A DNA stretch of 64,000 nucleotides, from the NCBI RefSeq assembly GCF_001447785.1, contig NW_015167060.1, forward strand, positions 274,041 to 338,040, written 5' to 3'. Each line of letters opens with the position of its first letter. The stretch's first letter is position 1. Shown here one piece after another: positions 1 to 64,000 of this stretch. This DNA comes from Gekko japonicus. Taxonomy: Eukaryota. The position numbers and the translations under genes are program-made. A model generated the notes under the pieces. The model saw only the letters and a program-made list of their open reading frames with translations, was not told where the DNA came from and searched no databases.

Positions 1-1110
1 GAACTCCACAGTTTACACTCTTAACCACTTCTTTCCGTTCATGTTCAACAGAAATGGGATCCTTATGCCAGGTATATGCAGTACAGGATGTAGGGACTCA
101 TGCCTGCCTCTAAATTACATCCCCTAATCTGAAAACTCTCCCTCCACATGTGGCAAGTGGCTAGGGTTACTCAGAAAAGAATTCTAGTGTGAAAATACTG
201 AACTGGGAGTCATCAAGACTCAACATCCTCTCTTTCCCCCAAGCCTGAACACGAGTTTCCTCACTCATTGTAGGTACAAACTGCTCAGTATGACTCACTC
301 TTTACTAATTAGCTAATTAGTTCTATGTATCATGTTTCACAGTTCACCTTCCTTGATTAGTTAGGTCAGTCCCATTCTGGCCATTCTCAGCAGTTAGGAC
401 TGGCCCTCACCCACTCTGAATTGACCAATTTCTCTTTAACTGTTTCAAACTGGTTTTCCCTTGTAACATCTCCCCATTCCCACCCTTCTGTTATTTAATT
501 CAGAAGACAGGGAAAGACTCGGAGATAACACTATATTACTATTTCTTTAGCCCAAAGCCAGTTAAATTTAAATGCTAATGAGGAGGCTGGGGGAGAAGAG
601 AGGTTCTAGCTACTTTTCCACTCCAGTTTTCTGTTCCCACCCCTCTCCACGGAAATGTTCCCCAAGCTTTCTCTTTTCCTCGTGACACCCCTCCAACACT
701 GGCCTTTCCTTCTCCTACTCTCATGCAATGTTTTAATTCCTCCTGTAAGAATGAATGGCAGTAATTTACCTATGCAGGAAAAAAGCGAAAGGATGCACTG
801 GCGACACAGTTAAAGAAGGCGATAAACTTGATCCTGGTGACCCACGCCTGTTTTCATCGCCATGGCACCCCTATCATTGGTTCTCTTGGTTTGTCACTCT
901 AATGTGCGACGGGACGTAGGAGCGGGGGGAGAAACAGAAAGATCTCAGAGTCTAACATCGGGATTTAAAACAAACTATGTCGAGCCGTGATAGAAACGGA
1001 ACCGTTAGCACTTCTCTCTACAACAGGATCACCAGACTACTTCCCACCCTACTTTCTCGATCTCCCGTAGTTTTCCTTTTGTCTAATCCCCTCCCCGTCC
1101 ATATATTTAC

Positions 1111-1157
1111 CCGCTGCCCGCTCGTCGATACATAGCTTTGCGTCTTGAGGGGAACAT
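1111..1157 (-). CDS. B4GALT7: Beta-1,4-galactosyltransferase 7, coding exon 1 (rest of gene lies left of window)
   Basis: Translates MFPSRRKAMYRRAGS then GG|gtaaat donor; MFPSRRKA matches the B4GALT7 N-terminus; lies in a CpG-rich stretch just downstream of TMED9 on the same strand, as in mammals. Confidence 0.88.
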
Positions 1158-2251
1158 CCTGCTGCCTCCCCACCGGGTCTCCCCGCCCGGCAGGGACACG
1201 CTGGCTTGGACACCAAGCTCGGCGATTACTGTGTTCCTCTAGAAACGCTTCCCTCACTGGCTGTTCCGTCTCATTCTCGTTCCTAGGCGGGTATGCTAGT
1301 TCCTCTCTTACAGACATAAGCGTCTGAAAGGGCGGACTGTATCCACGGCCGTTTATGTTGTAGTAAATTTGTTTTTAAGTGCTACCAGCCTGCTTATTCT
1401 CACTACAACAGATTGATATGGCTACTTCTCTGAAGCAGACTTGCACATGGCCAGGCTGGAATTGTAACAGAGATAGGTGATCAGAGAAGCCCTTCTAAGG
1501 AACTCTAGGACAGTGGTAACGAGGGATATAAATTAGACTTGAATGGAAACTTAAAGTTGCAGATAGATTTTTGTTTAAATTCACTTCCATTTGCCAATTA
1601 CCAAAATTTCAGTGCAGATACCTTTTCACGCTGCTGTGTTATAAAGCTGAAAATAACTTGCAATGTAATAAAGCCACTACTCAATTTTTGAAGGAAAGAT
1701 CTTTAATATTTTTTCATTCTTTGTTACAGTAACAACCAGGCTAAAATGGCCTCAAAATAAAATAAGCATGCCACCATCCTTTGGAACTGGCCCTTTGTCT
1801 GACAATAACCGTTTAGTTGCCAGACTCCCAGAGTTTGTAGTCCAGCATTTTCACACATTTCACCTGTGCTTGGTCATATAAGAATGCCAGACCCCTTGGT
1901 TTGAGTCCTAGGAGCAAAATCAAGGTAATTTCACAGTCCTTGTGGTACACAGCCAGAATACTAGAAGTCTGGATGGTGTCGTTTGTGACACAGATCCAAG
2001 TTATCCCAAATGCTTAGTTACTGTAAAAGCTTTAAAACACACACACATACATGAACTCCAGGCATTGCCCTTCCCAATGCACTTCATTTTCATATGATAA
2101 TGAGCATTCACCTAACGAAGAAATCCTAATTCCTCAAGCAAGAAACAACCCTTCCCCCAAGTCCACCAAACTGTATTTCAAGGTATATCTGAAAGCAAGA
2201 CAGTCATACAAACAAGCCCATTTTAATATGCTCAAAATAATACTCAGATAC

Positions 2252-2858
2252 TAGCGGTGTGCATTCAGCATAAATCAAGACGTTAAAAATACATGGGAAA
2301 TACCTTATCAGTATTTTCCAGATATTTTTTTCAGTTGGTCAGCGAGCGGGCTACTTATTCAGCTATCTGAAAATGGCCGACCTGAAAAATCCCGAAAATA
2401 TTTGTGATTTTTCTGCACCACTGGATAGCCACAGTTAAAGGGCATTTAAAGGGCTCTCAGTCCCTTTAAATACCTTTCCCCCTCCATTGGAAACAATAGA
2501 GGATGAGGGCACCTTCTTCGGGGGCCCATAGAATTGAACCACCTGGCCCAATCTTTTTTTAAACTTGGAGGGTTTTTTGAGGAAAGGCATCAGCAACTAT
2601 GCTTCAAAAAACAGCCTCCCCAAGCCCCAGATACCCCCCCCCAGATCGATTCTCCATTATAGCCTATGGGGACCATTGGCTATAATGGTTCCCACAGGGT
2701 ATAATGGAGCTGAAAAAATTCAGCAATCCCAAATATTCACTGAATACCATACCAATATTGGGATTTGGGAATATCAGGAAATACCAATATTTTTCGGGTT
2801 CAATATATCCAAACTCAAAAAATAGTGTTGTTCCCCCCCTCCGCCCTGCATACTCCTA
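2252..2858. mobile_element. Non-autonomous hAT-like DNA element
   Basis: Imperfect TIRs TAGCGGTGTGCA...TGCATACTCCTA; 8-bp TSD TCAGATAC on both sides; interior recurs near 35400-35550 and 36440-36480. Confidence 0.65.
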
Positions 2859-3883
2859 TCAGATACTGAAAACTTGGCAAGTTTCACTACCTGAATTACA
2901 CTCATAGCTTTCAACATGTTGTACTCCCCAGTGAGTGCAGTTCAAAACTGATTCTTCTGGATTATTATAACAATCAGACAAAGTATTTTATCTTCAATCT
3001 TATCTAGTATTACGGATTTTCCTGATGTGTATAAACTGTTGTTTCTACTTAACAACACTGGTGACAATATAACTGATTAAGTGGGAAAATTGTTATATGC
3101 TGCCGTGTTTATACGAAGCAATATATTGTAATCTTGGGATATTTTAACTTGTAATTTTTTATGTATTTGCTCAATGTTCCCCCTTTTACAATGCAATACA
3201 GGTATCATAATGAATGAATGATTCTTCTGGATCTCAAGTACATAAGCCTGGTATAATTTGAACTACACAAGTGACAGCATTTGTTCCTTGCAAATAATCC
3301 CTGCCTTTAATGTTACAAGAGTCTAGACTTGGGCATCAAAACAACTTTCTTTCTTGCATTCATCCAAGGGAAGAAAGCAGTTACCTGCTTACAAATGGAA
3401 CCAATTTATTTATAGACTGTGAAACTAATGCTGAGCAGACAATATATTATCCTCTCACCTACTACCATTAGTCTCAAGAAATGAAAATGAAAAAAATTAA
3501 GGTCTGTATGACAAAGATAACTGGAAAGTGCTTTACCATATCTGTTCCTTGTCCTGTCCTTGTGAGTGTGTCAGTGTCACACAACCTGACAAACAACAGG
3601 TCAGGCAAGCTCTCAGTCTGATCACTACTTTAGAACTAATGCTTAAAACAGTGAAAATCACATACAAATCCTCCACTTTAGTCTTTTAAATAGAGTACTT
3701 TTGCTCTCTTCCTTTTCCCCACTACAGACACAAAACTTGGGGAACAGTAATGAATTAGAATACTTGGAATAATCTTTGAATGTAATCTATACAGTACCAG
3801 TTTGATGAATGCTTAGAAATTAATTTAAAGAAACAAATCCCAAGGAGACTTTAACTGCAATTTAAAGCAAACTAACTAGGAAG

Positions 3884-4110
3884 ATCAAGATGGGTAGCCG
3901 TTAGTCTATCTGTAGCAATAGAAAAGAGCAAGAGTCTAGCAGCACCTTAAAGACTAACAAAATATGTGGCAGGGTGTTTTTATTTATTTATTTATAAATA
4001 TTATGAGCTTTCGTGAGAATGAAGAAATCAGCAGTGACTCACAAAAGCTCATACCCTGCCACATATTTTGTTAGTTTTTAAGGTGCTACTAGACTCTTGC
4101 TCTTTTCTCC
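3884..4110. mobile_element. Penelope-like-element-derived fold-back insertion
   Basis: Inverted arms AGAAAAGAGCAAGAGTCTAG.../...CTAGACTCTTGCTCTTTTCT; flanked by direct repeat AACTAGGAAG. Confidence 0.6.
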
Positions 4111-4762
4111 AACTAGGAAGGTGAATCCCATTGAATGCAACAGACATTACTTCCAAGAGTACACATGACTAGGACTGAGTTGTTGGAGAAACAGGAAATA
4201 GGCGTATCAAGTGTTCCTGCTGTAAAAGTAGCAGTTTGTAAAACAAAGCTTACAACTACTTAGTAAGCTTATATTAGTGAAGAAATGAAGTACCCAATCT
4301 GCCAGAAGAATAGTAGCTGCACTTTTACATGAAAAAGCTCATTTAATTCTAACAAGCAATGGGAGGAAGACATAAGGAAAATCAAGTAAATTTTAATTCT
4401 TAGCTACTCCTCATGAATATCCCAGTGATTATCACATTCCCCTCTCTCCCTCCATCCCCAACACACACACAAAGTATTTTACAAATAATCCCCAAATTGC
4501 TCCTTAGGATAGCAGGTAATCACAAAATCAGTTCGTATTCTGTTCACATTATGAATACACAGGATAGAAGACTGTGAGCAGAAACTCCAGATCTCCTCAT
4601 TCAGCACTTTCTCTTGGAGCAACATGCTGGTGGTGGCAAGAAGTCTGAGTCAGTATAAGTGCAGGAGGACTCAAAACTAGCATCATTTTCTTGGCTTTGA
4701 CATTTTGAAGTGCTGGCTAAAGAGAGCATCCCAAGTGTCCTACACAGAGGAGTCTAACTTGG

Positions 4763-4988
4763 GTGGTGGTGGTGGTAGAGGAAAGTGCTGGCACATTGCA
4801 ACTGACATGATGACCCCATAGGGTTTTCAAGGCAAGAGATGAACAGCGATAGTTTGCCACTGCCTGACCCTCCGTAACAAACCCGGACTTCCTCAGTGGT
4901 ATCCCACCCAACTACTAACCAGGGCCAATCCTGCTTAGCTTCCGAGATTTGACGAGATCAGGCTAGCCTGGGCCATCCAGGTCAGACC
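4763..4988 (-). mobile_element. 5S rRNA-derived SINE with RTE-type tail
   Basis: ~4897-4986 resembles the reverse complement of 5S rRNA (CTGCTTAGCTTCCGAGAT..GACGAGATC); simple-repeat tail; flanking CTAACnTGG repeats. Confidence 0.75.
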
Positions 4989-5331
4989 CTAACGTGGATA
5001 AGTAGGAGAAATGCTGCCCATAGGGTCCTTCCCATGAATTCCTCACATGGTATTATAAAGTTCGAGGTGCCTCAGAAGCAAGCAGTCCTCAACTGTCTGG
5101 AGAGAATACAACGCCTTATAGGGGCCAACACTGCGCTGGAACCACAGGAGGCTGGGATATGGGAGGAGGGGGAGGGAGAGAGGCAGAGAGAGGTAGATGA
5201 CACAGATCCTGGTCAACAATAGTCTTGAGGGAAGGATGACTGAGGAGAGAAGAAGGACCAGTGCAAACACCTGAAGCGCTGGGAACTGCTCCTGGGTAGG
5301 ATGCGTGCCTTTTGCTGCCATCACCACACTT

Positions 5332-5481
5332 TTACACCAGCTTCTTGGCCTCAAAGAAACTTTTGAGATGTCTCATCTGCCAGACTCCAATGGCTACAAG
5401 GATGAGGGTCTGGACAATGGACCACCAGAGAACCCGTTGGTTTGTGCTCTCACTGGTTAGCCGGAAGCGCTCCTCTCGCCA
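5332..5481 (-). CDS. TMED9: TMED9 exon 5 (coding part)
   Basis: [49 protein letters not shown]. Confidence 0.95.
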
Positions 5482-8400
5482 CTGAACAAAGGGGAAAAAA
5501 AACAGTAATTCAGGATTCTCCCCTTCCCACTCATGATCAAAAGGCAGCATATTGTATTGGACAGGTGTTGGACATGGAAAGAGGACACCTAATTTCAGAT
5601 CCCTCAGACATGCAACTCATTGGGTGACCTTGAAGCAGTCATTCTCTCTCAGCTCATTTTACCTCCCAGGGTTGCTGTAAAAGCAGAAGGAGAAGTGAGA
5701 CCACAGATGATGCTTTGAGCTCATTGGAGGAAGGGGGGGTATAATGATAGTAATAATAGCAACAAGTGGGCTACTTTCCCACCATGACCTAAGTCAGGAA
5801 CACATCTTAACCAGGAAGGCACAGTACTGCCTGCACTCAAGAACTAGTGCTACAATCATAATGAATACATTTCCTGAACAAGCAGAATCACACAAAGACA
5901 TGTGTATTGACCACTTCCCTTTCTAGCTTTACATTACAGCACAAAGAATACTGTCGGTAGCCTGCTCAAGGCCTCTTACCCGCTGGTAGTTTTGCTCTTT
6001 CTGGATCTGCTCTATCTGTTCCAGAAGCTGGCGCACACGCAACTGCAGCTCACTTAGCTTGTCTTTGGCTGCAATTTCAGCATAGTCATTGGCATGCTCA
6101 CCAACCTGGATGTCAAGGTGAACCCTCTGTAATGAGATAAGGGAGAACAGCAAACAATTTTTGGTATGCACGTACTCGTCAGGGCAAGATGCCCCATGAG
6201 CTGTTTGGCAAGTAAAACTGAGCACACTCCACCCACACTATCACACATAGCCTCTTACCAGCATGCCTCCTGCAAAGAGGGAAAACTTGGTGGAATTGGA
6301 ATGCAGGCAGATCTGATGGTCTCCAGGTGTGTGTGAAGTGAAGGTGAATCGGCCCTCTGAGCCATATTGTCGGGACAGCACCACCTGCAAACAGAGTGAA
6401 TATAATGTTTTCATGCTAATTTACACAGATATGAAATCTTGGGAATCTGCAAGCCTTTCATTTAATCTCCCATTCATTCTCTTCACATTTTACATCAAGG
6501 GCAGAGCTATTACCAGCTGCTCTGCTCATCCTCTCCAGCCCTTGGAAGCTTAAAGAGGAGCCCCCTCCTCAAAGGAAGCACTTGGGGAGAATTGGTTTCT
6601 ACTTAAGGCAAAGCTTTTATAATCTGCTATGCTTCTTCTTCTCCCTGTAGATGACAAGCAGACTTGTTCTATTTGATGGAGGGTTGTTGTAACCTGCTTT
6701 GAGTCCTCACTGAATGGAGAAAAGTGAGATACAAATACCCAGATAAAGAAGTCCAAACTTACAGCCCATGTTAGGCCTCCAGCCCTTGGAAGCTTAAAGA
6801 GAAGCTCCCTCCTGGAAGGAAGCACTTGGGGAGAAATGGTTTCTACAGTAGGCAAAGCTTTTATCATCTGCTATGCTTCTTCTCCTCCCTGTAGATAACA
6901 AGCAGACTTGTTCTATTTGATGGAGGGTTGTTGTAACCTGCTTTGAGTCCTCACTGAATGGAGAAAAGTGAGATACAAATACCCAGATAAATAAGTCCAA
7001 ACTTACAGCCCATGTTAGGGTTAGTTAAACATTACAGTCAGTCTCATGCAACAGCACTGTGCCATGCCTTTCAGGCACTATAAAGCCTCTACCCCAGTGG
7101 CCTTTGAATCTGACTCTAGGGGGGGGTGCTCATCTCCGTTTCCAAGCCAAAGAGCCAGTGCTATCTGAAGATGTTTCCATGGTCTTGCGGCTGGCATGAC
7201 AAAGCGCTGAGGTACACGGAATGCTGCTATCTTCCCACCGAAGCAGTTCCTATTTATCTACTTGCAATTTCTTGCTTTCAAACTGCTAGGTTGGCAGGAG
7301 CTGGGGCCAGAGACGGGAGCTCACTCTGTCACACGGCACTAGGGTCTCGAACTGCCCAACTACAGACCTTCCAGTCTGCAGCTCAGTGTCTTAACCTCTG
7401 AGCCATGGCTTTCAAAGATTAGACAGATTCAGGGAGCATAGGTGCATTCATGGGCTACTAGCCATGGTGACTAAAGGGAAGCTCCATATTCAGAGGCAGC
7501 AAAACACTGAATACCAGTGCTAGGGAGGGCAACATCAGGGGAAGGCCTTAGGTTCTGCACTAGTGGCCTTCCAGAGTAATTGGCTGGCCACTGTGTAAAA
7601 CAGGATGCCAGACTAGATGGACCACTGATTTAACTGAAAAGGAGTACGACAAGGATGTATACTGTCACCTTGCTTATTTAATATATATGCAGAGTACATC
7701 ATGCGAAATGCTGGCCTGGATGAATCACAAGCGGGAATTAAGATTGCTGGGGAAAAGATCAACAACCTCAGATATGCAGATGATACCACTCTAATGGCTG
7801 AAAGTGAAAAGGATCTAAAGAGCCTCTTGCTCAGAGTAAAAGAGGAGAGCGCAAAAGTGGGCTTGAAGCTCAACATCAAAAAAACTAAGATCATGGCATC
7901 CGGCCCCATCACTCCTTGGCAAATAGAAGGGGAAGTCATGGAAGTAGTGACAGACTTCACTGAAAAGTACTCTTCTTATGTTCACTCTGGTGGAAAGCCC
8001 TGGCCTTGACATGGAAGGTTGTAACTCTACCCCACTCTTCTTGTCAACTGACAGGTCAGTAGGACCCATGCTGCCATCTGGGGGTTAAAGGCGGGTCCTG
8101 ACTCCGGAAAGGCTGAAGACCAGTGCTCTAGAGCTCTTAAAGACTACATAACTGACAGAAAGTATCCAAAGACACATATTTCAGGCCCATCACTAAATTC
8201 TATAATAGATACAGCTGTGGCAGGGTGATAGTCTTTTCAGTTTACCACGTATCATTAAAGTATTACCTCAAAATCTGTGCTTCTTTGGGGACAAGGGGGA
8301 TGGCCTCAAAAACAACCAGCTGTGTATCCACAGTCATAACTGGCAGCTCATTGTGGTGCAACAAATCACAAGCTGAAGAATGCAAAGATTTCTAGTACAA

Positions 8401-9245
8401 AGTACTGATTGTAATAGAAAGGAAGTCTCTGAATATCTTTAGTTGTCTGGACAACCAGCTCCACAAGCATCTATAGAGTTACTCAAATATATTGTTTCCA
8501 CACACAGTGAACAGACTCCTGCATATTTAGCTCTACCTCTTCCCTCAGAAACTGGACAATACCCCTGTAAAAAGTAATCAAAACAAAGACTTTTACTTTA
8601 TTGCAGAGAAGAAGACCCTTGAAACATTCTGTTCTTTAATTCTCCTCTTTAAACACACAATAGCCCTCAGAATGGAAACTGCTCCAGGACAAACTGCATA
8701 CCTTTTCATCAGGATCTTTCACTTCCACAAACATGCCCAGACCCGGAGTTGCAGGCAGGTACTCCTCCCTTTGCTTATCAAACAGCTGCGTTCGATAGTT
8801 CCCTGATGCAGAAGGGAGCAGAATCAGAGAATAGGTAAGAACTACCACCACGGATTTCTACGCGGGACCCTCACCACACAGAGCTTCTGGATACATACCT
8901 CCCTCTCCCCCATCTTAACCAGCGCTTCAGTGCACGCTTCCTATTATGCAGCCCCTTAAGGCTTTACCACCCAAACGTTATCCGAGGTCTCCAACCAGAC
9001 ATCCCACATAGTAGTCCCTTCGAGGGCAACCTCTCTCTCCCCCCCCCATCAACCCCATTCTTCTTGGACCCTCTTCTCCTGTCTCCCTGCGCACCGATGA
9101 CCATGGTCTCGTCCGGGATCTCCTCGATGAAGCACTTGCGTTCCGTCTCGCCCAAGTGGAAATAGAGACCCCATCCGGGAGACGCGATCCTGAACACCAC
9201 CAAGACCTGCAAGAGCACCCGCGGCCAGCACCCGACAGCCGCCAT
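5332..9245 (-). CDS. TMED9: Transmembrane emp24 domain protein 9 (p24 alpha family), complete 5-exon CDS, 224 aa
   Basis: Exons 9095-9245, 8702-8802, 6259-6384, 5980-6126, 5332-5481; all GT-AG, sum 675 nt; signal peptide, GOLD domain, coiled coil, [10 protein letters not shown] tail. Confidence 0.96.
5980..6126 (-). CDS. TMED9: TMED9 exon 4
   Basis: [49 protein letters not shown], 147 nt. Confidence 0.95.
6259..6384 (-). CDS. TMED9: TMED9 exon 3
   Basis: [42 protein letters not shown], 126 nt (not in ORF track). Confidence 0.95.
6533..7019. repeat. 244-bp tandem duplication in TMED9 intron 2
   Basis: Units start at 6533 and 6777; near-identical copies. Confidence 0.9.
7105..7405 (-). mobile_element. 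Sauria SINE (diverged, tail-truncated)
   Basis: Same sequence as the full copies at 32585, 39235 and 57127. Confidence 0.75.
7406..7984 (+). mobile_element. CR1 LINE 3' end interrupted by a BovB fragment
   Basis: Similar to the reverse complement of the CR1 at 59893; ends GACTAGATGGACCACTG...CTTCTTATGTTC. Confidence 0.65.
7636..7958 (+). mobile_element. RTE-BovB reverse transcriptase fragment
   Basis: [99 protein letters not shown]. Confidence 0.9.
8702..8802 (-). CDS. TMED9: TMED9 exon 2
   Basis: [34 protein letters not shown], 101 nt. Confidence 0.95.
9095..9245 (-). CDS. TMED9: TMED9 exon 1
   Basis: [10 protein letters not shown]...[24 protein letters not shown]; G|gtgcgc donor. Confidence 0.92.
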
Positions 9246-9330
9246 CACACTGCGCCTTCCTACCAACCCCTCCTACACTTCAGCCCTCAAGCCACGTAAT
9301 TGCTATGAGAGAAGGCTGTCGTCCAGCGAA

Positions 9331-9372
9331 ACTACAAATCCCAGCAGCCATCTGAACGGAAATGATGGCGCC
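9331..9372. promoter_or_regulatory. TMED9 promoter: ZNF143/THAP11-type motif plus YY1-like site
   Basis: ACTACAAATCCCAGCAGCC at 9331-9349 fits ACTAYRNNNCCCR; ATGATGGCGCC at 9362-9372; CpG-rich, ~90 bp upstream of the ATG. Confidence 0.6.
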
Positions 9373-11380
9373 AGAGGAAATTGGACGGCTCAAATAGAGG
9401 CGGCTTTGCGTGATAGGTTTAGGGGCGAGGGCGTGAAGACCGACAGCGAGTGTGTGTTTGCCACGCCAACTCTGTGTGCCGCTTCCACGGCGAATGAGAC
9501 TTGCTTTCAGCTAGGCGCTCCATCAAGCTCTCTTACCCACTGGATACGGTACTGTCTAGCATGAGAACTTGTTATGATTCCGCCCGTGTCAGTGTTTCTC
9601 TTATTTTTAAAACCCTTAATGTCAAAGTGCAGAAAATAGAAAATGAAAACCCCTCGGCTACAAGTGGATTATCGGTAACGGAGAGAGACATCAGTGTCTT
9701 TTACACGGGGACTGGATTCTAGTTTCCCTGTTTCTAGTGCGGCTTTGGCTGCAGCAGCAATACCGGGGCTTCCACACGACAGGTTTCCCTGACCCAGTTC
9801 CCCAGAAGTGGCCACCCCCATTCCCTGGACAGCCAGGGCGTTTGTGTTTTGTTTTTAAAATCAATGCTAGAATATTATATTGATAAACCATTGTAATAAT
9901 AGGTATAGCAGATTCTCTGAATTCCCAGTTTTGGGTTGTTTTAAAAAAGTTTCTAGCACCTTCCCTTGTGAATATCTCCACAAGGGAAGGAGGGTATAGA
10001 GACTTAGCTTTTTAAAAATGAAAGCTGAGAATTCAGAGAACCTGCTACACCTATTATTCAATGGTATATTGATACGATAGTCTAGTGTAGATTTTAAAGA
10101 TAATTAAAAGATCCTCTAGTGGCATGGCCAGGAAGAAAATGGCTGCCATGTGAACCCAAGAATCCAAATTTCCCCGCTCAGCAGCCATCCAGGCTTTACT
10201 GCAATCTCTCCCAAAACTTTGAAGCTAAGCAGGTTTGAGAAAGGCTGGGGAAAAGCCAGGGAAACCCATGGAGATGTATGAACACACCACAATACTGTGT
10301 GGAAGCAGGAAAAATAGTTTCCCAAAAGCACTGAACTCTGTGCAGATAACTTGGGTTATCAGGCAACCAGCAGAAGGATTGTGTTGTGGGGGAAGCATCC
10401 AGGGAGAAAAATTAAAATGAAAAATTATGCCTTGTCTACCTATAGGAAGTTCTCACCATAGAGTTCCTGGCAATTCCAAAATACTATATTGGAAATGATA
10501 AAGGTTATCTCTAGCTGCTCTTGCCACTGCTGGGTAGCTTTCAGAACTATCAGAAACTCTATGGTCAGAACTTCCTGTAATTAGACAAGGCCTAGTTTTT
10601 CTTTTTAATTTTCTTCAGGACAATCCCTCCTTTTGGACCATTTCTGCCCACTGATCAGCTGAGCATTGGTGGGTATGAGCTATAATTGTCTGGAAGTCTC
10701 CCACCATAAGCAGGCAAACAGGAACCCTGCAGATAACCCATGTGGAAGACATCTTCCAGGATGAATTGACAGGACCAGAGGAACACCCCAGCCTAATTTT
10801 CTGTCCCTATTAATTTTCCTCTATTTCTCTGTAAGAATTCAGTTCTCATGAGATGCCCAGTTGCCCCAAATCACTCTGGCAAATGCACTGTCTTCACTCT
10901 CACATTTTGTATACTTGCTTGAAAGTCAATATGGCTTTCAAGTCCTACAGTAGGCCACACCATTGCATGCTTTTTTTCAACCTTTCTGATAAAAGCTGAT
11001 GCCATTAGACCTAATAGGGCTACTCTATACCACTACAGGTCTGTTTTATATTATGCAACAGTTTGAGGGTCATTCTACTCAAGTGGGAATTTAGGGGCAA
11101 AGCTACTATCTCTGTTTCCCAGGAATGTGAAGAACAGTAACTTTGTTGTTGTTAAGTGAGATAAAGTGCAGTAGAATACAACAGCAATGAATTGAGGCAC
11201 TTTCTGATTGAATCCCACCCATGAACACAAGTTTGCATTGTGGTGAAATCTAGCAAGGGCTTAAGCCCTTGAACTATGTTACATCAAAGGTGCCACAAAA
11301 AGCCACCACACTTGACTCCTCTCTCCCTTCCTTTCATCCCCCAAATTAAGACAGACCAGCAGCTCAAGTCAGTTTTCCAC

Positions 11381-11386
11381 TTTATT
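11381..11386 (-). terminator. Probable LMAN2 polyadenylation signal
   Basis: TTTATT on + (AATAAA on -) about 780 nt past the LMAN2 stop. Confidence 0.5.
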
Positions 11387-12166
11387 CACATAGCCTTTCT
11401 TCCGCCGATCACCTTGCACACACAACTTTGACACAGAGTACAGTCTTGTCACTGGAATCACAACGATGCTTAGTGAGAGGGATCAGAGCAGGGTCTGAGC
11501 CTCTGTGATCAAGTTGTGGCACATATTTCACAGTGACTGGGGGACATTCAAGCCCCTTCTCTCCCAAACCAAAACAGTCACAGTTTCCATCACCAAAAGG
11601 GAATAATCAGATTTTATGGTCACCAGTTGTTTTGGTGTACATTAGTCTCACTCTCTGCTATACAGAAATGGCCAATACTACAAGTAAGTTCCAGGGCCAA
11701 TGAGACTACAAAATACATTCAAAATACCCACCTTGGACTAGGCCAGACAACAAAATCTCCCCAGCATGTTGGCAGGATTAGGGAAATACTACCTCCATCA
11801 GTGAAACATCCAGTGGATTCTATCTGGCAAGCAGAACCATGCCCCACGGAGGAGGAACATCTGCCACTTCTAAGCTCTAACCACAGGGTTGTAGTCTTTT
11901 TTTTTTTTAAGTGGGGCTGATGTTCTGAACAGCATTCTAACAGAGGAGGGAAATAGGCTCCCAAGTAGGACTCCACACTGCATTCTTGATCGTTTGCCAC
12001 AGGTTGTCTGGCTAGTGCGGCCAGGAAAAAACCCAAGATATGAAAATAATCCATATATTTCTCCGAAAAGAGCCTTTTAGAAATGAGTCTATACAATTCC
12101 CCCATCCGCCCACCCACCCCTGTAAAAAAATGCTCCAAAGTGCCCAGAATGTAGACCAGCTTTCTA

Positions 12167-12327
12167 CTAGTAGAATCGCTTGTTCCGCTCCTGCCGTTTT
12201 TGGAAGACCACAGCACCCACCACAGCACACACAATGATGCCAAGCAGAGCACAGAGGAGCAACAGGAACACCTTCCAGCCTGTCAAAGGCCCACTACGGA
12301 AGTTTCCCGTTGGATCATCCACATTAT
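12167..12327 (-). CDS. LMAN2: LMAN2 exon 8 (coding part)
   Basis: DNVDDPTGNFRSGPLTGWKVFLLLLCALLGIIVCAVVGAVVFQKRQERNKRFY* followed by a second TAG. Confidence 0.95.
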
Positions 12328-15300
12328 CTAAAGAGAACAAAAAGAAAAAGCACTCAGGAAGGGAGACATTTATAGTACATGCTTGGCAGCAAATGACCTA
12401 AGGCACCCTCAAACCATAAGAAACTAGAGAGCCATAGTGATGAGGTTCAAGGCTGACCCTCACTGACACAGTTAAGAGTTTAGATATCATGCCGGAGTCG
12501 TAATTATCGCTAAGGAAGCAAGATAAATCAGCTGCAAAAAATTATTTCCTCCCCCTTTAAGGCTCCCTACCTTAACTTGGCCAACCTGGCCATTTGAATC
12601 CATGCCACGCTAATCTCGACTAATGTAATGCATTCTACATTGGTCTGCCCTTAAAGTCAACTGAGAAACACCAGCTGGTACAGCTCAGTTATTATTGGGA
12701 GCCATGTGGAGTATGCATATTACAACTATTCTGCAGGCACTCCTTTGGCTGCCAGTCAGTTACCGGATTCAAGCCAGTGTTATTGTTATTACATAGACAG
12801 CCCTTCATGGGCTTGGACCTTATATCTCCAGAACCACATCTCCTGCCATGCTCTGTCACAGCAGCTTTTCACACCTGAGCAAAACCTTCTAAAGGTGCCA
12901 TTCTACAAATAGGTATAAACAACAGTGGTCTGCACCCAAGTTCTTTCTGCTGTGGCCCCTGCCTTGTGATGTGAAACAACTTGTATTGTTCCCTAGAGTG
13001 TGTAAAACCAAAAACCAGAAGCACATTTTTATAAAGAAAATAGGCTTTAGTATAAGGGAATAGTTTAGGAGGGCACTTTTATAAAGGGAGTTTGACTGTA
13101 GTCTATTGCACTTTTTATTGCATTTATTTGTTCTGCTGCCTTGTCTTCTGCTTTAGTAATCCATTCTCATAAGAACATAAGAGAAGCCAATGTTGGATCA
13201 GGCCAATGGCCCATCCAGTCCAACACTCTGTCACACAGTGGCCATAGTTTATAGTATGCAACGTCTTAGACTGGGTTTTTTTAAATCTGTACTCTAATTT
13301 TGTAATTAGTGAGAAAGGCGGACTATAAAGTAAATAAATGAAGTAAATAAATTAACAAATCTACATCATAGGATTAAGTTAAAAAAGCAATGTACTACAC
13401 ACACACAATATATCGGAACACAAATTCCGTTAGAAGGTTAATTGAATTCAGTAAGACACATTAATGGAAAGTATATTTAGGATTGCAGCCGCTGCCCTGG
13501 ACTGCAGAGAGCAATGCCTAGCAGAAGACAGCTACATTTTCACCTGTCTTTCAATCCAAGCATTGAGCACTAATCCAGGAGAGTTCATCCAGACTATTTA
13601 GCACTCACTGAAGAGACAGGGGGATGCTTCCTTGTACTGATGGGTGATTTCCAAAATGATTCAGAATATGAAAAGATTATAGAACTCACCTTTGGGTGAC
13701 TTGAGGAAGCTAACACTGGGTTCAATCTTTGTCCAGTCAATATTCTCTTCTTCTGGTGGATGTTCCACCATCAGCTGGAACAACTTCATTGAGATGATGT
13801 CATGATTGTCTAGAAAACAAAAAGTCAAGTTGCAGTTAAATGTTTGTCTTGTCCTTCCGTTCTGAGTCTGAAGCCTGGGCCTATAGGTGGGCAGGAGATC
13901 AGCCAGCACAGAAGAAAGACCTCCTTGACCACTGGAAGCCTCCCCTCCCTTTCCTGTTTAGTTTGTTTATTCTTTTTGTGTACTCCATGAGGAGTTGCTA
14001 TAAGTCAGCTACAGCTTGATGGCACTTGTTTATTAATTATTGTTAACTGCATTGGGTCCACACTGGGGAGAAGAGTGGTATGTAAATATGCTAACAAATA
14101 AATGTGTGTGTGTGGGGGGGGGGGTTGCCATCAAGATGCGGCTGACATGGCACCCACATGGGGTTTTCAAGGCAAGAGATGAGCAGAGGTGGTTTGCCAT
14201 TGCCTGCCTCCATGTAGCAACCCTGGACATCTTTGGTGGTCTTCCATCCAAGTACTAATCAAGGATGACCCTGCCTGGCTTCTAAGTTCTGATGAGATCA
14301 GGCTAGCCTGGGCCATCTAGGTCAGGGCTGCTTACTATAGTCTATTTCAGGGGTCCCCAACATGGCATCCATGGTGTCCACCGACACCTTTATAAAGGCC
14401 CCTGGTGGGTAACCAGGACAGTGAGTGGTGCCAGACTGGGCTTTTGCCCACCAGGGCTTTCACTGGCTTGTGTAGATTTTTAAAAATATTGCTTTAGCAC
14501 CAGCTGCCACCACAGCACAAGAATCTTCACTGTGTGACTTAAGGTAAACTGTGTGTATGCAAGAAAATATTTAAAAACAGTATGCTCTTTTTAAAAGGCA
14601 TCTTGTTAAACAGAGCTTCCGCTTGAAATATTGAATACTTTGTTTCATGCCTTCCATCTACATTGAATACATTGTTTCATGCCTTCCATCTACATTGGAT
14701 AGTCATCAGTTTGCATATAAGGCAAACAGATCCACGGAGGATGCCCTCACTACCACTCTCCATACTACTCTGTCACATCTGGAGCAGGCGGGGAGTTATG
14801 TGAGGCTGTTGTTTGTGGATTTTAGTTCTGCCTTTAATACCATCCTCCCATATAGATTAGTGTCCAAATTGGAGGGCCTTGGACTCTCCAGCTCCATATG
14901 CCTCTGGATTTTGAACTTCTTGACGGCACGCCCTCAGAGGGTTAGGGTAGGGTCCTACATGTCCACAGCCCTTATCCTTAATACCGGTTCTCCACAAGGC
15001 TGTGTGTTGAGCCCCTTGCTCTATACCCTCTATACGCAGGACTATACCTCTACCCACCCCAGTAACACCATCATTACGAAGTTGTTATTACAGCCCAGAA
15101 GATCATTGGCTGCCCTCTCCCATTCCTGGAGGAATTGTATATTTCTCAATGTTTGAAAAAAGCAAAGAACATTTTGCAGGACTTGTCACATCCTGAACAT
15201 TCCCTGTTTGAACTGCTGCCTTCGGGCAGAAGATATAGGACAATTAAAGCAAGGACAAATAGATTACAAAATAATTTTTATTTGAGAGCTATTATTGCCT

Positions 15301-18300
15301 TAAATGCTGTATGAAATTGGAATTTGGGTGACATTGGTGGTTTTAAGTTGTTATGTGAACCTTAAGGGAGTTATGGGACAGTAGTGAATGGTGTGTGAGT
15401 GTATATGAATATTGTTGTAGATCACCGAAATGACTGCGTCTTTAATTTCGTTGTACTATGTACAATGACAATAAAGTATATTATTATTATTATTACTTAC
15501 TATTAGAATTATGCATAACCTCATTTCCTGACATTTATGGTTGGCTCCATCTCCTGCAGCAGGCATTTTGTGGTTGCATCTACCACCCTGTGTCAGAATT
15601 CCGAAGGTGCCTGCAGATTCAAAAAGGCTGGGTACCCCTGCTCTATTTCATCTCCTTAACAACATTCAAGACTATTGTAATAGTCTTGAATGCTGTTAAG
15701 GAGATGAAATAGAGCAGGGGTACCCAGCCTTTTTGAATCTGCAGGCACCTTCGGAGATTACCCTTGAAGACAACTTAGAAACTTCAGCTGGTGCGACGTA
15801 CCACAGCTTCATTAGTATCAGAAGCTAGGCAAAGCAATCATATTGCACACATTGTTCAACAGTTCCATTGTTTACTGATCAGTTTCCAAGTTTAATTCAA
15901 GGTGCTGGTTATTACCTACAAAGTCCTTCAACAGCATTGGACCCACATGTCTGCAGTACCATGTCTCCTGATATGCTTCACTGAGGCAGCACCATCCATC
16001 CAAGCAGAACCTTCTGAAGGTTCCATTCTTCAAGCAGGTAAAATCAGTGGCTGCCCATTCTCAAGTGTTCTCAGTAGTGGCTCCCACCTGGGGGAATAGT
16101 TTACCCAATGAGAGCAGAAAGGCTCCATATTGTTATTTCACACATAGTGTAAAACAGAGCTATTTAAGGAGGTATTTCTATAAAGGAGGGATGCTATTAT
16201 TTTAATGTCCGCTGAAAGCCCATTAATGGCTTTTAAAACTGTTTTTTAGTTTTTGCAAATCTACCTTGAGTCTTGATGAGAAAAGCAGGCTAATCCTAAT
16301 AAATAAAGTTATCTCCCTAATCACATAAGAAAGACCCATTTAAAGGATTTCAGTAATTCAAATAGCTGGTTTAAGATGCTCTGATGTTCCATTCAGTTTA
16401 ACAATTTGGACCTGTGGAGAAATGCATTTTTCTTTGAGGGTTTGAATGAAGCAAAACCTTTACCTTAGAGGTTTCTCTCTCTCTCTCTTGCCAGAGTTCA
16501 ATTGCTCACCAGCCTTACCCACCAAGCCTTTAAAAATGCAAATGATAGGCCTGGCCTGATCTGGCCAGTTGGAGGCGAAGCAAAACCTTTACCTTAGAGG
16601 TTTCCCTCTCTCGCTTGCCAGAGTTCAATTGCTCACCAGCCTCACCTACCAAGCCTTTAAAAATGCAAATGGTAGGCCTGGCCTGATCTGGCCAGTTGGA
16701 GGGAAAAGAGAGATGGTAAGATTCATGAGCAGGAGAAGGAGGGTCTTTTTTGTGCCAATTCCATCAAGGCAGACAGAGCTCTCATCTGAGTTCTGCTGGA
16801 GATGGCAATTGTCACATGCAGGACTGCAGGTCTAAGCAGAAGCTGCAAGGCAATAGAAACCCTTTAGAACTGCTGTAAGGTTTTAAGCTAAAGAGCCTGC
16901 CTTAGATTAACATCCACCAGGGTATGTAAACAGAGAGGGAATGCGTTTTACACTCTTATTTTGAATCCCTTACTCAGTTTCTTGCTGTGCAGAGTATGCA
17001 TGTGGACATGTTCTTTTTAATAAATGCTTTGTAACTTTTAATACTGGCAGCAGTTCTCTGTACCACACAGAGCTCCATTATTCTGGGTATGTTGTTTTGA
17101 AAGGGGCTCCTGGAAAAAGTGGAGGGGCAGTGAGTGGGCAACTGGCTACTCCCACAGTGGTGCACAAGGCAGTACGCTGTCCCTATAGTAACCAGACCCG
17201 GGGGGGGGGGGGCAGCGGGAGACAGCAGTGCAGGGAAAGGAAGCTGGGAGCCCTGGTCCCCTCAGCAGGCAATTCCTACAAAGGCCAGTTGGTGGCAGTG
17301 GTTGAACCACAAGAGGCAGAGAAAAGCCAGGTAGGTCTGGGGTGTCGAACTCATTTATTACAAGGGCCAGATCTGACATAAATATTACTTAGTCAGGCTG
17401 GGCCATGTGTGCCATATAAATGTAATGTCAGGTATTATGTTTTATTTTATTTTTTATCCTGCCCTACCCTGCAAACAGGCTCAGGGAGAGTTACAACACA
17501 CAAGATACTGGACAAAAAATAAAACAATTTAAGACCCTGAAGACAACTATTTCAAAAGTCCAACTGAATCACAAGTTGGCAATTTCAAAAACTTGTGGTG
17601 TCTGAGTAGACAGAAGTATGAAAGGTCCAGGTTCTCAGAATGGTAGGACCACTGCCGTCGGACCCAGAGGCCTGCTTAAGCAGGAGGGGCCAGATTAGTT
17701 GGACATCTGCCACCTCAACCAAAGGCCTGGCAGAATAGCTCCATTTTACAGGCCCTGCAGAACTGTAAGAGATCCTTGCAGGGCCCTGAGCTCCATTGGG
17801 AACTCATTCTACCAGGCTGGGGCCAGGGCCAAGAAGGTCCTGGTCGAGGTGAGGCAGATGTCTTTTGGGCTGGGGATTTCCAGCAGATGGTGGTCTACAG
17901 AGTGTAGAGCTCTTAGGGCACATATGGGGAGAGGCAGTACCGGAGATATAAACTTTATACATGACACAGGCAAACCCAATTAATGGTCTTATTTTTACTC
18001 AAAATACAAGCAAAAGCAATTGATTCCTAGTAGTGACAGCAATTCAATTACTGGCTGGAGCCCACAAAAGCCCCATTAAATGTATTTAATCATATGCAAC
18101 TAGGCTTTTTCAAGGGATACCATAAAACGAGGGTGTATCTTACATTTTCATACAAATTACTTATTTTTTGTATACAGACCTTTTAGGAGAGTCATCTTCC
18201 TTGTTAGTAAATAAGGTAGTTTTTTAGCACACCCCCCAATAAATCCAGCCTCGACAGCCAAGAATGGCTATGTTCTGTCTCTTGCTCTTTGTCTCCCCTC

Positions 18301-21300
18301 TTCCCCCATCCTACCTCTTGAGGAGGCACACCAGACTTCCACCTCTACCACCCCATCCCCACCAACAACCCTGAGGTGGTCCAGGCTGAGCGGCTGGCCA
18401 AGAGTGACCCAGACAACAGGTTCCCAGCTCTGGAGGGGGGGGGGGTCTGAACCTGGCTCATCCAGATCCCCCCACCCCCAGTTCTCATCCCTCCTACATT
18501 TCCCAAAGAAGCAGTGGAGCTGAGGGGAAGGCCTGACAGAGAGGCTGTTTCCAAAATCTCCAAGGGATGTTTTTTGTCATCCCGTGACACCTTTTTCTTC
18601 ATGGGCTGAGAAGAGGTAGGGAGGAGAAGGGAGGTCACCATCCCTCCCCCCCCCCCCCCAGACACAGGAGCAGCTACAGGGACACCCACATCAGCAGGTA
18701 AGCAGAAGTTTTGGCCCCATATTACCGTCATGGTTGAAACCATTATCATTTTCATCATGCTCTTTCATCTTCCTTCTTTTTTCAGAAACCACCACACCAG
18801 CTGGAGAGCATTCAGGTATGAAGCCTTTTCCAATATATCCATGGTGTCTACTCCTTGGACAGTCTTCAAAAATGTTCTGGATCTCTGGAAGTATAGAAGG
18901 ATGAATGGGTGGACGAATTGAGGGAAAACGCTAGCTTGAAGGATGAATCGCTGGATGGATTACAGATGAATAGATAGGTAGACTGATGCCCCATCGAAAA
19001 GGCTCTCACAGTTAGCTTAGGTTCCAGAGAGCTGTTCAAGAAGTTGGAGAACTCATGATTGAGGCCACAAGCTCATGAAATATCACCACGGGAGGAGAAT
19101 TGCTGATTCCCTGATTCTCTTCCCACTTCATCAGCAGTGGCCATCAGCTTCTATGAACTTGTATCAGATGGAAAACTGCACAGCTCAGATGCATAAATTC
19201 CCAGGGTGTCCAACTGGATGGAGGACATATTGGAACTCTCATGCCTATCAGACATATCTTCCTCTTCTGCCACTCTGTGCTCCCACTCTCACCATCTCCG
19301 CTCACAGTCACTGTTTTGTGCAGCAGTGACAGTGCTGGCCACTCAGCGACACCTCCCCATGTGGTGGGTTCACCAATCCTCTCTGAGCTGTGGTTGGAAG
19401 AGGTGGGAGGGGGGAAACACCATGCCTCCTCTTTCTCCACTTTTGCTGCCATCCCCCCCCCACTATTTTACCTCAACCTCTTAGCCCTGCCCCCTAGCCA
19501 TTTCCTTTCTGTTTCTTGACAGCTTTGACCATGCACATCTCACCACATGCACCCACTCCCCTCCCCCCAAGCAGCCTCCTGCCTTCTCTCCCTCATACCA
19601 GTTGCTTGAGGGCCAGATAAGAGCCCTGGATGGGCCAGTTCTGATCCCTGGGCTGTATGTGTGACACCCCAGAGCAGGTGGTACCTTGGACTGCCGCTGG
19701 TGCCCAGACACCTCAGAGGGCAGGGTGGAATGAGGCATGCTGGTCAGAGTGCAGCTGTTCCACCGCAACACCACAGAACACTTTATCCAAACCCCCACAT
19801 CCAGACAATGTAGCCTATTGTACTTCAGTAGCAAAAAAACCCCTCTCACCAGATAGATCTCCTGTACCCGCAGAAGCCCCAAAAAAGTAGCCAGTGGGCA
19901 GCCGGACTCCTGCAACATCAAAGCAGTTTTTCCATTCGTTTTTGTCTTCCACATCAGTCATCACCTGCAAAGTAAGTGTAATCCTGGATGTGAGCATCAA
20001 TCAAGTTTTTGCCCTCAGCCACCTAAAAAAAGGTCAACACACCTCAAAACAAAATGGATCAAGTCAACTATATTGTATAAGCTAGAAGTCGTAGAAATTT
20101 ACCACCACTCCACTTTCCAAACCTCAGTGATTACGAAAGTTGTAATAATGATTCAGCTTGTTCATGCACACTCATTGTGAAACTCCATATGCATACAGCT
20201 AAAGGAACTCATGAACATAAAAGTCAACTTACTGTCAGGCGTCCCCGGGAATAGCGCACAGCCAAAAACGTGTCATGGTTCTGATTACGAAGATCAGCCG
20301 TGCAGCCTGCCAACTCTGTCCAGCGGCCGTCTTTACTATGATCATAGGACAGGGATCCATTGTTTACCATGGCAGAGATATATGGGAATACACGCTGCAT
20401 AAGAAAGAAAACGTATAGCTTTACCATGATGCATGTATGTGGCTCTTATCCTAAATGTTTCAGAAACCTACATATAGACGCTCATGCATGCACACTTTTA
20501 TGTTCCTACTAGCTAAGACCAGAACTGAGATTTAGCTTACAAGTAGAAATAGCTCTCAGGGCAGGTTGTTAGAACTACTCACTTCAGTTGCCTCATCATT
20601 TGGATATGTGTCCAGGAAAATAGCCAACCCATGGAAGTTATCTTTGCTGCCAAAGATAGGACCTAAGGAACAAAGGCAGAATAAGGTAAAAAAAGAACTT
20701 GCATTATTGTATCATGAGACAGCCAGATTTACCTAACTAATGGGCAGAACACTTAAGATCACATCTTTGTTATCTGTCTACATTATAGGTTGACAACCTG
20801 CAGGCTGGACACAGTCTGTGAAGTTAATCCATTTAACCCAGCTATACATGCAAGGCAAGTATGGTCCTCTACCCTCCTGTCTGCTTACTACTGGGGTACG
20901 CCACTGTGGAGCCAGTTGCCTCCACACAGGACAACACAGGCACTTCCCGGAAAATGGGAGGCCCACTAGAATGGTCACAACTATTGGAATTCACATGAAT
21001 TTTGGGGAAAACTGTGTGCCTGCCTGTCCAGCTTTACAGCGGAATTAAGGGGCAGCCAATACCTGTCATTTTGCAAGCGGGGTGGTAGAGGAGCGGGCCT
21101 TACCTGGGTGAATTATAAACCCCATTCCACTCCAATTCTGATGCCTTTCAGGGCCTCTACAAAATACTCAGTTATCATTCCAGCCTGCACCAATATTGCC
21201 CCATGATTGTCTGGTCCATTACTGGTCAACAACAGTAGCTGACCCTGGGTCCACAGAGAGCATTTTATCATCTAACTTAGCCACCCAGTTAAAAGCACTT

Positions 21301-23446
21301 GGATATTGTCATCTTTTAAAGAAAGAACATCTCATATTTTCAAACATACAGAGTAAATAACTGATGTGAAGAATACTCTGTCCAGCTTTTGAAACAACAA
21401 CTCTTGTAGAGAGGTCTGCTACAGGAAAGAGTTGGTATCATTTAATAAATACGTATTTAGAGTTCAGCTGTGAATGTATTAAGTGACCTTGGAAACAAGT
21501 TATTATGACAACCTCTATTTTACCAACAAAAAGAGAACATCAATAACCAATCTCAAAGGAGTTTTTGTTAGAACGAAGGAAATAAAAATAAAGAATTCAT
21601 ATGCTACATTTTCTCTAGCAGTGACTGATATGCACCATGGATAAAAATAGTCAAACAACTGACAAGCAAGTTCTGAATACTTTAGAAATGTGTTTTCCAA
21701 AAAGAGATACAGCAAGCATCAAAGCGACACGCCTCCCAGGCAAAAATTGCGTGTTTCGAAAGAGTCTTCTTCAGGCAAAATTATTTTTCCTGGAACCAAA
21801 GCTCACAGTACTACAATGCACAAGTCAACAATTCTATAGAGGGCTTCTCTTAGAAACGTGGGCAACACTTTCTATCCAAGGTTCTTAATAACTTTCTGCA
21901 AATGCCTACCATCTAAGCTGTACTAGTTCAGAATGTAAATGCGGACTCATGGAAAACTCTTATATATAAACATTCTTTCCACATTTAAAAAAACACAAAC
22001 ATCTGGGAAAAGGCTTAAGTCACTATGTTATCGTGGTTTCAGCAAAGTACCTGGAGTAAGGCGCTCCCGGGTGTACCACAGAGCAAATCCATCCCCATGT
22101 AGATTCTTTTTTCCTGCTCCATGGATCTTAAACTGGACATGGAGCTCCCAATCCTTCAGGAAGCAGGGCTGAAAGACAAAATATAGCAATCCTTGGAGAA
22201 GGTGTCACAAAACTCTTTAAATGGAAGACTCACCCATTTTAGTAACTGTAAACAATTCCCCCACAGTAGAACACTTCCACCATTTCCTTCCACAAAGCGA
22301 CTACACTCACCACTCGGTTCCAGATAGAACCCTCCTTGCTGCGTTCATCAGGAGTCAGTCGAATGTACTGGCTAGTAAGCATCGTGCTCCCTTGAAAATC
22401 CCAGAGAGGCATTGAACTGGAGCCAACCCCTAAAACACAGAGGATACTAGTGATCTCATACTTTCAAAAGGGAAATATTAATTCATCATTAGAACCACAC
22501 AGATAACCAAGCTTCTCAGGTACTATTCAGCAGAAGTAAATCCAGTCTCTCTCTCTTAAATCTATTATAAGCTTCATGGGAATTTGGAACCCACCAGTTT
22601 ATAACAAGTTATTTTACTGAGCAACCCAGACTTTCTTCTGACTCTAAGCAGCTCTGAATCTATTTCTGTCTATTGGATACAAAACGAGCCTTAGGTCCTG
22701 ACATGCTTAGGGGGAAGAAAGGCACACAAATATTTTAAGTAAATAATAAAAATTAGAGCCTCTCCTCTTATTACTTTTTTACTAGCACTCATTTGATCAA
22801 TACTGAATTTTCGTATTCACAGCACAGTCTGCCATTACCACCATCTTCTTTCCACAAAGCCAAGGATTCCTGCTACCAGCACTGCCCTGCATGACTCTCC
22901 ATACAGGAGCAGGCAAACAGCCTCTCAAGATAAATCCATCACCACCTCACTTTAAAGCCTGATGAAGAATTCTGGAGAACACAAGACTGCACACTGTCCT
23001 GTGTCATTTTGGTCGGTCTTGGAAAGGATTTTATTTTCTAGAACAGACTATCCTAGAGATTTTAAGGGACCTTTCTTACTATGTTTTGAACTTGTTAGAC
23101 GTCCTTAGGAAGGAGTGTGTGCAGGACGGACGGCAAGTGTCCTCCATGGCCCTTTGGTTTTCCTCCCTACTTCCTAAAAGGACAGTGCCAACTCTTCCTT
23201 CTGGCTCAAAATAGACTGAACTTTAAGAAGAAACGCGAAGTAGGTCAAGAGAAGGGAGGGGGGGATCACCAGAGTCAGCGCCTGCCCACCGCACGCACCC
23301 TGGTAGGGCTTGATAAGCGAATGCTCCCGTTTCAGATGCTCGCTATTCCCGTCTGTGAGCTCTGCGGCTCCTGGTGGCGCGGACAAGGCCAGGAAGAGGT
23401 GAAGAAGGAGCAGGAGCGACAACCGCGGCGGCGGTAACAGCACCAT
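12167..23446 (-). CDS. LMAN2: Vesicular integral-membrane protein VIP36, complete 8-exon CDS, 340 aa
   Basis: Exons 23299-23446, 22311-22429, 22051-22168, 20583-20662, 20233-20394, 19850-19964, 13690-13809, 12167-12327; sum 1023 nt, phases consistent; L-type lectin domain, TM, KRFY tail. Confidence 0.97.
13690..13809 (-). CDS. LMAN2: LMAN2 exon 7
   Basis: DNHDIISMKLFQLMVEHPPEEENIDWTKIEPSVSFLKSPK. Confidence 0.95.
14102..14328 (-). mobile_element. 5S rRNA-derived SINE
   Basis: GGTCTTCCATCCAAGTACTAATCAAGG...GAGATCAGGCTAGCC resembles antisense 5S; same tail as the 4763 copy. Confidence 0.75.
14348..15640. mobile_element. hAT-like MITE split by a Rex1 insertion
   Basis: Ends CAGGGGTCCCCAAC / GCTGGGTACCCCTG; TSD GTCTATTT / CTCTATTT. 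Confidence 0.6.
14630..15495 (+). mobile_element. Rex1/Babar non-LTR retrotransposon, 5'-truncated with internal deletion
   Basis: QFAYKANRSTEDA...VRLLFVDFSSAFNTI...NTGSPQGCVLSPLLYTLYT; C-terminal HSLFELLPSGRRYR; ends TGACAATAAAG + (TAT)n. Confidence 0.85.
15600..15755. repeat. Near-perfect 156-bp palindrome
   Basis: 77-bp arms, 2-nt loop (GT at 15677-15678), one mismatch. Confidence 0.92.
15757..16310 (+). mobile_element. Decayed L2-type LINE 3' fragment
   Basis: FKVLVITYK-like peptide and similarity to the L2 fragment at 29850. Confidence 0.5.
16448..16702. repeat. ~129-bp tandem duplication in LMAN2 intron 6
   Basis: Units start GAAGCAAAACCTTTACC at 16448 and 16577. Confidence 0.88.
19850..19964 (-). 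CDS. LMAN2: LMAN2 exon 6
   Basis: VMTDVEDKNEWKNCFDVAGVRLPTGYFFGASAGTGDLS. Confidence 0.95.
20233..20394 (-). CDS. LMAN2: LMAN2 exon 5
   Basis: RVFPYISAMVNNGSLSYDHSKDGRWTELAGCTADLRNQNHDTFLAVRYSRGRLT. Confidence 0.95.
20583..20662 (-). CDS. LMAN2: LMAN2 exon 4
   Basis: GPIFGSKDNFHGLAIFLDTYPNDEATE. Confidence 0.95.
22051..22168 (-). CDS. LMAN2: LMAN2 exon 3
   Basis: PCFLKDWELHVQFKIHGAGKKNLHGDGFALWYTRERLTP. Confidence 0.95.
22311..22429 (-). CDS. LMAN2: LMAN2 exon 2
   Basis: GVGSSSMPLWDFQGSTMLTSQYIRLTPDERSKEGSIWNRV. Confidence 0.95.
23299..23446 (-). CDS. LMAN2: LMAN2 exon 1
   Basis: MVLLPPPRLSLLLLLHLFLALSAPPGAAELTDGNSEHLKREHSLIKPYQ. Confidence 0.92.
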
Positions 23447-23528
23447 CCTGGCCGCTGGACTCCGCGCAGATCTACCACCACCTCCCGCACCCGCTACCAC
23501 CCTGCTCCCTCCTGCCCCGCTTCTTCCT

Positions 23529-23556
23529 ACTTCCGGTTAGCCCTTGACCCGGATGT
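23529..23556. promoter_or_regulatory. LMAN2 promoter ETS (GABP/ELK-type) sites
   Basis: ACTTCCGG at 23529-23536 and CCGGATGT at 23549-23556 just upstream of exon 1 in a CpG-rich region. Confidence 0.55.
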
Positions 23557-24245
23557 AAACTTCGAGCAAACTGAAACCAGATACGTAAGAAAGCTGTTCT
23601 TTTTGTCTGATCTCTATGACCGAAATCTCGCCTCTGACGCTACAGAGCTAGGATAAGACTGAAATGACAACACTCCTCTGATTCCCGGCACCGTGGAGAG
23701 CTCTGCAAATCTTTTGTAAGAGAGGAGTAAAACGTGTCTGCAGGCAAGTGGCTGACTGGGACAGGATTTCTATAAACCACTGAGCCCCAGCTGCAGCTCT
23801 GCCATTGCAGTGCTCAGGGCGGGAGGAAACAGCGAGGGTGTTATAAAGCTGATTCTGCGTCCCCGTCTTTCAGCTCCCCTCAGTCTGCAGTATTAAGGAT
23901 ATTAGCTTCGTTTACAGCCTGCCTCAGCTACCCTCGTATTTAAAATACAAAAAAATTACTGCACAGTTCATGTCTTCTACCCTAAAGAAGGAAGCATGAA
24001 CAGAAGTCTTCTCCTTTGGGGGCGGAAGAATACGGTGGACCTAACTCGCGGCCACGATAAAGTTTCGGATTTCTGTCTGCGATAAGCACCTTTTGTTGTT
24101 AGCACAATGACAGAGAGTCAGGGTTTCAAAAATAACCAGGAAAAGTCGATCTACACACAAAATAACTAGTACAACTACTTTCCGATGTTTCTATGCTAGC
24201 GATAGGTGAAATTTAAACGAAGTCCAGGGCACAGGCTCAGTAAAG

Positions 24246-24313
24246 CCAATCAGGACGAGGTATGTCATTCATCTTGTCCAATAACAGGAGAATTCGTCGG
24301 GCGAAAATTTCAA
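24246..24313 (+). promoter_or_regulatory. Orphan promoter-like module: two CCAAT boxes plus CDE/CHR-like element
   Basis: CCAAT at 24246 and 24278 (32-bp spacing) followed by GGGCG-AAAA-TTTCAA at 24299-24313. Confidence 0.45.
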
Positions 24314-25498
24314 GCCTTGTGTTCTCTGGTTGTAATAGGTTGTAGGCGTGGAATACAGACCATTACTGGATACGGGATCTATATTGCTTTACAAACAGTA
24401 TCCCAAGCAAAAGAGCTGCCCCTCAAGGAATTTGCAACCTAAATTAACAATGTTTAATTTCGGTTTGACGAAAGAGAAAGCAGAAAAGTGCCTTTTGGAG
24501 GTTGCAGCAGCAGCATGGAGAGCAAGATGGAGTCCAGTAACACTTAAAGACTAACAGCATTTGTTCTACCATAAACTTTCACAAGTCTAAGAGTGCACTT
24601 CCTCAGCATGGGGTTTTTTTTTCTCCCCGTGCTGCTGCTGTAACTGTGTAAATATATCCAGGCTACCGAGATAAGTTGTCCTGGAGAAAATGACTGCTAT
24701 GGAGGGTGGAGTCTGTGGCATTATACTCTGCTGAGGCCCCTTCTCTACCCAAACTCGACAATCCCTAGCCTCCACCCCCAAATCTCCAGAAATTTCCCAA
24801 CCCGGATTTGCCAAACCCCATGTGGCTCTCCTTAACCAGAGAGTTTCGGATTAGACTCTACAGTATGCCTTGTGGGGTGAATAAATGGGGAAGCAGCTTC
24901 TGGGCCACTGCTACAATGCAAGAACTTGTCTTAGTTTACCTTAATCATATACATTAATTACTAGGGTTGCTCAAATGGTTGTTCAACTCAGAGGAGAAGC
25001 CACTATTTGGAAAGATGTTGTTCATCATGGAAACTTGTCTGCTGCCTCTGGATGAGCACAGCTTGTTCTCTGCACAATATCTTTTTACTGACATAGTCCA
25101 CTATGTGCTAAGACAGTCTTTCAGAGCAGGAAAGAAAAGTGACATTGGGTACTTGAGTGTGAACCTGCTGTGCCATAAACCATCCCAGCCTACTTCCTTA
25201 CTTATATTTCCAGGCAATAATAAATACATCAAGGGAGAGAACTTAGAAAGATTCCAGGTAATTTGGCAGACTTTTCTAGAGTGTTTTGGAGGCTGAGCAG
25301 GTCCTATTCCTGGGCACTCATAAAATGAATCTAATGAGACTCACAGTGCAATCCTAAACAAGGTTACATCCTTCTAAGATCCTTGATATACTAAGAAGGG
25401 CATAACTGCTTAGGACTGCATTGTACATCCAGCACTAAGTTCCCTTCCCTCCTCATTCTTCTGCTTTCCTTTTTCCTCGTTATTTTATTTTGTTCTCT

Positions 25499-25633
25499 TG
25501 GGAGGATGGGTGGGAGGATGGGTGGGAGGATGGGTGGGAGGATGGGTGGGAGGATGGGTGGGAGGATGGGTGGGAGGATGGGTGGGAGGATGGGTGGGAG
25601 GATGGGTGGGAGGATGGGTGGGAGGATGGGTGG
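25499..25633 (+). repeat. (TGGGAGGATGGG)n 12-mer minisatellite, ~11 perfect units
   Basis: Directly visible. Confidence 0.95.
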
Positions 25634-25675
25634 AAGGGGGCATTATCAGTGATGAATCTCTTCTTGAAGTGCAAA

Positions 25676-25873
25676 ATAATAAAAAGCCCAGTAGCACCTT
25701 TAAGACTAACCAATTTTATTGTAGCATAAGCTTTTGAGAAACACAGCATGCATCTGACGAAGAGAGCTGTGTTTCTCAAAAGCTTATGCTACAATAAAGT
25801 TTGTTGGTATTAAAGGTGCTACTGGGCTTTTTATTTTTTTGCAGCAGCAGACTAACATGGCTAACTCCTCTGG
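25676..25873. mobile_element. Penelope-derived fold-back with hammerhead-like core
   Basis: Inverted arms; GCAT-CTGACGA-stem-CAAAA-GCTT-ATGC at 25750-25789; 15-bp direct repeat TTCTTGAAGTGCAAA flanks. Confidence 0.65.
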
Positions 25874-27650
25874 TTCTTGAAGTGCAAATTTCTTGCTCTA
25901 TCAGTCCATCTGTAATCCAGATACTGATTAACATTGTGTTTGATACAAACATTGTGTTTGTTTATTTGCTACTTTTTGTATCCTTGGAAAACAAATAATT
26001 CTGAGTAAATTTCTTATAACAAAAATATTTACACATTTACATTAGTGTGATCCTTAGCAAATTCAAATAGAGTACAATGTGAATGCATGGGGGCAGTTCT
26101 GTATCCGCTGGCCTCATGTCCAGAGACTCCATACAGTGATCAGAACTTCTGCCTCAGGACACACAGTTGTATACCCCCAATATTTAGAGGCTCTACACTT
26201 GGAATCTGTATTCTCCATTTTTGCAGGTATGGATTGTACATTCAGAGAGTCCACAGTGTGGTGTATACACAAAGGCCTTTTCACAAATGAACATTTAGGA
26301 TGGAACCAGGAGATGCCCCCCAATGTATTTATTTGCACCCTGTTTGACCATCTGCATAGGCCTTCTGTGCCCAGATCCATTCAGATATTTTTCTGCTGCT
26401 ATATAGCTAATAATCTTGGGTAACAATTTCAGCCTTAAAGGTACCACAATTTTATTTGTACTGTCTTTCTTACCAGAGACCTGTGTGGTCCAATCAGCAC
26501 TAGAGAGAGATCTGAATTACTGTTAGCTTTTATATTTTCAGACATAGAATAGCCATTATTTGAGTCTGTGTCCCAGCAGTGTTTGGTATAAACTGAAATC
26601 TGTTTCATATCTATCAAAGAGTCTAACTTAATTAAGTCTACATAATAACACCATCTGTATTCCATTTTAAAATTTAACAGCATATATGGTTGTGCTTTTT
26701 CACCATGACCTGAAATATATCAAAAAACCCCACTTCCTTTTAAAAACTGAACTTTTAGTCTGAAGAAGAGCTCTGGGGAACTCATTTATTTGCTACTTTT
26801 CAACGTTTTAATTGCTCTGAATAGGTTTTGTGCTACTGTCACTTTCTGATCCCACCCCCCCATGGACCAGTGCAGCTACTTGCAGTTTTAATCCAAATGT
26901 TGTTTTGCATCTGACACAGATGAAGCAAATGTTGTTGGCATTTTTGTCTAGTACAGGGTCTTATGTTTCTCTCCTTTGAATGACTTTAAATTCTCTTATC
27001 ACCAGCTCTTAAGTGGATTATTCTCCTCTCAAGCGATGGCCCTCATTTGATCCCATCATCCTGCTATTGGCAATACCCACAGGACAGCCTATTAAACCAA
27101 ACTTTGGATCCAGTAGTAGCGGCTCAAAAATGGATACCAATCTGGAGACTACAGCCCACTGTACGGGGGGGGGATCTCTCTCTGCTGTGTTTCAGGATCA
27201 GCTCTAGTAGGAGATCCTTGGTCAGCAAGTTCATACTCATTTGGAGGCAGTGCTGCTGAGAGGGGAGGACTAAAGGGACAACATTCCAGGGGTTCCTATC
27301 CTCCTGGAGGTTCATGGAGCTCTGCAGATCATGTAATCTGCTGTCTTATTTATTTACTCCATTCATACCCAAGCTTTCTAACCAAATGGAAACCCAAAGA
27401 GGTTTACACTGTTCTCCTCTCCTGCATTCTATCCTCATAACATCCCTGTGAGGTTAGGCTGAGAGTGTGTGACTGGCCCGAGGTCATCCAGCAAGCTTCC
27501 AGGCATGCAAGAATGAATGCGTTTACTCCCCTAATTTTCAGGGATTTCTGCAGCTGTCAGTCACATGACAGAACAGACTAAGCATGCTATAGAGTATTTT
27601 CTTTTGCTCGTCCGTTTGTTTTCTATTTGCTTTTCTGGCAAAGTTAGGAT

Positions 27651-27846
27651 CAGTGTTCCCTCTAAGCTGAGTTAGTGTGAGCTAGCTCACAGTTCTTTAG
27701 CCTCCGGCTCACACATTTTTGTCTTAGCTCAGGAAGGACGGCTCCAGAGCAAACTAATTTATGCAGCAGCCAAATCGCTCGCTCACCACTTTAATGCCAG
27801 GAGCTCACAAAGTAGAATGTTTGCTCACAGCTTAGAGGGAACATTG
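27651..27846. mobile_element. hAT MITE
   Basis: TIRs CAGTGTTCCCTCTAAGCTG / CAGCTTAGAGGGAACATTG; perfect 8-bp TSD GTTAGGAT. Confidence 0.85.
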
Positions 27847-28847
27847 GTTAGGATGTCAGAAAAAATCATACAGTTGTTTAGCCTTAGAGACTTCTTAGTA
27901 TCACTAGGTTAATTTACAATCGGTTAATGAAAAAGGGAGTGTGAATGGACATTGCAAAGGCCGGGAGTGTTACATTTCAGTCTTAGAGGTCCAGTGATTC
28001 TCATGACATGCAAATGTTATGTAAAGCAGTTTATTTATTTATTACATTTTAATGTTGCCCTTTCTCGAAGGAGCTTAGGATATTGTTCATGGATCCCTCC
28101 CACTTTTTTATGCATACATGGTCCTCTTTCCCACTTTGTCTTGACAAGCTCTGTATGTAGAAAGGGAGTGAATGGCCCAGGATCACCCACTGGATTTCAT
28201 AGCAGAGTGTTGATTTGACTCTAGGTCTTCCCAGTCCTAGTCCAATACTGTTACTGCTGTCTCCAGCAAAGGAATGAACACCCAAGTTGTGTCCCGGAGG
28301 CTGGTGGATCAGCTGAAAGTATGAGGGTGCTTGCAAAGAGCATATTCATTTTGTGCTTCCAGTTTACACTAGGATTTTCTTTGCTTCACGTATGAATTTG
28401 TTCACAGTCACAGTTCCTAGATGGCTCTCAGAATTAATTCCAGTTTTTCTTTCCAGTTTGGGCATACCTTTTGGAGGAGACCTGTCTTCCCAGAGTCATC
28501 CCTCAGATTGTCCAGTACTTAAGTGTCAGAGAGACCTTTGTGCTCCTGTAGTATATTCAGTCTCTTTGATGCATTAGCCATGAAGAACAAGATGGTTGTT
28601 TGCTGGTGGGGTCAGCCATTTCAGAAAACATGGGGAACTGTTTTGTGGAATTTAACTGGATAATCTAGTTGAAATTGAGATGCTCCACTGAGTATTTAGA
28701 TGTTGTAAAGGCAAGTTCTTTTCTTGCCCTGGAATCTTGGCTCAGATCTGGATGGTACATCTACAGTGAATCTTTTGCACCTCTGGGACCAAACCTGTGG
28801 CCTACAGATTTAGTACCACTATAACTCCATTCCTTTACTCAGCACTA

Positions 28848-28895
28848 TCATTTCTTCCAGCTTGAGATCTGGCTACACATCCAGTTCATGCCATC
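28848..28895 (-). CDS. ARL3-like coding exon 6
   Basis: [15 protein letters not shown]. Confidence 0.92.
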   Translation of the reverse strand, partial: DGMNWMCSQISSWKK

Positions 28896-31800
28896 CTAGA
28901 AAGATAAAAGTGAGCAACAGCTATTACTGGGCCCTGAGCATTCCCATTTACCATTACCAGCTCTAAAACCATTATTTATTCCTTTTATTAGTCTTGTATC
29001 CTGCCGTCCCCGCAAGCAGGCTCAGGGCAGGTTCCATCAGGATCGCTACATTACATAATACAATTAAAAACAATTATAGACTCCTTTGAAATCTCTTTCT
29101 ATGCATATATACCCCAAAATGTTTGTACCTGGACTCCTTCACCAGATATGGCTGAACAGGCTTGGATTTGCCACGGCCGGTCTCGATAGGTGTGCAGGCT
29201 CAGTCCTTCAGCAATGTCTGCGGCAAGCGATGCTGTTGCCAGATCCTGCTTGTTCGCAAAGACCAGCAAAGGGACACCAATGAGATTGCCTTCTTCCACT
29301 AATTCCGACAGCTCCTAGTAAACACACATACACACACACAATGCTCTTCAAGGTGATTCCCAGTCCAAGATACAATGGCATGTATCTTACCACTCTACTA
29401 AGTAAAGTTTGAACCTCTCCTCCAGTGCGTCCTCCAACTTAAGTGGTTCTTCCTTCAATGGAAAAGCCGTTAAAGTTGGAGACAGGCTCCTTAAGCTGAA
29501 GAACTTCCTGCAGCCTAAGGTAAGATACATGCCAGTGGCATTGGATAAAAGCAGTATAAATTAAAACAACCAATCAAACAACTAAAATACACATAAGGTG
29601 GTAAGAAAATCAACAGTAACAAAATGGATAGGCAACAAATGACAGAAATGTTCATGTTATTTATTCAAGATTGGTAGCTGTGTTTGTCTGTAGCAACAGA
29701 AAAGAGCAAGAGTCCAGTAGCACCTTAAAGACGAATAAAATTTGTGGCAGGGTATGAGCTTTCATGAGTCACTATCTGATATCTGAAGAAGCGAGCAGTG
29801 ACTCACGAAAGCTCATACCCTGTCATGTTGTTAGTGTTAACATGCTCTGTGCCGGGCTACCTTTGAATATGCTTTTGGAATCTTCAGGCGGTCCAGAATG
29901 CAGCTGCTAGATTGCTGACAGGGTCACCCTTGTCTGCTCATATAGTATCAATGTTTCAGCACTTGCACTGGTTTCCAATCAGCTTCTGGTGCCAATCTAA
30001 AGTGCTGGTTTTGACCTATAAAGCCCTAAATGGTCTGGAACTGCCTTCCCTGTGTGACCCCCCTCACCTCCTTAGATCATCACAGGGGGACCTTCTACAG
30101 GTGCCTGGTCTGCTAATTGCCTGCCTGTCAACCACCAGGGCATGGGCATTTTCAGTGGCTGCCCCCTCTCTCTGGAACCAGCTCCCCGGGGCAGTTTGTG
30201 CCCTGAGGGACATTCCAGTATTCTGTAGGGCATGCAAGGCTGCTTTGTTTTGGGTGGCCTTTGGTTAGCATTACAACTGGGAGCTGGCCAGTTGTTTAAG
30301 TCCTTCTGATTGGCTTGTCAAGTTGATGTTTTGATTGGTTTTATGGTTTTATACTTGTTGTATTTATTTGTATTATGTTTATATTTTTTGTATTTTAAAT
30401 GTTGTAAGCTCCACCAAGTCCCCTGTGGGGAGAGGGTGTGGGGCATAAAGTAAATAAATAAATAAGTGCTCACCAAAATTTCAACAGAATAAAACAATTT
30501 TATATTGATGCTGAAAATAAAAGAGAGTAGGTACCAAAAAGTGTCTCCAGGGAGGGTATTCAGGGTGCTACCACCATGAAGGCCCTATTCCAGGTTGCCT
30601 CTCACCCATCTTCCAAAGTCATAGGCACTTGGAACAGGCTTCAGATGATGACCTTTATGTAGAGGCACATTCATACTGAAGATGTTGCTCCTTCATGTAC
30701 TCTGATCCAAGACTTTTTTAGAGTAAATAGGCCAATACATACTGGAAGCTAGTGCAGGCTCATTTGGCATCAATAAGGTATACTCAGTATGGCAGGTCCC
30801 ATTTAAAAATATTCCAAACTAGTTGAAGTTTTTGAATACACTTCACTATACACCCCCACTATAATAATCAACCTCAATATTAGCAAAGGCCATAACTGTA
30901 ATAAAGTCACCTGCTTCCAAGAGGGGAAACAGCTGCTCCACCAAGTGACGTTGATGGAGGGAATTCCATGCCATGAATGCTGCTCGGGCATCCATAGGGC
31001 AAGATCTAAAAGGGCCTCATAGTTTCACTACAAGAGCAGAGTAAAAGAAGTGTGGCATTAAAGCACCGACCAAGAACTCTGAAAACTTAGTTCCAGTATT
31101 AGATTATGTAACTCTAGATAATATTTTTACCCTCAATGTTTCCAGTTTATAACCCTGGTTGTGCAGTTCTGTACAGTTTAACTGATGGGGGGGAAGTCTG
31201 TAGAAAATCCTGCTGTAGGATGGAGTTATGAGACTGGATGAAGCAGCCTGCCTATCCTACCTGCCCAGTCTCTTCAAACCGTTTCTGGTCAGCGCTGTCA
31301 ATAACATAGATCTGCAATCAGAAAAAAAGAGAGTCACCTACTGCCTACCATGACTGTTATTGGTCCCAGATCCTTTTCATCAACTCCTATCCATAAACAG
31401 CTAATACTACTGGAGGTTAATTCTTCTTATACAGGGCTCACTTAAGATGACTGCAAGACATTTTTGTTGCCTGAGAGAGAGAGAATCCAAGTAGAATAGT
31501 AGCAAAAACAAAGTAATAAAATTAACTGAATAACTATCATATAATGGTATTTCAGAGTCTGCAACATGAAGCACATTGGCTTAAATTGCCTTATTTGCTG
31601 GGGGTTAACTTTACCCTAGATTCCACTACTGTCTACCTCTTCATGTTCTACAGAGGCAGTTGGGGTAGGGGGATGGTCCCCATGCTCACCAATATGTCCG
31701 TGCTGACCAGATACTTCTTCCAGTAGGCCCGGATGGCCCGTTGTCCTCCTATGTCCCAAAGAGTGAGCTTGAAACCATGAGCGTGGACACTCTTGATATT

Positions 31801-33971
31801 GAACCCCTGTGAAGATGAAGTGGGAAAAGGTGGTACAGGAAAACATGACAGTTACTGAGTGTGTGGCCATTGCATAGCACAGGAGGGGGACCAAATGTCT
31901 AAGATACAAATTACATATTAAATATAAACAAGTATAATAATGGCTTGTTGGCCTGCTGCAGTTGGGAAAGCTACTTCTGGTGGAGGCATTCAGAAGTGAA
32001 GAAGGCCTTAGAGCAGCCTGTGCCAACTCCAGCTTGGGAAATTCCTGAACATGTGATGGTAGTGTCTGGAGGGACGGAGTTTGACCAGGAAGCTCAGCAG
32101 GGATGTGATGCCATAGAGACCACCCTCTGAAGCTGGCCTTTCTTCCAGGTGAATTGATCTCTGTAGTCTGGAGGCCAGGGTAATTCTGAGATAACTTCAG
32201 GCCCTGCCTTCCGGTTGGTAACCCTGCTGTCTCTTTGTTCCCAGTCATCCTCCTCAGAAATAAATTTTTTGGATCTAAATGGATCATCAGACAACTGTTG
32301 ACATGTGCATCCGTATCGTGTGTAGTCTGGGCATTTGAACACTCAGGAAGAAACTATGCATTACAAGCGATGGTGCATGATATTTTTTTGGTGGCTGCTG
32401 CCAAGGTGGATTCAGGAGGGAACATGGCAGAGAAGGTGCCAGGGAATAGCATTGTGCTTGCGCGCACACAGAAACCCCCACTCCCACCACTTCTTCATTA
32501 CAACATGTAGGGAGTTTGCATACAATGTGTGATTGGGCTCTAAAGATGCTTGAGAATTCAGATGAGAAATCTTTTAATAAAGTAAAAAGGTAAAGGTAAA
32601 GGTTCCCTTGCACGAAATCCAGTCGAATCCGACTCTAGGGTTGCGGTGCTCATCTCCATTTCAAAGCTGAAGAGCCAGCGCTGTCCGAAGACATTTCTGT
32701 GGTCATGTGGCCGGCATGACTAAACGCCAAGGCGCATGGAACACTGTTACCTTCCCACTGAAGCGGTACCTATTTATCTACTTGCAATTTCTTGCTTTCG
32801 AACTGCTAGGTTGGCAGGAGCTGGAACAAGAGACGGGAGCTCACTCCATCATGCGGCACACTCGGGTCTCGAACTGCTGAACTACCGACCTTCCACAGCC
32901 TGCAGTTCAACATCTTAACCACTTGAGCCACCGCAGCTCCTTTAATAAAGTATATTAATTTAAAAAGTAAATTCAGTCTTCCCCACTCTCCTGTCCCAGT
33001 GGCTGAGCTACAGGTCTATCACAACTAAAGCTAAGTGCCAGTATGTTATAGGAGAGGGGATTGATGGGCTGGGCACAAAATGGCTAGGGTATTACCGCTG
33101 GCATATCCTTAGAGGAGCGTCTCAGATCTACATGCTTGAGGTTGAAGTAGTCATAACAGCTGCAGCAAGGGTGTTGGTGAGGGTCCTACTTGCAAACCAG
33201 TTTCTCTAAGTCTCTATGTAATGAGTTACCCAACTGCTGAATGTCCCATCCCAACCCCTCAACACTGATCCTCTCTGCTGAGGGGCTTACCTGTGTGGGG
33301 GTGATGGTGTCCACCTCTTCCGACGCCAGGCACTTCAACAAAGTGGTCTTGCCAGCATTGTCCAGTCCCAGTAGAACAATCCTCAAGTCTCTCTCTTCAG
33401 AACCTTTAAGCTTTTGGATGACTGACAGAAGCCCCTGTGTTGTGAAAAGAGGTTTCGTAGACGGGGCCCTTTATTCATGTGGCCGAGAAAAAAGTGATAG
33501 GGCAAAGCATTCTATGGAAACACAATGGGGTGCTTCTGTGTTTGCTGCGGGGATGGGGGCCATACCAGAGTGGCTGCCAAGCTTGACTTTTAGAACCTTC
33601 CTCTGACCTGTCATTTGGTTCCTCAAGACTTCAGAGTTGATCCAGGGCCCTAGCAAAACATATGCAATTTTAGCCCTACTTTTGTGACTATGTTGTTCTG
33701 ATCTCAGTATCGTTCCCTGCTCTTCTCACATAGGAACAATTCTACCAACCTGCTCCACTAGCCCCAGGGATCCTTTCTGTTCCTTATGATTGTCTGTTAC
33801 AGAATACTCTGTAATGCCGACAGGTCTTGTCTCTGAAACCAGAGGGTAGGAATTACTTCTAGGGAGCTTGGCAGCAAGCACCAGTGGCTGACTAGCCACA
33901 CTGTAAATAAGGTTCCTGAGCTATTTGCTGCTGGGTCGGAAGAATCGACTTACCTTCTGCACTTCACCCAT
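28848..33971 (-). CDS. ADP-ribosylation factor-like protein 3-like GTPase (ARL3 paralogue), complete 6-exon CDS, 187 aa
   Basis: Exons 33954-33971, 33291-33434, 31690-31806, 31261-31311, 29129-29314, 28848-28895; sum 564 nt; G1 [15 protein letters not shown]3 WDIGGQ, G4 NKQD, G5 CSA; ARL3-like sequence with N-terminal MGEVQK extension. Confidence 0.93.
29129..29314 (-). CDS. ARL3-like coding exon 5
   Basis: [62 protein letters not shown]. Confidence 0.94.
29667..29838. mobile_element. Penelope-derived fold-back with hammerhead-like core
   Basis: CTGAAGA-AGCGAGCAGTGACTCAC-GAAA at 29783-29810; same family as 3884. Confidence 0.6.
29850..30465 (+). mobile_element. L2-type LINE 3' fragment
   Basis: [21 protein letters not shown]...[17 protein letters not shown]; (TAAA)n tail. 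Confidence 0.75.
31261..31311 (-). CDS. ARL3-like coding exon 4
   Basis: [17 protein letters not shown]. Confidence 0.93.
31690..31806 (-). CDS. ARL3-like coding exon 3
   Basis: [39 protein letters not shown]. Confidence 0.94.
32585..32940 (-). mobile_element. Sauria SINE, full length
   Basis: (ACCTTT)n tail on minus strand, tRNA-like head, TSD TTTAATAAAGTA. Confidence 0.88.
33291..33434 (-). CDS. ARL3-like coding exon 2
   Basis: [48 protein letters not shown]. Confidence 0.94.
33954..33971 (-). CDS. ARL3-like coding exon 1
   Basis: MGEVQK|gtaagt. Confidence 0.8.
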
Positions 33972-34257
33972 GATCAGGCCCTCTACAGGCCCTCCTCTGC
34001 AGATCCAGACTTCGAAGAGGCTTCCTGTACTAGCTAGTGGCTAGGTTCCTGCTGTGTGACTGACATGCCTGGCTCCAGCTAGGGGAGGAAGAGGATTATG
34101 ACTCCAGGATTAGCTTGTGTCTCTCCATTGACCTAGGGTACTTAGTAATACCCTATGTAAATCCCCATTGCCAGCTGTCACCTCAGCCTGACCAGACCTC
34201 CCTGCTGAATCTATAGGATAAGATGCCGTGTTGGCCGAGCCAGTGTTAAGCACCTAC

Positions 34258-34379
34258 CTGGGAACAATAGAGATTTTACTTGGACAGCTGTAGTCGATGA
34301 GGATTTGAATATTTTCCCTTAAGCAGTTCGAATGAAAATAATCTCCATCCAGAAGATTTGACCAGGTTGGCCATGGTCC
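34258..34379 (-). other. Candidate 5'-UTR exon of the ARL3-like gene
   Basis: Polypyrimidine tract + tgcag acceptor and CAG|gtaggt donor ~290 bp upstream of the ATG; contains a short uORF. Confidence 0.35.
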
Positions 34380-35550
34380 CTGCAAAAAAGGAAAGAGATA
34401 GGAGGGCCTGCTATAGAACAAAACAATCAGGTGGAATCTAGGTTCAGAAACTTATTCAGGAATTTCTGCCAGCACCACTCCCTCCTCTCCTGGATTTAGT
34501 TGATTTATTTATTATCCTTCCCTTCCTCCAAGGAGCTCAGGACAGCTTATTTGGTCTCCTTCTTTCTCCATTTCAAGTCTTGTCTTTGTCACTTGGAATG
34601 CTTGCAATTATTTTTTTATAAGGTTTCCTTACTTGGCAGGTGAGTTTTCATAGAGAAGATAATAACTTCCATTGTTTCCTTCTTGTAGAGTCCCTGTGTG
34701 TAGTGTAAAATCAAGGACTGGGGCAACCATCTAAATCCTCCAATTATCCTCCAATTAAAAATGTATGGCATCTGACTTTCTCCCCAAACACTTTGATGTG
34801 TGGACTGTTAGACTATCCGCCCTCTGTGTGCTGACTGTATTTCTGTTGCTTCAGTTTCTGCCTCTTAATTGTGACCATCACTTCCTTTCTACTGCTTGGA
34901 TAAAGTAAGTAATTCACAACAGAGTTTCTAGCCCATCAGCGGAGCAGGATCTCTCTTTTGGTGTCTGTGTCATGGGAAGAAATACCTGTAAGGGTTCTGA
35001 GCAGAGCAGTGTTAGTTAAATCAGAGCTGCTTTGGGGGGGAGTGGGCAGAGAATGCACAGCCCCCCCTCTTCTGATCATGCCTCCCTTTGCATACATCAA
35101 CCCACGTGCTTGTGCGTCATTCCCCCACCCCTTCACAAGCCCTCTCACTGCTCATGTTCACATATGCCCGCACCAGCTACATGCCTTTTCCTATGCTGGG
35201 CAGTGTGTAAAGCTGGGAGCATGGATGGTGGAATGCTTGCAAGCAAGCAGGTGGGGTTAGGCCATACAAATCTGCCACAATGGGACACAGCAGAAGTCCT
35301 GAGCCCTGGTAGCCATAGTTCCCTCTAAGCTGCACTAGGGAGTGCTGGTGCACAAAATTCTAACAGGCAGCTCAAGGGTTTTAGCATCAGCCCTCAAGAC
35401 ATTTTTCCCCTCCACTGGAAACAATGGAGAATGGGGGCACCTCCTTCTCAGAGTTGGACCCCCTGGTCCAATCTTTTTGAAACTTGGGGGGGGGTATTGA
35501 GGAGAGGGGCACCAGCAGCTATGCTGCAAATTTGGTGCCTCTACCTAAAA

Positions 35551-35633
35551 NNNNNNNNNNNNNNNNNNNNNNNNNNNNNNNNNNNNNNNNNNNNNNNNNN
35601 NNNNNNNNNNNNNNNNNNNNNNNNNNNNNNNNN
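35551..35633. other. Assembly gap (83 N)
   Basis: Run of N. Confidence 1.
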
Positions 35634-38600
35634 CAGTAATGCAACAGCCGCTAGTATGGGTGGATGGGCGCGGTCCCCTCCATGGCGGTGCGAGTCCCCC
35701 TCCTGCGAAGACGGACAGGGTCCCTCCGTCGGCTGGCGCACAGGGAGCAAGCCAGCGCAGACAGGGAAGGGGAGAGAGCCAGGTCTGAGAAGAAAGGGGA
35801 CGGGTGTCAACCGCCTCCCCCCTCCAGTGGTGTGCTCGGCCCCCCCACGGCTGCGGGGAGAGCGAGGAAGCCATGACCAAGAAGGAAGGGGAGGGGATTT
35901 AAAGTGCCTCCCCTTCCAGTGGCTCGCTGCCCCCTGTGGCCGGGGTGTGCTGGCAGGCCAGCAAGGGCGACGGAGGGAAGGCTGGGGGAGGCCGAACAGC
36001 CTCTCCGAAGAACTGCCTGCAGCGTCCCCAGGCCAGGCTATGGCGTCCCTGGGAAGCGCAGTGTGGCCTCCCCCCATCCTCGGGGCACGCTGCCAGGGCA
36101 GCGAGGCCGGGGGCAGAACCGGGAACACCGACAGAGCCCCCCCCCAAGCAGAAGTGTTGAAGGTGTCCCTGAGCCAGGGCGCGGCGGCACAGGGAAGCGC
36201 AGCACGGCCATCCCCTTTTCTCCCTGCCAACCGGGTGCCGCCAGCGCCACTGGTCGGACCCGTCCCCAGTTCGCTTGGCTCTGGCCAGCCTCGCCCCTCC
36301 TACCCACTCCCCTAGCCAATGGGACGCCAGGAGTCCTGAACGGCAGCTGGCAGCCCAATGGCTGAGGGAGCACGTTTTTCCTCGCCACCCCATAGGCTAA
36401 GGGCCACCTCAAAACACAATTAGTATAAGGAGAGATGGGGCCTATTGACTATAATGGTCTCCATAGACTACAATGGAGCCAGGGAAAAACAGGTTTTCTT
36501 CATACCCCTATTATGCTTTTCAGTATGATTTGTAAGCTGCCTTGAGTCACAGGGCCAAGTGGGATATAAATATTTGAATAAATAAGTAGTTTGGGCAGGC
36601 TGGTAACATTTAAGCAACTTTCTGTTTGTTAGGTTAGGCAGGGTTCTGATAGTGATTGTTCCTTCTTTGTTATACTTGACCTGTAATGCTGGTTGTCATA
36701 TTTCACTAAAAAAAACCAAAGTAGACTGCAAGAGTTCCTTTGACCGTAATAAACTGATTGATTGATTGATATCTTTTCTTTTTTTAGTAAATTTTTTTAT
36801 TTTCATATCAAGCAAAACAAACATATAAAACATACACGTTGAGGGGGTCCATTTTACATCTTTGCTTTCCTTGCTTGAAGAAAAACATTAAAGAAAGGCA
36901 TGGCAGAAGTGGGGGGAAGTGACTGGTTACATTCAGGTGCAGAATACTGGCAGAAGGTTTATCACTTGTGTGGGAGTACGACAACCATAAGTTGTAAATT
37001 TCCAAAGTTTTTTAAAAAACAGATTGGTCTGTGTTCTTAGAGCGTTGTCATGGAAAGTGTGCTCAGTGCTTAATTCCTAAAAGGAAAGTTGCCAGAGTTC
37101 AGGCTTGCCATCTGCCCGGGAAGAAAGGACTGCTCTTCAATCTTAAGTGTGTAAGGATGAGGAAAATAAAATGTTTTCTGAACATGCTCAGAGGTACTTT
37201 TATCATTCCACATATGCTTGTTTAAAGAAGAAGTGTAAACAAAGGTGGTGCCGCAGTGGTTAAAGAATGAACAGGGGCTAGAAGACCAACAGGCTCTGCA
37301 AGACCTAGGAATGCAACCAGCCTCTCCCATTGCAGCAGGAGCCCTTAATGGCTACAAGTCACCCAATGGGCCATTAGAATCCATCTCAGCAGCAAGATAT
37401 AGAGCAGCTGACAGGAGTGAATGCAGAAGAGTAGGTTTATTGTGCAGCTGCAGAACCACTATCCAGGCAGAGATGCAAGTGGAGCAATTGGGAACAGAAT
37501 CCCACTTCTTACTGTCATCAATAGGGTTCCTGGTATCACTTCTTCAAGTGATCTCCAGGTGACACAGATCAGTTCGCCTGGAGAAAATGGCTGGTTTGGA
37601 AGGTGGACTCTATGGCATTACACCCCACTGAAGTCATTCCCCTCCCCAAACCCCGCCCTCATCAGGCTCCACCCCCAAAATCCCCAGGTATTTTCCAACC
37701 CGGAGCTGGCAACTTTACATCCAGGGGAAACCAATTTTAAACATGCGCTATGGCCTTGACTTTGTCTTTCGCGGGGTGCAGGCCCGTCGCGTCGACCCGA
37801 AACCCCCAAAAATCCACCTCTGACACTCTGAGGAGGCATTTTTCGCGCTTCACCTTGCTGGAGGCGGTTTAGACAAGACTGGAGGTGCTACTGGTAAACA
37901 GAAAGTTTGACCCAAGCTTTAAGGGGTCACCTGTTCTTGATTGGGCTTCACTCCCCTTGAAGGAACAGGTCCACAGTTGGAGGGGAAGCTCTTGGGCCCA
38001 GACATACTGTTGGATAAGTGGGATGTAAATTTTGTAAAAACTAGGTAGTTCTCAAACAATAACGCAATGGTATCTATATAACTTAAGGCCAGAACTATTT
38101 TCAGTCTAAGAACAAAACATAAAAGGGAGGCTTACCGTTAAAAAACTTAGTGTGCCATAAACTTTAGTGAAAATCCATTTCATCAGGTGTATGAAGTGTG
38201 CCCTTAGTTAGAAAAGATATATGCATAGGCATAGAGGAAAAATTCTATATAGTGGTGTGGGAAGTGAAGAAGTGCCAAAGTGTTACATTCTTACACAAAG
38301 CTCAGATGTTTTCAAGGTAAGCAGGAGTGATTGTTTGCAGCAGCGGTAATCAGACTGAGCTTTACAAAGAAATGTCATAGGCTCTTCCATAAGTCTTCTG
38401 ATTCCATTGTTTACAGTGTATCCTTCTCTATGACCGTGTGTGTGTGCGCGTGTAGGCAATCGAGACCACACCATGCACCTGATTCATGAAAGTGCATGCC
38501 ACAATAAATGGTTAATCTTTAAAGCGCCACAACCTCCTTTTCTGTTTTTGCTGTAACGCATTCACACAATGACCCTTCAGGAAAACGTAAATGCCAGTTT

Positions 38601-38880
38601 GGCCTACTCAAGCCCACCTAGGATCCCATTCTGACACACACACGAGATTTTTCAGTATTTAGACCACTGCCTGGCAACCAAGAGGGAACTAAAATAGGCT
38701 TCACGGGGAGAGCTGCACTCCTTTCAGCTTTGTCTTCCACATCACAGGTTTTAGTCTAGTCACGAAGCTTTCATCGCTGTCTAACTAAAGGTGGTATATT
38801 CAGTTCAATAGGCATGAGTAACAGCACCTTTTTCATGCAGCCTCAAGGACAGAGTGACATGATTCTATACTGATACTTCT

Positions 38881-39082
38881 TTTCTTTTTTTGCTGACGTC
38901 ACAGCAGACTTATGGCCACCCCCATAGGGTTTTCAAGGCCAGAGATGTTCATAGGTGGTTTGCCACTGCCTGCCTCTACGGAGCAACCCTGGACTTCCTT
39001 GGTGGTTTCCCAACAAATAGTAACCAGGGCCAACCTTGCTTAGGTTCCAAGATCTGACAAGATCAGGCTAGCCTGGGCTATC
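38881..39082 (-). mobile_element. 5S rRNA-derived SINE
   Basis: Same family as 4763 and 14102. Confidence 0.7.
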
Positions 39083-39234
39083 ACACAGATACTTTGGATA
39101 TAAGCGAAGTAATATTTGCAAGACTCTTAAATAATTGCCGAACTATAATTAACAGTGTCACATCCTCTGTAACATTTCATCTGCAAACATTTTAGACTCC
39201 ATATCTCAGGGCAAGGGTTATTATAGCATGCCTA

Positions 39235-39587
39235 GGTAAAGGTAAAGGTTTCCCTTGCTCAAAAGCCAGTTGAGTCCGACTCTAGGGTTGCGGTGCTCAA
39301 CTCCGTTTCAAAGCCGAAGAGTCAGCGCTGTCCAAAGACATTTCCGTGGTCATGTGGCCGGCATGACTAAACACCAAGGCGCACGGAACGCTGTTACCTT
39401 CCCACCGAAGTGGTACCTATTTATCTACTTGCAATTTCTTGCTTTCGAACTGCTAGGTTTGCAGGAGCTGGAACTAGAGACGGGAGCCCACTCCCTCATG
39501 CGGCACACTCGGGTCTCAAACTGCTGAACTACCGACCTTCCACAGCCTGCAGTTCAGCGTCTTAACCACTTGAGCCACCGCAGCTCC
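39235..39587 (-). mobile_element. Sauria SINE, full length
   Basis: Near-identical to the 32585 copy; TSD ATA(G/A)CATGCCTA. Confidence 0.88.
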
Positions 39588-40160
39588 ATAACATGCCTAC
39601 ATCTTCCCTATTCTCTGTATGCATGTGGGTATGGTTCTTCAGAGCTTTTCTCTCCAGCCTTTTTTTTTTTTTTTAAGAACTACAAAGCAGTTCTTTGGAT
39701 GACATCCTGAACTTCTGGTGAACAGATGGCCGTTTCCCTCTCCTTTAGAAACCCTGCAGCAAAATATTTAATGTTGGGGGAATCAGAATGTATGTTTTCA
39801 TGCTTTCCAGGTAGTTTGAGGGCAGCGTTAAAATATCAATTTCTTTTAGAAAGAAAACAGCAGGGACTTACAGAGTTTTATAACATCCTGTTTATTTGCA
39901 GTTATACAATTAGACAGAAGTAGCCACACAGCATTAGAGTCAGAACACGAAACAAAAGGCAGTAGCCTGGGCAGAGGTCATTTCAGGGGGGATGGTGGGG
40001 GATCACAGTTCCCCCGGGTGAGGTACGGCGGGCGGGGCACACGACGAAGCCCCCCCCCTTCCGGCCGCCCTGTTTCTGGCCCTCATTCAGCAGAAGTAAT
40101 GAAAACATCACAAGTTAAAATCAAATAAAATTTAAAATCCTGGATATCTATCTTCCCCCT

Positions 40161-40335
40161 TTAAAAGATGTCTGCTGTTAATTTCCCATCAAAAACCTGG
40201 CAAACCAACAAGCCTTGCAGCACTTTCTGAAGACTTCCAGTTAACAGGCTCCCTCCCTGGACTTCTTCTGGGAGCCCATTCCAAGGATTAGGAGCTGCTA
40301 TGGAAAAGGCCTGGGCTCTGATCAATGCCAGGAGG
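40161..40335 (-). mobile_element. L2-type LINE fragment
   Basis: RAQAFSIAAPNPWNGLPEEV. Confidence 0.55.
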
Positions 40336-40354
40336 GCCACTCTGAGTGGGCCTG

Positions 40355-40433
40355 CCTTCCTTCCTTCCTTCCTTCCTTCCTTCCTTCCTTCCTTCCTTCC
40401 TTCCTTCCTTCCTTCCTTCCTTCCTTCCTTCCT
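40355..40433 (+). repeat. (CCTT)n microsatellite
   Basis: Directly visible. Confidence 0.95.
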
Positions 40434-40956
40434 GTTCTGCCCTTCCAGCTTCTCCTCCACATACCTTTGTCACAGAACTGCCAGCTCCAGGCTGAGACAT
40501 TCCTGAAGATTTAGGGGCGGAGCCTGGGAAGGGTGCAGTTTGGAGAGGGTAGGAGGTCATCAGGTATTAAGCATTCTATGAAGCAGCAGCAGCAACACTT
40601 ACTATTTAGTATGTATAATTCGTTCTCACAGCAAAGTTTGGGTTTTCACAAAATGTTGCTTTCATTTTTTACATGGATTACCATGGCAGGAAAAAGAGGA
40701 AGGAAAAGCAGATGGACAGGTGTTAGAAGCTATGGGAATGGACAGGAAGTATCATAGCAAAGAAGCCACACCCTTGGCCTCTGGAAGTCCCATCCAGACA
40801 TTATTATTATTTTTTTGGCTTCTGAACATTTTGCATGGACCACTCATGTATTTCCAAGCTTTCTGGTGTAATAAAAAATTTCTGAGACTCTCAACGTCCA
40901 GGTTTCTGTTAACATGCAGCATAAGAATAAAGTCAGCACCTGACCAGAGTCATCGG

Positions 40957-41019
40957 CTAGTCCCCCTGAAGATAGGCCTTCCACATGCACACTGTGCCAT
41001 CCAGTGAGACTGACACATA
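40957..41019 (-). CDS. WD40 gene coding exon 17
   Basis: YVSVSLDGTVCMWKAYLQGD*. Confidence 0.88.
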   Translation of the reverse strand, partial: YVSVSLDGTVCMWKAYLQGD

Positions 41020-44000
41020 CTGCAAGGAAACAGAGAGGTGATAAAGTCAGGGACCAAGAGCAATGGCATATGGCTTTCTTCAAGGACTGGATGCATTCAT
41101 GCAGCACACTGGGAATGCTTCCATCGGCCGTGGAATATTCTTGGGCACATTCTTGGCTTGCCAGAGAAGGCCTCAAAAAAAACCTGTGGCAGCTTAGAAA
41201 ACAGGCTAGGGTGGGAACAGACATGTTTCTTCCCTCTGAAGGCCACAACTTAAACCCAGAAAACAGCAAACCATCAGTTCAGTCTGACCCACATCTGTAC
41301 TATCATCTTGGCTGTGGAAGGAGTGGCACCATGACAAAATACACGTGTTTATACAGGGATAGTTTGGTGTGGGACAAGCCTGTGCCAGTGCCACCGCCAC
41401 CATGCTCAGTAAAGTGGACACATGAACCCACTGTGTAATGACATTATATCAGCATGCACTCAGCCCTCTGATGGGGGGAGGTGACTAATAGATGCTAGGT
41501 GAGAACATACAGCACATGTAGAGCACATGGCTTGAATATGCATCAGGGCAACTGCCTTCAAATAATGCTCAGTGGTAAAAGTAGTTAAACTCTCAACCTC
41601 AGAACCAATGATCTTCCCCCACACACACAGGGTGGTGCCACTGTCCCTTGTACCTGTTCCATTTCTGGGACATGGATGACACCCTTGATGGAGTCTTGAT
41701 GCCCTGTGTGACTTTGTACCTGCACCCCAGAGTTTGGGTCATAAACCCTACAGAGAAAAGAAAGAAGAGCCATCAACGCATTCACAGGCCTCCTGTCCTC
41801 TGATCCTCCCTTCCCCAGCCACATGGTCCCATAGCTACCTGATGGTGTCATGGACCCCTGCAACTATGCAGCCATTGGCCTGATCAATGCAAAGGCAAGT
41901 GATCCCTCTGGGGGCTCTCAGGTCCTTCATGCAGCATCCCCCGTCTTCACTCTGTATGTACCACAGACAGAGCTGCTGTCATCCATGCCCACTACCAAGG
42001 AATACCTTCTAGTCAATCCCCAGCAAGGGGATTAGTAACAATCTGTTTCCTAACTGTTCTATAACCAAAACAAGAATAACAGACCTACCAGTACTAAGAC
42101 AAAGAACAAGCGACAAACTGGGGGAAAGTAGTAGAAAACCCACTGAAACACTTAGATATGTACGCAAATACAGTCACTTATATATTTAGATACTATATCA
42201 AAATTTATATGGAGGCATATTAGCCATAACAATACAATATCTCAGTGCTATATAATAGAACAATACAAATTGCAATGTTGCTAGCCAGAACGATCATTAG
42301 AATATTGCTAATCCATTACAGGTAAGTTTTTTTTACAAGTTCAAGTTTCAAGTTTACAAAGCAGCCGGCTTTCGCTTGGCTTCAAAGCTTAGCAGTATAC
42401 AGACAGGTCCAATATGAGAAGTCTTCATGGGAATTGAGGGCTAGTCCCAATACTAATTGTAGCAACCCTTGAGAAGAAGGTGCTTCTATAAATCAGAAAG
42501 GTGCAATTTCAAACTATCAAATATTATGACACAATATAAGTTCTACTTCTGACGAAGTTTTGACACAAACCAAGCAAAAGCCGGCTGCTTTGTAAACTTG
42601 AAACTTGAACTTGTAAAAAAACTTACCTGTAATGGATTAGCAATATTCTAATGATTGTTCTGGCTAGCAACATTGCAATTTGTATTGTTCTATTATATAG
42701 CACTGAGATATTGTATTGTTATGGCTAATATGCCTGCATATAAATTTTGTAAATTTTGATATAGTATCTAAATATATAAGTGACTGTATTTGCGTACATA
42801 TCTAAGTGTTTTAGTGGGTTTTCTACTACTTTCCCCCAGTTTGTCGCTTGTTCTTTGTCCTCCTAACTGTTCTATGACAGGCCTATTTACTATATCTCAG
42901 ATTTGGCAAAATATGGTCAGGAACAATGCTCCCTCTAAACTGTGGAGTCTTGTGAGCAAAAATTCTACTTTGTGAGCTACTGGCATTAAAGTTGTGAGCA
43001 AGCGATTTGGCTGCTTCATAAATTAGTTTGCTCTGGAGCCCTCCTTCCTGAGCTAAGACAAAAATGTGTGAGCCGGAGGCTAAAAAATGGTGAGCTAGCT
43101 CACACTAACTCAGCTTAGAGAGAACACTGGTCAGGAATTCACCTCAGTTTACCAGTGGTTGAGGAAAAATTGTTTTCTTACCTCCCCGTCAGCATAACAG
43201 TGTCTATTATACTTTTATTCTGCCCTTCCTCCAAGGAGCTCAGGGTGGCATACACATAAGTCCATTTCTCCATTTTGTATTCAAAGTAACTCTGTGAGGT
43301 AGGTTAAGCTAACAGAAACTGGCCCAAGGTCATCCAACGAACACTGGCATGGCTGAGCGGTAGTTTGAATGTAGGTCTTTGTGGTCCTGGCCCAGCTCTC
43401 TAACCTCTATCCCACACATATACTCACTACTTGATGAAGCCCTTACCCAGAGCCGAATGGAGCCATCTTCAGAACCACTGACCCACTTGTCCTCTAATGG
43501 ATGCCAGACCAAGGCTACAACACTAGCTTGGTGCCCAAGTTCAGCCAGAAGTACCAGATTGGCACAGTGAGGATTGAAAGCACAGATAAAAATTCTGCCA
43601 GTGCTAGAAGATAAAGCAAATTCTCTCCTGATAGGACCAGGAGAGCGTGGATGTGAGGATGGTAACAGGAGTGAAAAGCCCTAAGCCCAAACCCAACAAT
43701 AGTGCTTCTTGCACTTGATATTGCCCCTGAGCCAAGGGACATATTCTATTATATTCTTCTTCCCAGCAGGGGCCCTCAAAAGATAAAAGGGAAGCTCATG
43801 AACACCCTACAGCTGTGCCACTTGTGAGAGGCAGGCAGACTCACCCACCTCTTTGGGGAGTAGGCCATATCAAGGATGGGCCCATTGTTCCCAGGTACAC
43901 TGGAAAACTCGTTTTGCAAGGAGTGGTTCTGCAGATCCCAGAGACACAGCCTTCCATCCCATCCCCCACTGAGCTATAATGAAAAGCAACAGGGTGAGGC

Positions 44001-47000
44001 TGCGTTTCAACATTTTTCTCCCTCCCCAAAGTTGTTGATCATACCCACCCACATCTTCTGCCCACAGCATGGACCACGAGGGCTGTTCCTGTGCCCGTGT
44101 CCTTCTACTTGCCCTCTCCCACCTATTCCTTCTGCCCAGAGACAGAGGTGGGTCTGTCTCCTGCCATCCCTAGAACGTTCATTCTCTTGTTCACTTACTA
44201 AGTAAGGGAAACAGATGGTGGTGTCACTGCCTGCCAAGGTGAGTGCTGTCACCATGCCTGTGTGCCCACACAGCACAGTTCTGCAGGCAAAACCTATTTA
44301 GAGAAATATTGGCAAGAGAGAGAGAGTCACAGGACACGGAGAGTGGGGAAGGGCGAAGAGAAGCTCTTTAAGCACCCAAGAATGTCCCCTGGATATGGCT
44401 GAGGTGACTTTACCCCACTAAAGTATGCCTGGTCAAACCACTTTGTTCACCTGCTACACACTTGCTTGAAGGGTCCTGAACCATCTCATCTTGGGCACAG
44501 GCTGGTGCTGGGGCTCTGGAGTCTTGGCCCTGTAGAGAAGGGTGTGATTATAGTATGCAAGACAATATCAAACCCTTAAGGGAGTCTCGTAAATCTTCCT
44601 CTGCAATAAGCAAGGCATCTTTAACCACTAGGTTCTCAAGAGAAATCTATATCTCAAATATAAAGGCATGCTTAACTCTTTGGCTCCCATTCCAAGGACC
44701 CTGGGAATTATCAGCACCGTCATAAAACAACTGTACCCAGGAGAGGTACCTCTGAGAACAGCCCTGACAGTTTGTTGCAGACACTTGCTACATACCCCAA
44801 AAAAGACATAAGTGAGCTCCAAATAGGAGTAGGAGCCCATAAATTTTCATCCTAATCCACCAATTGGAGAGAATGAAAACTTCTGTATTTTTTTTACTGA
44901 AACTGTTCCTTTCTTTAGGAGAGGTATCAGCAACTGATTAACTTCTGGCCTTCATATTCTCAGAGGAAGTGTGGTGATTTTTTCTTGCCTCTCTGTCCCA
45001 GTAGCCTGTTTCTGCTCAACGCCATTTACTTCAGTTCAGTCTGCAACACAGCCTGAATCCCATTAAGTTTCTGGAAGCTGCATTCTGGGGATTTCCATCA
45101 TGCTATGAACATATTTTTCTCCCATCCTGTCCTTTTTATTTTGTACTGAACATCCAGCCTACTGAAGATTTGTGAGGAACTCAAAAGCTTACAGACTGTT
45201 TTGTGACATTTTGATTGTCACAGATAGCAAAGTATTACATGACTTTTGATGTTGCCTTTCCCCCCTTGTCATCCAAGACTGCTCAAGGTTACTGAAGGTG
45301 GAACAGAGAATGGAGTTTCCCAAGCATGAACCTGTATCAGGAATGGCCTAGCCTACCATGCTGCTCTGATACCACACCACAGTTCACAGTCAGCTAGTAC
45401 TTTCTTAGATCCTTCAATTAAATGCATGTGAGTGGCTGGCATAAATTTCCTGTCAGCAAATGTCACTCTTGCCTTGCAGAGGACCTACAAGGGGACAACT
45501 TTTGCCTTCCTCCTTCCAGTCACTGGAAATGTTTGGGGTAAAGTTTTACTCTCACCTGACCAGAGGATTCGGTGCCTGGGATGAAGCTCTCAAACTCCCA
45601 GAGATAAATGTTTCCATTAGTTGAAGACACCACCAGAATATCCAGCCCCTCAGCGAAGATGGCCCTGCCAAAGGTCCAGACTTTCATTACTGAGGCAACA
45701 TCCTACTCAAAGGTTCACCCCTAATTTCATAGAGAAAAAATAGACAAAAGAGCCAGTGGTGCAAATAAAGAAGGATATTTTATTGTACAAATAAAAAGTT
45801 CCCTATGCATCCTCACTGAAAAACTGGCAGATTCCCCTGAGGAAGCATGGGGAACATTTTACTTGTACAATAAAATATCCTCCTTCATCTGCACCACTGG
45901 CAGATTTGCCTGTTTTTTTTCTCTGTGATTGGTACAGCCCTTTTGTTTCCTCTTAACTTCTAATTTCATGACAAAACACCATTTTCCTCTCTCCTACATA
46001 TTTTGGGCAATTCTGAGGTATCATTTTCTAGATATAGTGATCTTTCATCTCTTTTGGAAGGAATCATCTTCTGAATGCCAAGTCCAGTCTTATCTATCGA
46101 TTGTGCACATTTCTATTCTGCCCTTCCTCCATGGAGCTCACACGGTAGCATCCATGGTTCTCCTCTCCTCTATTTTATCCTCACAACCCTGTGAAGCAGG
46201 TTAGGTTGAGTGGCTGGCTCACGGTTGCCCAGTGACCTTCATGGCTGAGGGGGATTTGAACCCAGGTTTTCCAGTTCCTTAGTCCAACACTCTAACCAAT
46301 ACACCATACTGATTCTTCTGCACGCATGGTCCATTGTGTGACACTGTATTGTCTCTAGTTACTGTCCCTTTGAGAACCCATGTAACTAAATGGAAATGGA
46401 AAGGGGTCAGTTGGAGAAGCAAATGAAGGTGGCCTGCCTGACCTCCTGAAGAAGAAGGTGGCCCCTCTGCTGCTACAGCTCACATTCCTGGAAAGTACCC
46501 ATTTGCAGTTACCTCACAAAGCCTATGCTTTCCTTATGCGTGTCCTTGGCCGTGGTCCGGAATGGGCTGTAGCCACTATGTTGTCTACTAGAAGCCTTTC
46601 CCCCTTTTTGAGGAGAACGTGGACGAGGCTGTGGCTCCTCCCTGCAGCTCTTCTCCACCTGCTGTGCAAAGGGGCCTCGTCGCTCCAGGTGCGCTTCACT
46701 GATGTGGAAGGACTCCATGCTGAATGAAAGGTAAGAGGCACTGGGTGGGCTAGGCTGGTGACCGACTACTGTGCAATGGACGGAGTAGGGCGTTGATTGG
46801 CTACAGGTGAGAGGACAGTGAGCTTGCAAAGGCATGAGGTTGGATGGTTGCATAACTAGAACAGGCAATGGAAGGGGAAGTGGCAGGGGGCAGCTGGAAG
46901 TCTGCTTGGGATGGCAAGGGTTGCAGTGGAAGGCGACAAGGAGGAAGACCAGAGCAGTAAAGGTGAAGAGGATAGCAAGTCTTGTTTGGCAGCTGGTGTT

Positions 47001-50000
47001 TGGATAGCTGTACTGAACAGGGCAGTGTAGAGGCAGATGCTGGGGAAGTAGTACCCTTCAGAAATCCGTGTGAGAGCTGGAAAGGGGGACTCCACGCCTA
47101 TCATGGCACTACAGTCCTAACTTTCTGTCTCTTGCAGGGCCAGAGATCCTAAGCTCAAGGCAGAACCGTAGATTAAAAGGCACCATGTTTATTAGTTATC
47201 GGCTGGCATCCTCCCTCCCCCTTTTGTGCTCTGAGCTCCCTCCCCCCCCCACCCAGAAAAGGGTGGTGGTGGTCTGGAACTGGGACAGATAATATAGGAA
47301 AATCACCATCTTGGATTTTTATTCTGTATTGTAATTTTTACTGTTATATAATGAATTCTAATTTTAAAACATATTTTATGGCATTATGCCTTGGACATTG
47401 CCCAAAGCCCGGTGCGAACTGGGATAGAGCAATTAATAAATCTAAGAATTTATCATCATCATCTTCAACAACAACAACAACCTCTCCCATGAGTCTTCAG
47501 ACTAGCAGAGGACTTTTATCTGGGCACCAAATCATGTAGACCTGCTACAGCATTTAATTTCCCAGACTGTTTCTTCAGACAGATTGTTTAAGATAAGATA
47601 CAGGAAGAGATCTTTAAAGTTTGTCACCCTGATAAAAGATACCTGAGAGGGACAGCACTCCCCGCAGCTCTCTAAAAACCTTCTACTTGCAGCCATTATC
47701 AGGGACTGGCAGCTGTTTTTGGACAGTGGACTGAGGGGATGAAACATTACCTGTAGATGAAAGGGGATATGTAGCTCCTCTCCCATTTCTGCAGCATTCC
47801 ATTACTGTCTCCACTGAAGAGCAGAATGGGCTCCTTCTTAGCTAGTGGGGATACATTCAGAAGGTCAGCCAAGGACAGCATGGGCTTGGAGAAACCAGAC
47901 AAAGGGATTATTCCAGGACAAATAAAATACAGACTGACTCTGGCGAGCAGCTGGCTTGGCCCCTGCCAAATAAGCTTCTTCCGGCTTTCACTTACTACAG
48001 ACAATACCCCTCAACTGAAGGGAGTTCATCACATCTCCCTCACTCATCTAGGGATGGCACGGAGCAGGGCTAGAGAAATCTTTGGCCCTCTTACCATAAG
48101 CAAGGCACTCCATGGGGTGTTTGCAAGGTAGCACTATCAAGCACCCCAACTCACTGTAGCGCCAGACCAGCATTTGCTGGGGTTTTGCTGAACCTGAAAG
48201 AAGAAGGTAAAAGTCTTACTGCCCAGTGGACCCTTACAGCAGAGCACAGAGGTTAGGTCAGAGGGCCCCTGATTGCAGCAGTGAGGTGGGTTGTGACCAG
48301 AGAGAGAGCTTTTTCATTTTCTCTTTTGTCTTTTATTCTATGAACCACCTTGGACAGATCTTTGAAAAGGCAGCACATATATGTGTTAAATAGATACATA
48401 AAATCTCCACCTAGCTGGATATAAATGTGAGACAGTGATGGCAGCTAATTCATATAGCCTCATGAAACATGATAGAGTTTGGGACTGGTTCACACATGAG
48501 GCAAGGCAATGAGATGACAAAGACCCAGCACACAAGCCTAGACTGCACACGTGGAGGATCACGGGAAGATCACCTTTTGGAACGCTTCCCCGTGTAAAAT
48601 TCAATGCAAAGAGACTGGAAGAATTTTTTCTCCCTGCCACCCTGCTTTTGAACTTGCATGGAGGTTTTTTATGTAAAGAAACATTCAAAGCAGCAGTCCA
48701 CCACCTGCAGTCTGAAGTTGTACACTCCATTTTACTAGCCCAGGATTCTGCCAACACATTATCACCTCCCTCCCCCGCATGTGAGATCTTAGATCTTAGT
48801 CTCTCTTGAGTGCTACAAGTTGCACCTAGTCTGGGTCTGAGGGCCTAAATACATGTTGCATTTCCTCATGTTCTCCCAGGTGCACATGATCAGACATGTT
48901 CCATACCAGGGACTCAGGCATGTGCAGGCCGGGTTTGGATCTGGAGTGTGGTGCATGGGGAGAGAGTGCTTAAGTATCCAACCCCCATGCAATTTTCCTG
49001 ACCTTAAACAGCTCCAGGGAGCCACTATGAGATCTTTTCAGGAAACATGCATGGGCTACTAGGCCCTGCCCACAAGCCCTGTGAGCTGTTGGAGGTGGAA
49101 GCATGGGTGATGCTGTGACCGCCCCCTCACACTGCTCTAGGAATTCCCCCAATCTCCATGGAAAAGACCATAGAAATTAGGTCAATTCCTACAGCATTGG
49201 GGGGGGGGAGCTGGGATGTTGCCCCTCTGAAATGTTGTTCTGGATTGGGTGCAGGCAACAGATGGCAGAGGCAGGAATTCATCTACTGGAGGCGGGCACC
49301 TGGCAACCCTGTACTTGTAGCCCAGCAATACATGTGGTTTTCCCAGTGGGGCAAACAGTGCCTACCAGGGGTTATCTCAAATGGGGAAAATAGCATGGGG
49401 GGAAGGACAGTGAATGCAGAACCCACACATTAGTGACTAGGAGACCAAGACTGCAATCCTAAAGACACTTTCCTGTGAGTCGCCCAACCCCACTGAATAA
49501 CATAGAACTTGATTAAGATTGCTCCTCAAGTGCAGTCTTGTACTGCAGGTGCCATGGGAGGCATCCTGCTGGGATACTCACCACTGAGATACTCACCAAT
49601 CACATGCCTTGAGTCTGGTAGGCTGAGAAGCTGCTGAAGAACAAGCCCCTCCATCTGCTGGCCTCGGAATGTGGATATGAATTGTGAAACCTGAAAAGAG
49701 GCCGGACAGAGGATCCAGAGTGGAAATATTTAGCTTCTGTTCTTCCCTATTCCTGCCCTGCATTGTGGAATTGTACACAAGAGCCATCTTTACCAGGGAG
49801 TCAGGTAAAGGCCTAATGGGAAGGGGGAAGCAATCCAATCACATCGGACTCCTACAGTACATGACAGAACTCTTGATGGAGCTGTGAATTCCTGTTCTCA
49901 TAATAAGTTCACAGCCATGTTGAAAAATCACCGAAAATTCAGCAGTAGTTTGCTTCGTAATTGCTAACCATGCAAAAGTGATGAAATTCCATTTTGAGTA

Positions 50001-53000
50001 TATTTAGGGGAGAGCTTGGGGACTAAGGGATATAGTATGGAAACATCCATGAAGTAAGAGTAGTAACAAAAGCAAAAATGCATCTTTTTATCAGGCACTA
50101 AGAATGGGAGAATACAGCTAGGGAAATTATTTGAAGAGACCAAATTCAGTCTTAATTCTATCTGATATATAGCATTTGAGAGGATCAGAGTGATTTCTCA
50201 GTATGAAATGGATGCATATGGTCTTTTATGTTACGTACATGATACCATTTACTCATAATGGATGAGCAGCTTGTTACAAGAAACCTGTCCCCAAAAGGTC
50301 TTTGTAGCTTAGAACAAAGCTTGAGTCCAGGGACACTTTTGAGGCCAACCAAGTTTTATTCAACGGACTCAAACTTTGTTCTGCCGCTTCAGACCAACAC
50401 AGCTACCCCACCTGAATCTTTGTAGCTTAGGTCATTTTCAGCTACTGTGACTAAGGAATTTCTTTGTAGTCAAAGCCAAGTAAGAATGGGGAACTCTTCA
50501 AAGAAAAATTATCCCAAGGAACAGTTACCCTTTATAGGTCACTGATTCTCAAATGATCACTTGGTATGAACTATTACATTTTTGACAGATTGCTAGGCTG
50601 GTAGGTTAGAACCAGTGAAGCATGAAGGTTATGTGTCTCCATCTATATCTGGTAGTCTGTCCCAGAGACCTCCAGTTTATATAGTCAGCAGAATTATGGG
50701 GTAAAGTTTGGCTATACCACGTGCAGCTGGTGAGGGCAGGGCATGTTTAAATTCTTCCCACACAATTCTCACACTTACCTGCAGCAGCCTCAAGTGATAT
50801 ATGGTCCTTGTCAAATTTTGCCATTAAATTCTACTCAATATATAAACCAGGTAAGTGACAGAGTTCTGCTTGTGGGTCCCCTTATAGTACAGCTACATAT
50901 TATATTTTGTTCTGTGATCATTTTAAAATACATTTCAAAATATTCCAAATGCTGCTGCTGGGGCTGCCTTTTCAAAGAGGAGAATGGAACAGCGGGGTAT
51001 GTTTGCGTATGCTCTCTAACCCTTTTCTCTCCTGCTGTTTTTCTGCTGAAAAACACCAGCCTAGGTCACTGTTACCCCTGCCAGGAAAAAAAATACGGGT
51101 TTCTACAGTGAACAACATGGCCAAGAAGACTTTGGCAACTCTTGTTTTCAAATATTACATATTTTCACTTTAGCAGGAAGGAAAACTGGCCAGTGCTAAT
51201 ATATATCATCTTAATATATACTTTAAATTAAGATCAGACTGAAAAACAAGCCAGCTTGACTGACAATGCCTAGCATTGCAAAAGGAGGAAAATAAGTCGG
51301 GTGATCATCTTAGCTACAAGCCAGGATGGTGCTGTCAAATACAGGAAGGGAAGAAGAGCATATCTTTCTGACATATGCCAAACTAAATTCCTTTCCTGAC
51401 TCCAAAATTGCTTTTGCAAAGTCACCCGTCTTCATTCTCAAAACTCATTGAAATGACTGCAATAACAAAGGATGCCAGCAGAGGCCCCCTTATAACAGCA
51501 AGTTCATTGCTCTCTATGGAATAAAGCTTTTGAGGTGGGACATATCCACAGAGGAAAACACCCTGCTGAGTCACTCACTATCTCCCCGGATTGGGGTTCA
51601 TAGAGGGTGGGATGGGATGTACCACTGGCGATCCAGACAATGCCAACAGTTGCCACATAGCACAGTGCTGTAATGTTGCTGGTGAAGGGGCCAAGGCGAT
51701 GGATCAGCTGTCCATCCTGGGACCAGATGCCAACCGTCTGGTCAAAAGAACCCGAGAGCACCCTGCAAAAGAGAACACAGAGCAGGGGTTCAGTAAAGCA
51801 GGAATCGGCAGTGAAGTAGAGGGGTCAAGTATTCCATAAGTAGTAATTGGTTTTCCCAAGCTACACTCTGCATATACCCAATTCTGTCTCTCCAGTATAC
51901 TGTAAAAAGCATTTTACCCTTTTCTGTATCAGAAGGTCTCATGGATACTCTCCCTATTCAGTTCCCTCCCTTACATCCTGCCCTTTCCACTTCCTCTTTG
52001 TGGTAAATACTATCCTTCCCAAATCCTCTAGCTTCACATTTTTTACAGCCCAACCTATAAAATACAACCCATTCAGAAAAAGAGACATTGGGGCAGCTTC
52101 CCATATGAACTGTTTCTAACACTGCACTTAATATAAATGGCCATATGGAAACAGGGTGTCTGCACAGCACTTTTAAAAGTGAGTTAAATGTGCATTCAGT
52201 GCATATATGACCTTTGCAGTCCACAGGTGACAATAGTCTTAAAGGTGCCACTGGACTCAAACTTTTTTCAGGTTACAACAGTGTTAGTGCTCACATTCTT
52301 CAGATGCAGGACCAATGCGGGCTACATAGTTTGGATAGGTATTATTCAGACTTTTGATAGAAAAAAGCAGAACTTACTTTTCCCAGTAAATGCTTTGTCC
52401 ACTTCCTCATGATTCTGGTTTTACACTAATATGAGTGGGCACTGCCCACAGGTTGCGAGCCAGTGCAATTTGTAACTATCCTTCTGCATTGGAAACTCCC
52501 TTTCACAGGGTACCTGCTGGTGACTAATTGGTTGCTCTTCACCGATCCCTTCTGTTTTGGGCAGAATGGCCCCACTGCTGGACCTCCTGAGGGCAACTGG
52601 TATTTTTGGCCACTGTGTGACAGAATGTTGGACTAGATCATGGGCCATTGACCTGATCCAATATTGGCTCCTCTTATGTTCTTAAGGACAGTCAGTTAGA
52701 ATAATAATAATTAATAATTAAATAAATAATTATTATATGGCATTGTGTGTAGAATAGCCAGGAGATCCTAAGATTGTCTGGCAGTCATAAGTTCTAGCTC
52801 TTCAGTGTTATGCACTGCTAGGTGGTGAACTAGATCTGTTTTTAAGGCAAGAGATGTTTCAGAGATGGTTTGCCACTGCCTCTGTGTCTTGCCCCTGGTA
52901 TTCCTTGGAGGTCTCCCTTCCAAATACTAGTCAAGGTCGACCCTGCTTAGCTTCTGAGATCTGACAGGATTGGGCAAGCCTGGGCTATCCAGGTCAGGGA

Positions 53001-55337
53001 GTCAGTTAGATAGATACTTCCCCTCATCCGAACACCCCTTTCAAGATCCCCTTTCTGAGACTCCATCTATTCCACCTGTCCTTCATTTCCCACTGGGCTT
53101 GTACCTTGTGGTTTCTTGCTGGCGCACGAGCAGCAGATGGGTGATGGCTGCCTTGTGGGCACGTGAGATACAGTGCTTAGTTGTTAGGCCTTTCCTGCTC
53201 GGAGACTGGTACGTGTCAAAGATCAGCAGCCTCTTGTCATACCTGGGAAAGGAAAAGGAGAATTGATCTACTTGAAGGTGACGCTGGTCTCAGTAGGTTA
53301 GATTTAAACCTCTGTCAGAAGTGGGGCCATTATAAATGAGAGCTTTCACTTGTAAAAGGGAACTGCATATCCCTCCAGTTTGCAAGAAAGCCACATGACT
53401 CACTGCATTTGTACCTCAAAGCTACCTGGGGAGCCACATTACTGTAGCCTTTCACAGAGTAGTCATCCCCTTCTAGTGCTATGTAGAGCTTTGGTAATGC
53501 TCTGCATGACGTAAGTGGATAAAAACAGCAGAAATAACAAAGCAGCAACATCAGCTGGTGTCCTTCCAATGGCAGCAACTCTCACTGGCATTGGAGAGAG
53601 AGCTATAGTGTTTGAAGCCCATGTACAGATGCAATCAAAGTCTTCACCCTCACCTCCAGACTCACCCTGCAGTGTATATATTGTTGTCTAAGCAGGTGAT
53701 GCAGGACACGATGTCTGTGTGGGTCTGGTCTGAAAAGCCCTGGCTCAGGTTGACTACATGCCCAGACTCTCTTCTCTCGTCCAAGGGGAAGGCCACCAGG
53801 AGTCCTTTGCTCCCACAAAGCAGTAGGTGGCGAGCCAGGCTGATTGCCAGGGTAAAGATGGGGTAGCCTAGCTGGAGAGAAAGGGCTCAGATGAAGGACA
53901 GCAAGAGTGTGCACGCCAAGCAAGGAGTTCCAGGAATGTTACCACAGCACAGCCTAGCCATTGCTATGCAGGATTCTCCAGAAGGTCTCTGCCTTGTATA
54001 GATTTTCATGGAGTTGGACCAGTACGTTGCTCTTCATCGAGCAATAATACTAATACAACACCATCTAAAGTTGATTTTGTTTTGCAGAATTACCATCTTG
54101 CTGCAAACCTAAGGACTCCAAATTATAAGCACAAGGCCATACCCTAGTTTCCCATGAGATGGGCAAGGGTCTGGCATGGTCACCGTAGGCCAGTGATGGC
54201 GAACCTTTTAGAGACCGAGTGCCCAAACTGCGACTCAAAACCCACTTGTTTATCGCAAAGTGCCAACACGGCAATTTAACCTGAATCCTGAGGTTTTCGT
54301 TTAGAAAAAACAACTCCTACATTAACATAAGATGATCCAAACAAAGTAAGGAAAGCAATCCCAAATGCTTTCATTTACTTAAAATTATTTGGCAGAGAAT
54401 TCCACACTTTAATGACGGTCTGGGCCTGGCTGGGGCGATGGCACACGTGTCCACTGAGAGGGCTCTGAGTGCCGCCTCTGGCACGCGTGCCATAGGTTCA
54501 CCACCACTGCTGTAGGCCATGCAATCAGTTCTGCATAATGACGTATGCCTTGTGATGAGTTATTTTTGGTCCTGAGGTAAAGCAAAGAGGTGGTTCTTAC
54601 CTGAATACGGTCAAGAACTGTGCCTCCTGGAGCCCACACAATCACAGAGCTATCGTTGGAGGCAGAGAAGAGGAGACGTGCCTGTATCCAGGACAGGAAC
54701 TGTGTAACCCGGCCAGCATGCTCTTTGGTGCGCAAAGACATGTGGCCATTCTCCATGTCCCACCATTTGATCACTCCATCTATTAGGGCAAGAAAGAATG
54801 ATAGGTTTGGCTGGGGAACCATTTGTTAGGAAAAACCACAATCCATTCATTTCCATTATATCTGAAGAAACTATACAGGTAAAGGTTATCAGCTTTTGAC
54901 TTAAGAATAGTAGGCTAATGTGGCGTTCCCAGATGAGCTGAAGCATGCCTCTGGAAGGAGCATTTGGATGTGGGATCCTGCTTGTTAAACATATGCTGAA
55001 AACACATGGATGTGTTGGGCTTTTGCTATGCGTGGATTCTTGCAATCTGCTCTGGGGATATTTAATGGACCTGTGCTTTATTGTGGGCAATACAAAAAGT
55101 GGCTTTAGTACATAGATATTATTGCCCCCAGATTGTGCACACATGTATGGAGCAGGAATGGCAGTGGAAAACAGCTCGTCTTCCTAAGGCTCAGAAAGAA
55201 TTGAGAAAGTTGTTTCTTTCCAGCTCTGACTCACCCTCGAAGCCAGTGAGGCACTCACGTCGAGCTGCATGGTAGCCAAGAGCTGTTATAGGACGGCGGT
55301 GATGTTCCCTTATGCGCAAATGCTGCTGCATCGCCAT
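40957..55337 (-). CDS. Uncharacterised WD40-repeat protein, 17 coding exons, 719 aa
   Basis: Exons 55235-55337, 54601-54779, 53666-53871, 53105-53242, 51579-51762, 49597-49690, 48095-48193, 47751-47841, 46513-46719, 45556-45664, 44451-44529, 44199-44293, 43849-43973, 43447-43627, 41839-41951, 41654-41747, 40957-41019; sum 2160 nt, no internal stop; repeated WD signatures (EDGVIKWWD, SASNDSSVIVW, SGSFDQTVGIW, SGGWDGRLCLWD, SGSEDGSIRLW, SVSLDGTVCMWK). Confidence 0.88.
41654..41747 (-). CDS. WD40 gene coding exon 16
   Basis: VYDPNSGVQVQSHTGHQDSIKGVIHVPEMEQ. Confidence 0.9.
41839..41951 (-). CDS. WD40 gene coding exon 15
   Basis: SEDGGCCMKDLRAPRGITCLCIDQANGCIVAGVHDTI. Confidence 0.87.
42063..42860. 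mobile_element. Large fold-back insertion, probably Penelope-like
   Basis: Inverted arms 42098-42379 / 42570-42859; 15-bp direct repeat TCCTAACTGTTCTAT flanks; CTGACGA at 42549. Confidence 0.7.
42924..43129. mobile_element. hAT MITE (same family as 27651, opposite orientation)
   Basis: Perfect 8-bp TSD GTCAGGAA; shared interior. Confidence 0.85.
43215..43410 (-). mobile_element. tRNA-derived squamate SINE (related copies near 5545+, 27350-, 28030-, 46110-)
   Basis: Shared CTGTGAGGTAGGTT...TGGCCCAAGGTCA...TTTGAA core. Confidence 0.5.
43447..43627 (-). CDS. WD40 gene coding exon 14
   Basis: REFALSSSTGRIFICAFNPHCANLVLLAELGHQASVVALVWHPLEDKWVSGSEDGSIRLW. Confidence 0.9.
43849..43973 (-). CDS. 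WD40 gene coding exon 13
   Basis: LSGGWDGRLCLWDLQNHSLQNEFSSVPGNNGPILDMAYSPK. Confidence 0.87.
44199..44293 (-). CDS. WD40 gene coding exon 12
   Basis: GFACRTVLCGHTGMVTALTLAGSDTTICFPYL. Confidence 0.87.
44451..44529 (-). CDS. WD40 gene coding exon 11
   Basis: GQDSRAPAPACAQDEMVQDPSSKCVA; needed to bridge phase 0 to phase 1. Confidence 0.75.
45556..45664 (-). CDS. WD40 gene coding exon 10
   Basis: AIFAEGLDILVVSSTNGNIYLWEFESFIPGTESSGQ. Confidence 0.87.
45730..45925. repeat. ~90-bp-arm imperfect inverted repeat, Penelope-like
   Basis: GCCAGTGGTGCA..GGATATTTTATTGTACAA / TTGTACAATAAAATATCC..TGCACCACTGGC with CTGAGGA near centre. Confidence 0.6.
46513..46719 (-). CDS. WD40 gene coding exon 9 (polar/basic insertion)
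   Basis: SMESFHISEAHLERRGPF...KDTHKESIGFV; phase 2-2 fits neighbours. Confidence 0.78.
47751..47841 (-). CDS. WD40 gene coding exon 8
   Basis: AKKEPILLFSGDSNGMLQKWERSYISPFIY. Confidence 0.85.
48095..48193 (-). CDS. WD40 gene coding exon 7
   Basis: GSAKPQQMLVWRYSELGCLIVLPCKHPMECLAY. Confidence 0.85.
49597..49690 (-). CDS. WD40 gene coding exon 6
   Basis: VSQFISTFRGQQMEGLVLQQLLSLPDSRHVI; alternative donor at 49582. Confidence 0.82.
50313..50416. mobile_element. Short Penelope-derived fold-back
   Basis: AGAACAAAG.TTGAGTCC / GGACTCAAACTTTGTTCT; 14-bp direct repeat TCTTTGTAGCTTAG. Confidence 0.55.
51579..51762 (-). CDS. WD40 gene coding exon 5
   Basis: VLSGSFDQTVGIWSQDGQLIHRLGPFTSNITALCYVATVGIVWIASGTSHPTLYEPQSGEI. 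Confidence 0.9.
52838..52999 (-). mobile_element. 5S rRNA-derived SINE (partial)
   Basis: GGTCTCCCTTCCAAATACTAGTCAAGGTCGACCCTGCTTAGCTTCTGAGATCTGAC. Confidence 0.7.
53105..53242 (-). CDS. WD40 gene coding exon 4
   Basis: YDKRLLIFDTYQSPSRKGLTTKHCISRAHKAAITHLLLVRQQETT. Confidence 0.88.
53666..53871 (-). CDS. WD40 gene coding exon 3
   Basis: LGYPIFTLAISLARHLLLCGSKG...HTDIVSCITCLDNNIYTAG. Confidence 0.88.
54191..54509. mobile_element. hAT MITE
   Basis: TIRs CAGTGATGGCGAACCT / AGGTTCACCACCACTG; TSD CCGTAGGC / CTGTAGGC. Confidence 0.75.
54601..54779 (-). CDS. WD40 gene coding exon 2
   Basis: DGVIKWWDMENGHMSLRTKEHAGRVTQFLSWIQARLLFSASNDSSVIVWAPGGTVLDRIQ. Confidence 0.9.
55235..55337 (-). CDS. WD40 gene coding exon 1
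   Basis: gtcATGG context; MAMQQHLRIREHHRRPITALGYHAARRECLTGFE; exon acceptor at 55351. Confidence 0.8.
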
Positions 55338-56599
55338 GACTATGGTCAGTACTGAAGAGAGACAATATGGGAAAGTTTCCAAATCCCAAAGACAATATGA
55401 CAAGTTCCAAATTTACAGATGTCAGAGCTTCAAAGACGTAAGTGAGAATGTGATCTTTAGCAGAATGTACTCAAAATCTTACTCAAGTTTGTCCAATGGA
55501 CTTACTCCCAGACATGTGTTCTTAGGATGGGACGGTGAGTTTTTTGCAAATGTGGAGTCTAGTTTATCCTGAGGTGAATTGATCACAAATCCTTAAAAAC
55601 AAAAAGAAATCTTGTGGTACCTCAAAGACCACGAGATTTATTGAAGCACAAGCTCTAGCCAAGGATAGTTTATGCTTCCATACATCAGTCAGCCTTGAAG
55701 GGGTCATGAGATTCCTCTTTCTTCCTTTCTTTTTTCTTCTGCGGCAGACTGACAGCATGGCAACCTCACTGGAGTCTGCAAGCAGCAGCAGTAAGTATTA
55801 TTTTAAATCACTGTTTAGCCATCTGTGGCATGATTTTCCAAAGGTCACACAGCAGCAGTGTTTTCGTACTGTTCCTCCACAAACTGTATCGTATGCCACT
55901 CATTTTGACCCACCACAAATCCTCAGACACTATGAATGGTACCATGTTCTGTAAATGAAGAGCCCAAGAGTAGGCAGACCTCAGCCCTGAGAAGAAGGAA
56001 GAAGGTGTGGGGAGGCAGCAGAGAGGCTTTTCCTTTCTCTGTTGCAGCCCTGAACTGCCTCGCAGGGCTGAGTTTCTGTCTGGGACAAAGCAAGCCCTCC
56101 AGTCCCTCTCCTGTTCCTCATTGCTCTGATTTCATACCTCTTCAGCGTTTGCTTTGTAGAAGGGAACAAGTGAATAGCTTCCCAAGGAAATTTTCTCTGG
56201 ACCCATATAAAAATAATACTTGCCCTGTATATGTCTTATGTCTGGAAAGCATTACAGAGCTGGGTGGGAAGGGGATCAGAGCATACAGGTGCAAAGGAAC
56301 AGAGGGATCTACCTTGCAGCCTGAATAACTGTGCAGTGCAAGAGAGGGAATTTCAGTATATGTCCGGCTACGCCAGTTTTACCGCTGAGCATGCTCTTTT
56401 ACACATTCGTCAAAGGTAAAGAAGAAGCCCTGTCTTCCTCCGCATCTGGCCACTCAGCAGGACAAGTTACAGTTACCCTGCAAGTTGCAACCTTAAAGGA
56501 CACAGCAGACATCGCGCCCCCGGTCCATGTCCCCCTCCCGTCCCCTCCCTCTTCTGCCTGTGGTGAAGGAGGGACTGCGCAACTTCCCAACATGCTTAC

Positions 56600-56790
56600 A
56601 TTGTGGCGCTCCCAGTCCCTTAAAAACATGGATGATCCTAGTTCGGTCAGCCCTGCAAAGCTCCCCCACCTCCTTTCCTGAGACTTGCCCAAATATACAA
56701 GGTACAGCCAGGCAGCAGGGGTGCAGAGAAGGGTTCTCCGGAGTCTCAGGCTGCCCGAAGAAAGTCAGAGTTTCTCGTTTACTTCCTGCT
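56600..56790 (-). other. Probable non-coding first exon of the WD40 gene (5' end approximate)
   Basis: AAT|gtaagc donor at 56600 directly below a CpG-containing motif cluster; coding exon 1 has an acceptor so an upstream exon is required. Confidence 0.45.
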
Positions 56791-56793
56791 CAT

Positions 56794-56944
56794 GTTACCA
56801 TGGGAATAAGAAGGCGGGAGTGAGCTAATCCCAGGGTTTGCGCTGCTGAAGTGTTTCGTGTCGTGAGAATCAGAGGCGCACCGGTTTTGATTGACGTCAC
56901 ACACCCCGAGAAGCACTGCAATGGTAGGAAAAGCCCCGCCGTTA
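56794..56944 (-). promoter_or_regulatory. WD40 gene promoter: X-box (RFX), CRE, GC box, MYB-like site
   Basis: GTTACCATGGGAAT 56794-56807; TGACGTCA 56892-56899; CCCCGCC 56934-56940; CCGTTA 56939-56944. Confidence 0.55.
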
Positions 56945-57126
56945 TCACCTTGAGCTACACTAAGCAATTAAAACATCCTAAGAAGTACCTAATATCAGGA
57001 CAGGTAAAAGGAAATACTTCTTCACACCACCACGCACAGTTAATTTAGGGAATTCACTGCCCCAAGATGTTTCGATGGCTGCTAGTTTAGACGGCTTTAA
57101 AAGGAGGTTAGACACATTCATGGAGG

Positions 57127-57478
57127 TAAAAGGTAACGGTTCCCTTGCTCGAAAGCCAGTCGAATCCGACTCTAGGGTTGCGGTGCTCATCTTCGTTTCA
57201 AAGCCGAAGAGCCAGCGCTGTCCAAAGACATTTCCGTGGTCATGTGGCCGGCATGACTAAACACCAAGGCGCACAGAACGCTGTTACCTTCCCACTGAAG
57301 TGGTACCTATTTATCTACTTGCAATTTCTTGCTTTCGAACTGCTAGGTTGGCAGGAGCTGGAACTAGAGACAGGAGCTCACTCTGTCATGCGGCACACTT
57401 GGGTCTCGAACTGCCAAACTACCGACCTTCCACAGCCTGCAGTTCAGCGTCTTAACCACTTGAGCCACCACATGCTCC
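57127..57478 (-). mobile_element. Sauria SINE inserted in a CR1 fragment
   Basis: TSD CATTCATGGAGG; CR1-like sequence on both sides (~57000-57126, 57479-57520). Confidence 0.85.
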
Positions 57479-57528
57479 CATTCATGGAGGACAGATCCAT
57501 TAATAGGTATTTGTAATCATGGCCACAC

Positions 57529-58215
57529 AGAGGTCATTCTGGCTCCCCCACCTCTCGATAGGAGCTCTTTAAAAAGTTATGGCCATCATCGCTGTTCTCG
57601 GTGGCAGCTGCGATGCCCTTGTGGGAGGGGGGAGGGGGAGGGGAGGGGCCAAACGTTCCCTTACCTCCCTGAGCCTTGGACCCGTAGGGGCAAATTCCAC
57701 CTCTCGCATGTCATGTCCCCTTCACATGCAAGAGGTCATTCTGGCTCCCCCAGCTCTCCGGAGGGGCTCTTTAAAAAGTTATGGCCGCCTCCGCCGTTCT
57801 CGATGGCAGCTGCAACGCCCACGTGGGGGGGAGGGGAGGGGCGAAACATTCCCTTGCCTCCCTGAGCCCCGGGGTGGTGGCCTTGGACTCGTAGGGGCAA
57901 ATTCCACCTCTCACGTGTGATGTCCAAGCAGCAACATCACACGCAAGAGGTCATTCTGGCTCTCCCTGGTCTCAGGAGGGCCTCTTAAAAAAGTTATGGC
58001 CGCCGTCGCTGTTCTCGGGAGCAGCTGTGACACCAGCGCGGGGGGAGGGGTGAAACGTTCCCTTGCCTCCCTGAGCCCCGGGGTGGTGGCCTTGGACTCG
58101 TAGGGGCAAATTATACTTCTTGCGTGTGATGCCGCTCGGACATCACACTCGAGAGGTCATTCTGGCTCCCCCAGCTCTCGGGAGGGGCTCTTTAAAAAGT
58201 TATGGCCGCCGTCGC
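57529..58215. repeat. GC-rich ~205-bp tandem array, ~3.3 units
   Basis: AGAGGTCATTCTGGCTC at 57529, 57731, 57946, 58152. Confidence 0.88.
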
Positions 58216-59290
58216 ATGAAAACAATGCCATGATGGCTGGAATATTAAAAATTAATGCAGAATGTAATCTAAACATTTGCTTGAATATCAAGTATGAATA
58301 TTAAATACTTGCTGAAGAACTATATATAGACACAATACATAGCCTAGTGGGAAAGAACCACCCACAGCCTTTGTCCAAAACCCTGAGGAATGCAGACAAA
58401 TTTGTTAGTGGATCTGTTCCGTTGCCTCTTGTTCCAATTGCATTAAGTATTCTAGAGGCTACAGCTTGCATGTCTAATAACAGGTTAAGGACACACTGAT
58501 TACAGCATCTATGACAGCAGGGAGGTGAAAAATGTGGGTTTGGATGTACTCCTCGGTGTGGCACAGAATGCATCTATACTGTGGTCATATTAGCTGTATG
58601 GAAGCAACTATATTTTAACATAAAACCCAGCTGGGGCTGCAGTCTCTCTCATGGAGTCTAGGTATTGCAGTTGTGCTGGTGTCATGGTCTTACAAAGCTG
58701 GCAGGGTGATCTTGCCTTGCCCAGTGATGATCATCCTGCCCCCCCCCATCTTGCCCACTGCCTTTATAGAAACAGTCGTCTCTTGAACTGCTGATAGAAG
58801 AGATAAGTGATGGCTTTTTCACTACTCCTTCTAACACCGAAGTGGCTGGTCCCCAATAGGATAATTAAAGCAGCAACACAAGCGGGTTCTACACACTCAG
58901 GGGACGCCCCCCCCCCCATGTATGCAGAAAAATATGACTTAATAAATCAACCAGAAGATAACAACACCCCACCACCACCCTAAGAAAAAGAGCATACCGA
59001 GGACTGAATATGCTGTAAAATGTAGGGAATATTGTCAGCAGCTAAAAGGGAAATTAGAGGATGGGAAATATGCCTATTCACACCCTAGAAATAGGAATTC
59101 CTGAGAGGGAGACTTTGAGGGAGTGAGGTCTGATTTCCAGATCATTCCCACCACAGTTCCTTATAGCCCCAGTTAACAAATGGAAACTGTGAGAAATTAC
59201 CATAAGACAAATGTTGTACACTGATATTGTATTTTTTTGTATTTTTATGCGTGTGCGCGCGTGTGCATGCGTGTGCACGCACCTGGAAAT

Positions 59291-59463
59291 CATGGTGAAC
59301 GACCCCTACTGAGGGCCTGGAGGATATTCAGAGAGGTGCCCCCGGCCTTCCATCTGCTGGTATTCCAAGGAGGTCTCCCTTCCAAGTGCTTGCCGGAGTC
59401 AGCGCTGCTTAGCTTCCGAGATCTGGATGAGATTGGGCTTGCCTGGGCAATCCTGGTCAGGGC
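59291..59463 (-). mobile_element. 5S rRNA-derived SINE (variant body)
   Basis: GGTCTCCCTTCCAAGTGCT...CTGCTTAGCTTCCGAGATCTGGATGAGATTGGGC. Confidence 0.65.
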
Positions 59464-59892
59464 CACATGTATTATTATTATGACAGGTTGTTCCAATGGA
59501 ACCTGGATGCTTTGGCTCTACAGTTAGGCTGATTTCAGTCAAGGACGATATTCTATATAATGTCAGCCATTTTATTCTGTGGTTGCATGTGATTGATTTG
59601 ACTGTAGATTTTTACCTCTCTTTTTAAAACCCTGGCCTCCACTGAGAGCCCTGATTACACACTTTTGCATTCAGTCCTGAGAGTGTTTACAATATAAGTC
59701 TCCCTGGTGGATTCTCTCCTCCAGTGTTACCTGCAGTGCCAGCTGTAATGCCCCCCATGGGGACTAACATTGACTGTGAGGTGTTTGCATTACATTCTAG
59801 AATCTCCAGCCTATTTGAATTTGCTTGTTCAGTTTCACAACACTGCATTGGATCAGGGGCCACTAATATCCTTCAGACATGACTCGAAGTGT

Positions 59893-60560
59893 CATAAGAA
59901 CATAAGACGAGCCCTGCTGGATCAGACCAGTGTAGTCCAGCATTCTGTCCCACACAGTGGCCAACCAGTTCCTCTGGATGGGCAACAACAGGGCATAGAG
60001 GCTGAGGCCTTCCCCTGATGTTGCCTCCTGGCTCTGGGATTCAGAGGATTAGTGCCTCTGAATGTGAAGGTTCCCCTCAGCCACCATGGCTAGTAGCCAT
60101 TGATAGACTTCTCCTCCATGAATCTATCTAATCCCCCCTTTAAAGCTGTTTATTCCTGTGGCCATCACTACATCCTCTGGCAGTGAATTCCACATTCTAA
60201 TCACTCTCTGTGTAAAGTAGTATTTCCTTTTGTCTGTCCTGAACCTACTGCCCATCAGTTTCATTGGATGCCCTTGAGTTCTATTATTTTGGGAGAGGGA
60301 GGGGAAAAAATCCTCTTTGTCAACTCTCTTCACCCTTTGTCAACTCTCTTCATAATTTTATAAACCTCTATCATGTTCCCCCTTAGTCGTTTCTTTTCTA
60401 AACTGAAAAGTCCCAGACTCTTTGGCATTTCCTCATAGGGAATGTGCTCCAACCCCCTAATCATCTTGGTTGCCCCCAACCTGTACTTTTTCCAGCTCTG
60501 CAATGTCCTTTTGGAGATATGGTGATCAGAACTGTACATAGTATTCCAAATGAGGCTATA
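59893..60560 (-). mobile_element. CR1 LINE 3' fragment
   Basis: LGLFSLEKKRLRGNMIEVYKIM...RTQGHPMKL...RKYYFTQRVIRMWNSLPEDVV; CATAAGAA tail repeats. Confidence 0.88.
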
Positions 60561-60989
60561 TGACAATCTAGACTCCTCATGGACAATCAGACAGACTACT
60601 CGTGGATGGCCAGACTGTATAATGTAGTTGATATCAAAGAGCTGTGTGAGCAGGGGTGCTGAGGAATGAATGTGCTTTCTCATGAGATAGAGTGGCGGTC
60701 ATCCTCTACCTTTTCAGAAAATGCATGCAACAACAATACAATAACATTTATGTGAAATGCATGTGGGGATTCATTGCAAGCAAAACTATGGAGTGGATGC
60801 CACTTTCTCCTGGTACAAGGAGGCTTCCCCTCACATAGAATGTTTTTCTGCCAGCAAAAGAACATTGTGTTTCAGCATAAAGCTCCTTGCACTGGAGCAA
60901 AGGGCTACAATTATCAAAATTAATCCCTAGGGCTAACCCTAAGAGATCTGTTCTGGACCACACTAATTAAAATATGGTAGGACTATAAG

Positions 60990-61331
60990 CAGGGGTCATT
61001 TTGTAGAAAAAGAGCTAGGGGAACTCATTAGCATAACTCATTAGCATATGCCACACCCCCTGACATCAAGGGCCCGGCGGTGGACCTGCAAGGCCAGCGG
61101 GAGTGCGAGGAAGCCCCGCCAAGGCCCTCCCTGGCCCCAGGCAGGCAGGGGTGGGGAGAGGCGGGGAGGAAGCAACTTACCCTCCCTCTTCTCCTGCCTC
61201 CTCCTGGCTGAATGAGGGCCGGAAGCGGGGCGGCCAGAAGCAGGGGGCGGGGCTTTGTCATGTGCCCCGCCCCCTGCACCTCACCCGGGGGAACTGCGTT
61301 CCCCTGTGTTCCCCCCCCCGAAATGACCTCT
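60990..61331. mobile_element. GC-rich non-autonomous DNA element
   Basis: Ends CAGGGGTCATTT / AAATGACCTCT; related end near 39972. Confidence 0.5.
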
Positions 61332-61455
61332 AAGGAACCAGGTGAAGTTGCATCAGGGATCAAGTCTGGCTGAACTGCTCTTGGTGGTTATTCACCTGTG
61401 CATTATATCAAACAGATGGGCTGGATATCACATCTATCACTATCTGGACTAGGTG

Positions 61456-61456
<1 letters not shown>

Positions 61457-61486
<30 letters not shown>
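61457..61486 (+). repeat. (CA)n microsatellite
   Basis: Directly visible. Confidence 0.95.
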
Positions 61487-61488
<2 letters not shown>

Positions 61489-61523
61489 GGCCCTTTCATT
61501 TTCCTGTCTTGATTTTATTTAAT

Positions 61524-62195
61524 AGAATCACTGAATCACAGAGTTGGAAGGGGCCATAGAGGCCATTTAGTCCAACCCCCTGCTTAGTGCAAGATCAGCC
61601 TATCCCTGACAAGTGTTTGTCCAGATGCTGCTTAAACACTGCCAGTCAGGGGGAGCTCACCACCTTCATAGGCAGCTGACTCCATTGTTGAACAACTCTT
61701 ATTGTAGGAAAGTTTTTCCTAAGATCCAGTTGGTACCTTCCTGCCCTTAATTTAAACCCATTATTGCGAGTCCTATCCTCTGCTGCCAACCGGAACAGCT
61801 CCTGGCTCCCCTCTAAGCGGCAGCCCTTCAAATACTTCATCATGTCCCCTTTCAACCTCCTCTTCTCCAGACTGAACATGCCCTCAGCCTTTCCTCATAG
61901 GGCTTGATCTCCAGGCCCCTGAGCATCCTCATCGCTCTCCTTGGCACCTGCTCCATTCTGTCAACATCCTTTTTGAAGTGAGGCCTCCAGAACTGCATAC
62001 AATACTCCTGACCAATGCAGTGTACAGCGGTACTATATGATGTCTTGCAATTTGGATGTTATGCCTCTGTTGACACACCCCAAGATCGCATTAGCCTTTT
62101 TTGTAGTTGTATCACACTGGTTGCTCATATTTAACTTATGGTCCACCCATGCCCCAAGATCTTGTTCACACACACTGCTATCCAAAAGTGTATTT
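61524..62195 (-). mobile_element. CR1 LINE 3' fragment (second subfamily)
   Basis: MFSLEKRRLKGDM..KYLKG...RTRNNGFKL...RKNFPTIRVVQQWSQLP; GAATCAC tail. Confidence 0.85.
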
Positions 62196-62827
62196 CAACA
62201 GGTTTGGTTATTATTGGTATCCCTATTGCCTCATTGCTGCAAATGGTGTTGTTGATATGTTCCTGGTGACTTGCAGGACCTTCTATAACGGTTTCACGTT
62301 TCTATGTTGAGGCCCAGACACAGAGTGTGTCCCCATCAACCTCTTGCCTTCTCTCTCCTTCTCCTTATACTGCTGTTCTGAAACATACCCTGTTACTTTG
62401 CTTGCATTTGTTCAGTTCCTGCCTATGGGGACTCCTTGTTTTGGATGCCAGTAAATTTCTTTGGCTTCAGCTTGTGATGCTCAGGGTTCCTTATCCGGAA
62501 ACCAGAGTCAATTTGAAGCTTGTGCCCCTGCCTTGGCCATTTTATAGAGCCCTGGGCTGTAGGTGTGGGGCTTTGCTCTCAAAGGGAGGGAGTCTCTCTT
62601 CCAAACCCCATTTTGAGCTGTGGTTTTGGTTTCCATAGTGACACTTCCTGTGGTAGAGAAAAGAGGTAGTGAGTGCAGCACTGTGAGCGTGGCAGGCGGC
62701 TGCACTCCTTCTCTCTCTCTCTCTCTGCCGGGGATGCTCTGAGGGCTCAGCTGCAGCCTCAGGGAGGGGCTCCTCCTGGGCTGATGGTCCTGGGTTTAAG
62801 GGACTACCTGTGACAGCAGCACGAGGC

Positions 62828-62872
62828 ATGCTGGGAAAACCCAAACACCTGAGTGTCCAAAATGGCCGAATG
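62828..62872 (+). CDS. RGS14: Regulator of G-protein signalling 14, coding exon 1 (gene continues beyond window)
   Basis: MLGKPKHLSVQNGRM|gtgagt resembles the RGS14 N-terminus MPGKPKHLGVPNGRM; divergent orientation to LMAN2 as in human. Confidence 0.88.
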
Positions 62873-64000
62873 GTGAGTATGCTGCTACTGGGGGTGGGGT
62901 GGGGATGAAAGGGCCAGAGGCCACAGGAGACTCTGAGGCAGTTAGAAAACAAGCTTCTGTGTGTTTCCTGTAACTCTAGTAAAGGATGCTCCAAGGAAGG
63001 AGCTTTCTATGATCTTAGCATTTGAAGGTGAAGCCATTGCTTCTCCAAGAAAGCTAAATTCACTACCTTTCTCCTCTGGGCCAGCTGCAACTTTTAGAGT
63101 GTCTTTTGCTTGGGAGGGTCACTCAGATCCCTGGAGTTATAGGGGAAGCACTAACTGTAATACCTCTACTGTGGAAACTGGAATACTTATGACAGAAAGG
63201 TCACATTCTTTTCAGCCTGTTTTTAAAATCTGTTTTCCCCACCCTATTTGTTGTCACATATAGAAGTATAAGCCCATTGTAAATGGTCTGTGTAACAAAG
63301 CAAGAGGTCTGTGTATTAGTGTCCTAGAGGTACTTGCTCCCCTTGCTCAGGAATTGAGTCACATTGGATGTGAGCAGTCCTGTGACCTGCAGAATCACAG
63401 TGCTTTTTAGAAATTCCAGCTTGCACTGAAGTGCACCGCTGTGAGCACAGAGAGACAGTGTTGGCATGTGAAGTCTCTGATATCATGTTGCACAATTAAG
63501 CATGACTGGAAGCCACAGAAGGCAAGAAAAGGCTGTAATCATATTAGAAGGGTTGACAGAACTATGTGTGGGAGTCTCACGTGGTGAGCAAAACAAAAGC
63601 AAGGAACTGCAGGTTAGAGGTGGGGGAAGCAGTAGAAATTTGTTTGAGGAATCGTGCTGTGAAATAGCAGGGCTCTGCAGGTATCAGTGGGGGGGGAAAT
63701 ACTGACAGAGAAGCTCAGAAGCCCAATTAGTTGCTTGGAAAGTGAGCATGGCCTTTCGTTGTGCCAAATGGGAAGGAAGACAACCCCCAATATGTGGTAT
63801 CCAGTTGCAGAATCTTTCAGAGATATCTCTGATATGGTCGATGAATATATTTCTTTTGATACATGGGACCATGGAACCCCGTCCTGTAGTTTCACATCAC
63901 TAATCATAATAGAAATTTCAGATAGACACCCAGGGACAGTGTAAGTTGGAAGTTTCCCCTAACATGTAGCATTAAATCAGATTCATCCCTACGGGGGTAA

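Follow-up and report, generated by a model that had tools for sequence, protein, structure and literature searches.

The two genes that fill this locus in Gekko japonicus are, in the reading that we consider probable, independent of each other and have lain side by side from early bony fish onwards: one encodes ARL3L, likely a photoreceptor-biased ARL3, and the other a WD40 protein that is predicted to form two beta-propellers and is likely an ancient scaffold of the motile cilium or flagellum. Within the 64,000-nt stretch of DNA analysed (the window), exon-by-exon translation showed that both genes are carried intact and co-oriented on the minus strand (Table 1), and splice sites, phases and stop-free reading confirmed what an earlier sequence-only reading had claimed in this respect. 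The left neighbour that it had named, LMAN2, was borne out as an LMAN2-type gene by a single Pfam-matching exon, and on the right we take the short plus-strand exon to be exon 1 of RGS14; for human 5q35.3 we likewise assume the gene order LMAN2, RGS14. The interval had been drawn to position 56944, and this end falls in the likely promoter of the WD40 gene, not in its coding region. A plus-strand frame of 98 codons within a WD40 intron (48513-48806) had no Pfam match and was dropped.

Table 1. Coordinates of features in the window
Feature	Position	Strand	Evidence or remark
LMAN2-type L-type lectin gene, left flank	~12167-23446 (approximate)	minus	one exon matches Pfam PF03388, E 2e-12
ARL3L gene (orthologue of fish arl3l1/arl3l2), 187 aa	28848..33971	minus	intact; tree; Arf domain; N-terminal extension
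ARL3L coding exons (6; 564 nt; ATG 33971, stop 28848)	33971-33954, 33434-33291, 31806-31690, 31311-31261, 29314-29129, 28895-28848	minus	
Exon candidate, 122 nt, upstream of ARL3L start exon	34258..34379	minus	AG/GT-flanked; tblastn E 0.19, weak
WD40 gene, 719 aa, predicted double beta-propeller	40957..55337	minus	splice sites, phases, tblastn of 5 homologues, structure model
WD40 coding exons (17; 2160 nt; ATG 55337, stop 40957)	55337-55235, 54779-54601, 53871-53666, 53242-53105, 51762-51579, 49690-49597, 48193-48095, 47841-47751, 46719-46513, 45664-45556, 44529-44451, 44293-44199, 43973-43849, 43627-43447, 41951-41839, 41747-41654, 41019-40957	minus	
Likely WD40 promoter	56750..56950	minus	CpG-rich, X-box-like site, CRE-like octamer
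Right-flank exon	62828-62872	plus	15 codons, then GT donor

Sequence comparison identified the GTPase as ARL3L, the orthologue of zebrafish arl3l1 and arl3l2. All five of its introns are GT-AG, exon 5 matches Arf PF00025 (E 8e-15), and the protein is identical at 178 of 187 residues to the gecko model P0024, at 139 to zebrafish arl3l2 and at 127-128 to canonical ARL3. A tree was built from 50 of the 120 ARL3-family matches, with P0024 (95% identical) as proxy for this gecko, and in it a split of 100/100 separated 30 ARL3L rows from 20 ARL3 rows. This tree ruled out orthology to canonical ARL3, of which lizards carry a separate gene (P0111). All eight mammalian rows named among the 120 matches were canonical ARL3, and ARL3L was found in turtles (4 rows), birds (31 rows by our own count), frogs, coelacanth and teleosts. 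The tree, together with the paralogy that we assume between 5q35 and 10q24, suggests that ARL3L arose in the vertebrate genome duplications. The best PDB match was ARL3 (4zi2, 4goj; E 1e-86), which shares with ARL3L the G motifs, the residues Q71, F51 and Y81 and the hydrophobic pattern of the N-terminal helix: ARL3L retains G1, G3 (WDIGGQ) and G4 (NKQD), and its helix reads LLxVIxxL in place of LLxILxxL with hydrophobic spacing unchanged. Unlike ARL3, it has an additional coding exon at the N-terminal end, and its switch II carries changes of the K73A/P76A type. The additional exon (33971-33954) encodes an extension, MG(E/D)xQK in the alignment, ahead of the amphipathic helix. Zebrafish arl3l1 and arl3l2 (ZFIN; chr21 and chr14 in the PMC8405809 supplement) belong to the same clade and have the same five-residue N-terminal extension, whereas they are two copies in teleosts against one in the gecko window, and their switch II reads QRKIRPFW against QRAIRAYW in the gecko. 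According to PMC4635315, the LLxILxxL motif, F51 and Y81 matter in effector binding and the N-terminal helix matters in ciliary localisation. The name arl3l was not found in paper titles or abstracts of the literature searched.

ARL3 is the cargo-release factor for UNC119 and PDE6D, and by analogy GTP-bound ARL3L would free myristoylated and prenylated cargo from both at the photoreceptor cilium; mammals would have lost ARL3L, leaving cargo release to ARL3. In the PMC8405809 supplement, detection of zebrafish arl3l1 reached 99% in red cones and 78% in rods versus 38-40% in bipolar cells, and that of arl3l2 ~95% in non-bipolar cells, so that both copies were detected in most photoreceptors; arl3a and arl3b had 0 occurrences in the marker tables of that paper. 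By analogy with zebrafish expression, ARL3L is likely a photoreceptor-biased ARL3 paralogue. The window contains 14 CRX-type heptamers where 8.7 were expected; the one that lies 136 bp before the ARL3L start codon was set aside as too weak.

The WD40 gene has GT-AG borders at all 16 introns, consistent phases and no internal stop, and its exon residues are identical to the gecko RefSeq model P0003 at 665 of 709 positions. The structure model of this orthologue (pLDDT 88, pTM 0.85) predicts a first propeller at about residues 1-315 and a second at about 316-719, with two flexible inserts. P0003 scored 103.7 bits against PF00400 (cut-off 27), and propeller 2 of its model superimposed on RACK1 with Z 36 and rmsd 2.2 over 295 aligned residues, propeller 1 being barely covered; both the WD40 repeats and the propeller fold are therefore present by these measures. 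Assignment to a described family was a different matter: P0003 passed only short generic Pfam models (PF00400, PF25048, PF12894, PF23760), and membership of WDR3/UTP12, WDR5, EML, WDR90, WDR41 and THOC3 was rejected because it fell under the Pfam cut-off of each. Fold and family searches returned generic propellers only (UTP12/WDR3, RACK1, WDR5), ESM Atlas queries with P0003 and P0181 gave generic WD40 clusters only, and three profile searches of PDB chains, axonemal ones included, yielded no full-length collinear match among their 60 best rows. Tandem beta-propellers are common to this protein and to CFAP52/WDR16-type microtubule inner proteins, the C2 central-pair WD40 chain and the N-terminal propellers of IFT-A/B, and its range among named holders, like that of the CFAP52/WDR16-type and other ciliary double-propeller proteins, appears to be tied to flagellated lineages. 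Foldseek matches include doublet and central-pair chains (6u42_5L, 9e78_0L, 7som_b, 8snb_4A), presumably of CFAP52 type. However, identity to axonemal chains was 12-15% at a TM of ~0.37 and UTP12 or Gemin5 scored at least as well, and, unlike IFT proteins, the WD40 protein has no TPR or solenoid tail. It is probably not an orthologue of the CFAP52-type, central-pair or IFT propeller proteins.

By sequence, it represents an ancient and previously unnamed family for which no mammalian counterpart was found. In the best 150 rows of an exhaustive HMMER scan, 52 family members were set off by a clean gap from 98 generic repeats. The family is mostly single-copy and collinear from gecko to chytrid fungi (29% identity between gecko and Catenaria over 757 columns, E 1e-105), and its tree, which reaches from gecko to fungi and protists, broadly mirrors the species tree; an age near LECA is likely. 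Holders include lizards, snakes, amphibians, sharks, many invertebrates, chytrids and Chara, and the gene is carried by Xenopus tropicalis (XENTR_v10008326) and Ciona (LOC100175309). The orthologues from squamates, amphibians, sharks and tunicates, with 44-94% identity for those of vertebrates, are RefSeq models that bear the automatic names 'uncharacterized LOC', 'alr2800-like' or 'HET-E-1-like'. Six identifiers of such models had no mention in the literature searched, which covers few subscription papers and could miss a name in a flagellar or Xenopus proteome table; the same literature gave no match on LMAN2-RGS14 synteny, mammal-lost ciliary WD repeat genes, or WD40 proteins in Xenopus multiciliated-cell, RFX2/Foxj1 or axoneme-proteome work. 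Turtles, crocodilians, birds, teleosts and mammals contributed 0 of 71 WD40 family rows. Judged from annotated proteins, three or more losses would have occurred within vertebrates: in mammals, on the turtle plus archosaur side and in the majority of teleosts. P0224, a 395-aa fragment without species name, groups with ray-finned fish and could be from a teleost.

The pattern of presence and absence, together with a weak X-box match, makes it likely that the WD40 protein works in motile cilia; there, or in sperm flagella, it would act as a non-catalytic adaptor that binds partners of the axoneme or basal body. The named non-animal holders (11 rows, 10 species) all belong to flagellated lineages, and we take Diphylleia, Gefionella and Catenaria among them to be flagellated. 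The descriptions of the groups follow PMC6492006, in which those of Gloeochaete and Mastigamoeba include non-ciliated members. A role outside the cilium, such as scaffolding in membrane traffic or RNA processing, is an unlikely alternative, under which repeated loss and uneven sampling would give the patchy range its ciliary look. The generic character of all propeller matches is in line with it, as is the lack of any named row from the best-studied flagellates (ciliates, kinetoplastids, stramenopiles and Chlamydomonas) among the best 150 HMMER rows. Moreover, 25 of the 52 family rows have no species name (eight of these even after a look-up), so a non-flagellated holder could hide among them. 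On the other hand, all four named fungi are zoosporic and the sole named streptophyte is Chara, although public proteomes are dominated by non-flagellated fungi and seed plants, and the X-box-like site lies in the likely promoter. We assign promoter function to this region as likely from its sequence: its CpG o/e reaches 0.88, where 350-bp windows have a median of 0.18, and the X-box-like site (56794-56807) is among three one-mismatch matches in the window where 0.81 were expected. Because 7 of 100 shuffles also reached three, the site is weak evidence by itself. An octamer near 56890, spotted by eye, resembles what we take to be the CRE motif. To a fuller version of the ciliary reading, in which the gene survives in lizards, snakes, amphibians, sharks, numerous invertebrates, chytrids and Chara, was lost independently in mammals, in turtles and birds, and in teleosts, and marks a ciliary structure or assembly step, we give slightly less than even weight; since human, mouse, chick and zebrafish would all lack the gene, that structure or step would be one that these models dropped.

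The sequence-only reading had proposed an ancestral pair, kept in reptiles and lost in mammals, whose members act together. Its ancestral adjacency stood: sturgeon locus tags are consecutive (FKN15_049302 and FKN15_049303), and equal-length contigs carry both proteins in six species (Heteronotia, Lerista, Ascaphus, Pyxicephalus, Lepisosteus and Acipenser sinensis), from which we conclude on sequence grounds that the adjacency dates back to early bony fish. Our searches turned up no mammalian orthologue for either gene, and the ciliary links held for both genes. A pair specific to reptiles was ruled out, as ARL3L is also found in birds, frogs and fish, and the WD40 family in invertebrates, fungi and protists. 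Co-retention failed as well: turtles, birds, teleosts and coelacanth carry ARL3L but gave no WD40 match, and in all non-vertebrates the WD40 family occurs without ARL3L, so that presence and absence are uncorrelated across lineages, an outcome which that reading had itself named as refuting its proposal. No WD40 remnant was found in N-terminal extensions among the 120 ARL3-family matches. That the WD40 protein serves ARL3L, or in ancestral lineages ARL3, as an effector or scaffold, with adjacency held by shared function or regulation, is quite improbable, even with the genes adjacent and co-oriented in gecko and sturgeon, the matching contigs, neither gene found in mammals and ciliary links on both sides. 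Teleosts retain ARL3L, in two copies, and gave no WD40 orthologue, the WD40 family far predates ARL3L, and the pair was therefore not co-retained. Each gene has a separate start exon, and the sturgeon model P0180 has an Ig-like, membrane-spanning segment (read by eye) between the two parts. Moreover, the flanking genes are presumably housekeeping genes and long-standing neighbours too, so no functional cause is needed for the adjacency. The WD40 protein is likely not a partner of ARL3L, and the special case of the mammal-lost ciliary account in which it is an ancestral ARL3-family effector is very unlikely.

A closer tie, a single transcription unit that yields a WD40-ARL3L fusion protein through read-through splicing, is scarcely credible. 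A RefSeq isoform of another gecko, Paroedura picta (P0004, 811 aa), and the sturgeon models P0180 and P0189 join both exon sets, and joining WD exon 16 directly to ARL3L exon 2, both in phase 0, would keep the frame. However, the candidate exon at 34258-34379, which resembles the linker of P0004, contains a stop in the homologous frame, and its 122 nt are not a multiple of three, so the fused frame is broken in this gecko. Missing from P0004 itself are two WD exons, the last and an internal one, as well as exon 3 of ARL3L with switch II, so that both halves of the fusion would be impaired; the sturgeon models bear the flag UNVERIFIED_CONTAM hypothetical, and an Arf domain occurs in only 3 of 71 family rows. 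A conserved fusion protein was rejected on these grounds, and two independent neighbouring genes remain our preferred reading.

ARL3L is the less weighty of the two findings. In passages of a review of zebrafish ciliopathy, arl3a and arl3b alone are given as counterparts of ARL3 (PMC9280682). Because zebrafish photoreceptors express arl3l1 and arl3l2 widely, ARL3 retinal-disease models in fish, frogs, birds and reptiles may be buffered by a paralogue that mammals do not have. As for the WD40 family, ciliary gene profiling has been seeded on human genes (PMC5850483), so lists obtained in this way cannot include an ancestral ciliary gene that mammals have lost; the family looks like a gene of this kind, missed by human-seeded screens. 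Xenopus tropicalis and Ciona, which both have the family, offer easy access to multiciliated cells and sperm, and the several independent losses among vertebrates would provide a natural test of which part of the cilium the WD40 protein serves.

Both genes lie on the minus strand, flanked by an LMAN2-type gene (PF03388) and, on the WD40 gene side, by a short plus-strand exon that we take to be exon 1 of RGS14. The two-gene interval proposed by the sequence-only reading was confirmed: the frames are open, the WD40 gene has no internal stop, and introns are GT-AG throughout (16 of 16 and 5 of 5). Exon 3 of the WD40 gene was 96–97% identical to Gekko and Heteronotia proteins. The upper limit of 56944 placed by that reading lies above the WD40 start and falls instead within a CpG-rich stretch, which together with its X-box-like site is a plausible candidate promoter of the WD40 gene. 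One-mismatch X-box matches numbered 3 in the window against 0.81 expected, and at least 3 were reached by 7 of 100 shuffles. Either an ARL3L promoter or a repeat may account for the 68% GC stretch. One 43-residue frame from the putative reverse transcriptase remnant gave zero Pfam matches.

Features of the window with their positions and strands
Feature	Position	Strand	Description
WD40 gene	55337-40957	minus	17 coding exons, 719 aa
ARL3-like gene (ARL3L)	33971-28848	minus	6 coding exons, 187 aa
p24-family gene	5335-9272	minus	adjoins LMAN2; PF01105 match on one exon, E 7e-17; presumably TMED9-like
CpG-rich stretch	56750-56950		CpG o/e 0.88, median 0.18
X-box-like site	56794-56807		inside the CpG-rich stretch
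X-box-like site	62629-62642		1 mismatch; ~190 bp upstream of RGS14-like start codon
X-box-like site	21483		within LMAN2
CRX-type heptamer	34107-34113		136 bp upstream of ARL3L ATG; 14 in window, 8.7 expected
Assembly gap and GC-rich stretch	35551-36400		83-N gap adjoining 68% GC sequence; 1.2-2 kb upstream of ARL3L upstream exon
Decayed stretch	~37620-38050	minus	between WD40 gene and ARL3L; resembles, by eye, a gypsy-type reverse transcriptase remnant
Tandem repeat	57673-58215		209 bp x2.6
Tandem repeat	6533-7019		244 bp x2.0
Tandem repeat	16448-16702		127 bp x2.0

Searching with the ARL portion of a gecko model yielded 845 proteins, and the best 120, sorted by best score, comprised 85 ARL3L-like and 35 canonical ARL3 proteins. 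In an unrooted tree of 50 of these 120, where the close gecko protein P0024 (identical at 178 of 187 residues to the window's exons) stood in for the window, 30 ARL3L and 20 ARL3 rows were separated by a split branch of 1.04 with support of 100/100. The ARL3L clade held geckos, Anolis, turtles, birds, frogs, coelacanth, sturgeon, paddlefish, gar and teleost arl3l1 and arl3l2. All eight named mammalian rows among the best 120 of 845 were canonical ARL3, and from these 120 rows we infer that ARL3L was lost in mammals; no shark or crocodilian row was named among them. Gar and electric eel models (P0112 and P0114) join canonical ARL3 to a nucleoplasmin domain (PF03066), which fits the NPM3-ARL3 (10q24) and NPM1 (5q35) regions that we take to be paralogous.

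The WD40 family has a different range. When 7999 candidates (lengths 359–1292) were scored with a profile from 10 squamate sequences, 74 proteins passed E<=1e-20 and 71 of them were family members: 24 squamate, 22 amphibian, 12 chondrichthyan, 1 lungfish, 5 sturgeon or paddlefish, 1 gar, 1 hemichordate, 3 tunicate and 2 ctenophore. Turtles, crocodilians, birds, mammals, teleosts and coelacanth contributed none of the 71 in this length range, and because tunicates were recovered at 36% identity, any full-length orthologue annotated in amniotes ought to have been picked up. Exhaustive HMMER searching against 1.84 billion representatives placed 52 family members among its best 150 rows, the other 98 being generic repeat proteins with top N-half domain scores of at most 38 bits. 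Species names were checked for 30 HMMER rows, and the taxon list, which covers 27 named family rows of the 52, added lamprey, bowfin, snail, sponge, tardigrade, two flukes, an acoel and a rotifer. Named non-animal holders were Chromosphaera, Catenaria, Sorochytrium, Cladochytrium, Caulochytrium, Diphylleia (two copies), Gefionella, Gloeochaete, Chara and Mastigamoeba; the gecko and Catenaria proteins aligned over their full lengths (29% identity across 757 columns, E 1e-105). A FastTree phylogeny of 71 rows was broadly in line with the species tree, with long-branch warnings for protists; one squamate fragment was the only species-unassigned row within tetrapods, and the fragment P0224, which groups within ray-finned fish, might be a teleost member. 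By eye, six non-animal proteins (P0230, P0264, P0198, P0202, P0233 and P0349) share a C-terminal tail with an HPL-x-x-P-like motif, often followed in non-animal members by a likely coiled segment, and vertebrate members are without this tail.

In Acipenser sinensis, FKN15_049302 (WD40) directly precedes FKN15_049303 (ARL3L) with consecutive tags; two more sturgeon models and one Paroedura isoform continue from WD40 into ARL3L in the window's order, and in six species the two proteins lie on equally long contigs (Lerista tags 18 apart). The proposed ancestral pair is thus borne out as an old adjacency, which we read as inherited gene order. Retention is not shared: ARL3L is present in turtles, birds, teleosts and coelacanth, where the WD40 gene was not detected, and the WD40 family occurs in non-vertebrates, which lack ARL3L. 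Hence the functional two-gene module that had been suggested is not supported, and the two proteins are very unlikely to be direct partners. Their joint absence in mammals may reflect a single interval deletion or two losses. A conserved WD40-ARL3L fusion was considered and rejected; the linker exon is 122 nt in the window, and the Paroedura model is without the switch II exon. Ig-domain segments are joined upstream of arl3l in the croaker model P0053 (PF13895, PF13927) and, by eye, in the sturgeon WD40-ARL3L model P0180, and these fusion models suggest an Ig gene neighbouring ARL3L in ray-finned fish.

The window's protein retains the N-terminal extension typical of ARL3L along with the G motifs, Q71, F51 and Y81, and a hydrophobic helix pattern; F51, Y81 and the helix are features on which effector binding and ciliary localisation of ARL3 depend (PMC4635315). 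Single-cell tables of zebrafish retina put detection of arl3l1 at 99% for red cones, 78% for rods and 38–40% for bipolar cells, and that of arl3l2 at ~95% for non-bipolar cells, with zero occurrences of arl3a and arl3b in these tables (PMC8405809); tulp1 double mutants, whose photoreceptors degenerate, show lower arl3l2 (PMC9672332). Gene lists for hair cells and for the optic fissure also include arl3l1 (PMC5939014, PMC6367446), which is therefore not retina-only. Conserved residues and zebrafish expression make it likely that ARL3L would free lipidated cargo, in a GTP-dependent manner, at the photoreceptor cilium. The accessible text of an ARF family survey does not name the paralogue (PMC8358228), and ARL3L is thus a little-studied vertebrate paralogue whose name is already in databases for fish.

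For P0003, the gecko RefSeq model of the WD40 protein, AlphaFold2 with a 52-sequence alignment predicted an all-beta structure with two low-confidence inserts (pLDDT 88, pTM 0.85), of which residues 316-719 resemble seven-bladed propellers (Z 36, rmsd 2.2, 295 aligned). P0003 stayed under the cut-off of every family-specific Pfam model, and neither the top 60 rows of three PDB profile searches nor the fold search gave a chain matching the protein over its full length. Diphylleia, Gefionella and Catenaria are flagellated, and blastocladialean genera form zoospores. PMC6492006 describes ciliated zoospores in the groups to which Chromosphaera, Caulochytrium and Cladochytrium belong, and sperm cells in Charophyceae; it lists Sorochytrium as a blastocladialean genus, and its descriptions are mixed where the groups that include Gloeochaete and Mastigamoeba are concerned. 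From its taxonomic range the WD40 protein is probably ciliary, with an even chance of being specific to motile cilia, and it would act as a non-catalytic scaffold in motile cilia or flagella. Our literature search found no paper on the family, although supplements and subscription papers may name it; the family is known by automatic annotation names only, and its loss pattern is useful. Ciliary-gene profiling was seeded on human genes (PMC5850483), and the WD40 family would be beyond the reach of such human-seeded profiling.
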